Of a stretch of DNA of 64,000 nucleotides, positions 1-64,000 are shown piece by piece; within the stretch, counting starts at the first letter, position 1; each line of letters opens with the position of its first letter. Under the pieces are notes generated by a model. That model worked only from the letters and a program-made list of their open reading frames with translations. It was not told where the DNA came from and made no database searches. The stretch is from contig NC_135761.1 in assembly GCF_052425735.1 (NCBI RefSeq), forward strand, positions 37,882,001-37,946,000, written 5' to 3'. A program made the translations under genes and the position numbers. The stretch comes from Oculina patagonica (taxonomy: Eukaryota).

Positions 1-787
1 TTCTCTTTTTTTTAAAAGTCAGTATGCCGTTTTATTTAAAAGTTTAAAGGCTGAACAAATGCAACAGTAAATTTTTATATTTCAGTATGTTGAGATCGAA
101 CGCCGGCTATTTCAGTGAGACTTCAACCGCTGATGTCAATAGAATTGGAACGCTTGTAGTGTAGAAAAAAAAAAACACCACCGAGAAATCAAGCTATGCG
201 AGCGAAATGTTCGTTCGTATATCTTTATCTTAATTTTGCTGGGCAAATGTCCCAAGAGTGTGCGTCCAGCAAAAATTGTACACAATTTGATTCCTTTGCT
301 GACTAGGAAGCTAGGAGCTACGTTGTTTGATATATAAGAGGTGTAGGGCCACTATCGTGCATGTTTAGAAAGTTAAAGACTATCGCACCTTTCAAATAAA
401 TATTAGCGAAATTTCATTAAAGTATGAGCGAAATCAAACATTTGAAAAAATAAACACACTCAGTATCCATTATCAGTTTGAAGATGTTTCTTTCAAAAGT
501 TGACATTTACACGGGCACACGTCTCAAAGAGGATATCCTGCTCCGTATTGTCTCCGTGACACTCCCCGAATAAGTAGTACCGCTCTACTTTTCCTCTTTC
601 ATGGATGTGGCGTTCATGGTATTTTCTAACTACATGTAAACGGATGATCTTGGAGAGTCAATAACAGTGAAATAATGTTAAATGTTATAACCGACCACGA
701 AAATCACAAAAAAATGATTGTCACTATCTTTTTTGTGCGGTTGATAAGTAAATAAATAAATAAATAAAAATAAATTATTATTAATAA

Positions 788-1263
788 TTATTATATGGCT
801 ACAATAGTACGCGCGCTCTGATTGGCTGCTGAGCGGGCATTATTTTCTTGTAATGACCGGGCATTATGACAAATTTTCTCGGCTCGACGGTTTTTTGAGT
901 TGTGAGTGAAAGCTACTAGCGCAATTGCGAAAACGACAATAAATACCGATACCAATACCAATAAATATTTTCAATCGGGCTGAAAGAAAAATATTAGCAT
1001 ACCGATACTTCTTTAGTATGAGCAACGAAGAGAGCCACAGAGAGCGAGAGCGAGTTTCACCTCGCTGTTTTTTTTAGATATTTTTAGAATAGCGCTTAAA
1101 GGCCATATAATAAATAACTTATTAACCTCGTCCGTTCGGTCATTACAGGGCAATCTCAGACCTCGGCCTTGATGTATTGACCTCGCTGTCGCTCGGTCAA
1201 TACATCAAGGCCTCGGTCTGAGATTCCCCTGTAATGACCTCACTCTCGGTTAATAAGTAGTAT
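788..1263. mobile_element. Non-autonomous element with asymmetric inverted repeat and long terminal hairpin
   Basis: Present in copy 1 and absent at the equivalent site in copy 2 (about 7085). 5' ttattatatggc is inverted at about 1102 (gccatataataa). A palindrome of about 138 nt spans 1119-1256. Confidence 0.85.
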
Positions 1264-1274
1264 TTATTTCTTTA

Positions 1275-1690
1275 AGAAAATGTCTCGACAAAAAGATGGG
1301 ACATTTTTTCAACACATGCTTTTCTTTTTTGCTCAACTTTGAAAGGCTTCAATTGGTACTTCTTCAGGTTATTAATATGAACGAACACATTATTGCCTAT
1401 TATGACAGCCAGGACAAACAGATACCCTCCTTCTTTAGAAATGCAAGGTATGTAACCTTTTGTTTGATGGTTTAAAAATGGCTTAGAATGTAAAGGTCAA
1501 TTCAAATCATTTAGGCTTTTAGATATGCCACACTGGAACAGAGAACATGGCACAAGTCAACTTTGTTTGTACAAAACAGCCTCAGCCGTAAATTAACAAT
1601 CACCCTTTTTTATAGAAACCTTTTGTGCTTGCAAGCAGTTAATATTGATGGTTGGACGGACACCCGCCCAAAGGCACCACAGCAAAAAGT
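1275..1690 (+). pseudogene. Ulp1/SENP (C48) SUMO-protease-like exon fragments (second copy about 7100-7515)
   Basis: Pieces read HFFNTCF, an AG..GT-bounded exon VINMNEHIIAYYDS, and GWTDTRPKAPQQ. These match Ulp1 motifs FNTFF, YYDS and PQQ. The catalytic Cys segment is absent. Confidence 0.6.
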
Positions 1691-1799
1691 CCCTTCAATC
1701 ATAATAGAGGTGAGCATATCAATGTCGAGCAAGTGTCCACATCTGCTTTGTTTGCTTGTTTTAAGACATGATATATATCCAACTTCTGTCACTTAATTA

Positions 1800-2196
1800 A
1801 AGAAAAACCTCAAAATTAATCAAGCATTATTGCTTAACTAATTTATGTTATTAATTTACTGAACTATTTATAACTCTTATTTTCAATTCCTTTCTCCTGT
1901 TAGTTAATCTGTCCATATACTTAGTTTTCCACCTTTTTCGCTAAATGTCTTAAGTAAACTTAAATTTTGTTTGCGTGTTACTGTATTTGTTATCTGAATC
2001 TCTAGTACACCTGTCCCTTACAAAACTTATTGCAATAACACTAAACTTTCCAATCTTATTAGCCAATGGTGGCACTTTGTTTTATTTTTATTCTTGTTTG
2101 TAAATTTAATTAAAATTAAGGGTGTGGCCTCAAGATTCCTAAAAGAGCTCGCTAAAGATAAGTTAGTAAGGGTGCGAATAAAGTTGTTGTTGTTGT
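1800..2196 (+). mobile_element. 3' end of a LINE (CR1/L2-like); second copy about 7625-8022
   Basis: AT-rich UTR-like tract ending in aataaa followed by (gtt)n, a typical non-LTR retrotransposon tail. Confidence 0.55.
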
Positions 2197-2304
2197 ACTG
2201 TATTTTGCAGAATGCTAAACGCTTACTTCATGGAATGCAATTGGATTTTAGTCAGGTATGGATCTGCTACCTGTTAAGGTTGATAAAATGTCACAAAGCT
2301 ACAT

Positions 2305-2718
2305 GTGTATGAGAATTTAGCATCCTTACCCGTTGTCTTAAACCGTTCTGTCATAAATGACTTTGATGAGATGTGTAATTATTACGACAGTCAGCTTAGT
2401 TCAACCTTAGAGAAGGCAAATGATTTGATTATCCAGATTGAGGTCACCACTGAAACCAAGCTAACTGATTACATTGCTTATGTGGCACTTGGTCTGTCAG
2501 CCATTAATTACATCCTATGTTGTGTTGCCTGCCAGTGTCTCCATAAAATATTGTGGCGCAGTTTTCAGAAAGTACCAGAAAAGCAAATTCCTCTTCAAAC
2601 TGTGGCCATTACTCCTCGCCAGCACAAAATCTGCAAGCGTTGTGATACATCCAAGCCCATCAGTCAGAAAAATCAAAAACAGTCAGTGCGTCAAGGCCAT
2701 CACCGAGGGAAGAAATGA
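2305..2718 (+). pseudogene. env: C-terminal part of a viral-type envelope (class I fusion-like) glycoprotein; copy at 8131-8544
   Basis: Membrane-proximal helical segment (LNRSVINDFDEM...LEKANDLISQI), TM segment (YIAYVALGLSAINYILCCVAC) and basic tail. It overlaps the end of the ectodomain fragment at about 19420-19445. Confidence 0.7.
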
Positions 2719-2774
2719 TCTTAAAAGGAACTTTGCGAAAATTTGTTGAACACTGAACTTTGTTGCACACTGAT

Positions 2775-3496
2775 ATGAATTACGTAATTAGTGTTGTAGC
2801 TCTTAACTTTTCTAGGCAGATTGATGAAGTTTCAGCTATTAATTTAGCATCAGTTAGTGGTCTTTTTGCTACTTTTAAATGTCAAGTTAATGGTTGTCGC
2901 TCAAGGCAATTGATACCTGTTTTTCGTGTAGACCGCCCATTTTCATGGCGAACTTAAGATTTATTTTTAGGACTGTTTTCTGGTTTTGGTCGTTGTTTAC
3001 TTTGGAAGGTTGACAATGTGGTTGAAAAGGCCTTATGCATGATTACGTCATATGCTCAAAATTCACCACCAAGCCTCGTTTACGCGAATTATTTTCAACC
3101 TTCTGCCACTTAGGGAATTCGTTCATGATAAAATTTGCAAGTTCGCACTTTGAAAGTGAGGCTTGGTGGTGAAACTAGCCAGTCTGACGTAAACATGCAT
3201 AAGGGCTATTTGTACAGATTTGTAGTTACTTTATGGTACATGAACGTTTTCTCAATGATTTGTTTTGTGCTACCTTTCCGAGGGATTATTGTCATTTATT
3301 TAGGGAAAATAATTTTTGTGAGGTGTTGTTTACCTTGAAGTTATCTGGTTATCTTTGCCTTGCACGAAACCTTATACATTTCGCATCTCAAGAGTTTGAG
3401 AGAATTCTTGTTTTTGCAGACTTGATGGCAGCTTTGAGTGCGTTTAGTTTTCAACGTATGGTTGAACAGCATTACTCTGAGCTTGAAGATATTTGA
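2775..3496 (+). pseudogene. Accessory ORF-X (about 180 aa, unknown function) downstream of env, split by a MITE; copy about 8601-9384
   Basis: ATG at 2775. Removing the MITE (3027-3208) joins ...VDNVVE to FVQICSYFMVHERF... in frame, leaving one internal stop (2955-2957). Confidence 0.6.
3027..3208. mobile_element. MITE with long terminal inverted repeats; copy 8854-9074
   Basis: ggccttatgcatgattacgtca...ttcaccaccaagcctc is inverted as gaggcttggtggtgaa...tgacgtaaacatgcataagggc. An empty site is seen at about 19540. Confidence 0.85.
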
Positions 3497-3535
3497 TTGT
3501 GTTTGTTACTCTTTTTCCTTGTTATTTCAGTAATT

Positions 3536-3802
3536 ATGGATATGATCGAAAGGTGGACGTGTCCTTTTTGCTTAACCTTGAAAAGCTCGACCACTTTCCC
3601 AATCGATTGGCTGTGTTTGCCTTGCGATCACATCATCTGTTTGGATTGTTTCCAAGAGAAGAGAACCCTCTTGGAGAATTCTTGCCATTGCCCTTCCTGT
3701 GGACTGGTTATGCCATATGGTTCTTCAATTTATTTTTGGTTGGAGGCAACTCAAGTTGCCGTCCAAGAGCAGGAGAGAAATGAGCTTGACGAGCTAGATT
3801 AG
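3536..3802 (+). CDS. Small C3HC4 RING finger protein (retroelement accessory gene)
   Basis: Intact ORF with CPFC...CDHIICLDC...CPSC and an acidic tail. A polypyrimidine tract plus CAG acceptor lies just upstream of the ATG. Confidence 0.8.
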   Translation: MDMIERWTCPFCLTLKSSTTFPIDWLCLPCDHIICLDCFQEKRTLLENSCHCPSCGLVMPYGSSIYFWLEATQVAVQEQERNELDELD

Positions 3803-4076
3803 ATGAAAAAAGAAGTTCTATTTGACAATTAACTTTGTTTCTTTAGTCATTTTTCTTGTTGAACACTAGTAATTTCTATAATATGTTCTATGATATCTTA
3901 GATTAGAAAAAAATGGCATCTGAAATCAAATTCGTGAGTGAGTTTCAACAAAAAGAAGCGCTGTAACTTGCAAATGAAGTCAAAAGGGTGTGCTGTAAAG
4001 GGAGAGCATATGTTGGCCTTTTCAACATAGACACAACATAGCGAATAGAACAAACAGTGGAGATTGGGACAAATTA

Positions 4077-4418
4077 TATCGTTATATAGTGCCTTTCTAC
4101 TCCTCCTTATTTCACTTGCCGTTGCAGCAGGGCAAATGCAGCATCCAAAGCGGGACTACATGCAAATGTAGCATCCAAAGCTGGACTACATTTTCAGCGC
4201 TATGAATAAAGATAAATGAAACAGGTTTTCTCCTCAGTGAGGTGTTAAAGTTGATAAGTGGCAATGTTGAATGGACCAAAGTTCCTCTGCATGGAGATTC
4301 TCGTTCCTTGCAAACTTTTAACGACTTTGGCAGTGAAATAACAGCTTACCGGGTAGGAGGTTCTGGAAAATGTTACGTGACAGTATTGGGAAAATCATTT
4401 TCCCAATCCAAATCAAAT
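4077..4418 (+). pseudogene. BRICHOS precursor N-terminal fragment; copy about 9965-10308, scrap 12160-12318
   Basis: Same sequence as the 21479 copy, truncated after KCYVTVLGKSF and joined directly to the transposase fragment. Confidence 0.75.
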
Positions 4419-6125
4419 GCTATTTCTGAAGACTAAGTCCACATAAAACTTGGTGGTATTGCTGGTGGTGGATCATTTAAAATGGTCTTCCAAATTGCAA
4501 ATATACAAAAGCCGAATTCAAAGACAAACAAAGTAATCTTTGCCATGTTCCATGCTAAGGACTCATGGGCAAACCTTAAAACTGCCTTGAAGCAATATAA
4601 AAACCAAGTGAACATCCTTAAAGAAGCTAGTTGGATGTTGGTTTCAAATAAAGCTACGATACAAGTTTAAAATCAATTTAACTTGATTGTAGTTATTTTA
4701 AAACATACCATTTACATTTAAGCAAGTGGTGTTTCTCTTTGGAGATTATGAGTTTCTTTGCAAGGTATTTGGGATGGCTGGCTCCTCAGGTAAGTTGTTA
4801 TGTATAAATTTTGTATACATCAGAATGTTCACATTTAAAACAGGTAATTATAATATAGTATAATGTGCATTTTTTCCAGGTACTTATCCATGCCTCTGGT
4901 GTCTCATAACTTACCCACTGATGCAACTGTCCCGCAGCAATCCTCAGCGAAGCTTGATAGAAAAAAACCCTTAGAGAATACTCAAGAGGACTATGATCAG
5001 TTTGTTGCGGATGGTTCCTGGGCTAGTCGACAGAAGTTTTACCACAATGTCACCCATGACAAACTGCTTGACATTGAGCTAGACAAAGTAATAATTTCCT
5101 TATTGAGTCAACACTTACTATCATAGAGGGTTTTTCTGTTAGCTTTCTTACTCTTAAACATGATATAACAATTATTTTTTAACAGGTTTGTGTTCCTGGG
5201 CTTCACATCAGCTTGGGTGTTTTTAAGAAACTTCATGAGCTTGAGAATCAGTGCTTTGAGCTTCACAAAAAAGTTCATTTACAGCTGGCTGTGGGGATTG
5301 AGCAGCTTGAAGAAACCGCTGTGAATGAGAAGATGCAAAACCTCAGAGCTGCACAGCAACACCAAAGTCAGGTTTCAGAGTTAGAAGAGAAAGCAAATTC
5401 TTTACAAGAGATATTGAATTTACAGCATTTGCATTCTAATATAATAACTCTTGCCCCTGCCTACATTGAAACATTGCAGAAAGAAATAGAGAAACTCAAC
5501 GAAAATGCAAAACAGGAGGTCATGAGTATTAATCTATTTCAATTTTCTGACTCCTTAGGTCTCTAAGCCTCACAATATTAAAATTAAGAAAATTTCTGTG
5601 AAATTTCTTTGGTAAATGTTCCCATATTAATACTGGTCCAACACTTTGAACAGCTTACTGAGTCAAACTGTTATTACTTGTACAGGTGTTTGAAAAGCTA
5701 ACAAAATGATTTTCACACTATGACTAAACTATATACGGACACTCTTCTTTGACACAAAATCGTAGGAAAAGCTGGCAGATGATCAGTGGAAATTGGCTGG
5801 ACTCGAAAAGTCAAAAGGACCTTTGGTAAAGCAGCTTGACACATCTTTGAAAGAAATGAATGTGGAGAGGCAGGCATATCGTTCATACCTGCTGTAAGGT
5901 AATATTAATATTTTTTTCATAAAGATAAGAAAACCAGTATAAAAGGACATTCAGCCTCAACTTGTTTTGGTCTTACTTTCACTAACACTAGCTATTCATT
6001 TTTTTGTTTCAGGAAAACAATATAACTTAACTTTGCAATGGAATTGTTGTGAAACCAGAGGAGGTCTGCCCTTCCTTTGTTCCTCAGGCCATAGAAATCA
6101 GCACAAAATTTAAAGAGCTGTTTCA
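4419..6125 (+). pseudogene. Intron-containing Transib/RAG1-like DDE transposase fragment
   Basis: Exons read IKLGG(IA)GGGSFK, LFGDYEFLC, YPCLWC, VCVPGLHISLG and GPLVKQLD..VERQAY. They are separated by GT-AG introns and carry frameshifts. The first catalytic Asp position appears mutated. Confidence 0.65.
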
Positions 6126-6178
6126 GTCCAAATATAATAGTTAAAATATACAAAACAAAATATTCTGTACCATACAAA

Positions 6179-6260
6179 GTTACGATAGCTCAGTTGGTAG
6201 AAAACACTTCTACAGAAGTTCTGTATGCCTTGGTCGTTGGTTCAAATCCAAATGGAAGCC
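6179..6260 (+). pseudogene. tRNA-derived sequence (tRNA-Tyr-like ends, degenerate)
   Basis: A box gatagctcagttggtaga, B box ggttcaaatcc and a downstream T run. The anticodon arm and acceptor stem do not fold canonically. Confidence 0.6.
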
Positions 6261-9200
6261 ATTATTTTTCTTTTTTCTCTTTTTTTTTAAAAGTCAGTAT
6301 GCCGTTTTATTTAAAAGTTTAAAGGCTGAACAAACGCAACAGTAAATTTTTATATTTCAGTATGTTGAGATCGAACGCCGGCTATTTCAGTGAGACTTCA
6401 ACCGCTGATGTCAATAGAATTGGAACGCCTGTAGTGTAGAAAAAAAAAAACACCACCGAGAAATCAAGCTATGCGAGCGAAATGTTCGTTCGTATATCTT
6501 TATCTTAATTTTGCTGGGCAAATGTCCCAAGAGTGTGCGTCCAGCAAAAATTGTACACAATTTGATTCCTTTGCTGATTAGGAAGCTAGGAGCTACGTTG
6601 TTTGATATATAAGTGGTGTAGGGCCACTATCGTGCATGTTTAGAAAGTTAAAGACTATCGCACCTTTCAAATAAATATTAGCGAAATTTCATAAAAGTAT
6701 GAGCGAAATCAAACATTTGAAAAAATAAACACACTTCTAAATTTCAAAGACACGTTTCGGACACTCTGTATCCATTATCAGTTTGAAGATGTTTCTTTCA
6801 AAAGTTGACATTTACACGGGCACACGTCTCAAAGAGGATATCCTGCTCCGTATTGTCTCCGTGACGCTCCCCGAATAAGTAGTACCGCTCTACTTTTCCT
6901 CTTTCATGGATGTGGCGTTCATGGTATTTTCTAACTACATGTAAACGGATGATCTTGGAGAGTCAATAACAGTGAAATAATGTTAAATGTTATAACCGAC
7001 CACGAAAATCACAAAAAAATGATTGTCACTATCTTGTTTGTGCGGTTGATAAGTAAATAAATAAATAAAAATAAATTATTATTAATTATTACTTCTTTAA
7101 GAAAATGTCTCGACAAAAAGATGGGACATTTTTTCAACACATGCTTTTCTTTTTTGCTCAACTTTGAAAGGCTTCAATTGGTACTTCTTCAGGTTATTAA
7201 TATGAACGAACACATTATTGCCTATTATGACAGCCAGGACAAACAGATACCCTCCTTCTTTAGAAATGCAAGGTATGTAACCTTTTGTTTGATGGTTTAA
7301 AAATGGCTTAGAATGTAAAGGTCAATTCAAATCATTTAGGCTTTTAGATATGCCACACTGGAACAGAGAACATGGCACAAGTCAACTTTGTTTGTACAAA
7401 ACAGCCTCGGTCGTAAATTAACAATCGCCCTTTTTTATAGAAACCTTTTGTGCTTGCAAGCAGTTAATATTGATGGTTGGACGGACACCCGCCCAAAGGC
7501 ACCACAGCAAAAAGTCCCTTCAATCATAATAGAGGTGAGCATATCAATGTCGAGCAAGTGTCCACATCTGCTTTGTTTGCTTGTTTTAAGACATGATATA
7601 TATTCAACTTCTGTCACTTAATTTAAAGAAAAACTTCAAAATTAATCAAGCATTATTGCTTAACTAATTTATGTTATTAATTTACTGAACTATTTATAAC
7701 TCTTATTTTCAATTCCTTTCTCCTGTTAGTTAATCTGTCCATATACTTAGTTTTCCACCTTTTTCGCTAAATGTCTTAAGTAAACTTAAATTTTGTTTGC
7801 GTGTTACTGTATTTGTTATCTGAATCTCTAGTACACCTGTACCTTACAAAACTTATTGCAATAACACTAAACTTTCCAATCTTATTAGCCAATGGTGGTA
7901 CTTTGTTTTGTTTTTATTCTTGTTTGTAAATTTAATTAAAATTAAGGGTGTGGCCTCAAGAGTCCTAAAAGAGCTCGCTAAAGATAAGTTAGTAAGGGTG
8001 CGAATAAAGTTGTTGTTGTTGTACTGTATTTTGCAGAATGCTAAACGCTTACTTCATGGAATGCAATTGGATTTTAGTCAGGTATGGATCTGCTACCTGT
8101 TAAGGTTGATAAAATGTCACAAAGCTACATGTGTATGAGAATTTAGCATCCTTACCCGTTGTCTTAAACCGTTCTGTCATAAATGACTTTGATGAGATGT
8201 GTAATTATTACGACAGTCAGCTTAGTTCAACCTTAGAGAAGGCAAATGATTTGATTAGCCAGATTGAGGTCACCACTGAAACCATGCTAACTGATTACAT
8301 TGCTTATGTGGCACTTGGTCTGTCAGCCATTAATTACATCCTATGTTGTGTTGCCTGCCAGTGTCTCCATAAAATATTGCGACGCAGTTTTCAGAAAGTA
8401 CCAGAAAAGCAAATTCCTCTTCAAACTGTGGCCATTACTCCTCGCCAGCACAAAATCTGCAAGCGTTGTGATACACCCAAGCCCATCAGTCAGGAAAATC
8501 AAAACCAGTCAGTGCGTCAAGGCCATCACCGAGGGAAGAAATGATCTTAAAAGGAACTTTGCGAAAATTTGTTGAACACTGAACTTTGTTGCACACTGAT
8601 ATGAATTACGTAATTAGTGTTGTAGCTCTTAACTTTTCTAGGCAGATTGATGAAGTTGCAGCTATTAATTTAGCATCAGTTAGTGGTCTTTTTGCTACTT
8701 TTAAATGTCAAGTTAATGGTTGTCGCTCAAGGCAAATGATACCCGTTTTTCGTGTAGACCGCCCATTTTCATGGCGAACTTAAGATTTATTTTTAGGACT
8801 GTTTTCTGGTTTTGGTCGTTGTTTACTTTGGAAGGTTGACAATGTGGTTGAAAAGGCCTTATGCATGATTACGTCATATGCTCAAAATTCACCACCAAGC
8901 CTCGTTTACGCGAATTATTTTCAACCTTCTTCCACCTTCATGCAGTTTTCTTGTGGGTATTCTTTTTATCTTGCTCTTAGGGAATTCGTTCATGATAAAA
9001 TTTGCAAGTTCGCACTTTGAAAGTGAGGCTTGGTGGTGAAACTAGCCAGTCTGACGTAAACATGCATAAGGGCTATTTGTACAGATTTGTAGTTACTTTA
9101 TGGTACATGAACGTTTTCTCAATGATTTGTTTCGTGCTACCTTTCCAAGGGATTATTGTCATTTATTTAGGGAAAATAATTTTTGTGAGGTGTTGTTTAC

Positions 9201-9423
9201 CTTGAAGTTATCTGGTTATCTTTGCCTTGCACGAAACCTTATACATTTCGCATCTCAAGAGTTTGAGGGAATTCTTGTTTTTGCAGACTTGATGGCAGCT
9301 TTGAGTGCGTTTAGTTTTCAACGTATGGTTGAACAGCATTTTAATTTTTTTTTTTTTAATTACTCTGAGCTTGAAGATATTTGATTGTGTTTGTTACTCT
9401 TTTTCCTTGTTATTTCGGTAATT

Positions 9424-9690
9424 ATGGATATGATCGAAAGGTGGACGTGTCCTTTTTGCTTAACCTTGAAAAGCTCGACCACTTTCCCGATCGATTGGCT
9501 GTGTTTGCCTTGCGATCACATCATCTGTTTGGATTGTTTCCAAGAGAAGAGAACCCTCTTGGAGAATTCTTGCCATTGCCCTTCCTGTGGACTGGTTATG
9601 CCATATGGTTCTTCAATTTATTTTTGGTTGGAGGCAACTCAAGTTGCCGTCCAAGAGCAGGAGAGAAATGAGCTTGACGAGCTAGATTAG
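9424..9690 (+). CDS. RING finger ORF, duplicate of 3536-3802
   Basis: Identical translation. The upstream acceptor is changed from CAG to CGG. Confidence 0.75.
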   Translation: MDMIERWTCPFCLTLKSSTTFPIDWLCLPCDHIICLDCFQEKRTLLENSCHCPSCGLVMPYGSSIYFWLEATQVAVQEQERNELDELD

Positions 9691-10308
9691 ATGGAAAAAG
9701 AAGTTCTATTTGACAATTAACTTTGTCCTTCTTTAGTCATTTTTTCTTGTTGAACACTAGTAATTTCTATAATATGTTCTATGATATCTTAGAATTAGAA
9801 AATGGCATCTGAAATCAAATTCGTGAGTGAGTTTCAACAAAAAGAAGCGCTGTAACTTGCAAATGAAGTCAAAAGGGTGTGCTGTAAAGGGAGAGCATAT
9901 GTTGGCCTTTTCAACATAGACACAACATAGCGAATAGAACAAACAGTGGAGATTGGGACAAATTATGTCGTTATATAGTGCCTTTCTACTCCTCCTTATT
10001 TCACTTGCCGTTGCAGCAGGGCAAATGCAGCATCCAAAGCGGGACTACATGCAAATGTAGCATCCAAAGCTGGACTACATTTTCAGCGCTATGAATAAAG
10101 ATAAATGAAACAGGTTTTCTCCTCAGTGAGGTGTTAAAGTTGATAAGTGGCAATGTTGAATGGATCAAAGTTCCTCTGCATGGAGATTCTCGTTCCTTGC
10201 AAACTTTTAACGACTTTGGCAGTGAAATAACAGCTTACCGGGTAGGAGGTTCTGGAAAATGTTACGTGACAGTATTGGGAAAATCATTTTCCCAATCCAA
10301 ATCAAATG

Positions 10309-12140
10309 CTATTTCTGAAGACTAAGTCCACATAAAACTTGGTGGTATTGCTGGTGGTGGATCATTTAAAATGGTCTTCCAAATTGCAAATATACAAAAG
10401 CCGAATTCAAAGACAAACAAAGTAATCTTTGCCATGTTCCATGCTAAGGACTCATGGGCAAACCTTAAAACTGCCTTGAAGCAATATAAAAACCAAGTGA
10501 ACATCCTTAAAGAAGCTAGTTGGATGTTGGTTTCAAATAAAGCTAGGATACAAGTTTAAAATCAATGTAACTTGATTGTAGTTATTTTAAAACATACCAT
10601 TTACATTTAAGTAAGTGGTGTAACTCTTTGGAGATTATGAGTTTCTTTGCAAGGTATTTGGGATGGCTGGCTCCTCAGGTAAGTTGTTATGTATTTATTT
10701 TGTATACATCAGAATGTCCACATTTAAAACAGGTAATTTCTGAATATTCCACAAATGTATAATATGCATTTTTCCAGGTACTTATCCATGCCTCTGGTGT
10801 CTCATAACTTACCCACTGATGCAACTGTCCCGCAGCAATCCTCAGCGACGCTTGATAGAAAAAAGAACCTTAGAGAATATTCAAGAGGACTATGATCAGT
10901 TTGCCGCGGATGGTTCCTGGGTTAGTCGACAGAAGTTTTACCACAATGTCACCCATTGCAAACTGCTTGACATTGAGCTAGACAAAGTACGGTAATAATT
11001 TGCTTATTGAGTTAACACTTACTATCATAAAGGGTTTTTCTGTTGACTTTCTTACCCTTAAACATGATATAACAATTATTTTTTAACAGGTTTGTGTTCC
11101 TGGGCTTCACATCAGCTTGGGTGTTTTTAAGAAACTCTTTGATGGGCTTGAGGATCAGTGCTTTGAGCTTGACAACAGAGTTCATTTACAGCTGGCTGTG
11201 GGGAGTGAGCAGCTTGAAAAAGCCACTGTGAATAAGAAGATGCAAGCACTCAGAGCTGCACAGCAACACCAAAGTCAGGTTTCAGAGTTAGAAGAGAAAG
11301 AAAATTCTTTACAAGAGATATTGAATTTACAGCATGTGTATTCTAATATAACTCTTGCCCCTGCCTACATTGAAACAATACAATGCAATTTTATTGTCCA
11401 TACGTGGGACGCGGTCTCTCTCAATGTCCGAGCCAGAGGCTCATGTATAAAACGTAGGACTAAATTAATTAAACATTGCAGAAAGAGATAAAGAAACTCA
11501 ATGAAAATGCAAAACAGGAGGTAATGAGTATTAATCTATTTCACTTTTCTGACTCCTTAGGTCTCTAAGCCTTACAATATTAAAATTAAGAAAATTTCTG
11601 TGAAATTTCTTTGGTAAATGTTCCCATATTAATACTGGTCCAACACTCTGAACAGCTTACTGAGTCAAACTGTTATTACTTGTACAGGTGTTTGAAAAGC
11701 TAACAAAATGATTTTCACAATATGAATAAACTATATACAAACACTCTTTGACACAAAATCGTAGGAAAAGCTGGCAGATGATCAGTGGAAATTGGCTGGA
11801 CTCGAAAAGTCAGAAGGACCTTTGGTAAAGCAGCCTGACACATCTTTGAAAGAAATGAAAGTGGAGAGGCAGGCATATCGTGGGAAATCATTTATTGGCA
11901 AACATGTTCATACTTGCTGTAAGGTAATATTAATAATTTTTTCATAAAGGTATGAACACCTGTATAAAAGGACATTCAGCATCAACTTGTTTTGGTCTTA
12001 CTTTCACTAACACTAGCTATTCATTTTTTTTCTGTTTCAGAAAAACAATATAACTAAACTTTGCAATGGAATTGTCGTGAAACCAGAGGAGGCTGCCCTT
12101 CCTTTATTCCTCAGGTCACAGAAATCAGCACAAAATTTAA
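10309..12140 (+). pseudogene. Transib/RAG1-like transposase fragment, copy 2
   Basis: Same exons as 4419-6125. It additionally retains RQAYRGKSFIGKHVH (about 11870-11915), which is deleted in copy 1. Confidence 0.65.
11377..11470 (-). mobile_element. About 95 bp 5'-truncated LINE 3' stub
   Basis: Absent from copy 1 and flanked by an aaaca duplication. The minus strand ends aataaaattgcattgtattg. Confidence 0.65.
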
Positions 12141-14766
12141 TTTAATTTTTTTTTAATTTGAAGTGAAGTAACAGCTTACCGGGTAGAAATGAAACAAATG
12201 AAGATGGATGCAGAAACGTTTGCAAAGTACATCTTTAGCAATACAGAAATGAAAAGTGAAAACATCGGCTGGATAAACTTGGGTTTGGCAAACAGACAAA
12301 ACTTACCTATGGTGATTCAAAATTAAAAACGGTGATAGCTTAGTATCATTTATTAGCATTATTGTCAATTCCAGTTAATTTTACTTACTGCACATAGTAT
12401 AGTCTTTAGCACATAATATAGTGATTCTTTAAAACTTTGTTTTCACATGATGTTACCACGTGCTGAATAATGTCTGAAAATTACTAACAAATTTAAGGTT
12501 TTGTTATTTTTAATGAAGAATATGAAAAAGCAGAAACCGATACAAGGTAGGAAGATTTTAAATTTGGCGTGCTATATTTCAGCTGGCCAAACCATGCAGC
12601 CAGCTTTCTTCAGGTATTATGGGAGTTTACACTGGAAGGTGTGTTTTATATGCAATGATTGTGGTATTGTAGTATTTTGCATAATACGGGAAATACGAAA
12701 AGCTAATAAAATTGGCAGTGTGATTGTTTTTTATTTTCATTAGCTATCCGGTATCATGCAAGATACCACAATTATTTCATATAAAATACTCCTTCCAATA
12801 GGTCCGCAATGCATACATGTGTCTATAGCATTATGATCACCTTTTAAGCTTAGACTGCTGCAGAATAATATTCAAAATAGCTGTTGTCTTAAAGAGACAT
12901 TTGATCCGATGCAACACTTTGCCCTATTGAGTTATTTCTCTTTTAGTTTGGAAACTGTTTCCTTGAACGTCATCTGCATTGTCTTTGCACGTCGTCAGCA
13001 TCAGGCTGTACTCTGTTTGCTATTCATTATGTCATGTGCTAAATCTGCATCTGCCGCAACCAGTCTGCCTGTTGACCCTTATTTCACTGACAATAGCAAC
13101 AACAGGTACCGAAAGTGTCCAATTTACGGCTTTGTTGAATCGCACTTGGCCAGGCAAATACAGAATAAGCACAAAGGCGAAGACCTCAGCTTGTCCAAAG
13201 TGGCGAGACAGGTTGCTGTTGCTGAGAAAAAGGCAACAAAAGGAAACTTGTACCAATGTAGGTACAAGGGCTGCACGCAAGTAGTCACTAGAATGAGCCA
13301 GCATCTTCGTCGAAAACACAACCTTAAAGACTTAAAGAAGATCACTGAGGCACGGAAAAAGATTCATTTAGCTCAATAAAAGTAGCGAACAGCCAGCTAA
13401 AACGCTAAAACCATTAACTAAACGGCCCGCCACACGTCTAAGAAAGTCAGAAGTATGGACGCACCAAGGCACTTGGAAGGACAGACAATCTAAGGAGCGA
13501 ATCTTCGAGGAGGATGAAGAACTTGAAGAAAAGCCAGTACAACCGACGAAGAGGGGAGCTTTCATCCCCATAGGAACTCCGCTATAAAAAAGAAAAGTGA
13601 AGATGAAATGATGGAAGACCTTTCGTCGGATGATGGCTCCGACTGGGAGGTACCCTTTTGCCATCAAACCTGGAGGGAGTATTACTCCCAGAGGCGACTC
13701 TCAAAGGAAATTTGAGACCACTACTTGACAAATTTCCACAGTTTGTTATTGGACTTTGTAGGAGGGAGTCTCTCTGAGGAGCAAGCCCTTATACACGTGC
13801 AACAGGTGCACAAACTCCTGGAACGCCTAGACAAAGGTGGAAAGGATCCACGTTGTCTGGTCAGAAACCAATCTCTAGACATCTGGCACAATTTCTGTAA
13901 ACTGATGCTCCAGGAAAGGCGCCTGACCGGCAAAAACTTGAATACCATCCCGAAATACAAAACATCCATCCACCGGCGTACCGCTGTCCAATACACTGAA
14001 AGAAAGGTGAAACAAATGTACAGGCATTTAAAAATAGAGTACTTAGCGCTGAGCAAGAAAACACAGTTGGTCGAAAAAGCAATTTCCTTCTAAAAGACGT
14101 TGAAGAAAACAAAACGAGGGATCTGGAATGAAATGAATTCACTCTAATTTGGGACTATCTTATCGTTACAATCCTTGTCGAAAACGGGTCACGACCGGGT
14201 CTACTAGAAACCTGCAAAGTTAGTCCATTTCATCAAGAGCAACACGACTCAGAAGAAAAAACATATGTCATCCTAGTTGATGAACACAAGACCACACGTC
14301 ACATTGGGCCGGCAAAGCTGGTGGTTGATGAACACAACTACAGTCATATCCGGATCTATTGCGACTTTCTGTGCCCAAAGTATGTCCATTGCAGGTAAAA
14401 GGACGCCTTGTTCATCAATGCGAACACGGGAAAACAGTTTGCCAAGGGCACCATCGGCAAGCGTTTCCCAGGATTTTTCAAGAAGGCAGGAATAAGGGCT
14501 GACATGTAATGCCAGTGTTATGAGATGGAGGCTGACGAGATGCTAAGTCTGACAGATCGGCAAGTAATGGCTGACCACCTAAGTCACAGCATGGAGACAG
14601 CAATGTGAGACTACATCCACAAGATAAACCTTTGTTAGGCCAGCAAAGCCTATTGCCTTTTGAGAAGTTTGGTCGATAAAATATCCACCAGAACGACGGA
14701 GAACCCCGAGCAAAGTATTGAAGACCTTAGAGATAACGGCCTGCAGGATGACGGTTTCAATGAGAA

Positions 14767-16688
14767 TAACTGCATGTCGAAGTTTCCTTCGAGCCACCTC
14801 ATGGTATCTGTTTATTATTCTATGAACCTTTGCCTCTTTTCCAAGTAAGAACAAGAAACTTAATCAGTTTTGTAACCGTGCGGTTAATGTTTGACCACCT
14901 CTTTTAGTTCTTTGGCTAGAGAGGCACACCGCACAGTAAATCAAAGTGGCTACGAGCCACTAAACTCGGAAAATAAATTAGGAAACAAAGAGGAAACTTT
15001 TACAAAGATTTGCCACACTGCAGTTAAATCCACTCTCGACACATAACACCCAAAACATTTGAGGTTTTTAAAAATTGTTGATGAGAGCACTCGGAAAATA
15101 AATAAGGAGACAAAGAGGAAACTTTTACAAAGATTTGCCACACTGCAGTTAAATCCACTCTCGACACATAACACCCAAAACATTTGAGGTTTTTAAAAAT
15201 TGTTGATGAGAGCACTCGGAAAATAAATAAGGAGACAAAGAGGAAACTTTTACAAAGATTTGCCACACTGCAGTTAAATCCACTCTCGACACATAACACC
15301 CAAAACATTTGAGGTTTTTAAAGGTAAAAGCCTGTTCCGGCAAGTTTGTGGCCAAATATGGAACTTTTTTTTATTATAACGAACACAGAAATGCTTTGTT
15401 ATCACTTTCGCTTTTATCCCGTTCCGAGAATATAATTTATCACGCGCAATGCGTGACGTGTCAAATGTCACGTTGAATTGTTTGGTCGTCTGAGACGCAG
15501 CAAGTTGCATTCGGGCAACAAGTTTTTAGGAAAATTAAAGGCCCGGTTGCCCGAGAAAAAACTGCCGGACAATCCAGGAGAAAATTGAAGTGTAAGAAAT
15601 TAATTTTATAAATTTGAGAAACGAAAAAAAAACCTCCAAATAGCCCTCTTCTGATCGATGAATTGAACTCCACGACACTAAATCCATTTTCGTGTTGTCT
15701 TATAACCCAGACCTAACTTAATTACGCATGCAAATTTGTATGCCTTCGAAATTTTCGATATCTGGAAGCTTTGGAATGCATTTCTTGCTTCTTCTTGAAT
15801 GAAATTAAATTCTAAGCAAAGTTTAATTCAAGTTTCTTTCATATTTCAATCTTAAGTTCGGGAATATTGACTTTTTTAAGTGAAGAGATTTACGCATCTG
15901 TCTGGGAATTATTTGTTTATTTATAGCTGCCCGAGAAAAAACCGCCGGACAATCCAGGAAAAAAAATGAAGTGTATAGGACATTAATTTCATAAATTTGA
16001 GAAACTAAAAAACCTCCAAATAGCCCTCTTCTGATCGATGAAATCCACGACACCAAATCTGTTTGTGACATTTTTCGAACAGCTTCCGAGCGAATTACGA
16101 AATATCAAAAGCGCATTTAATTTAAAAATCATACGTCCTGTGAGTTTTTTACAAACTTCAAGGTGGGTGGCTTACTTTTTTGGCCCAGACCATGAAGCGT
16201 TCATTCCGAATAGTTCGTGTAGTGCAGACTGTAGTGCATTCTTGCTCCGCCTGATCGATACCTCGTCGTCCAAACACATCTTGATGGCCGTGATAAATAC
16301 ATCGCCACTTTTAAGACTTTAAAACCCATTTGTTCACTTGAGCATTCTTGAGCACATTTTCTGATCGTTTGTGAGGTCTTCAAAAGTATATTTTGAACAA
16401 AGGTGTAGCGAAAGGAACAAAATTTTAGCGTCGGACTCCACACGACAGACGCCATTTCAGCTCCTGTTGTAAACATGTACTGCCGCCTTTGTTCCAACCC
16501 TCTCCCCCCACATATATCAACAAGAGACAATGGCCCGACTTTGTGGACAAATCAAAACCTAGCAGGGGAGACAGGGGTAAACATATTTAATTCACTTTTA
16601 ATGCGGATTTAATGCATAACATTAATTGTTTAACGGGAATGGAGTGACATCCAAACCCCCACTATACCTCATGATACCATGAGGTAAA
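14767..16688 (-). mobile_element. Non-autonomous Helentron-type element (HINE/DINE-1-like)
   Basis: Subterminal inverted repeats acctcatggtatc (14796-14808) and gataccatgaggt (16673-16685). A small hairpin tcgaag-tttc-cttcga lies at 14777-14792 and a palindrome overlaps the other subTIR. Internal tandem repeats are present. Empty site in YR copy C (about 26650). Confidence 0.8.
14964..15322. repeat. 125-bp tandem repeat, about 2.9 copies
   Basis: Unit starts actcggaaaataaa at about 14964, 15089 and 15214. Copies are nearly identical. Confidence 0.95.
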
Positions 16689-17885
16689 AATGAAGAAAAA
16701 CAAGTAAAAGAGGTTGAAAACCCAGTTAGAGGCTTGGCATGTCAGGAAAATGCCAGTCCATCTGTAAGTATCCCATCCAGAAGTCGTCGTGAGTGGAATG
16801 AAAGCGACACAAAAGCCATAAATGACTTCTTTGCATCAACTACGGGCAAGCTTGGGAGAGGATAAGGTTATTAGTCAGTTTAAGAAGGAGGACACCTTAA
16901 AGCACCTCCTTGTTAGGGAAGGACGTCAGAGGTGTGTCCAGAAAGTCAAGAACCTGTTAAGAAAGAAGGCTGGCAAGTAGCACTTTGAAACTTTGAACAC
17001 ACGGTTAGCCATCATTTTCACAACCTCTAAAGACACCATTCCGTGAAGAATCGTCTTTTTTCACCATTATTTCACATATTTTTCACTATTTTTTTCACTT
17101 TTCAACCTCTGTAACAACTATTGTTACATGTCACTTGTTATAACTTTAACTATAAAGTGTTTGTTTCGTGGTTTCAGGACATATTGAGCCATCTTTAAAA
17201 AATCAACTGGAAGAAAAAGGTTTCAGAAGTCAAATGGAATGGGTTTCCCCATCCTATTTCTAAAAAAGTGATATGTTGTGGAATGATTAGAGAGATGACA
17301 GTATTGTGGGCCTTGTGATCTTGTGACATGAATGAATAACACATAATTTTCTCAACAATTCAATCAAAGCAAAAAAATGATATTTACAGAAAATGTTATG
17401 TCAAGTAATTGAATCCAGTTCGAAGATTGGCAAAGACACCAATGTTTTTCTCTGACACAAAGTACAATAAGAATTTAAAGGCAGCGTCATGAAAGAAAGG
17501 GTACTTTAAAATGGAGCCCGAAACCAAGCGTCACAATTTTTAAATAAGAAAAATCAGCAGCCATAATTGGGGATGGAGATCATAAGTGCATGCCATTTCA
17601 TTATTGGGGTTGTCCCCATGATAAGGAGCAAAGTATATTTCCATCAAAGAAGTAGAAAGAGAGCGGTTCTGACGATGGTGCAGACAACCTGTGGAAAAAT
17701 TTTCCCTATCCAGATGCAGAGCATTTCAGAATGCCATTTACCCCGCAGCGAGAGCCTGGTTTCCAGTTAGCCAGAGGCCAAAACTGAAGTCAAAAGGGTG
17801 TGCTGTAAAGGAAGAGCATATGTTGGCCTTTTCAACATAGATACAACATAGTGAATAGAACAAACAATGGAGATTGGGACAAATC

Positions 17886-18569
17886 ATGTTGTTATATTGC
17901 CTTTCTACTCCTCCTTATTTTAGTTGCCGTTGCCAGCAGGGCAAATGCAGCATCCAAAGCGGGACTACATGCAAATGTAGCATCCAAAGCTGGACTATAT
18001 TTTCAGCACTATGAATTGAAGATAAATGAAACAGGTTTTCTCTTCAGTGAGGTGTTAAAAGTTGATAAGTGCTAATGTTGATGGATCAAAGTTCCTCTGC
18101 ATGGAGATACTCGTTCCTTACAAATTTTTAACGACTTTGGCAGTGAAATAGCAGCTTATCGGGTAGGAAGTTCTGGAAAATGTTACGTGACAGTATTGGG
18201 AAAATCATTTTTCCAATCCAAATTAAACGAAGATGGATGCAGAAAAGTATGCAAAGCACATCTTTAGCAATACAGAAATGAAAAGTGAAAACATCGGTTG
18301 GATAAACTTGGGTTTGGCAAACAGACAAACCTCATCTGGGGTAATGCAGTGTTTCTGTGGTAAACTTCCAATCAAAAGAATGACAGAACCCCCACTGGGT
18401 GCGTTGAATGTGACCCGTGAGTTTAGTGACAGTAAAGGGCAGTGACGTCTTGGAAAAGTCCAATGACGTTGGTTTACCAAAAAGAAGGAGGAGCCACATC
18501 TCAGGGCAGTTCAATGACTGCAATAAAGAAGACCTCAAGGCGATTAATGAATACTTTAAGAAAAACTGA
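17886..18569 (+). pseudogene. Secreted BRICHOS-domain precursor, near-complete frameshifted copy
   Basis: Signal peptide, NDF..AY..GKCYV, CFCGKLPI and a KRRRS basic site. Confidence 0.75.
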
Positions 18570-18699
18570 ATTATTTTGATTTTTTTTCTTCTCAAAATTC
18601 TATTGATGTTATTGTTGAAAATACTGACAAATTTGGTAGTAAGCTCAAGTCTTATTAATCTTATTTTCGTCGGTTTTAGCTAACATCCAAAGAGTTTCT

Positions 18700-19445
18700 A
18701 ATATAAGTTGCAGACAGATCCAACGTTACAATTAACTATTTCTGCATTAGAACAAGGTTTGTCTGTACTTGCTAGTCCCGTGGTTGATATGGAGCATGAT
18801 GGTCGTGATTTGAATGTTAATATGTTATTTTTAGTTCTGGAGATTGCGAGCAATGAAAATTTTTGTGTGATTGAGCACTTGACTCCAGTAAGTTTAATAT
18901 ATCAGATAGTTGTTTTACTGGTCCTGTACGACAGGCAAATCTTGCTCTGATAATGTGTCCAATTAAAAACAAATTGTTTCAATTGAAGCTTTGGACAATG
19001 TTTTAGTAGCGAAGAAAGTTTTCTTTGTCCTACAAATGTATTGAAAACAGGAACTAGCTTGCAATGGTTGGGTTTTGCCTGGAATCCTGAACTGAATCCA
19101 TTGTTCCCAAGAAATCATTTGTCAGCACCGACCTATGATCATATCCAGCCGTTTGTTCACCTTGGTGGGCGTTTCTTCCTTTCAACGACATCTGGTACGA
19201 TTCTCACAAACACTGGTTATTTAGATATCACACCACTAGCCATCTACAATTTTCTGTGTAACCTTAGTTTTACTGGGATGAAAACAAGTCTCGCTACTTG
19301 TCCAAAGGCTTTGAGCGTGTCATTGCCGATGTTTTCATAAAATTCAATTGTATATGTTAAATGGGACCCAACCAAAAGTGATATGGGCACCTTTCAGCTC
19401 CATCATATCCTCCACGCATTGTCTTAAACCATTCTGTCATGAATG
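18700..19445 (+). pseudogene. env: Envelope glycoprotein ectodomain fragment (Cys-rich, F-protein-like)
   Basis: Stitched frames: QTDPTLQLTISALEQGL...FCVIEHLTP.KFNISDSCFTGPV...ESFLCPTNVL...WLGFAWNP...CNLSFTGM...CPKAL. The fragment runs into the LNxSVxND segment that begins the 2305 TM fragment. Confidence 0.7.
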
Positions 19446-19561
19446 ATTGTCGCTCAAGGCAAATGATACCTGTTTTTCGTGTAGAACACGATTTCTGGTT
19501 TTGGTCGTTGCTTAGTTTGGGAGGTTGACAATGTGGTTGAATTTGAAACAGATCTGTAGTT

Positions 19562-19805
19562 ACTTTATTTTGGTTTTTCATGTAGGTTTGTTGGTATTTG
19601 TTTTCTTAAGTCAGTCCTGGGGATGTCTCAAGTTTTCCAAGGTCAGAGAGTTTTTGAACCCAAACATGTCTACATTTTACCTATATTAGAAGGGCTAGTT
19701 TTTTTGCTTAAGTCAGTTGTGCATAGCTGGACTGTAGAAGCAGATGAAGATTAATGTTCTGAAGATGGACAGAGTCTTGGTACCTCCTTCAGCTCCCGAG
19801 TTATT
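19562..19805 (+). mobile_element. Partial LTR (matches about 23805-24047)
   Basis: Near-identical to the 3' part of the LTR at 23375-24101. Confidence 0.85.
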
Positions 19806-20985
19806 TCACTGACAATAGCAACAACAGGTACCGAAAGTGTCCAATTTACAGCTTTGTTGAACTGCACTTGGCCAGGCAAATACAGAATAAGAACAAAGAC
19901 GCAGACCTCAGCTTGTCCAAAGTGGCGAGAAAGGTCGCTGTTGCTGAGAAAAAGGCAACAAAAGGAAACTTGTACCAATGTAGGTACAAGGCCTGCACGC
20001 AAGTAGTTACTAGAATGGGCCAGCATCTTTGTCGAAAACAAAACCTTAAAGACTTAAAGAAGATCACTGAGGCATGGAAAAAGATTCATTTAGCTCAATA
20101 AAAGCAAACAGCCAGCTAAAACGCTAAAACCATTAACTAAACGACCCGCCACACATCTAAGAAAGCCAGAAGTACGGACGCACCAAGGCACTTGGGAGGA
20201 CAGAAAATCTAAGGAGTGAATCTTCGAGGAGGATGAAGAACTTGAAGAAGAAGCCAGTACAACCGACGAAAAGGGGAGCTTTCATCCCCATAGGAACTCC
20301 GCTATGGAAAGGGAAAGTGAAGATGAAATGATAGAAGACCTTTCGTCGGTGATGACTGGGAGGTACCCTTTTGCCATGAAACCTGGAGGAAGTATTACTC
20401 CCAGAGGCGACTCTCAAAGGAAATTCGAGACCACTACTTGGCAAATTTCCACAGTTTATTATTGGACTTTGTAGAACTCTCTCTGAGGAGCAAGCCCTTA
20501 TACACGTGCAACAGGTGCAACTACTCCTGGAACGCCTAGACAATGAAGGAAACGATCCACGTTGTCTGGTCCGAAACCAATCTCTAGACATCTGGCACAA
20601 TTTCTGTAAACTGATGCTCCAGGAAAAGCGCCTCACCAGCAAAAACTTGAATACCATCCCGAAATACAAAACATTCATCCACCGGCGTACCACTGTCCAA
20701 TACACTGAAAGAAAGGTGGAAGAAATGTACAAGCATTTAAAAGTAGAGTACTTAGCAATGAGCAAGAAAACACAATTGGCCAAAAAAGCAATTGCCCTTC
20801 TAAAAGACGTTGAAGAAAACAAAACGATGGATCTGGAACAAAATGAATTCACTCTAATTTGGGACTATCTTATTGTCACAGTCTTTGTCGAAAACGGAAG
20901 AAAAAACATATGTCATCCTAGTTTATGAACACAAGACCACACGTCACATTGGGCCGAGAGAGCTGGTAGTTGATGAACACAACTA
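19800..20985 (+). pseudogene. Zinc finger/tyrosine recombinase gene, copy B (truncated)
   Basis: Homologous to 13080-14340. Internal deletion after ENG, ending just after the EHKT region. Confidence 0.75.
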
Positions 20986-21478
20986 GTAAGTAGTAAGTAG
21001 TAAGGATCTACACTGTCTGGTCAGAAACCAATCTCTAGACATCTGGCCTTACGGGCAAAACTGTTTAGCTGTATGTTTCTGGAGATTGTTCGGAGTAACT
21101 ATTTCGTAAAAATCCAACTCCCTAAAAGGCAGAAATGTTATTTGAAGAAGACACATGGAGTTAAATTTTAAAAAAATGGCATCCAAATTCAAATTCTCGA
21201 GTGAGTTACAACAAAAACAAGTGCTATAACTTGCAAATGAGGAGTATAACGTCCAAAGTAAATCAAAGAAAGACCTCGCAAAGTATATTTCCATCAAGGA
21301 AGTAAAAAGAGAGCGATTCTGACGATGATGCAGACAACCCGTGGAAAAATGTCCCCCCTTACCCCTCAGCAAGAGCCTGGTTTCCAGTTAGCCAGAGGCC
21401 AAAACTGACGTGAAAAGGGTGTGGTGTAAAAGAAGACCATATGTTGGCCTTTTAGAACAGTGGAGATTGGGACAAATT

Positions 21479-22132
21479 ATGTTGTTATATAGCGCCTTTC
21501 TACTCCTCCTTATTTCAGTTGCCATTGCAAGTAGGGCAAATGCAGCACCTAAAGTGGGACTACATTTTCAGCGCTATGAATTGAAGATAAATGAAACAGG
21601 TTTTCTCTTCAGTGAGGTGTTAAAAGTTGATAAGTGCCAATGTTGAATGGATCAAAGTTCCTCTGCATGGAGATACTCGTTCCTTACAAACTTTTAACGA
21701 CTTCGACAGTGAAATAACAGCTTACCGGGTAGGATGTTCTGGAAAATGTTACGTGACAGTATTGGGAAAATCATTTCCCAATCCAAATCAAATGAAGATG
21801 GGTGCAAAAAAGTATGCAAAGCACATCTTTAGCAATACAGAAATGAAAAGTGAAAACATCGGCTGGATAAACTTGGGTTTGGCAAACAGACAAACTTTAC
21901 CTGAGGTGATTCAGTGTTTCTGTGGTAATCTTCCAATCAAAAGAATTACAGAACTCCCACTGGGTGCATTGAATGTGAGCCGTGGTGTAGTGACAGTAAA
22001 GGGCAATAACATCTTGGAAAGTCCAATGGCGTTGGTTTACCGAAAAGAAGGAGGAGTCACATCTTAGAGCAGTTCAAATACTGCAATAAAGAAGACCTCA
22101 AGGCGATTAATGAATACTTTAAGAAAAACTGA
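21479..22132 (+). pseudogene. Secreted BRICHOS-domain precursor, best-preserved copy (other fragments 26950-27287, 28084-28576)
   Basis: MLLYSAFLLLLISVAIASRANAA signal peptide, linker VLKVD..NVEWIKVPLH, and BRICHOS core NDFDSEITAYRV..GKCYV...IQCFCGNLPI. Intronless, with a few frameshifts. Confidence 0.8.
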
Positions 22133-22256
22133 ATTCTTTTTTATTTTTTTTTATTTTTTTTTTTTATTATTGAAAATACTGACAAATCTGGTAGTAAGCT
22201 CAAGTCTGATTAATCTTATTTTCGTCGGTTTTAGCTAACATCCAAAGAGTTCCTAA

Positions 22257-22525
22257 TATACAGCGGAAAATTAATCGTGGGTTTACTGCTTTTCTTAGGC
22301 TTTTTGAGATACAAGATATTCTGAACCAAGTATTGCGCCTGAATAGGAAAACATTGGTTGGCTACTCCGATTTACCTAAATTTGTTTCATCAAATCTGTC
22401 TCCCAAGTTGCAGACAGATCCAACGTTACAATTAACTATTTCTGCATAAGAACAAGGTTTGTCTGTACTCGATAGTCCCATGGTTTATATGGAGCATGAT
22501 GGTCGTGATTTGAATGTTAATATGG
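22257..22525 (+). pseudogene. env: env ectodomain fragment fused by deletion to the end of ORF-X
   Basis: IQRKINRGFTAFLRLFEIQDILNQVLRLNRKTLVGYSDLPKFVSSNLSPKLQTDPT... overlaps the 18708 fragment. Confidence 0.65.
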
Positions 22526-22680
22526 TCGCATCTCAAGAGTTTGAGGGAATTTTTGTTTTTCAAGACTTAATGCCAGCTTTGAGTGCGTTTAGTTTTCAAC
22601 GTATGGTTGAACAGCGTTACTCTGAGATCGAAGATATTTGATTGTGTTCGTTACTGTTTTACCTTGTTATTTCAGTGATT

Positions 22681-22947
22681 ATGGATATGATCGAAAGGTG
22701 GACGTGTCTTTTTTGTTTGACTTTAAAAAGCTCCACCACTTTCCCTATCGACTGGCTTTGTCTTCCGTGTGACCATATTATCTGCTTGGATTGTTTCAAC
22801 GAGAAGAGAGCTATCTTGGAAAACATGTTCCATTGCCCTTCTTGTGCTCTGGCAATACCATTTGGTGCCTCCATTTATTTTTGGTTAGCCACAACTCAAG
22901 TCGCGGCAGCCAACGAGCCAAGAAATGAATTAGACGAGTTGGACTAA
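22681..22947 (+). CDS. C3HC4 RING finger ORF, diverged copy
   Basis: Intact ORF with all Zn ligands kept. It differs from 3536 largely at synonymous positions, and the upstream CAG acceptor is retained. Confidence 0.8.
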   Translation: MDMIERWTCLFCLTLKSSTTFPIDWLCLPCDHIICLDCFNEKRAILENMFHCPSCALAIPFGASIYFWLATTQVAAANEPRNELDELD

Positions 22948-23361
22948 AGTAGTCACCAACAATTCCTATTATTGAACACTAGTAATTTCTATAGTATGTT
23001 CTGTAATATCTTAGATTAGTTTTGTTAATATAACCTTTCTTGTATTTGATATTTTTGGTATTATTTTTCATACTCATTATTATTCATTCTTAGTCTGCTG
23101 CAAAATTACATACTCGTAAATTTTGTGTAGTACTTTGCAGCATTTTCTAGTAAATTTTCAACTTTTTGTTTTCCTGTACAAGGACGGGTTGTCTGCTTGT
23201 TCTACATTTTGCTTATTTTATTAGCAATATATATTTTAAAGCTTTATTAACTTTATCAATTTTGTAGAATTTCCTCATTTTTAATACCAAGTTTTTATCA
23301 TTAACATTATTTACCTTTTATCGTTTTTCACCTATTTGGCATCGGGGACGATGCTTTGTTT

Positions 23362-24101
23362 AAGAAGGGGGGCATGTTGTGGAGCTTAATAGTTGTTTTT
23401 AGAATTTAGTTGTTTTAGTTCTCTGTCGGTTATTTGTCATTCTGTTGCTTCCGTTTAAGTCTTTTGTTGTAAGGGCCTGATTGCCCACACCAATGTTTTA
23501 AGTTGTTAATCTTAGTTATCGCTAAGCTGTAGTCTTTCCCAGTGGTCATGTTTGGGTTAGTGCCTCGAAACTTTGGTTATTTTGTTATTTAAGTTTAAAG
23601 CCCATGGTTGTTCAAGGTCTACCTCACACTAAGAGTTTCTAACTTAAGGTTGTGTTGGTTATCTTCCCAAGTGTTTGTATTTGAAGGTTCCGTTCCCACG
23701 GTAGAAGAACTTGAAGTCATCTACTGATCTAAATTTGGAACCTCCATAAAGGTTCCTGTTTTGGTCTAGTTTTTGAGCGTCTTGATTTGTCATTGGCCGT
23801 TTACTCTTTATTTTGGTTTTTCATGTAGGTTTGTTTGTATTTGTTTTCTTAAGTCGGTCCTGGGGATGTCTCAAGTTTTCCAAGGTCAGAGAGTTTTTGA
23901 ACCCAAACATGTCTACATTTTACCTATATTAGAAGGGCTAGTTTTTCGCTCAAGTCAGTTGTGCATAGCTGTACTGTAGAAGCAGACGAAGATTAAAGTT
24001 CTGAAGACGGACAGAGTCTTGGTACCTCCTTCAGCTCCCGAGTTATTTCCCCGATAAAGCAGTCCCACACTTATATCATAATCATATATCATATCATAAC
24101 A
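23362..24101 (+). mobile_element. Polypurine tract plus 3' LTR (23375-24101) of a Gypsy-like element
   Basis: tcggggacga...aagaagggggg PPT, then TGTTGTG...CATAACA termini. Confidence 0.85.
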
Positions 24102-24397
24102 GCTAGTCGGAGCACTTTAATCATGTGAAGAAATCGGACGTGAGATTGTGGCAAATCTTTGTCAACCACCACATTGCTACGAGTCCAACACTCGCAGGAA
24201 AGGCCCCAAAACCTAAAGAAAGGAATTTAAAACGCAAAGTGAATGAATGAATGTGCCACTTGTAATGTACATGTGTACAAACAGTAGATAAGTTGTAAAT
24301 ATAAAAGCCTTCAATCAGATACATTAAAAGGAGGTATATAAAATCACTCCTGAAATTATTAAATAAATGATGTCAATTTTCACTTCTCGTTGTTTTA

Positions 24398-24520
24398 GGC
24401 TATGTTTACACGGGACCGGTCCGGAACGGATCCGGTCCGATTTTCAGGCCGGATAGGCCTTCTGTTTATCACGGGACCGTTCTGGAACCGGTCCGGAACG
24501 GATCCAAAACTGGACCTGCT
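24398..24520. mobile_element. One end of a MITE (Harbinger-like terminus) with ccggaacggatcc repeats
   Basis: Starts aggctatgtttacac and has internal palindromic repeats. No matching second end was found. Confidence 0.5.
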
Positions 24521-24818
24521 ATTTTGCAGTGTGATTGTTCTTATGCGTATAAAATACTCCTTCCAATAGGTCTGCAATACGTACATGTGTCTACAGCATT
24601 AAAAAAAGATAGAAGAAAAATAAAAATTTTCGAACACCACCAAAATATCATCACCTTTTGAGCTTTTACTGCTGCAGAATAATATTTAAAATAGCTGTTG
24701 TGTCAAAGAGACATTTGATCCGATGCAACACTTTGCCTTACGGAGTTATTTCTCTAACGTCATCGGCATAGTCATTGCACGCCGTCAGCATCACGCTGTA
24801 CTCTGTTTGCTATTCATT

Positions 24819-26943
24819 ATGTCATATGCTAAATCTGCATCTGCATCTGCTGCAACCAGTCTGCCTGTTGACATTTATTTCACTGACAATAGCAACAGCA
24901 GGTACCGAAAGTGTCCATTTGGGGCTTCGTTGGGTCGCACTCGGCCAGGCATATACAGAATAAGCACAAAGGCGCAGACCTCAGCCTGGCCAAAGTGGCG
25001 AGACAGGTCGCTGTTGCTGAGAAAAAGGCAACAAGAGGAAACTTGTACCAATGTAGGTACAAGGGCTGCACGCAAATAGTCACTAGAATAGGGCAGCACC
25101 TCTGTCCAAAAATCACAACCTTTAAGACTTACAGAAGACCACTGAGGTGCGGAAAAGATTCATTAAGCTCAATAATAGTAGTGAACAGCCAGCTAAAACG
25201 CTAAAACCATTAACTAAATGCCGGCCACACGTTTAAGAAAGCCAGAAGAACAGACGCGCCAAGGCACTTGGGAGGACAGACAATCTAAGAAGCGAATCTT
25301 TGAGGAGGATGAAGAACTTGAAGAAGAAGCCAGTCTCCGCTATGGTAAGTGAAAGTGAAGATGGAATGATAGAAGACCTAGATGGAAGAAGGCTAGAAAA
25401 ATGGACGCCCAAAGTTACTAGGAAGGACCAAACATCTAAGAAGCAAATCTTCCAGGAGGATGAAGAACTTGAAGATGAAGCCTCTACATCGGAAGAAGAG
25501 GGGAGCTTTCATTCCCATAGGGACTCCGCCATGGAAACTACAAGTGAAGATGGAATGATAGATGACCTCTCCTCAGATGATGGCTCCGACTGGGAAGCGC
25601 CCTTTTGCCATGAAACCTCGAGGGAGTACTACTCCCAGAGGCGACTCTCAAGGGAAATTCGAGACCACTACTTGGCAAATTTCCACCGTTACTTATTGGA
25701 CTTTGTAAGGGGGAGTCTCTCTAAGGAGCAAGCCCTTATACTTGTGCGACAGGTGCACAAACTCCTAAAACGCCTAGACGAAAGTGGAAAGGATCTACGT
25801 TGTCTGGTCAGAAACAAATCTCTAGACATCAGGCAAAACTGTGAAGCTGCATGTTTCTGGAGTTTGTTCGGAGTAACTGTTTTGTAAAAATTCAACTCCC
25901 TTAAAGGCAAAAATTCCATCCACCGGCGTATACACTGAAAGAGGTGGAAGAAATGTAAAGGCGTTTAAATATCGGGGATTTAGCCATGATCAAGAAAACA
26001 CAGTTGGCCAAAAAAGCAATTTCCCTTCTAAAAGATGTTGAAGAAAACAAAATGAGGGATCTGGAACAAAATGAATTCACTCTACTTTGGGACTATCTTA
26101 TCGGTACAGTCATTGTCGAAAACGGGTCACGACCGGGTCCAATAGAAACCTGCAAAGTTAGTCCATTTCATCAAAAGCAATGCGACTCAGAAGTCATGTC
26201 ATCCTAGTTGATGAACACAAGCGATACATTACATTGGGCCAGCAGAACTGGTTGATGAACACACCTACAGTCGTATGCGGATCTATTGCTACTTTCTGCG
26301 CCCAAAGTATGTCCATTGCAGGGAAGAGGACGCCTTGTTTATCAGTGTGAACACGGGAAAACTGTTTGCCAAGGGCACCATCGACAAGTGTGTCCCAGGA
26401 TTTTTCAAGAAGGCAGGATGGAGCCTGACGAGATGATAAGTGTGACAGATTGGCAAGTAATTGCTGACCTGCTAAGTCGCAGCATGGAGACAGCAATGTG
26501 AGACTACGTCTACACCCTCATTAGGCCAGCAAAGCCTACCACCTTTTGATAACTTTCATCAATAAAATATCCACCAGAACGATGTAGAACCCCGACCAAA
26601 GTATTGAAGACCTTTGAGATAACGGCCTGCAGGATGGCGGTTTCAATGAGAAAAATGAGGAAATACAGTAAAAGAGGTCGAGCACCCAGTTAGAAGCTTG
26701 GCGTGTCAGGAAAAGGAGGGTCCATCTAAAGGTATCGCATCCAGAAGTCGTCGCGAGTGGAATGAAAGCGACACGAAAGCTGTAAATGCCTTCTTTGGAT
26801 CAACAACAGGCAAGCTTGAGAGGGATAAGGTTATTAGTCAGTTTGAGAAGAAGGACACCTTAAAGCACGTCCTTGCTAGGGAAGGACGACAGAGGTGCGT
26901 CCAGAAGGTTAAAAGCCTGTTAAGAAAGGAGGCTGGCAAGTAG
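24819..26943 (+). pseudogene. Zinc finger/tyrosine recombinase gene, copy C, with intact SANT/Myb-like C-terminus
   Basis: ENGSRPG at about 26117. C-terminal RREWNESDTKAVNAFF...RQRCVQKVKSLLRK. Confidence 0.75.
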
Positions 26944-29087
26944 CAAGAAGATGGATGCAGAAAAGTATGAAAAGCACATCTTTAGCAATACAGAAATGAA
27001 AAGTGAAAACATCGGTTGGATAAACTTGGGTTTGGCAAACAAACAAATCTTACCTGAGGTGACTCAGCGCTTCTGTGGTAAACTTCCAATCAAAAGAATG
27101 ACAAAACTCCCACTGGGTGCGTTGAATGTGACCCGTGAGTTTAGTGACAGTAAAGGGCAGTGACATCTTGAAAAAGTCCAATGACATTGGTTTACCAAAA
27201 AGAAGGAGGAGCCACATCTAAGGGCAGTTCAAAGACTGCAATAAAGAAGACCTCAAGGCGAATAATGAATGCTTCAACAAAAACTGAATTCCTTTTCAGT
27301 TTTTGTTTTGTTTTGTTTTTCCTCAAAATTCTTTTGATGTAATTGTTAAAAATACTGACAAATTTGGTAGTAAGCTCAAGTCTGATAAATCTTATTTTCG
27401 TCGGTTTCAGCTGACATCCAAAGAGTTCCTAGCAGTTGTTATATATTCATGGTTACAGGTAGAAGTTCCATCCCTGATTGAGTACTGGAACAACGAGGGT
27501 TTCTTTGGTCAAGATTTTGTTGGAGCTTCTGGCACGATCAGAACTCGATTATCAACATTTATTTTTTTACTACCTTACATTTATGTGATTTAGAGCAAGA
27601 TAGACTTAATGAATTACGTTAAGCTAGAAAGGAACCTTATTACGTCCACAACCTGACAAAAACGTGACCAGGATACTTTAAAAAAAGATAGGGGACACCG
27701 TTAGTGATTTAGGGCGTGTGTGGGCTAACTGCTATTGCATTGTAATCTGTTATCAGCAAAAAGACAAGGAGGTTGTTCAACCTGTGCCAACACGTAAATA
27801 CAAAAGCCCCGACTTTGTAAGCATGATTATTGCAATGAGAAACAAGCTGTTCGAGTTGCAAATGGCATCAGAGGAGGACGAACCTACAACAGATGAAGGT
27901 ATCATAAAAATGTGGAAACACAGCAACAAACTGATTTATGGAGATATCAATGTAAGTTACTTCCTTTCAACTAACAGGGCAGGAAAACTGCATGGGAAAA
28001 ATTTATTATACAGCTTTACATCAAAGCCAAAGAATTTCAAAATGCAGTGGCCAATTACACAGTAAAATGGACCCTTGAATGGATGTTGAATGGATCAAAG
28101 TTCCTCTGCACGGAGATACTCATTGCATACAAATTTTTAACGACTTTGGCAGTGAAATAACAGCTTACCGGGTAGGAAGTTCTGGAAAATGTTACGTGAC
28201 AGTATTGGGAAAATCATTTCCCAGTCCAAATCAAATGAAGATGGGTGCAGAAAAGTATGCAAAGCACATCTTTAGCAATACAGAAATGAAAAGTGAAAAC
28301 ATCGGCTGGATAAACTTGGGTTTGGCAAACAGACAAACTTTACCTGGGGTAAGTCAGTGTTTCTGTGGTTAACTTCCAATCAATTGAATTACAGAACTCC
28401 CACTGGGTGCGTTGAATGTGACCCGTGGTTTAGTGACAGTAAAGGGCAGTGACATCTTGGAAAAGTCCAACGGCGTTGGTTTACCAAGAACAAGGAGGAG
28501 TCACATCTAAGGGCAGTTCAAGGACTGCAAAAAAGAAGACCTCAATGCGATTAATGAATGCTTCAACAAAAACTGAATTCCTTTTGATTTTTTTTTTCTC
28601 CAAATTCTATTGACGTTATTGTTGAAAATACTGACAAATTTGGTAGTAAGCTCAAGTCTGATAAATCTTATTTTTGTTGGTTTCAGCAGACATCCAAAGA
28701 GTTCCTAGCAGTTGTTATATACAGGGTGACAAAGTTCCATCTCTGATTAAGTACTGGAACAACAAGGGTTTCTTTGGTCAAGATTTTGTTCGAGCTTCTG
28801 GCATGATCAGAACTCAATTTATGAACATTTATGTTTAACTGCCTTACATTTATGTGATTTAGAGCAAGATAGACTTAATGAATTACGTTAAGCTCGACAG
28901 GAACCTTATCACGTCCACACCTTGCTGATGAGATGGACAAGAAGCATCACCATCACCACCGTCACCACGGAGGAGGATGGCCACCAGTACCAGTGACACC
29001 AGGTGCCAAAGAATCTGCCGTTTGAGTTTGAGTTGTTGATCAGCAGAGTTCACTTTGTTGTTTTAGATATATTTTGTAGACACTGTT

Positions 29088-30110
29088 TTGACTGTAACCC
29101 GTGACGCGGATTATAACAAGGGAGGCGTCAAATTTAAAATTAGTATAGAAGAAAAATGTATTAAGATACCAAAAGAATGCACCGAAGTTTCAGTTGTTGG
29201 CACCTATGAGCACAAATATTGGCTAGAGTTCAGTCTTTTGCCTAAGGGTCATTTCACAGAAGTTGATATCATTTGTCACCCTGTTAAAGCAACAGCCACT
29301 ACACTCCTTATGAGAGTTTGTTATGGCTGCAAAGGAACCAAAGTGCCTTTGATGGGCACTTTAAAACTGCCATGCAGTCCAAATTCAGAACTATTTGTAA
29401 GTCTAGTGTTCCCCCACAACAAATCATATCAATGGGAGGGTTATGAGAAATACACAGTATTTGCTAAATAGAATGCACATGCAATTTTTCGTCCTGGTGA
29501 CGATGGGAAAAAACTCTTTGATTATGTCGGCTCTGTAAAGGAGTTAGAGTGTTGCATTCTTTGTGGGATTTATTGGTATCTTACTGAAAAGTGTGAATTT
29601 GTTGTTAAACCAGATGGGGAGGTCGAGGTCAGTTCTGAGTCGCATGCAGATTGGATGACAAAACCCGCTGATATTGTTGCCTGTCAGGCAGAATGTCAGG
29701 CAAGATTTTTTATTAGCAGGAGTGGGGACTTTAATGTTGGTCTGGGAAGGGCTTTTTTACAACAAGGGAGCCTGATGATGATTAATTTGTTTTTTAGAAG
29801 CCTAGAAGGGCTGCAGAGATTATAGATGCACTTCGCAGAGGGTGGAGAGAATCATTTGGTCCCTTAGAAATAGATATTAAAGTTGATTATGAAAATTTTG
29901 GGGGTTTGCCTTGTGGCATTTCCTTTAAGGATGAATTGCGTGACGCTTTGAAAGACTTAGACGCTACTAATAATTTCATTTAGGTGTCAAAACAAATTTA
30001 AGTTATTGACTTGACGACACACTATTATGATGACGACTATCAACCACCTGGTTATTCTTTTAATGGTCCGAGTGATTATGAGTGTAGTGAAAGTGGTGAA
30101 AGTGAAAGTA
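29088..30110 (+). pseudogene. Unidentified intronless coding remnant (about 300 codons, few disablements)
   Basis: 127-aa ORF whose frame continues past the TAG at 29469 (NAHAIFRPGDDGKKLFDYVG...) and ends in an acidic/Tyr-rich stretch. Confidence 0.45.
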
Positions 30111-32329
30111 GCCTGAAAAAAATGTGACCATGATACGTTAAAAAAGATGGGAGACACCGCTAGTGGCTTAATGTGTGTGTGTGCTAACTGTTACTGCATT
30201 GTAATCCGTCATCGGCAAAAAGTGACCAACATTTCCATCCTTAAACGTTTTTTCCATAACTATGGAAGATAATCAGAAGCTGAGTACTTCTTCAGATGCC
30301 ACACGACAAAATCTAACAATAGCATCAAAAGACAAGAAGTTTGTTCAACCTGTGCCAACACATAGATACAAAAGCCCCAACTTTGTAAGCATGATTATCG
30401 GGATGAGAAACAAGCTGTTTGAGTTGCAAAAGACATCAGATGAGGACGAACCTACAACGGATGAAGGTATCATAAAAATGTGGAAACACAGCAACAAACT
30501 GATCTATGGAGATATCAATGTAAGTTACTTCCTTTATACAGCTTTACATGAAAGCCAAGAATTTATTTGCTCATTTCACAAGCTTCAAAGTGCCTCAGAA
30601 TCAGCTGCACAAGTGGTACATACAAGTTGTTATTTAACCACCAGGATTCTTCTGAAAGGAAGCCATCAAATTAAGCTCCAAAGAGTGGGTCCTCCTGCAT
30701 GGGGAGAATATGATGCATTAATACAATTTATCTTTGTCATCATCTAGTGTTTTTTTTTTTTTTTTATTTTCTTCCAGTGAGAGTTAAAAAAAGGGTTCGT
30801 ACTATTTTGCGCTTTTTTTATTCATGACTTTTCAAAGTTTTCCATGACCAAACTTTTTAAATTTTTCTTGGAAATTTTCAAAAACTGTCTTGGTTTGGGG
30901 TACATTTTGCTTGGTACATTGGTTTTCTTTTATGGAGATATATTACCTTACCAGATTATAACAATTGCTATATTTACCCAACTAGAAAACTAAAATAAAT
31001 GAATGAGTCCAATCATACCACCATATTTTTCCTGGTTACTTTATTTAATGGGATTGAGAGCTTTGGTATTGTTCTCTGTTCAGACCTTTCGCCTGTACTG
31101 CTTTTGTACATAGGGGGAAGCAACCAAAAGCCACATTGCTTTGAAAAGAATATCTACAAAAGATATCGAGGACTGGGGGACTGCACCAAGGGACAGTGCT
31201 ATTGGAGAATCGTGCCAAGACGACATGATGTGCATGCCAACTAAAAACAGAACAGCGGCAATATATGGATAGTATACCATTCTCACTCATTAACTGTCTC
31301 AAATAGTTTAATATTTTTAAGATCTCTTCTTTGATTTACCAGCAGAACTTTTAACCAAAATACTCTGCTTACGTGTAACATATTGTTTTAATAAATCAAA
31401 AAATAAAAAGGAATTTTCCAATCAATACAGATTGCATCTTGCAAGGAATATAATCTTGCAATTTAATTTGACAGAAGCTTTTGTTTTACAGAGAAGTCAC
31501 TTGGAACTGAAAAAGACCTCCAATTCTTGCTTCAGAAAGGATTTTCACATTAACCTTCGTCCAATCTTTGGAGAAAAGATGAACAGTTCAGTCTTGTACA
31601 ATACTTACACATGCAGTGGCATGAGAGTGGGACTTAGAAGGCTTTCGCTTGGATATGTCAAAGACAAAAGTTACTTACAGATCCACGTTAGAATGGAAGT
31701 CTTTTAAAAAACATCCCCATGTAGCTTAGCCTAGCACTGGGGTTTTAAGTGAAATAGAAATTTTAATCACAATGGCGCAACACGCAGGAGGCTATTAAAC
31801 ATTTAATGTCTCTTCCACTTGCAATATACAGGCGTTTACACTTCAGCATTAATATCAGTAATGAGCCAGCAAGTAATGCAAGTCAAGCATCTACCAAGAG
31901 TTCAGAAAGTCCGCATTAGAGAGGAGAAAGCGTGCAAATGTGTCGCCCGGCAATAACTCTGGACCATCCATTTCTGTTTCTCCTACTGTAAAAGCACAGA
32001 GGAAAAGTCCCAGACTAGCCGCGAAAGCTTTAAAGAGCGTTCTATTCAAGAGAGGCAGATGGAAGAACGTTCAAAAAATGAAAAGGCTATCAAAGAGTTT
32101 CGCAAATCAAAGAAAGTGCATACCTTGAAACACCTTGAGGTGTTTCAAAAAAAAAAAAAAAAAAAAAAATTCCTTGAAACACCTTGAGGCAAGAATTTTG
32201 CACCTTCACCACTCCGTGCATTGTGAATTGGAAGCTTTAACCGGTCACAAAAACAGTCCAACTCTTAGTGTATTTCCGAAAAAGGAGAAATTCTTCAGAG
32301 AAGACAGGAAGTTTTCGACCGGTTCAAGT

Positions 32330-33038
32330 GCTGTCTTGTCCCAATGGACATTACAAATTCCAAGTCTTCATGTACAAAACATTCGAAGAAGGAGACACTG
32401 ATTTGAGCTACAAGGCAGTGGAATGTGTGGTTAGTAATTCAGGAGCAAATTCTGGGTTCGTGATGTGCCCTGGCATAGTAGATTATGATGCCATTGCCGC
32501 AGACATTCGCAAATTCAAACATCGATTGTCAAAATAGAAGATTGGCCATGGCGACAGGCAGGTGCTGTGAATAGCAAGTTATGGCACAAACCTTGAGAGC
32601 AACAAGGAATGCCTGACAATGGGGAGGACATCTGCAGAGAATGCAAGCTAGTTTGAAGGAGGTTGTTAACCATGCGTGAGAATAGAAAATACCTAGACGA
32701 AAATGTTCGACAAGAAAGAAAATATGCTTTTTCTAAAGTGCCTTTATCCATCTTGAGCCCAGCAAGTCAAAAAGCAAGTCAGGAGAATGTAAGGAGAGAA
32801 CAAAAGAAGTTTTTCCGAACAGCTGAAATAATGATCAAGAGGACATCTGTCTCTCTGAATGAGAATCAAAACAGCGAACTGTTGAAACTCATCGATTGTA
32901 TTGGGTCGTCTAAGGAAGGCCAAGAAGAGCTCAAAAAAGTATTCAAAGAAGCCATTAATCACAAACCCTGTAGCGGAGCTGCGATTCACGAAATGTGGCC
33001 GATTGAGAAGGCTTTTTTAAAGACCAGAGCAAAAACGG
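32330..33038 (+). pseudogene. N-terminal region of a P-element/THAP9-like transposase
   Basis: VMCPGI..Y, C..C, LSPASQK and ending FFKDQSKNG before a gtaag donor. This resembles the pre-catalytic region of cnidarian P-like transposases (from recall). Confidence 0.5.
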
Positions 33039-33187
33039 TAAGCTAGATCATTTATTAAAAATTCATGGCACGAACTAACACAAACTAACTGGAAGTAAAA
33101 GGTTCCAACTGGAATATCTTTTATTTACCAATCAGACAGACAAATGCACTGGAAGAAAAAGGTTTTAACTGGATTAGTTGAGTAAAA

Positions 33188-33317
33188 TGTTGTCCATCCT
33201 ACCACGAACCGGTCTGCTCATCAAACGGAACAACTTATGACAATGAGTGTCTGTATAAACAGGAAATGTGTGTTCTGCAACTGAACTTCACTCTACAACA
33301 CCCTGGTAGCTGTCAAG
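33188..33317 (+). pseudogene. Orphan Kazal/follistatin-type domain exon fragment
   Basis: CPSYHEPVCSSNGTTYDNECLYKQEMCVLQLNFTLQHPGSCQ followed by a gtaag donor. No convincing acceptor or neighbouring exons. Confidence 0.8.
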
Positions 33318-33714
33318 GTAAGTGGTACTTAAATTTGTTTCTGACAGTTTATTTTAAGCAAACTCTCCGCTCTCCTCTTGCCAACAACAAGGAAGCCGGA
33401 GCAATTGACCATTTTTTCTTTTGCCGTTTCCCCTGAGTTTGCAGTGGTAAAAAATTCTATCACTGGCAAAAATAAAAGGCCTGGGGTTTCTACACAAAAT
33501 TATATCTAGTCTTAAACAAGACCAGAATAGGGAGTACTGCTGGGGAGCAAGAAAAACCAAAAGTTAGAGCCAAAGCAGCGAAAGAGCTCAACCAGCTAAT
33601 TCTTAACAAGAGATGCTAAAGTCATTTTGTTGCAAGTATTGATGGATGAAGACAGTAGATAAGGAAATAAAGAAGCGAGATGAATCAAAGAAAGAAACTG
33701 AATGATGCAAGTGA

Positions 33715-33955
33715 GAAGTGCTTCAAAAGGCAAGAATGTTAACTAGTCTTGGTGATCACCCCAACCTTCTGTTTCTTTTTAGTGCACTTACAAATGGAAA
33801 ATTTCAAAGGTTAAAGCAACACATCCTCAGCAAAGGAATAGTGCAATGCTTTATAATTCAAAGAGAAACAAAGGGAATTGTTAACCAATTAAAGCATCTT
33901 AGAGAAGTGCAGACTCCATAGCTCCTGAAGTTAGAGAAGGAGAAAAGCAAATCCC
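33715..33955 (+). pseudogene. Protein kinase scraps
   Basis: ARMLTSLGDHPNLLFLF (subdomain III-IV-like) and IAPEV (subdomain VIII), with the intervening core deleted. Confidence 0.5.
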
Positions 33956-34374
33956 AATCAAATTTTGGGCATGGAAACCTTAACCAATTTCACTGATTTA
34001 TGGAAGTGGAAATAACAAATGTTCAAATTTTATAACACTTTAAAATTTAGAACAAACGGAATAAATGTATAAACCACCGATTTATTTTCTTTTGTTTTTA
34101 TGATGTCTAGTAACTAGTAATTTATACTAGTTGTGATGCTGTGGCTGCCCTGGGTGCCAATGGGCATAATGGGCAGTGAGTGAGTGAGTGCTGTGGCAAG
34201 CCTGAACATGATTTGTACCTTTGAAAGAAATAACTGAATCACTTATTACAAACTGACGTTTGATTGAGGGAATGCAATTATTAAAAGTGTGTTGCTAATT
34301 TAAGGTATTTTAATATTTTATTGTAATGCGCTGTTGATCATTTTTATGTTTAAAAGCGCAGTATAAATTAATCA

Positions 34375-34434
<60 letters not shown>
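34375..34434. repeat. (ATT)n microsatellite; another at 59417-59454
   Basis: Direct reading. Confidence 0.98.
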
Positions 34435-34436
<2 letters not shown>

Positions 34437-35076
34437 ATGTTGTTTGGAGAGGTGTGAGAAGGAGGCAGGTTCTTGTAACTTTGGCAGCATGATTGGGAGG
34501 TATGAAATGAAATGTTCTCTTAATGAAACAGAATTTGATTTTGAAAATCTAAAAAGAAAAAAATCTTAAGTGTGTGATGAACAACATTACAGCAGTTCAT
34601 CATCCAAAGGGCTAAGTTTGTAACATCATCAATTGTTACATTGTTTGTAAGTGTTTTTGTTCTGTAAGAAATGTAAGTACGGTAACTGGAAGCCTCTGTA
34701 AGTGATGTCAGTAGGTGTACAGTACTGTAAGAAGTTGTAAGCAATTAATTTCTAACTAGGCTTTTTCTTCTCTGTGTCTTACAATTAAAAAAAAACTTGT
34801 TATATGTTCACAATGCAACAACATAGTCTGCCTCACAAGTGGCATCCCCTGCAGGAAACATAACAACATAGCACCACCAAGAAAATTCTAACCCCAAATC
34901 TTCAGACCTTTCAAAATAAATAAAAAATTGCAATTCAGAATGAGTGGCTTATTGAAAAATATGTGCTCTATGCTGACACATTGACATCATCAAACAATAC
35001 AGACAGGCAGCAAGCACAACAAACCCTATTTTCAAGGAGAATCTAAACCTCTTGCCCCGTGCTTTAGGAGGTTTCA

Positions 35077-35675
35077 TCTCCTGGAACAAGAGAAATCTGA
35101 CTTATGTCAAGCTTCAATGGAACATAACAAGTTTACTGTTTATACATTCTTGTTTTTTAAAGTTTTTCTTTTTGTCACTCAAACCCTAGAGGCTGCCGCT
35201 GGGGCACCTCGGATAGGGGAGGTACCCATCAGGGAAATATCTCGTTTTAACTTGTTCTCCAGACATATTCTTTTACACTATTAGGGTAAACGTTAGAATC
35301 ATAATAACTGTATTTTGATATTGGATGACTGTACAAAGAATATACCATAAGAAGTGCACCCAATGATCGCATAAAGATTCACTGCTATGTCTGCAGAAGC
35401 AGCAGTGTGATAATGAAGAACAAGGTTTAATCTCCTGGAACAAGAGAAATCTGACTTATGTCAAGCTTCGATGGAACATATCAAGTTAATTGTTCGTACA
35501 TTCTTCCCTATTTTTAGGAAAGTCAGTTACATTATTAGAGAAAACATTGGAACTATAACAACTGTCTTTGGATATTGGATAACTACAAAGAATGTACCAT
35601 AAGAAGTGCACCCTAAAGTGCGTCAAGTGACAACATAAAAGTTCACTGCTATGTTTGCAGCAGCAGCATGATGAT
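35077..35675. repeat. Diverged direct repeat (units start about 35077 and 35430)
   Basis: atctcctggaacaagagaaatctgacttatgtcaagcttc and downstream blocks occur twice. Confidence 0.85.
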
Positions 35676-36594
35676 GAGCAAAAAATTTAAAAACCCTGCA
35701 GTTTCCTCAAGATCTCCCAAGAATTATTTCCATTATTTAAAAGCATGGACGACTGTACCCCCTGGAAAATGCAAATGGTTTTGTTCTTATGAAAATGAAG
35801 ACTACGATAACCTTTAATCAGACTACATTTCACTTCAAACAAGGTGATGCGTTGCCATCATCCTATGCGTACACGTAAGCTAGCTCTATACATCCTTGCA
35901 ATCCAGTTTGAAATAACTTCTATGTAAATAAGTGTTTAAAAGTTTAAACTGGTTAATATACGTTTTTCTTTCTTCTTTCTTCTTTGTTTTGAGCTGAAGT
36001 CTTATTCGCCTCGAACACAGAAGCTATCGCTTAGGTCTGGTTTGCTTTCAAAACAACTCTTGGCAAAGTAAATACAAATCACAACTTACAACAGTCCTTG
36101 CTGTTTAAATCATTTCTCTAAAATTATCTCCTGGAAACATCTTCGCATCATATCGACTACGTTCGTCCAAAGTAGTTTTACTAGCTGAGCAGCCAGGCCT
36201 TCTGAAAGGTTGAGCAAAAGTGACTCAAAAAAACTTGTGGAAAATTAAAAAAAAGATCGCTCTTGTTGTGAAAAAACATACCCTTTAAAAAAACATGTTA
36301 CAAAACTTTCCCAATGCAGCGATGGCAATACTAAAATTAAACTTAGGTTTAGAGAACTCTGTAGGTCTTCTGTACTTCGAAACGAAAATGAGACAACAGT
36401 GGCAGTCTAGGGATGAGTTTCGCCTGTCACTTCCGCCAATTTGACTCAGTCGCAAAAAATACTGAAGTGTTTTTGGTATTGTAGCTCTAGCAAATGCTTG
36501 GAAACTCAAATGAGACACAGAAACATTAAAGCTTATGATGCAACCCTCATTTCAATGGAAAGGAGCTTTATTTTTTTACAGAACACCATACGTA

Positions 36595-37856
36595 CCGTAT
36601 TTATTCAGCTATAAGCCAAGCGATTTTTTCACCAAATCTTTCAGAAAACAGGTGAAAACTAAACCAAATTGGGGGTTCGGCTTATAGCCAAGTATTTCCG
36701 CCGAAAAAAAATTCCATGGTACTAGAAAAGAGTTGAATTTGAATAAATTATTCATCTATAAGCCGAGCGATAATCGATAAAGAAAAGTAACAAGCATTTG
36801 TAATTAATTCATTGTTCATTACCTTTTATTTAAGTGGCGGCTCCTAAAAAGCCATTTAGTTAAGTGAAGAAACGTTGAGAAAGAAGTCTTTATCCGTCTT
36901 TTCTTCGCTATTTACCTAGTAGGCTGGAACTGCGGTCGTCCATCGGCTCGCTCTGGAATATTATTTTGTCAGCTGTACGTGATCGTCTTTTGAACAGTCG
37001 AGATCGTTCGAAATCTCAATTAAACAATTTCCTCGCAATCTCTTCTACAAGTAAATTTCTGCCTGAGACTGTTTCTTTTCCTTCAGCTTTTTAAAAGTTT
37101 TATGAAGAATCACCGCTAACATGACACTTCAAGAGAAGAAAGAAAGAATCGATTGTTTTGACTTGCTTTGGCGACGTCAGAAACTGACCAATCAGAAGCT
37201 GCTGTTCCCACGCGCTTGGCAAACATTGTAACACGATCTATCAGAAAGCTGCCGGCTGGATGTAATATTTTTGTTCAAAACTAAACTTTTAATGCCACGA
37301 CTTCTCTGCTAAAAGAAACCACTTCAGAAGAGTTTGATTGGATTCAAAATACTCGACAAATACCGGCAACAGCACAGCGTTTCGTGTTGATAACATCTGA
37401 AGTTCATCAGCTTGATCCGCTCGCTGGCGACTTGCGAAATATTTTGCAACGAACTGAACAGTATTCATCCCATATTCTCTGGCGATTTTGCAGTTGTTTT
37501 GAACGGTCTCTACCTCAGCAACAACTTTCATCGGAAGGTTTTACTTTAGTTGTTTGAAAACTAGTAGCTTTTGGTATGATGATCGATAACCACTTTATTC
37601 TTCAGAAGAATGCGTGATTGTTTGAGATGGGATTCTAAACTCAGGTGAATTTTTTGTCATGCATATGTACAGTTCTAAATAAATTCATCTTTTATTAGTA
37701 ATTTCTTTTGTTGTTTCTTCAATTGCATACATGAAGTTGAAGGAAAAACTGGGTCTCGGCTTATAGCCGAGTGTTTTGGGTTTATTTTTTGTCAGACTCG
37801 AACTGGTTCTGAAAACCGAAAGTTTAGGGTCTCGGCTTATAGCCGAATAAATATGG
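36595..37856 (-). mobile_element. Non-autonomous pogo/Tigger-like (Tc1/mariner) element
   Basis: TIR ccgtatttattcagctataagcc / ggcttatagccgaataaatatgg, with TA at the left flank. Subterminal cggcttatagcc repeats. HTH remnant KVVAEVETVQNNCKIAREYG. Confidence 0.8.
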
Positions 37857-38651
37857 TGCGTATTTACTTCGTGCTTTGGATGAATCGTGTGTTGCTATCA
37901 GATTTTTAATGTTCTTAACCCTCTGGAAAAGAAGCTGCCCCTTGAACCCCTCCTCCCCCTCAGAAATTTCTGGGTTTAAACCCCCCTCTCCCAAGGAATT
38001 TCCAGTGAGCATCTGTGGGGGTATGGATATTTTCTGGAACCACACAATTTATCTCTGAGTGTAAAGAGATCGTTATATTTTGAGGAAAGGGGTATTTGGG
38101 CAACAGAGGTAAAAAAAATATTCAAAATTCCGGGACACTTCTTGGCCTAAATATTTATGCTAGTTAGGTTAATCATTAATTAAGATCAATTGTAATAGAA
38201 CCTATATTCATTCTTTTTCAGCCAGAATTGCTGGATATGTTGCCAATAAAATCTTGAACATTTGTGAAGCTTATTGTTTTTTGTCCGAAATATTTGGTAT
38301 TTTTTCCTGAAAGCCTATTTCATAACCTTTCGAAAGAAATATGTCTTTCTTCTCAGTTGGAATAAATAAAGAGCAAATGTGGTCAATTTTGGCAAGACAG
38401 AAATGAGCTAATTAAATTTGTTGTGCTTTCTATTTCCGGCATCAATTTCCTTTGACCTATCGCAACATAGCTTTACAGCAAAATAAGAAAAGAACCTTGG
38501 GGTTGTAAAATCAATGCAATGTCTAGTAAAACCAAGACAAAAAACATCATGAAAGCTGCTAAAATTAATTATGAAAACATAACCTGGTTGCCAGATTAAC
38601 ATTCTAGTCATAACCAGTGAACAATACATTAAAATCACTTATCAGGCTTAC

Positions 38652-39473
38652 CAAGGTTCTTTCTTGCACAGATCTGCTGCAGTGTGAAGTATTCCCAGTT
38701 TATTCCTTGAATGCGTAATCGCAGGGACCAGCGTTACCGCGTCTTCCTTGGAGAAAAGAAGGAATAAATATAACTAAGTTTCTCTTTTGCGTGTAATATA
38801 AATGCTATCCACGAGTTTCCCTTGCTCGAACATCTTTCAGTTGGCAAGCCGAAGTTGTAAGTTATGCGAGACGGTGGAAATTCAGACCCGCTAGTTTCAT
38901 CGACGATACGATTTTCTTATTTTTTCCGTTGGTTTTACTTTATTGTTACTGTTGCATATGACATAAAAAGGCATATATAGTGTCGACAAATGCTTTAGAA
39001 GGGCAATCCTAAACGAGTTCTTGCAAATTTTAGGTTTGATGCTTCGTTTCCGGGGTCGAAGGAATGCCACATCATTGCCATATCAAAACTTTCATTCAGT
39101 GGCTTGCCACTCGTTAAAACGACACTTATGCGGAATATCTTGCTTGCATCTCACTTGTTCGGTTCTTCATAGTTTATAAAAGAAAGTTTTATACAACAAC
39201 AGTCAAACCTTACCTTTCTTTCTCTCGTTGTGTAATGATCTGCCAAGGTAGACTGGTGGTCCGGGCTCCGGGAATTATTCAGATCGTCAACACCTCCAAA
39301 TTACTCAGCTGTTCGTTTGATCACGTACGTTCGTACGCTTTTGCCGTCCATCAGACTGTACATATACTTGGAAGTGCACCAGACGTCCATTATAGAAACC
39401 AAGAAAAGGGAAATTTGCAAAGAAGGCTGCCTGAGACACAGCGAACGGACACACCTCGTTTGGAGACGGCCAT
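38652..39473 (-). pseudogene. Two spliced exons (39473-39214, 38746-38652) of a disabled type II membrane protein-like gene or a non-coding transcript
   Basis: ATG at 39473 and a hydrophobic stretch. Consensus gtaag donors, a pyrimidine-rich AG acceptor and a phase-compatible join RERK|EDAVTLVP. Exon 1 has a frameshift and a stop. Confidence 0.5.
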
Positions 39474-40373
39474 TTGAGTGCTGTTTTCGTTCTTGGGCTC
39501 GACGCCTTCGCGATCGCGTGGGGTGGAATGTCAATCTTCTTCTGAGCTCTCGACCAATAGCGAGCAAACACGAGCGATCCTCAAAAAATGGTGGAATGGA
39601 CCGCTTGGAATGTGGACACAGGATCACGTTTCTATCATTCTATTTACATATCTTTAATTAATTTTAATCCTTTCAGGATAAGAACTCGTTACTCAATTTT
39701 CCGAGCCTCCTTTCCCCAAAAAAACATTTCGCAGTTGGATGGATAGGAATCAAATTGCATTGGGGGGGTGGGGGGGGGATACAATGTCAATTTTTCGTCA
39801 AATCGATTAAAGGTCAAATGAACCGAAATTTAGAAGTTCTTTGTTTTGCAACCAAACATCGAAACAAATCATTAAAAGGGTAACATAATTTTTTTTTTTT
39901 TTTACTTTTTTAACGGAAACGCAGAGTGTAAGTGAACATTTGTGCTCGTGAGAAAATAAAATAACCATCCGTTCGCCCCACCTTATTTCTAGTATCATTT
40001 TTTATGTGGTTAAGACAAGGAATTAAAGTATTGAAAACTTTTCGCGTCTAGGGAATATCAGATTTGCTAAAGGCCTTTTCGTTTGATTTTTTTTGGCGCC
40101 TAGGCAAGCAGCATTTTTTTAGTACAAGTCAGCACTCCCATGAAATGTACATTATCAAATTAGTCTAGTCTGTGGGGGAGCTAGGAGGTTATCAATTGGA
40201 ACTGGACTCGATTTCAGATGAATTTCAGATGATTAACAAACATTTTGTTGGAGGAGGTATAGTCACTTAAGCCTTCAAATGAATTAACGCTGATCAGAAA
40301 AACGCTGACACCGTCCAGTAATTGAGGACCTTGACGAAAAAAATCGCAAAAAAGCAATCAAACGTTTACACTG

Positions 40374-41047
40374 TGTTATGAAGTGAAATATTACTTTTAG
40401 AGTTCAGTATCAATTCAGTAATTTTAGCTCATGATTAATTGTTTATAACTTTGTAGATCGTGAGAATCTTTTGATTTAAGGGGCCGATAACCCGCACAGA
40501 GATTTATAGCTGTTTATCTTTTAAGAGCTTTTGGCTCTCGTCAATTGCATTCTTCTGTGGATATGTTTGGGTTATTCAAGTAATCGGAGGCTTACCTCCC
40601 ACAAGAAGTTTCTAAGTTTAGGTTGTGTTGGCTATTTAGTCAAGTGTTTGTATTTAAAAGATTTGTTCCCACGGTAAATGAAATTTTTAGCTGACCTTTG
40701 TTTGGACCTCCATAAAGGTTCCTGTTATAGTTTGGTGTCCTATTTGTTTTAATTCTTCCGATTCTGTCTTTGGATTTGCTATGTTAAGTAAGTCTCGGGA
40801 ATGTCTCAAGTTTTCCGAGGTCATAAAGATTGAGTGAGCTTCAGACAAACCCAAACATGTCTACAATTTTACTATATAGTCAATCAATGAACCTTCGAGG
40901 TTAGAGTAGAAGAGTGAAGAGTAGTAGAGCTGTAGAGTAGTGAGAAGCCAGACGCAGCTGAAGAAAAGAAAGGAGGCATCTCAGAAGATCTGCTTCAGAA
41001 TCATGGTTACCTCTTCCAGAGCCTTTTCCCCTAGAGACACTCTAACA
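40374..41047 (+). mobile_element. Solo LTR related to the 23375 LTR
   Basis: TGTTA...TAACA termini with 4-bp flanks actg/attg. Shares blocks (gttcccacggta, cctccataaaggttcctgtt, atgtctcaagttttcc, acccaaacatgtctaca) with 23375-24101. Confidence 0.85.
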
Positions 41048-43313
41048 ATTGTACACCAACTGTTGCGCCAACTTTTTTTGATTTATAATCGTGGGAAGAC
41101 AGATATAGTTGTTTTCAGTTAGGACAATATATTCTCGGGAAGAAGCTTCTCTCGAGAAAAGATTCCAGCAACTGATATTCATGTCTCAAGCAGTTCCGCG
41201 CAAAACTCAAACGAAGTTAAAATTTCCGTAAGGTCAAATTTTCTTCAAAATAAATACGCATTTTCCACTCAGTAATTAAATAAAGAACTCTCTCGTAGGG
41301 CTGTATTTCTATTTTATTCCCTATAGTTCAGTACTCTCAACAAAAAGTCAACAATCACAACAATCTACAATTCTGATCGTGACAATCTGAACTTTCACTT
41401 TCTGTACTAGTAGCTCTAGCTAAGTACACTTTAATACTCGTATCAGTCTAAAATTACTGTTACACGATCTCCTTTCGGCTTTGCTAAAAGGCCTTTATCT
41501 CTAAATTGTCCAGTCTATTTACTTTTGATAACAATCAATGTCTCATCCGGTTCTTGTTTACAATTTGGTTAATTAAATTTACGCGCACGCTATTTATATA
41601 AAAGGCTACATGTCACGGGTTGCGTTACTTGAACGTTTTGTTGAAAAGGAAAATATCTATCGATTTCTTAGAACTTTTTAAGCCTGAGTGAGTGCGTGAC
41701 AGTAGAAACCATTAATCAGTTGTGTCGGATGTTGCTTTGATTTTCAACAATTCAATTTTAATGAAGTTTACGGTGCGAGTACACAAAAAATGGTAACGCG
41801 AATTTATTGACAGACAGACAAGACCTAAACAACCGTACTCATATTAAAACTGATGCGTGCGTTGATCGCACCTTCTTTTATTTCTCCTATACTGTGCATT
41901 CCTTTGGGAGAATCCAAGACTGGATTGTTTTTAGATCACACGATATTTCTCTACCAGAAAATCGAAGAATCCGAAAATTGATTTTTGCAATGACACCCCG
42001 TGATTGTTCGCACTGTACTGCTATTAAAATAGAATATGAGGTCGTCATTAGATGATAAATGCAATTTGGAATTTTTAGATACTTATAGTTTGATAGAAGC
42101 AGTACGTTTCCTTATGCGGTTCGGTTCCTTATTAGCCTGCGTAGCAGACATAAAACTAAAGCAGGAGTGGAAAAGGGAGAAATGCCTTCTACCCCGCCCC
42201 CTTTTTACGCATGCTTCGCAGGCTAGTACCTTCTTAGTTTACCCGGGGCGTCTATGCAAATATTCGCCGTATTATCTGCTCAACTAGACAGCAAATATTT
42301 GTTTTTTTTTATTAAAAAAAAGACAGGATAAAGCAATATTTAGCCCTGTTGGTACTGTCATCCAGCAGAGGGGTCTTATATCTGGTGGAGCTTATAACCG
42401 GATGTATTTTTTGTTTCCAGGTAGATGGGCCTATAACTCAGTAGCGGCGTTTAAATCAAAGCTGGGGTGCTAAACCGGTTCTTTAGGTACGGAATGTCTA
42501 GTACAAGAAAACGCAACTTTGTCAAACAATCATTTAACAAAGAAATTGCCAGCTTACCTTATTTTCGTTAGTTTTCTGACAAATTTCCTGAAATAATTGT
42601 CGCCCCCTAGTGCCCTAGTGAAATGTTGTCGCCTCTGCATGCATTGCGTGCCGTTTGATCCCCGCGTGAGAACGAGTCAAGCGCTCGCGCGGTCTCCTGG
42701 GAATGAAAGGCTTCGTCAGCAAATCTCCGAAGCTAAGAGAGTTTTCAGCTGTGAGGCAGCCCGGAGCGGAGGTAAATAGGGGGAATTATCTTCATTTTAA
42801 CTTGCATGAACGCCCTGACATCGAAAAACTGCTTATTATAGAACGATAAGAAAACAATGTTTGGCCGGTTTTGTTTTATTTGTAGCACAATTGGACACGC
42901 AAGCTTTGAAGGAATGACAGTTCTATTGAAAAATTTGTCGAGCGTGTAAAGTGCTAACTCAGCTGTCGTTCAGGTGAGTACTTGTGATTGTTTTTCTTAA
43001 GTTTTAAGCTTAAATTTTTTTTGGTAAACTAAAATATGTTTCTTTTTGACAAACAAACTAAATCTGTAAACTTTACGGCGAAATTGCCTATATTTTCATT
43101 CAGCCTGTCATCAAATGAACAGTGTTGAGTCGCGTCATGGTTTTTGGTGCATTTGTGTGTGTTTGTACAGTGCAGACGGCACGGCCGTTTTTTTTTTTGT
43201 ACTTTTGGGGTTTGAGAAGGAATTTGTTACAGTTTGTAGCCTGCAAATGTCTGCTTGTTTGTTTTGACTGCGGTCATAATTATCAAGCAAGGAGAGAACC
43301 AGTGACTACTTAG

Positions 43314-43543
43314 AAGAGGGTAGCAAAGGGGAGGAGGAGGGGGGGGGGGGGTCGTAATCCCGTTTCACGCATAAATTTTATCCAAATTCACGTGTCACGT
43401 ATACTTGAAATGGCAGAATTCACAAATCATGTGTCCCAACTAGCTTTTTTCAGGCGACGGGCTAGTTTTTCCCTATTTTCATGTGTTGCAGTCTAATGTT
43501 TGTCCCTTTCGCATGTCACGCATAAACCCTTTGCCACCCTCTT
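43314..43543. mobile_element. MITE
   Basis: TIR aagagggtagcaaaggg / ccctttgccaccctctt. Confidence 0.75.
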
Positions 43544-46433
43544 ATAATTCTGGGCATGGTTGTGGATACCAGGGTGCATTCCATGTACCCCCTTCGCCGA
43601 AGATACGCCAAATTTTGTATAGGTATACGCCAAGGCCCTCTAGTCTCCTTACCTAAAATAAGTCATCTGTATGTCATTTGAAAGGTGCCGAATACAATTG
43701 TACACCATTATGCCACACAATTTTGAAACCCACACCTAACTTACGTAGAATGCAGCCTAAGGTAGATAACACTATCAACCCGATAAACTGCTTTCCAGTG
43801 GATAGGTGTTAGCAAAATATACTATGCTATCTACTGGAAAGTGATTTATCTGTTGAATTGCGTTTTTCACCTTTTGAACAACTGGGGCCTGCAATAAATT
43901 TCTGCACAACATTCAGGTTCGGATAATTTAAGCTCAGTCTGATTTTATTTTTGTTTTGAAGAGTGATACACTTGTAAAATAATACTGTTTGCTGTGCATT
44001 TGGCAGATTTGAAATCAAGACATTCATCCTCTGAATGTTACTCTGGTTGAAGTAAAGATTGAATTTCAAAATGTTTTGAAAGAGTGCATGTTATTGGTAA
44101 GTAGAGATTTGTTGTATAGCTGTTAGTACTCATACGAAATCCGTGAACAAACTAATTTTGAAGCATGGTTTGCACAGGCCTTGAAAAGTCCTTAAAAAGT
44201 GACAACCACTTGAAAAGTCCTTGAAAATTAAAAATTTTGGGAAGTTAAAAAGTCATTGGAATTTTCCCATTAGTCCTTGAATCACACTGAGAGTTCCTTG
44301 AATAAGTAAAAGTTCATTAAAACAGCTTTGTTTTGTGAACAGGAAACTTTGAAAGCACAACAATTCACAATTTTAACTGCAAGACTGTGTTTTCTGCTTG
44401 CTTGGTGTTGCTAGCACAGTTCATTGTTGTTAGTGTATAAAACTTACTTTAGGAACTGTGCTGTCAAGGATAGTTACAAACAAACATAACAGTTGTCAGA
44501 GGTTTGTGATTTGATTTCTTGTATGAAATGAATGCTAGTTTCCTTTGTGCTGCATGTTTCTTTGCAGAGCAGAGTTCCCATGACACACAGGTGTACGCAT
44601 TTTATGCACAAAATTATAAAAGGACGTAAGGTTTTCTCACCTGTGTGTCAGGGCTTATGATATAACATGAAAGTGCAATTTCACAAATATTTACAAGATC
44701 GATGAAAAACCTGCACAATTCAAGGAAATGAAACAAGTTATCGCTTTATCCAAAAGTTTTTCTTGGCTATTAAGCTTAATTTGAAGGTTCTTTCAGTTAT
44801 CCTGAAAACAACCTAGAAAGTTCAGGCAACAAGAAAAGTCGAAGAGAAAAACATACCATGTCACCCATTCACAAAAAAATTCCTTTGTTGCTTTGGTCTC
44901 TTGTGTTGTGTTGAATAAAGGAGGCACAATAGTTAAATTCAGAAAAATTAAATCCATTTGTGAGCTCAAAAGATTGTAGAATCTTCTATCATATCTTGAT
45001 CTTTCTATCTAACACGTGCCTGCATTAACACGAATGGCAGTTTTCTTTGTACCTCATGCTACATCACTAAAAAGTCACATTTCTTCTGCCTCATGTATTT
45101 TTATTGTAGATATTTTTCATTCCTTTGAGCTCTAATTGTTTGTTCTAATAAAAGCATGAAGTCATTTTAAAACAAGGTTGAATAAGCCCAGAAGAGTATG
45201 TATAATTGTTTGTCTCATTATTTGCCCTGAAAATGCTGCATAATTAGTGGGCTGTGGACACTTGAAAGGCAAGGGACCCCTAGATTCCAAAAACCCAGTC
45301 TTTTTCAGTTAACACACTTTTGAAGTCTTCTAACATGTTATCAATGAATTATGATAGTGTGACAGTGAATGTCAGGGTTCTCAGAAGGTGGGACCCGGGT
45401 ACCAATACCAGGATACACAAGAGTCAGTACCCGCCTACTTTGAAATGTAACATAAAGGAATTTTCTTCATTTTGTTCTTTTCTGCCTGCCTCCTGTCCTT
45501 TTGATGCTTTCCTATTTCATAACCTAATGAAACCCCTGGGATGACTGCTTGCACTGGGATGTATTTCCTCAAGAATTGGCAGTTGTGATGAGAGTTCCTC
45601 TATCTGTGCCATCAATAATAATCATAATATTCGATATTTAAGAGTATTTAATATTTATATGGTGCAAATTAGCATGTAAATATGATCAAATGTGCCTCAG
45701 AAATAAAATTGAATTAATACCAAGAATATGAGTGGTTCAAAAACTAGCTATTTACAATAATGTACATTGACTAAAAAAAGGTATTAAAATGCCTAAAAAT
45801 CCATATGATTTCCTTAGTAAAACTTTCTTCAGTTTTGTATTTTGAAAAGGCTCCAAGTTGTCCTCATGTCTTATTTCACTTGGCTATTTATTCAAGTGAT
45901 GGAGCAGCAATGACAACACTTGTTTGTCCCAACCGGTGGGGTGTGGATCTGTCTGGTTGTGAATCTGCATGTGGTTTCCAACTCTGAGTTGTGGGAGTCT
46001 CTTATTGTGTTGTGATTCATGCAGCAGGCATGTGCCTGTTTCAAAGTGCTTCCATTCATCCACCTGTCAGTGGAAAGTATGTTTTGATCTCAGATGTATT
46101 AAGTCTGTGATTTGTATTCAAAATGCATTTTTAAGTGCCATGACACCATGTTTTGGCGTCTTTGAAAGAAGAGATGAATCCTTCGTAAGCAAAGTTTTAG
46201 CACTCTATATTCCATGATTTTCCATTTTAATTTTCTTAGGTGGGATTTCCCTTGTTGAGAATGGAAAACAAGGCCTTAGAAGTTTTTAGATAGGTTCTTT
46301 GTGGTGCCATGATCTTGTTGTACATTTTGAACACATGGGTTGAGATGAAAAACCTTTCTTCAAGAGATCCCTGAAAATATGTGCTATAAACAGATTCTCA
46401 TTGATTCCATTTCTTAAGCTTGCAAGGGTTGAT

Positions 46434-47000
46434 TTTTTTTTTACAAAAATACAAAAAAAAGTATGTCCACTACTCGCTACTTATTGTACAAATACTTAAG
46501 CTGTACACAATACAATACAACACTTGCGCTTCTTACAATTCAACACTGTATACTATTTACAACACTTACACTACTTACAATGCGATACTTATAGTTCTGA
46601 TAATACCATATTTGAACTACTTACAACTTGAAATATATATATTTTTTAAATACAAAAGAGACTAAAAGACTATAAAACTATACATGGCACAAGAGCTAAT
46701 TGACAGAACGTAAACTGCACTTACAAAAACTACTGAAATTGTCACTAAACTAATAAAGCTACTCACTATAACAACAGATCTAATGTAACTAAAATGAAAA
46801 AGGATAAATATAACAGACAAAGAAAATGCACCTTAACCTGGCTCTTTTACTTAAACAGTGGTACGAAAGCTACTGCTTATGCAGAGAGTGGTCCACTTTG
46901 CTTCATGCTTTTTATAGCAAGAGTTTTTAATAGTGATTTGTCTTTCACATTTAACTTTGCTTTCCAGTAAGGCAAGAAAGACCTTCAGTGTGTTCAAACA
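46434..47000 (-). mobile_element. 5'-truncated L1/Tx1-like LINE
   Basis: Perfect 15-bp TSD cttgcaagggttgat (46419-46433, 47001-47015), poly(A) tail, and ORF2 C-terminus ...CERQITIKNSCYKKHEAKW. Confidence 0.9.
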
Positions 47001-48357
47001 CTTGCAAGGGTTGATGGCTTACATAAGTTAGATGGCAGCCCACTCAAAAGAACAGTCTGTAGTTGGCAATCTTTTTTTCACATCTGCCTCTTGTGAATGA
47101 CTTGCTGTGCTTCCTGCACCAAACTATGCACGTAAGTGGAGTAGCCAGTGACTCTCAGTGAACCTTTTTCCCAGATCTGGAAGGCACCAATGCCAAAAGA
47201 TCTGGTATGTGAGAAGAGTTTTTAAGGAAATTTTTCTTTTTGCTATTTCAGTGATTTTTTTTAGCACTATCAGTGATCTCACATCTACCAAGTTTTCTAT
47301 TGCAAGCATAACAAGGTGCCAAAATATTAATTTAGTGATAAACTAATGACTTTCTTTGTCAACATTGTACACCTTCTTAACTGCCCTGTTCAGTTCTTGC
47401 TCTGCATGGGGTTTATTTTTTTTTTGTCTGTGACCTGTCTCAAACCTCCACTTGGTGATGCTTCAGGTCACGCAATGTTTAGAAGCTACAAATTAGCTAC
47501 AAATTTTCTTTCACTTTTGTCTTCACAAAGTATGTTTAGTGTGATATGTTTGATTTTGAAGCGTTTGAATCGAAAAAAATACTATAATTGCATGCTATAA
47601 AAGAAAAAATTGCCTACATTGGTGTCAAAGAATGTGCTAACCTGAAAAGTTTCAACTTTCCATCGGCTAGACATCCAGTCACATAATGTTTTAAAGCTAT
47701 TTATCAGCTACCTATCAAATCTTTGTGAATTCTTTGGTCTTTAAACAAATTTATTGCAAAGTATTTCTCTTTTATGCGTAATCTTTTTTTTACTGCGTCA
47801 TTGAAAGGATTTTACAGATATGAAGACAAGTTTCATTCACAAACATGCCCTGACTTGTACCGCTTACCTCATTCCATAGGCTAGGGAATTTCCCATTACC
47901 AGTTGTTACAAATTATTGACTACACTACATTACGTTTCACTCGAATAAGGGATTTATTATTCCACTATTCACCGTTTTGTAATATTTTGGCTAAAAGTTT
48001 TCGAAGTTAACTTTGAATTGCATGCGAAAGACGAAAACAACGAAAACAAAACCATTGAAGTGTCCTTTATTTGATTGGTTGAAATGATGAAATGGAAAAG
48101 TGACATGTGATGACATGCTGAATTTTTTGAGTTTTGCATCACGTACAAACTTCATACAACACTTCGCTAAAAATGGATTGAAAAAAGCCCCAAAGTTTTT
48201 TGTGGGGATTGAAAGTATGGTCAAGGTATTTTGTAATCAAGTTCTAAGTAGTGTGCTCAAAGTTCATCATCACTGTCAATAATGGACAAGATTCTTTTGA
48301 ATTTCTTGTTTGGTACTGCGGCATGTTTGGCAGTAGGAAAGGCAGCATTGGCAGTTG

Positions 48358-49680
48358 TTAAAAACAGCCTCCAACTTCATTTTGCTGAGGAATGACTTTT
48401 GGCGTCTTGAATTGATTTTCAACAAGTGATTTCTTAGGTGCTTCTCGCGTTTGGATATAGTTGGAGAGTTTCAATGACATGTTCTTTTGCTGCTCCGTCA
48501 ATGTACTGTAATAGCTGTCCAAAGACTTCAGGTTTCTTTGACCAGCAATTGCAATGATGTCTAGAGGCTCCACGTTTTTTTTCTTCTCAGCATTGGAATC
48601 ATCGTTCTTCGCACCGAGTGGTTGGTGTGCCTGCCTGTCAAGCCGGTGGCTTCGCTCATGGATTTCATTAATGCACTGAGGAAATTTTTACCAAGTGGCT
48701 GCTTCTTGTACCAGATTTGAGATGAAGGCGAGATAATTGCTGCCAAATAAAATACCGTATTTACCCGTGTATAAGTCGACCTTTTTTTACCTAAAAATTG
48801 GTCCAAAAAATCGCCCTCGACTTATACACGGGTCAAAATTTTCGACCCAAGTACCAGTTTAATAAATTCTGCATAATTAACATAACAATTGTTTTAATAT
48901 GTTAACAAACATCTAAATAAACAACAGTACAGGTTACGATGTCCTTTCGCTGCTATTTGTGTCGTTAAATTGGCATTTCCAAGTTAAAATTTATAACGAT
49001 TTATCCGCTTAATATAAACCTGAATGTTGTAGAGACTCAATGGCATAAGATTTGAATAAAGAGCTGACATTTTCCACAAATAAAGCTGGTAAATCCACTC
49101 GAGAAAAACATCTTCGTGCATGATCTTTCTCGCTTCGAACTTCGCAACTTAGTAACCTGGCATGATGCAAGCACGTGTAGTTATCAGTTACCAGTACCTC
49201 GCCGTTTTGTAGCTTGGTTACCAAGCTCCCCAAGCAAGCTTTGGCACTTTGTTTTCGAGTGGTTTTCAAAGATTTCTGGTGTTTCTTGGTGTTTTGCTTG
49301 TCTTCTTAAGCTGCTGCTATCTCTCCACAATTAGAAAGGTTCGTTTGTATTAAGTGTGTTTGATTTTAGAAGCCTGTTTCAAAAATTGTGGACAAAATGC
49401 CTGCATAAACACGTGTTGTTAAAACGCTCGAGTAAGTACGATAATAAACATCACATTTAAACTTGCTGTGATTTTTTCGTTAACTATCTCTACCTGAAAC
49501 GAAAATCTAAGAAACAAAAGGTGAATTTTAAAGACAATTTAGCCCAGAAATTAAAAAACTTAGTTTCTGGCCTCAAACATAGGGGGTCGACTTATACACG
49601 GGGTCGACTAATACACGGGTAAATACGGTAAGGAATCTGGAAGAGACATTTCAGGTGGTCGTCTGGCCAGATATTCTTTT
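48358..49680 (-). pseudogene. Crypton-type (DUF3504) tyrosine recombinase C-terminal fragment, interrupted by a MITE
   Basis: EYLARRPPEM..|FYLA..WYKKQPLGKN..MK..GRHTNHSVRRT...IAGQRNLKSLDSY. Confidence 0.85.
48755..49628. mobile_element. pogo-like MITE
   Basis: TIR ccgtatttacccgtgtat / atacacgggtaaatacgg with TA on both sides. Removing it restores the Crypton frame. Confidence 0.92.
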
Positions 49681-49889
49681 TCGTCAACCAAGACTCAACA
49701 CTGGGATACAGAGACAACAGGTGCAGTAGCTAGTCCACACACCTGGCAAAAATTAACGGGTGCATCCTTTGGGTATAAACATGAACTCAACAGCGAGCGG
49801 GTTTCCAAGGCTGCGGAATCTAAAGAAAAAAAGCCATATAGCCCACCAAAAGCGCTGGGGACGCAAATCCAGGACCACTTAAGTCAGGG

Positions 49890-50312
49890 CCCACCGGAAC
49901 TTTTGATCCCAAAAATATCTGAAGAGAGGCCCGATGAATACAAAAGATGGAAAAACGTAAATGTTATGCCCCGTCGGAACAGAACAGGTGCAACCTTGGA
50001 CACGGTCTTTTAAATGGAGGCAGCCTCTATAGCGATTTTAGCCCGCACTGGATCTTCCTCTAAATCGGGGGGACTTAACGAGTCCCACCTGGCACGCACC
50101 TCGTCCAACACGGCTGCGTATACGTCAGCTTTAGTGTGTGCTTGGGTGCGGGCTAAACGAACCAGGGCTTGCAGTAAATCCAAGGCTTCGAAATGGTTGA
50201 AGGCAGTACTAGGACGGTTAAGGTATCTTCTTAAACAAGTAAGTGTACCCTCAGTGGTTTCGAGAGTTTTCTCCCTCTCCAAAACTTGGATCTTTCGCTT
50301 AAACTGAGCCAA
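49890..50312 (-). pseudogene. Possible gag-like ORF1 fragment of a DIRS-group retroelement
   Basis: 100-aa helical ORF. The family assignment rests on recalled similarity only. Confidence 0.35.
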
Positions 50313-51096
50313 CCAATCAATGCCCTAACAGCGTAAAAAAAGGAAAAAAAAATAAACGGATAAAACTCAAATGATCGGACAAAAGTAGATCCAGTTAAAA
50401 AAAAGATCACACCAAAAACGAAACAAAACCCATAAAAATACAAGATTCCTTTCAAAACAAAATAAAAAAATTATAGCTAAACATTTAGAACTGGTTCACA
50501 ACTAACAAAGCGAAAGACAAACTGCCTTTATAAAAATATTCTTCTCCAAAACGTGACAACGTTTTGCTTACAGATAACGAAGCAACTGTGTCATGAAAAA
50601 CAAAAGATTCAGTATAATATAGGCATAAAGTACACTGTAAATCTAATTTTAATATGCTCAGAACATGTGAAATTCATATATTAAGCATTTTATACTGAAT
50701 AGAAATCGAATAAGAAATGCCAATTAATAAGCCTGCACTAGTCAGTGTGCAAACTCCTACACTAGTCATTACTTCAATTGTAAAACATTCTTACCGATTC
50801 TGCATTGGTGAAGGTATAGGCCATCTGTTACAACAGTGGAAACCTACAATCGCAGTTCCCAGAACCACTTGAAACGTCCTCATTTTGAGTGATACAAGAT
50901 ATTCCATCCTGTCACACCGCCAAGGAGTAATTGAAATAATAAAAAACAGACACAATCAGATCCAAAAACGCAAGTATGTGGCTTTATTTTAAAGCACTAA
51001 AAGCAGTTTACAATTAAAAACAAATTTACTTTTGCAACAACTGGACCATTGATATACAAATTATATCTTTTTCTTGGTTTCTGACTTTGGCTCATC

Positions 51097-51690
51097 TCAG
51101 TGACAAACACATTCTCTCTGGGTCGGCATGACTTCACATCGCTCACAACTACACCAGAATGTACCTCCTAAACGATTGTTTGCTTCATCATTGTCACTGT
51201 CGCTATCCTCAGGATTATTCACACTTTCTGGCTCAAAACGATACGGTTCTAGAGCAGCCATCACTTTGTGCTTATAATTTCTAAACAAGCTTGTCAGCCG
51301 CACAAAATTGCTCTTTCCTGGTTTCTGACTTTGGCTCATGTCAGCGACAACCACATTCTCTCTGGGTCGGCATGACTTCACATCGCTCACAATTACACCA
51401 GAATGTACCTCCTAGCCAATCTTTTGCTTCGTCATTGTCACTGTCGCTATCGTTGGGATTAGTCTCACGTTCTGACTTAAAACAATACGGTTCTAAAGCA
51501 GCCATCACTTTGTGCTGTCGCTATCCTCAGGATTATGAGCACGTTTTTAGCTTAAAACGATACAGTTCTAAAGCAGCCATCACTTTGTGCTGTCGCTATC
51601 CTCAGGACCACAAGCACTTTCTGGCTCAAAACGATATGGTTCTAGAGCAGCCATCACTTTGTGCTGTTGCTATCCTCAGGATTATGAGCA
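51097..51690 (-). pseudogene. P2X7 C-terminal/Nanor-like Cys-rich gene start, duplicated, with about 62-bp repeats
   Basis: MAALEPYRFEP..acidic..RLGGTFWCSCERCEVMPTQRECVC occurs twice. The start segment is repeated three more times. Confidence 0.75.
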
Positions 51691-51786
51691 CTACTGTTGC
51701 CTTCTTCAGCAAGATAAAAATGCAAATGTTCAACGGCGTCCTGTTAAAATATGTAACGAATGTGTGATAAAAACTAAATGAACTTT

Positions 51787-52056
51787 CTGAGTGGACAAAA
51801 GTCTCTGCTCTCTTATTCGTCTTGCGGCTCCGAAATTGGCGCATTTTGCCTTGCATGCAGCTAACACATTCACACTGTCAATCATCCAGAATTTTCATTC
51901 CTTCGACTACGATCTGAAGTTTGCGTAGATCGTTCAAATTGCAGTGCCCCATAATTTTGTGCCATTCCATTAGTGTGGTGGCGTTAATTTGGGAAGAAAC
52001 ATTATTCAAATAGAATAAACGCCCTTGTTGTTTGATGCTAAACCTTGTGCCATTTG
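51787..52056 (-). pseudogene. Ty1/Copia pre-integrase/integrase zinc-binding fragment
   Basis: FSIKQQGRLFYLN...LMEWHKIMGHCNLNDLRKL...CVSCMQGKM...RAETFVHS. Confidence 0.85.
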
Positions 52057-53060
52057 GTGCCCTGAGATGCCTGCCCCCTTATCTATGGCTGTGGGAGTTT
52101 CTATTGAACAAGGAAACTCTGCAATTACTGCATCATCGAGAATCATACCTGCACCACACCAAAATACCATGTGGACATGAAAAGCACTACAATGCTGTGT
52201 ACTGTACGATTTCCAACTTCAGCAGTTTCACTCTGGCGGCTTTCTCCAGCACCTGTTCTTTGGTCTTCATCTTGAGATGTTTGACGAGGGCATTTTCATC
52301 TGCATTTTCATCTTCCTCCCATCCTTGGTGCCAAATTCTCCAACGAGCTCTTTGGAATTGGGTTGACCTGTACAGTAGAGCTAGGTTCACCCCTAAGAGT
52401 GTGCTTTGTGGGGCAGCTTGCATCCCGTACACTTGCGGATCCGTGTAGCTCCATCCCCTGGTTTGTGTATAGGGCTGGTAGATGTGTACTTTCCTCTTCA
52501 TTTGACAAATGGACTTGTTGTTTGGACGTTGCTACCATGTTGTAAGTACTCGGACAGTAAAATATGTTGTTAGCGAAAAGGATTTTTCTTGCCAAAATGG
52601 AAATGTAATGATAACCGCTAAATCAATGTTGCTATTCTGCGAACTGATGTGAAATGTAGTAAGCACATGCAAACCTAGGATTGCTATGCTAGCCTGTAAT
52701 CCTCCGGACTACAGTAACTTTACAGCACGCTACTCACATAAATAATCGACCGATGGATCCTGAATAAGATGTCGCAAGACTAGTATTGTAAAGGTAACAA
52801 GCCTTGTGATTTATCAATTACAATTGTTTGCAGGACAAAGTATGCACCCCTACCCGAGAGCCAATGATCACAATTAAGAACAGCATCAGTCCAATGTTGA
52901 CCGATGCCAACCATCGCTCAGATCTGCTATCAAACTCACACATGTTATTAGACTGCAGTCAAGCAAGTTGACTGGCAGGTTAAGGGTTCTTGTAACTACA
53001 CTAGTCATCATTTATGGAACAAGACGACCAGCAATTGTTATCATCACTCTCCTTAGACTG

Positions 53061-53237
53061 CAGGGTGTTCATTGGGCATCAGAGATCGGAGAATTCTCCC
53101 GCTACTACGTAGAATTCTCCGGCTAAATTTCAAAGGCCTGTACCTATTTTTTTATTAAGATGAGGAACCTTTAGAAATCATTCTCTAGTTAAATAACACT
53201 AATTCTCCTTTTATTACAATTCTTAATGAAAACTCTG
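53061..53237. mobile_element. Small MITE (CAG termini) with 6-bp TSD
   Basis: cagggtgttcatt / aatgaaaactctg, flanked by agactg on both sides. Confidence 0.75.
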
Positions 53238-53939
53238 AGACTGTAATAAAGTGACATTAAATTGATCACTTTCAGTGCATTCCTGTGAACTATTCCTTTA
53301 AATAAATGAACTTGCGCCGATGCTTACATGTTGACATAAGTTTATTTCTCTGTTTGATGTGATGTGCAGTTTGCAGATGTAAACGAATTTCTATGTGTTA
53401 CAACAATCATAATGTTTGTAAGGTAACACCCTTGGATGAACTTTATAAATTACATGTTACATCCTTAGATAAGCTTCATGAATTTCGTGTAGGTCTTTAG
53501 ATAAACTTTATAATATACATGTTACTAAGACAAATATGAGCTATTACAGAAGAATTTTTCACAATGAGTTGTCTTTTTCAAAAATCTTAATTAAGTCTTC
53601 CAGTCTTAATTGAAAATCACAGAAATAGCACAAAGGGGAATTAACTTTTCTAAATTTTAAGAACACATAATTTGTATACATTATTGTCTAATTAATATTG
53701 GGATTCTTGAAATTTAGTGTTAAGAGTTGTTTTAAAGGGCAATAAATTGATCTTCTCCCAGTCAAGGTAAAAGGTGTCTACCGGTATATTAAAAATTTTA
53801 TATTTCTACATAGCAGTTGGCTTGCTAGATATTTTAGCCACAAAACTTTGATACAGCGAGTCTGCTGTGGTAACTGCCCATAGCGACTCTTTTAGTCTGT
53901 TAATAAATATCTTGTCCAGAACTATTTTTTTAAGTGTGC

Positions 53940-55880
53940 CGAAAGTCGTTCAAATGGAGTAAAAAAAAGGTTTACATGTAAGGTAAATGTCAATGTCATT
54001 GATTTTAAAATTGTGTCATAGGTGAAAACTATTTAGAATTCAAATATTTTTTTAAAAAAAAATCAATATATTGTCTTTGGGCATAACTGGCACCTACAGG
54101 TAAATAGTCATTGGAAGAATATTGAGAAATAAATAAGATGTTTGTATAAACTAATGTGAAGTAAAAAGTGGTCTACATGCAAGTGTAATTGTCAATATAT
54201 TAATGTCATTGATTGCAATTAAATATTACAATTAAATATTTTACAAAACGTTTCAACACATTTATGGTCTTCAGGCATTACTGGCACCTAAATAACTGAC
54301 GAAAGAAGCGCACAATTTTACTTGGCTTTTTCGCCTTTTTAGCTGCGAGCTGATTCTTGATAAATAAATGAGATGTTTGTATAAACTAATGTGAAGTAAA
54401 AAGTGGTCTACATGTAAATGTAATTGTCAATATATTAATGTCATTGATTGTAAAATTGTGTAAAAGGTGAAAATGTCCATGAGTCATAAAATAGTTTTGG
54501 AAAGTTCTTCTCCAAGTAGTTGTGATGGGTTAGAAGTCATCCAGCTGTGTGGGGTAGTGATGGTTCGTCCAGATAATGTGCATAATGTATAATGTGTTTC
54601 ATGTAAGGTAGTTGCAGTTGTCAGTCTGGGTTGTGAGTAGGTTGTGAAAATGTTGTTGGAGTTTCCATAATAGTCTGTTGGCATAATGTTGGATGAAGTC
54701 TGTAGAAAGATTGTTGTCAGTTTAGTTCTGGATTTTGTCAGTGGAAGTGACAGTTGGGATTAGATTTACTTTTTAGAAGTTGTTGACGTTTCAGAAGAAG
54801 TGCTGTTTTGTAGGGCCATAGACAGGTTAGAATTTGAAGATGCTGAAGGAAATTGTTTAGACTTGATGAGATTTGATTTAAGCATTTTCTTTAATTATAA
54901 CCATGCTGTTGGCTTATTTGTTTTTGAGGTGTGGATTCGTTTGCAGCATTTTGATTTTTCGTCTGAAACAATTCTTATTCTAAAAATAATTATAGAAAAT
55001 AAATATTAATCTACCTCACACAAAAACAGATGAGATTGTTTTCGAAAGTTACTTTTTGAGATATTGACTTTCCTGTCCTTTTTTTAAATGTTAATACAAA
55101 CGAAATGAGAAAAATAATAAAAATAACAAAAATTCAGTAAATTTGGATTCATTCCCAGAAGAGTGCATTCTACAGACAAAAACAGGAATTTTTTTGTTTG
55201 GTAAATTGAAACTTATTTTACCTCAAATATCATAGAATGGACTTAGAATTCCCAAACAGGAAAAAAACATGTTCTTCTTTCCCACCCAATATAAACTTCC
55301 CTTCCCTAGAAAATGTTACCCAAAATACTTGGGTTTTTTAAAGATATTTATAATTGCAATTGTTGTGGACAAACAGAAATTTCGTATTTTACAAAATTAG
55401 GAATTATTTAAAATTCAGTAACGTGAAACTGTCCAGGACTTAATTGTTTAGAAAGTCTACTTAAGAACTTAAATAACTTGGACTTTAGGCTAGCAATATA
55501 TTACAAGCAAAAAGTATGACCTCTCCCACTCTTAACATTTTACAATTAAATATTTTACAAAACATTTCAACACATTTATGGTCTTCAGGCATTACTGGCA
55601 CCTAAATAATCGACGAAAGAAGCGTACGATTTTACTTGGCTTTTTAGCTGCGAGCTAATTCTTGATAAATAAATGAGATGTTTGCATAAACTAATGTGAA
55701 GTAAAAAGTGGTCTGCATGTAAGTGTAATTGTCAATATATTAATGTCGTTGATTGTAAAATTGTGTTAAGGTGAAAATGTCCATGAGTCATAAAATAGTT
55801 TTGGGAAGTTCTTCTCAAAGTAGTTGTGATGGGTTAGAAGTCATCCAGCTGTGTGGGGTAGTGATGGTTCGTCCAGATAC
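53940..55880 (-). mobile_element. Penelope-like element remnants with repeated pseudo-LTRs
   Basis: Block about 54228-54575 is repeated at about 55541-55878 and partially at about 53960-54240. Each full copy carries a degenerate hammerhead core on the - strand. Confidence 0.55.
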
Positions 55881-56211
55881 CTTGAAGAGCTTTGGGTGTG
55901 TCTTCTTCATATTTCCGGGGCTTTTCGTTAGTGGAAGGACTTCGCCGATTTTCGTGATTTTATCTGTGCACCACAAGGAAGAGAAGAACATCTGTGTTAC
56001 AGCACAACATGCTAACCTGCTTAGAACCCCAAGCAGCTGCATCTCTAGCATGAACAATACAGGTATCTCACAATGTTGGACATACTCCTTTGCTTTACAA
56101 TGAAAGAAACGTTTTTGCAGCCTCGTTTTCATGCAAGAGCTTCTAGGGCCATTTGACCAATGTTATGCTATGAATTTTGATATGAACTACATAATTGATT
56201 TCCATCCATTT

Positions 56212-56495
56212 GACATCGTATACAAAGCAACTTGCAGGACATGCCCATTTGCATATGTTGGGGAGAGCAAGAGAAACTGGAAATCTTGGGGGCCGAAAAC
56301 AAGCCCGGAACAAATGGAAATATCAACTTCGTGATTAAACAACTGAAACTGGCCATGACACACATCCAAGTTACACCAACTTTTTTTGAAACAGGTGTAA
56401 GCAGCAAGAACAAAAGACTGTTTCTGGAGTCCTTACATTCTTTCTTAGACAGAAACACTGTAAATGAAAGGGCATCCTTCCCAAGGGTTTATTTC
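56212..56495 (+). pseudogene. Penelope-type GIY-YIG endonuclease fragment
   Basis: IVYKATCRTCPFAYVGESKR...KRLFLESLHS..DRNTVNER. Confidence 0.85.
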
Positions 56496-57382
56496 AGCAG
56501 CGCAGAAGCTAGTTTTAGGCTGTGATGACCGAAACTCAGGAGTATATACCTTTCCTTTCAATTTGTCATAAATTTTGGGGTCCGTTATGGAGGAAAAACA
56601 TAAAGAAACAAAAAGATTAGTGTTACCGTATAACCGACAACTTACCAACATCTTACCGACACCTTACCGACACATCACCGCCTGTCGGCCGGCTGTTGGC
56701 CAACATCATAGGCAAAACTTGTCAGCAGGTTGTCAGCCGATAGACGACCGACAGACGACCGACAAACGACCAACAGTCGACCGACAGTCGGTTAGCGAGA
56801 GCTGTTCTTCACAATTACCAGATATCTTGCCCCGCAATTAGTGACTGGACAATTACAACACACTCACCTTCCCACCTTCAAATTATCTACTTTTATTTAA
56901 CAAATGGCTATTAGAGATCTATTTTTCGCTTCCTATGTTTAAAATCAAGGACATTCCCTAGACATTAGGGACTTTTCCAGGACCATAAGTGATAAGGGCA
57001 ATCGAGACAATTTTCAATTTTTATCAGTTTCGGTGATAAAGCGACGCGCATGGCATACATTTGCACGCAGAGTGTTTCGATTGAAACATGGATTTAGACT
57101 CTTGTGGAACCGATTCGCTACTTAGATATAATCATTTTGATTTGTTTTTCAGTCATAGGCTGATAGAAAATACCTTTAAGCGAGCTTGTGTTCCCGTGAT
57201 AAAATTGAGTGGAATAAAGAAAAGACATATCATAAGGTTCTTTATTGAAAACAATTAATTTGTCTCACATGAACAGTTTTGATGTCATCAAAAGTGAACT
57301 ATAATGGTAGCAATAACTTAAACTCTTACATATCTTTGTAAGTCGAACTCAAGTAATTACATATATTCATGACATCCAAGTC

Positions 57383-57841
57383 TCAGACATAATTTTCATC
57401 TTCTATCTTGTTTTGCCTTCTTATAAAGTCTTTATATATCAAATATGCGCTTGTGTCATCCATAGTGACAAGATGTAGAAGATAATTCAACCACGATTCC
57501 TTGAGATCAAGATCCAGTTTCTCAGTAACTAATGTCTCAATTGTTCTCCAGAGTTTCTTGAGGTTGATATTTGTCTTGGCCATTTCATTATAATTTATCC
57601 ACATTTCTTTCTCTTCCATCATGATAGAATCATGATGCTCTTGGGTAAGGGCATCCATCTCACATCCTTCACATGAACGTTTCAGTTCTTCATGCAATAA
57701 CCGGTTAATTTCCCGCGCAAATTCATTCTGTACAATGTTAGCGATCATCTTTCGTTGAACATAAATCTCAACATCTACCTCATCCACAAGCAGGTTCCCG
57801 CTTTTGTTTGAGTTACACATGATTTCGGCACAGCAAAACAA
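57383..57841 (-). CDS. Intronless ORF resembling Polinton/adintovirus accessory proteins
   Basis: CEGCEMDALTQEHHD motif (recalled CxGCxxDxxxQxxH), a downstream AATAAA and an upstream cluster of tgacgtca motifs. Confidence 0.45.
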   Translation of the reverse strand: MFCCAEIMCNSNKSGNLLVDEVDVEIYVQRKMIANIVQNEFAREINRLLHEELKRSCEGCEMDALTQEHHDSIMMEEKEMWINYNEMAKTNINLKKLWRTIETLVTEKLDLDLKESWLNYLLHLVTMDDTSAYLIYKDFIRRQNKIEDENYV

Positions 57842-58139
57842 GTTTGTCTTCTATCTGCTAATTGTTCAATATACTAATATTTAACCTCTTTATAATGAAA
57901 AATCTGTAGACCGCTGTGGTTAAAAATAAAATCATTACATCATTGTATCAATTATTTAATCTACCTCCCCATGACTAAAAATAACACTATTACGTCATTT
58001 ACACCCCCTCCCCCCCTCCCCCTCAATGACGTCATTCTTCTATTTTTAGATCATTTTCGATGACGTTATCCCTTGGGGTATTGTGACGTCACAGCCTCTC
58101 CCCCCTCCCTCAAGGTCAACGCTCACTTTCCTACTACTT

Positions 58140-58634
58140 CAGGGCTCAAAATAATTCTTAGATACTGACCGGTCATGCTGACCGGCCAAATCAATTTTTG
58201 CTCGGTCATGTCTCGTTTTTGACCGGTCAAAATATATGAGTATTGACTTTGAAGCAATAGCCTATTCTGCCAAAAATTTCGGCTTTTCGCCTCATAAGGT
58301 AAAACACTCGCTGTTAAAGAGTACAAGGCTTAAGCTTAAATGTTTTGATCGCTAAAAGTGTCATTTTATAAGAAAGAAATCCTTGCAGACTTCACTCAAA
58401 CTTTGAAGATTGGGTGCTTGCGCTATTTGGATTTGAGTCACTGCAAAGTTACGGACTCCTTGTTCATCGAGCTTCCTATATATTGTATTATTATACATAA
58501 TATTATATATTGTGTATTTATTTGAAAGCCGTGTATGTGACCGGTCAAAATGACCGCCGAACCAAAATTTTGTCCGGACAAATCGTCATTTTGGCCGGAC
58601 ATTGTCCGTTGGCCGGCCGTTATTTTGAGCCCTG
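58140..58634. mobile_element. hAT-like MITE
   Basis: Perfect TIR cagggctcaaaataa / ttattttgagccctg, with internal tgaccggtca repeats. Confidence 0.88.
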
Positions 58635-59416
58635 TATTTGCCTAACTTCTTTGGAACCATTTTAAAGTTTCCGGGTCCATCCAATTTCTTGCCATAACCT
58701 TTTACAAAGGCACCGCAAATACTACACACATGTAACTGACGATAAAACACTTCCAAAGGACTTGAAATCGTAACCATCCAACCACGCAGAAAGATAGTGC
58801 GCTTTTCTAATTGTTTATACACTGCCATTTTGTCCGCCAACCAGTGTCTTTTCAATTGAATTTCTGGGGGAAGCGCATCCCAATAAGACTCAATATTCCA
58901 AGTTGACCAAAAGTTTAAAACCTAATGAAAAATAAAACACAACATTGAGCGACCTTGGCCGAGAGCTCTCATTCTGGAAGTATGAGGTGGTTTAGTAATG
59001 GTATCCTTACGTTTTCTGCTGTAATATTTCATCCACGGCATATCATTATGACAATGAATAGGTGATGGTACAAGTCCACGCGTTGTGTTTAACATTGTGT
59101 ATGGTGACAGAACCCTTCATGCCAATCACGTTGCCAGGGCCAATCTTCCCAGTGAAACGTTTCAGGTTCCTCCGCAAAGTCTCCTCGAGCAGTTATTTTC
59201 CACCTGTACTGGATGTAGTAAAGACTACAATAATAACAAGGACCCATTTGATAATGTAAATAAGCCAAGGATGTTTTCCATACTCTTTCACGCGCATGTA
59301 TTATATAATATTTGTAAATTTGTTTGTTTGTTTTTCTTCCTTTTAAGTTTTAAATTAACTTTATGTAGGCGCATTTGATCATATTCATATGCTAATTTGC
59401 GCCGAATAAGTATTTA

Positions 59417-59454
<38 letters not shown>

Positions 59455-59679
59455 CATTTTCACCGTGGCAGCCAAGTCGCACTGCTCTACTTTTGTTGCC
59501 AAGTCACCCATAATTCCATCCTTATTTAAAATATCAGTTTCTGCACCTTCTCCTTCTTTCTCTTTCTTTGGTCTTGCTTCTGACACTTCTCCTAAGAAAT
59601 CTTCACAGGCTTCACTTGGTCCCATGTTACATGGTCTCATGTAACATGAGAACATGGTCTTACTTGGTCCCATGATTTT

Positions 59680-60055
59680 TCAGCTTCGGAAAGATTAAGA
59701 CTTTTAGGAATTGTTGTTATTGTCCGGTTCTCAACTGTCACTGAATCGTTCCCATCAACTCCTTTTTGATGTCTTGTTGTGTTCGTGGCATTAGCAGTTA
59801 ACTTCTGAAGCTTACGATCTTTAATAAGTTTCAGATACTGAAACCAGTCACTGTTAACTATGCCTATTAAATGGTTAATGCCATTTCATAGATCATGTTC
59901 ATCTACGTTAGTGCACACCCGGCGTAGTTCACTTTGAGTATCTGTTATAGTTACGGACAAGTCATCGCGCACTCTACACAAGTGTGATAAAGTGGTACGC
60001 ATGAGATTTTGTGAAAAAGAAAAAGTTTTGCTCCTTACTTGTTGGTGATATCCAC
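59680..60055 (-). pseudogene. Penelope-like ORF N-terminal fragment
   Basis: FSQNLMRTTLSHL...IKDRKLQKL...TIPKSLNLSEAEKS is typical of the pre-RT region of PLEs. It is AT-richer than the adjacent RT. Confidence 0.6.
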
Positions 60056-61286
60056 AGAGGTGATATAGAGGATCGTTGACCCATGGTGAGATCTTGATAA
60101 CCGAAACGCCATTGTAAAACGGGAGAAAATGGCACCACCAGCGAAGGTCAGCCTTGTTGTCAGCGGTCAAAGGGCGAACTCGGGAAGAACGATGCTCGCG
60201 CAAGGTGTTAAGAAGGGTGGACATGAAGATCCTCGCGGGACGTACGCATGCTGTCACGAAAGACATCACACCAAGCAAAGACTGGAGATCTTGGTGGGAC
60301 ACCTGATTGGCTTCCAACAAAGAGGAACAGCGATGCGTAAGTTCAAGAAGGCGATCGGGGGTAACCGAGATTGTCATGTCATCCGTGTTAATCAAAATCC
60401 CAAGGAAAACCATAGAAGTGCTCGGTGGCGACTCTTTTTCAGGCGACGATTCCAAACCAAGAGATGCCAAAAGACTGCCTAGGGTATGAAAGGCCTCGCT
60501 AGATTTTTCCGGAATTTCAGCGCCACCAAAGTCATCAATGTAATTAGTACAATGAAATCCAAGATCTTCATACATGTGCGTGACAGCGGAAGTGGTGCGT
60601 TGACACATCATGGCCGAAGACCGAAGCCCGAAAGGTGGAGCAACATCAAAATAAAGGAAACCATTGTGACGGTAGCCGAGCAGATTGTAATCGCGCGGGT
60701 CAATACGGAGCTGTTGATAGGCGCGGCTGAGGTCCATTTTGAAAACGTGACAATGGTGGCCTTTGCGGCAGATGATCTCCAATAACGCATCTACCCCGGG
60801 AAGGCGCAGCTTAAATGGGTCCCCAAGATACGAGGAAGCTGAAATGCCTGTGTTTACTGATTGGTCGCGAGGAAAGCTGAGGTCGACAACAACACGTGGC
60901 TTGCCAGTTTTACTGTAGGCGACTTGAAGAGGCGAGGTTACCAAGGCTGAGCAGAGTGGATTAGACGAAAAGGGGCCGCAGGCAGAACCAAGAGTACATT
61001 TGCGGGTGAGGTAATTGTCAATTATGCCCGGGCTTGATAATGCAGACCCGTGGTTCTTGAACGAAGAAAGAGGGGGTACGTTGCTGGAATAGCCAACCGG
61101 CCAACCAAATTCGAGAAAATCGCACAATTGTGAGTCGGAGTAGTTTACAAGACGACGTCGCCACTCTGGAATATTCAGCTTTGAAGGAACGGGTATGCGG
61201 AGCGTAAAGGCGTTTGGGCCGGAAGAACGTTGCAGGCGAGCATGAAGGGCGATGAGGTGCGAAGTTAAGGCAGGTTTTGTAGGCAA
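60056..61286 (-). CDS. Reverse transcriptase of a DIRS/Ngaro-like retrotransposon, 3'-truncated before RNase H and YR
   Basis: LEFGWPVGY, NHGSA, RVVVDLS, DLSRAYQQ, PFGLRSS, YIDDF, FLGI and DLRWW. The frame is uninterrupted. Confidence 0.92.
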
Positions 61287-61475
61287 CCGAGGAACGCTGG
61301 GGGAAGGAGGCGAGGTCGAAGTAGCGGAGAGCGGCGAAGAGGTGGTGGGGAACCGAGGAGCGCAAGTAGGAAGGTGCGAGATTGGACTGGATGTAGCAGC
61401 GACCTCTGTGGCGGTAGAAGTGGTAAACGCTGAAGAAGGTGGGCAGTGGGTGAAGGTAGGGGACGTAGAGGCTAG

Positions 61476-62600
61476 TCAGTCGCTAGAAACTGGATCGGTG
61501 CGTCGAGAAGGAACAGGAAATTTACGTTTTGGGCAGCTAAGGGCCTGATGGTCTGAACGTTTGCACACAACGCAAACGTGGAGTTTTGGGCAGTCAGAGG
61601 CTGAGCAGTCGTTATACCATGGATCGCAGATCTGGTGGCGAGGAATGGTTGGCTGGGATGGCACAGGAGGGGTGGTCGTTTTAGTAGAAGACTTTCCGGT
61701 GGTAGAAGGGGCTGTTGGTAGGAGCGTAGAGGGGGTGAAAAAAGACTGCTTTAGGTGATCGAAGTTGTCCCCCCACTTGACCAGGCCCAGTTCTATGGAG
61801 CGGAGAACTTTGTAATGAAAAGAGCGGACAGCAGACCACTGGTAAGTGGAAGCTAAAACCATCAGTTGGTGAAAGTGAGTGATGTAGGCGGCCATAGATG
61901 GGGAAGTCACGTTCTGCTGTATGATAACCAGAAAACTCGCGCAAAACTCAGCTAAGGAAAGATCCGAATAAAGTTTAGGCTCACCTGGTGAGTAAATATG
62001 CGGCCATTGTTGTGGGAAAAGCGTTTTTTGTGGAGCTTTTAGGTCCCCCAAAGATTTCCCAGCTGTGGAATCCGATGTAGTGGCGGCTTGCGAAGGGTGT
62101 TCAAGCTTTGCCAGCTGCAAACGAAGCTCGAGCTTCCGAATTTCCAGCTCCTGCGTCTCCTTGTGAAGCTGTAATCGACAAATGTCGTCCGCTGAAACTG
62201 GGGGCGTTCCGAGAGGTTGTTGTGCTGTGATCCCTGATGGAATTTCTTGCGCTGGCGGTTTCACAGCGTCAGGTGTTGGTTCCCGCTTCTTTAAGGCTGA
62301 CGAAGATTTAGGAATAGCTCCAGAGCCAGGTTTCTTTGCGCTTTTAGACTTTCGATCGGCAACTGGTGGCGGAGAGTGCGATCGCTCGGCAAGGAACTGC
62401 TCGGCTGAATTTTCATCGAGCGACGGAAAGTCCGGAAACGTGTCCCATTGGAACTCTGGGCTCAGATGGCGAAGACTGTAATGTGTGGAATGCGAAGGTA
62501 GAGACGATCGAATAAACGGATGAATAAACGAATCGAATAAACGAATCTTACAACGAGCAAACAGAGCGAAAGCTACAACACGAGGACGCGAACATGATAC
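61476..62600 (-). CDS. Gag-like ORF1 of the DIRS/Ngaro-like element
   Basis: Coiled coil, YQWSAVRSFH..VLRSIELG..KW, and C-terminal CCCH-like plus CX2CX4HX4C fingers. The frame stays open upstream of 62264 to about 62600 without an ATG. Confidence 0.85.
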   Translation of the reverse strand, partial: VSCSRPRVVAFALFARCKIRLFDSFIHPFIRSSLPSHSTHYSLRHLSPEFQWDTFPDFPSLDENSAEQFLAERSHSPPPVADRKSKSAKKPGSGAIPKSSSALKKREPTPDAVKPPAQEIPSGITAQQPLGTPPVSADDICRLQLHKETQELEIRKLELRLQLAKLEHPSQAATTSDSTAGKSLGDLKAPQKTLFPQQWPHIYSPGEPKLYSDLSLAEFCASFLVIIQQNVTSPSMAAYITHFHQLMVLASTYQWSAVRSFHYKVLRSIELGLVKWGDNFDHLKQSFFTPSTLLPTAPSTTGKSSTKTTTPPVPSQPTIPRHQICDPWYNDCSASDCPKLHVCVVCKRSDHQALSCPKRKFPVPSRRTDPVSSD

Positions 62601-62817
62601 CCTAAGTTACGCAAGTGATCTCAACCGGAGTCAATAATTAACCTACATTAAGGAAGGACGAAAGGTGATCTTGAAACCGACGGAAATAATACCATGTTTT
62701 AGACAGAAGCCCAAGAAATTGATGTGGCTGGTGTATCTGGTCTTCTTGAAGGTGTACTAGCCCAAAGAAAATGCCACGAACATTATCGTGACTCAGGAAA
62801 CTAGAGTTTCATGTTAA

Positions 62818-63865
62818 GGTACCTGCCCAGGCAAATTTAGTGCATTTTTGACAATACAAAAAATAGGGATATTTTCACTCTAATCTCACCAAACCTTCCA
62901 CAAAGAGTCATTGTTATTTGATGAATGAGTTGCCAACATTTTATTGACATTATAGTACATCAATTTGTTAATAATTAACTTTATTATTAACAGCATATAT
63001 TTTACATTTTTAAGTTTTTCTAGCAGCCATTTAGAAACAGGCGAATGATTGAACTGTGTTTTCATTCTTCAACAAACAATGCAAAAATCTGTGTTTGGGG
63101 AATCGAATATCTAAAATTGCCAAAAAGATATAAACAATTTTGGTAATTTTTTTCATACCTTAAGTTTCTGTTGCCGCCATAACCACAGTTTTCAGCCTTG
63201 CTCGTTTCCCAAGTCCACGATAGTAGACTTACACATGTACGAACTACATGCCAAGTTTCATTTGAAAATGTGTTCTCGTTGAGAAATAAAATGTGATTTT
63301 CTGAAACATTGCTCAGCAGGAAGTCCACATTTTACTTAAATGTGGTAAATATTTGGTGAAAATCCTCCAAAATCCGTGTTATTGAAGAGTTTTTATCCAT
63401 GCGAGCTCAGGAGTCGCCATTTTGGATGAATTTCCGCTGTCTAAAAGGCTTGCAGACTGCAGAAACATTGTTTGTTTATGCGTTGCTAGGTGCGGTACTC
63501 GCCCCAGACTTCCGGTTTCTCAATTTTGACTTTTGAGAACTGGGACTAAGTTTCAAATCAAATATGGCGTCCACGAAGCGAAGAGATATCGGACAGTCAA
63601 AACAACATCGCAAAGCAGCTACCAGAATCAAAATATTACGGAGAAAAGGCAAAAAATGGATGCACAGCCTAACAACCGTCCCAGTTCCTTACTCCGAAAT
63701 ACCATTCACTTCCGGTAAAAGCACAAATTTTAGCTTTATCGTTCTCGGCTCCTTGTGCGAATTTTGTCCCAAAATCGATATTTCTGTAAAATAGGAGTAC
63801 TAAGAAACATGATTAGGAAAAAAGATTGGAAAGTAAAACTTCAAAATTTTCCCTGGGCGGGTACC
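62818..63865. mobile_element. Non-autonomous Kolobok-like DNA transposon
   Basis: TTAA on both sides. TIR ggtacctgcccaggcaaattt / aattttccctgggcgggtacc (RR..YY termini). Confidence 0.85.
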
Positions 63866-64000
63866 TTAAGAGTATACCTTTTTAGCGCCTTCTTGTCATT
63901 TGCTTTGTGGTTTTTTATTGGCAGATCCAAATGAATAGCTTGGTGCAAAACTATGCTAAGTGACTTTTTGGGGTGAAAATTTTTTTCCTTCAATTTTTTT

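Follow-up and report, generated by a model that had tools for sequence, protein, structure and literature searches.

Strand polarity of a repeat-rich locus in the coral Oculina patagonica: a tandem-duplicated pseudogene array or a divergent piRNA cluster?

Why do the recognizable coding fragments of a coral locus fall on one strand on its left side and on the other strand on its right side? The window, i.e., the whole stretch of 64,000 nucleotides analyzed here, lies on Oculina patagonica chromosome CM126638.1 at ~37.88–37.95 Mb. An earlier note had read it as an archive of transposon and virus fragments within a bidirectional piRNA locus. We found that the fragments do switch strand, in two blocks, across a CpG-rich centre. 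When both strands were scanned, all credible Pfam matches left of 34 kb were on the + strand and all those right of 45 kb on the - strand. On the opposite strands, no Pfam family was detected at E<=0.01 in 37 pieces of at least 70 aa in the left arm (-), where a 235-aa piece was also without a Pfam match, or in 37 pieces in the right arm (+). However, the evidence for the strand switch was thinner than had been claimed: with copies collapsed, only about 7–9 sequence-verified independent fragments remained (~4–5 classes on the left and 3–4 on the right). For 7–9 fragments, a perfect two-block pattern with any split and either polarity has a chance probability of 0.03–0.09; with the split fixed at the CpG-rich patches and the polarity as seen, p is ~0.002–0.008. 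The orientation bias persisted among verified classes after duplications were collapsed, but the excess of long ORFs on + in the left arm shrank from 54:31 (+:-) to 32:22. In the right arm the corresponding excess was gone once a Ngaro-like element was removed (17 pieces of 80 aa or more on each strand).

The identity of the fragments was also revised. BRICHOS, Kazal and tyrosine recombinase (YR) on + in the left arm, and Crypton, Copia and Ngaro gag/RT on - in the right arm, were recovered as the earlier note had named them, whereas RING (+) and a P2X7-like piece (-) gave weak matches. Neither Pfam nor PDB sequence searches gave support for Ulp1, env, Transib/RAG1-like, P-like, kinase, L1, Polinton-like or GIY-YIG. 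Roughly half of the transposon and virus fragments named in the earlier note were unverified, and several left pieces were of host-gene type, so that the structure assumed there held up only in part.

Direct duplication within the window accounted for 77% of positions 1–30.6 kb, as against 0.5% for inverted duplication. The copies were 79–96% identical, in direct orientation and with module order kept. The uniform + orientation of the left arm is mostly a matter of descent through this duplication. Its features are as follows.

1–6113, +, unit A copy 1, made up of several decayed coding fragments (self-blastn and Pfam)
6275–12140, +, unit A copy 2, duplicated in tandem from copy 1 (94.6%, 96.2% and 91.1% identity)
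12832–17130, +, C-D element copy 1, YR-type and Crypton-like (match to Logan contig L002)
17628–18824, +, module E copy 1, a broken single-exon TM+BRICHOS pseudogene (BRICHOS Pfam matches of its paralogues)
19801–22524, +, second tandem unit of C-D and E, C partial (C 92.7% identical to copy 1, E 84% to E copy 1)
22526–23019, +, RING-finger fragment, paralogue of that in unit A (78% identical to 3381–3906)
24646–27650, +, third tandem unit of C-D and E, with an internal deletion (self-comparison, L002 match and break counts)
28083–28919, +, isolated fourth copy of module E (BRICHOS at 28079–28369, E 6.9e-5)
29067–33043, +, unique stretch with several ORFs of 90–173 aa, without Pfam match
33182–33323, +, Kazal-domain exon fragment of a host-type gene (Kazal_2 E 1.1e-8, Kazal_1 E 1.2e-7)

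In self-blastn, segments 1–790, 1264–5473 and 5469–6113 matched 6275–12140 directly at 91–96%. Unit A carries the N-terminal half of a TM+BRICHOS pseudogene, a weak RING match (3497–3799, +, Pfam E 0.006) and the C-terminal end of DUF1280 (4437–4667, +, Pfam E 7.2e-12), together with a coiled-coil ORF and putative Ulp1-like and membrane-protein ORFs. The YR-type element occurs in three copies with a + strand ORF that matched relatives at E 6.7e-36; its protein family had 32 matches among 1.84 billion representatives, and one relative (P0134) contained Phage_integrase at E 1.8e-4. All copies of this element are dead. Copy 1 covers almost the whole coding region, with at least two frame changes and ~6 in-frame stops, and the third copy has at least one frame change and ~5 stops. 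Copy 1 is also broken by one 1.9-kb insertion (14770–16678), around which neither terminal repeats nor target-site duplications were found. Positions 2196–4755 of L002 matched copy 1 at 85–90% nucleotide identity. Since C and D are contiguous in this independent contig, segment 14770–16678 is a later insertion and the abutment of D and E a deletion: D adjoins the middle of E at 26945/26947 because of the internal deletion in the third copy. The junction order of modules F, C-D and E was seen three times, with copy-specific deletions. Abutting fragments, as previously described, were present at 26945/26947 and also between BRICHOS and DUF1280 near 4.42 kb.

Module E copy 1 has paralogues at 21278–22260 (84%) and 28083–28707 (92%). 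BRICHOS Pfam matches were found in two further copies, and the match at 21624–22064 (+, E 3.9e-6) was above the Pfam cut-off. RING families matched the 22642–22944 region (+) at E 0.0017–0.006. For the unique stretch at 29067–33043, the Transib/RAG1-like and P-like labels were not borne out: no PDB match to RAG1, Transib or P-element transposase was found at E<=1. The Kazal_2 match spans 33182–33433 (+); the 3' end of the exon is an intact consensus donor (AAG/GTAAGT), and a convincing acceptor was not found. The Kazal, BRICHOS and RING domains are typical of host genes and not of transposons, and a Kazal piece with its own + strand donor points to shuffled genomic DNA, not captured invaders.

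The right arm has three features, all on the - strand.

48358–52501, -, run of transposon-derived fragments that NCBI joins in a single gene model of 278 aa
57383–59673, -, NCBI gene model ACROYT_G015026, hypothetical, 225 aa (main exon is the 155-aa ORF 57386–57850)
59886–62606, -, young, GC-rich (0.5) DIRS/Ngaro-like retroelement fragment (RVT_1 E 3.9e-8)

The first run contains a Crypton-type end (DUF3504, 48564–48821, -, E 6e-6), a Copia-type GAG-pre-integrase piece (gag_pre-integrs, 51881–52078, -, E 3.7e-4) and a cysteine-rich, tandemly repeated piece with a weak P2RX7_C match (51100–51411, -, E 0.026), all by Pfam; tandem repeats occupy 51070–51692. In the Ngaro-like element, a gag-like ORF (376 codons) and an RT ORF (529 codons) are both open. 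RVT_1 spans 59889–61475 (-) and the tblastn footprint 59913–61862. At its 3' side the element is cut short, and RNase H, recombinase and terminal repeats were not found in it.

Between the arms lies the centre, whose 10 longest ORFs had no credible Pfam family (the sole match was marginal, E 0.046).

34401–45000, no strand, mostly unique centre (5.5% duplicated; CpG o/e ~1 over 36–43.5 kb)
39208–39750, -, CpG-island-like patch, candidate leftward non-coding first exon (GC 0.46, o/e 1.14)
42501–42979, +, second CpG-rich patch, candidate rightward first exon (GC 0.46, o/e 1.16)

The CpG-rich patches proper (39251–39750 and 42501–42750) are ~3 kb apart and flanked by CpG-poor DNA; outside transposons, CpG-island-like patches occurred only at these two sites. 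The claim of a CpG-richer centre stands with regard to the patches, but o/e was near 1 also at 48–52 and 57–64 kb. Similarly, both outward donors predicted at ~39213 and 42974 exist, one at the left end of the first patch (AAG/GTAAGG, 39208–39215, -) and one at the right end of the second (CAG/GTGAGT, 42972–42979, +), but the AGGTRAGK consensus was at chance frequency (8 observed vs 6.25 expected). A 108-aa - strand ORF at 39208–39750 stops before the donor, so coding continuity is absent.

We consider there to be about an even chance that the locus is a tandem-duplicated array of transposons and pseudogenes with a few independent insertions, a gene-poor "graveyard" whose polarity is mainly a by-product of its construction. 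Two ancestral units were repeatedly duplicated in place, in tandem and in direct orientation, to give the left 30 kb. These were unit A (~6 kb) and a ~5–7-kb unit in which a dead YR (Crypton-like) element lay beside the TM+BRICHOS pseudogene. Direct tandem duplication lets each copy retain the + orientation. After duplication, deletions and one 1.9-kb insertion altered the copies, and deletions leave internal fragments abutting without termini. The right arm probably represents ~4 independent transposon insertions that may be on - by chance, the only strong one being the Ngaro-like gag/RT fragment, which is recent and still open. The centre, rich in CpG, may be unmethylated unique DNA holding one or two promoters. 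The polarity pattern can be explained without a dedicated function. Direct copies, module order, copy-specific deletions and insertions and decayed coding content are all as in tandem-duplicated repeat or pseudogene arrays formed by unequal exchange. However, duplication alone fails to explain polarity within the ancestral units, where 4–5 unrelated classes (including RING/BRICHOS, DUF1280, the YR element and Kazal) are all +, or that of the four right-arm fragments (4/4 verified classes on -). The polarity switch also coincides with the independently defined CpG-island-like patches, and CpG depletion on either side of an undepleted centre would be expected from two diverging germline-transcribed, methylated units. 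Invertebrate gene-body methylation is the basis for reading CpG-poor flanks as methylated transcription units.

A divergent piRNA cluster, the reading of the earlier note, is less likely. Transcripts leading leftward from ~39.7 kb and rightward from ~42.5 kb would run antisense to the fragments, giving antisense piRNAs that silence the families, and tandem duplication would be mere amplification of the archive. What defines a piRNA cluster is a dense population of 1U small RNAs of 24–31 nt, together with long antisense precursors that are single-stranded. Consistent with such a cluster, the verified fragments form a perfect two-block pattern antisense to divergent transcription, are dead and belong to several superfamilies, and CpG-rich patches with outward donor-like sites (39.2–39.75 kb and 42.5–42.98 kb) lie between CpG-depleted flanks. 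Cnidarians, the phylum to which this coral belongs, have hundreds of mostly unistranded clusters (402/457 single-stranded in Nematostella; PMC5731801), and either arm would be conceivable as such a cluster; those clusters, however, were defined by small-RNA mapping and this locus from sequence. In flamenco, insertions share one orientation (10.1101/599852). As in flamenco-type unistrand clusters of the Drosophila soma, the fragments within each arm are co-oriented, dead and from several superfamilies, and the putative promoter-proximal exon has a splice donor. Unlike flamenco-type clusters, the locus has two arms of opposite polarity, a left arm that is largely two tandem-duplicated units, and a share of host-gene debris (BRICHOS, Kazal and RING) of no defence value; left-arm polarity is moreover largely inherited via duplication. 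Mammalian pachytene clusters use divergent promoters (PMC9559041), and as in bidirectional pachytene or intergenic clusters of mammals, koala included, two candidate units diverge from a CpG-rich centre. In those clusters, however, starts lie within about 500 bp of each other, and the clusters are transposon-depleted and mostly unique in sequence, whereas here the candidate starts are ~3 kb apart, too far for a shared promoter by the <500 bp limit applied to koala, and the arms are repeat-rich. The chance frequency of donor sites, the return of CpG o/e to near 1 from 48 kb (a poor fit to a long methylated right unit) and the - orientation of right-arm NCBI gene models, i.e., the elements' sense strand, also argue against a piRNA cluster. 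In addition, few clusters have been described in reef corals (47–107 per genome), and these are transposon-poor (PMC13343488), which sets a low prior for this reading.

A reading in which long introns or upstream regions of ordinary divergent host units make up the arms is unlikely; polarity would then come from the usual selection against sense transposon insertions in transcribed genes, with no piRNA involved. Such units would account for outward donors as parts of first exons and for CpG-poor, historically methylated flanks like those of invertebrate gene bodies. On the right, the donor could belong to an upstream exon of a Vasa/DDX3-type helicase gene (+, 2.6 kb past the window), as a + strand DEAD-box gene model of 323 aa without the usual N-terminal region lies downstream at window-equivalent 66.6–69.1 kb. 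However, a link from the 42974 donor to this gene was without splice support, and no coding exon was found on the left - or right + strand (0 Pfam families in the 37 + 37 pieces). Intronic antisense bias is usually moderate, not all-or-none, and left-arm orientation is already accounted for by duplication. It is very improbable that one or a few large composite mobile elements (e.g., a gene-fragment-capturing transposon with co-oriented captured pieces) make up the left arm through a single insertion history: the co-orientation of the donor-bearing Kazal exon, BRICHOS and RING with transposon ORFs and the presence of C-D on another contig would fit, but L002 homology ends at the C-D borders without BRICHOS, RING or unit A, the 1.9-kb insertion examined lacks terminal repeats and target-site duplications, and Pfam scans of the left arm detected no transposase of a capturing family.

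Two further observations concern the right arm. The Polinton-like label for ACROYT_G015026 was not borne out: this model had no Pfam match and no relative in viral contigs; P0181 was 100% identical to it over 100% of the query. The Ngaro-like RT had 388 relatives with up to 72% identity, and a 98% match was present in a chimeric MAG contig.

The left arm (1 to ~34 kb) was found to consist largely of copies of itself. In a self-comparison of the window, direct duplications covered 77% of 1-30.6 kb and inverted ones 0.5%. The first 6-kb block (unit A, 1-6113) was copied at 6275-12140 with 91-96% identity. A second unit, in which the tyrosine-recombinase-type (YR) element C-D is followed by a single-exon TM+BRICHOS pseudogene (module E), was present in 3-4 copies within 12.8-28.9 kb (79-93% identity):

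12832-18824, C-D + E unit, copy 1
19801-22524, C-D + E unit, copy 2
24646-27650, C-D + E unit, copy 3
28083-28919, isolated fourth copy of module E

Module order was constant across the C-D + E copies, and deletions differed between them. Direct paralogous blocks, with their internal order kept and junctions common to the copies, characterize this region as a tandem segmental duplication. Given this extent of direct duplication, the single orientation of the left arm is mostly inherited. The earlier note had described short internal pieces that abut without termini; such abutments are present, but they are in good part deletion or duplication junctions inside the tandem array. At 4420-4436, the N-terminal half of a BRICHOS pseudogene runs directly into the final 62 positions of a DUF1280 domain, and the next BRICHOS part resumes at 12192-12319, beyond unit A copy 2, so that this BRICHOS copy seems to have been split by the unit-A duplication. 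Besides, two of the YR-element copies are preceded by module F, a short non-coding repeat, at 19563-19820 and 23806-24061. A third module F copy, with 67-73% identity and unchanged orientation, lies at 40593-40877 in the otherwise unique centre, and a SINE- or MITE-like nature is possible for the module.

Tandem duplication can generate strand polarity in a single window, and a test of such polarity therefore requires that copies be collapsed first and that both strands be controlled symmetrically. We cut the six frames of the window, which contains no N and has a GC content of ~0.38, into stop-free pieces and scanned them against Pfam, handling both strands alike. The following fragments were recognized:

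4437-4667, +, C-terminal end of DUF1280 (Pfam E 7.2e-12)
21624-22064, +, BRICHOS (Pfam E 3.9e-6, above the curated cut-off)
28079-28369, +, BRICHOS (Pfam E 6.9e-5)
33182-33433, +, Kazal (Pfam E 1.1e-8)
left arm, +, weak RING fingers (Pfam E 0.0017-0.006)
48564-48821, -, DUF3504, a Crypton-derived recombinase end (Pfam E 6e-6)
51100-51411, -, weak P2RX7_C (Pfam E 0.026)
51881-52078, -, gag_pre-integrs of Copia type (Pfam E 3.7e-4)
59889-61475, -, RVT_1 (Pfam E 3.9e-8)

Pfam also placed two additional BRICHOS copies on + in the left arm. In the left arm, none of 37 pieces on - (70 aa or longer) matched a Pfam family at E<=0.01, and a 235-aa minus-strand piece had no Pfam match. Similarly, none of 37 plus-strand pieces in the right arm (45 kb onward) matched any Pfam family. 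The two-block polarity that had been claimed thus holds for all verified fragments, which are all on + left of 34 kb and all on - right of 45 kb, although duplication accounts for most of the uniformity on the left.

Counted once each, the verified classes on + were four (RING/BRICHOS, DUF1280, the YR element and Kazal), or five with RING and BRICHOS taken separately. Those on - were three to four: DUF3504, gag_pre-integrs and a DIRS/Ngaro-like gag/RT fragment at 59886-62606 (the RT element), plus the weak P2RX7_C. For 7-9 independent fragments, the probability of a perfect two-block arrangement was 0.03-0.09 with split and polarity both left free, and 0.002-0.008 with the polarity specified and the split placed at the CpG-rich centre. 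Among stop-free stretches of at least 80 aa, the +:- ratio in the left arm was 54:31 and became 32:22 once copies were collapsed; in the right arm it was 22:24, or 17:17 without the RT element. The polarity that remains after collapse is suggestive and not overwhelming. GC/AT skew was considered as a proxy for transcription direction and rejected, as the purine bias of the coding fragments dominates it.

L002, a Logan contig of a different sequencing run (SRR31575924), matched C-D over 2.56 kb with 79-90% nucleotide identity, and its homology ended at the C-D borders. With three window copies and a fourth on this contig, C-D has the repeated distribution of a mobile-type element. Since C and D are contiguous on L002, copy 1 gained 14770-16678 by a later insertion, and in copy 3 a deletion made D abut E at 26945/26947. 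Copies 1 and 3 cover nearly the full length of the 461-aa relative P0134 but are broken (at least 2 frame changes, ~6 stops and 1 insertion in the former; at least 1 frame change and ~5 stops in the latter), and copy 2 is partial. The protein family is rare, with 32 matches among 1.84 billion representatives (best E 6.7e-36). Its YR identity is weakly supported: one relative (P0134, 461 aa) had a Phage_integrase match below cut-off (E 1.8e-4) and another (P0148) a Phage_int_SAM_1 match (E 0.0097), but the window's own C-D pieces had no Pfam match and the family profile found no solved recombinase in the PDB at E<=1. Within the 1.9-kb insertion at 14770-16678, a 125-bp unit is repeated in tandem at 14964-15322 (2.9 copies, 99% identical) and there is a 135-bp internal repeat; no convincing target-site duplication or terminal inverted repeats were found around the insertion.

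Many other fragment names fared less well when checked with Pfam and with phmmer against all PDB chains, which include many solved transposase and recombinase chains. Ulp1 (1257-1472), P-like (31.3-33 kb; PDB query 32241-32534), kinase (33715-33918) and GIY-YIG (56104-56331, +) gained neither Pfam support nor a relevant PDB match at E<=1, and the L1 label at 45-47 kb was likewise without support from either search. The env piece (2287-2715) and the Polinton-like ORF were unsupported by Pfam and PDB and had no relatives among viral contigs. The Transib/RAG1-like piece (29067-29822) matched no Pfam family and, in the PDB, irrelevant chains at E 0.07-0.28. The P2X7-like piece (51100-51411) and the YR piece (14132-14395) also had no relevant PDB match at E<=1. 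Because these pieces are short and decayed, the unsupported labels may yet be right, but they do not count as evidence. BRICHOS, Kazal and RING are domains of host genes. The right-hand limit of the Kazal piece coincides with a consensus donor, AAG|GTAAGT, and no convincing acceptor is present; the piece is a genomic scrap of an intron-containing host gene rather than an invader. Across the whole window, no RNA family was found in Rfam at gathering thresholds and no tRNA by ARAGORN.

The centre (34.4-45 kb) was 5.5% duplicated, and its ten longest ORFs matched no credible Pfam family. At 250-bp resolution, a CpG-dense patch was seen at 39251-39750 (GC 0.43-0.49, o/e 1.0-1.2), the sole CpG-island-like 500-bp window besides the RT element and 49.75-50.25 kb, and a second patch at 42501-42750 (GC 0.46, o/e 1.16). 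The flanks at 2-35.7 kb and 43.75-48 kb were CpG-poor. The centre is therefore CpG-richer, as had been noted, than the left arm and 44-48 kb, but o/e returns to 0.75-1.0 in 48-52 kb and 57-64 kb. Both of the divergent donors in the earlier note are present in outward orientation: AAG|GTAAGG on - at 39213 and CAG|GTGAGT on + at 42974. However, they weigh little because the consensus AGGTRAGK occurs at chance level: the window contains 8 sites where 6.25 would be expected, a count reached in 26 of 100 shuffles. The minus-strand ORF upstream of the 39213 donor terminates before it, so that any exon there would be non-coding. An (ATT)20 microsatellite marks the boundary between left arm and centre (34375-34434).

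In the right arm, 47383-64000 matched chromosome CM126638.1 (64.4 Mb) at 100%, which places the window at about 37,882,001-37,946,000 of this stony-coral chromosome, and NCBI gene models were available for 47.4-64 kb and 5.7 kb beyond the window. Those within it were:

48358-52501, -, 278-aa model fusing Crypton-, P2RX7_C- and Copia-type scraps
57383-59673, -, ACROYT_G015026, hypothetical protein, 225 aa
59886-62465, -, 827-aa model with RVT_1

A 155-aa ORF at 57386-57850 (-) was 100% identical to ACROYT_G015026. All three models are transposon-derived ORFs on the sense strand of the elements and are likely annotation false positives. The RT element (RVT_1 E 3.9e-8; 388 relatives, generically named in their sources) appears young, with GC 0.5, undepleted CpG and open gag-like (376 codons) and RT (529 codons) ORFs. 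The copy is truncated on its 3' side, with no RNase H or recombinase found downstream of the RT and no terminal repeats in 56.5-64 kb; the tyrosine recombinase that DIRS/Ngaro elements have in place of an integrase, and their split or inverted terminal repeats, were not seen here, but a truncated copy could still belong to the family. Beyond the window, a gene model of 323 aa with DEAD and Helicase_C domains (578-3088 on - of locus L003) corresponds to 66586-69096 on +. Among solved structures, Drosophila Vasa (2db3, E 2.2e-60) was the closest relative and ranked above DDX3X. As the model is without the usual N-terminal region, it may be a truncated vasa/PL10 paralogue adjoining the putative cluster.

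The best supported explanation, to which we give about an even chance, is a repeat and pseudogene graveyard. The left arm was built by serial tandem duplication and deletion, and the right arm would be a handful of independent insertions, with the polarity largely a historical by-product. The window would then be an ordinary tandem-duplicated repeat array and a useful caution.

The defining marks of a piRNA cluster are a high density of 24-31 nt small RNAs that mostly map uniquely and are biased to 5' U, and also long single-stranded precursor transcripts across the locus. Our literature search found no small-RNA studies of O. patagonica. Orientation-biased unistrand clusters such as flamenco (10.1101/599852) are established, as are divergent-promoter clusters, both mammalian pachytene (PMC9559041) and koala intergenic (10.1101/599852). 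The piRNA trap of the earlier note, with divergent antisense precursors from the centre, is possible but doubtful. The polarity left after collapsing, the outward-pointing donors and the methylation-like CpG pattern fit it, and clusters are established in cnidarians, many of them unistranded (PMC5731801). However, host debris makes up part of the "archive" and the right-arm NCBI models are on the sense strand of the elements. Also, described coral clusters are few and transposon-poor (PMC13343488), which counts against a flamenco-like coral locus and would make one notable if true. In flamenco-like unistrand clusters, transposon fragments lie predominantly in one orientation, antisense to the precursor; each arm of the window has its verified fragments in one orientation, which may or may not be antisense to a putative transcript, and 77% of the left arm is direct duplication. 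In koala bidirectional clusters, divergent starts lie less than about 500 bp apart at one promoter (10.1101/599852), whereas the window's candidate first exons and CpG patches (39.2-39.75 and 42.5-42.98 kb), as proxies from sequence alone, are separated by about 3 kb (no less than about 2.8 kb), suggesting two promoters at best and not one shared bidirectional promoter.

Somewhat less probable again is a genuine divergent flamenco-like trap in its full form, in which two outward precursors from 39-43 kb would run antisense to dead copies of at least 8 element or gene classes, the archive having been amplified by tandem duplication beside a truncated vasa-type helicase paralogue. If true, it would give non-bilaterians their first piRNA trap that is both anatomically resolved and orientation-selected. 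The kind of locus is already known, and the added interest would be a non-bilaterian with visible orientation selection. Strand-specific piRNAs from both arms would make this a cnidarian locus with flamenco-like orientation selection and would bear on the question whether transposon defence by "trap" logic is older than the bilaterians. We consider it improbable that the arms are introns of ordinary divergent host genes: the DEAD-box model on + at 66.6-69.1 kb underlies this idea and transposons inside such introns are usually antisense-biased, but Pfam detected no opposite-strand exons in either arm (37 + 37 pieces). A left arm that is one composite gene-capturing element is highly improbable, as the homology of L002 stops at the C-D borders.

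Several smaller features were observed in the right arm. Nested tandem repeats at 51070-51692 (244 bp x1.8; 74-75 bp x3) duplicate the cysteine-rich P2RX7_C-like piece (-). Direct repeats at 54219-54575 and 55532-55879, 93% identical, 1.3 kb apart and beside the GIY-YIG-labelled ORF (56104-56331, +), had no convincing target-site duplication or terminal inverted repeats around them and may themselves be the terminal repeats belonging to an LTR or Penelope-like element. An (ATT)14 microsatellite (59417-59458) lies just past the truncated end of the RT element. Besides, 60003-60809 was 98.8% identical to L001:1-807, the end of a "Rhodothermaceae bacterium" contig (JBGRQB010000024.1, MAG GCA_041725875.1) on which these 807 bp of coral RT-like sequence are followed by bacterial EF-G and 5'-nucleotidase genes; chimerism or contamination in the assembly of a coral-associated sample is the probable cause.
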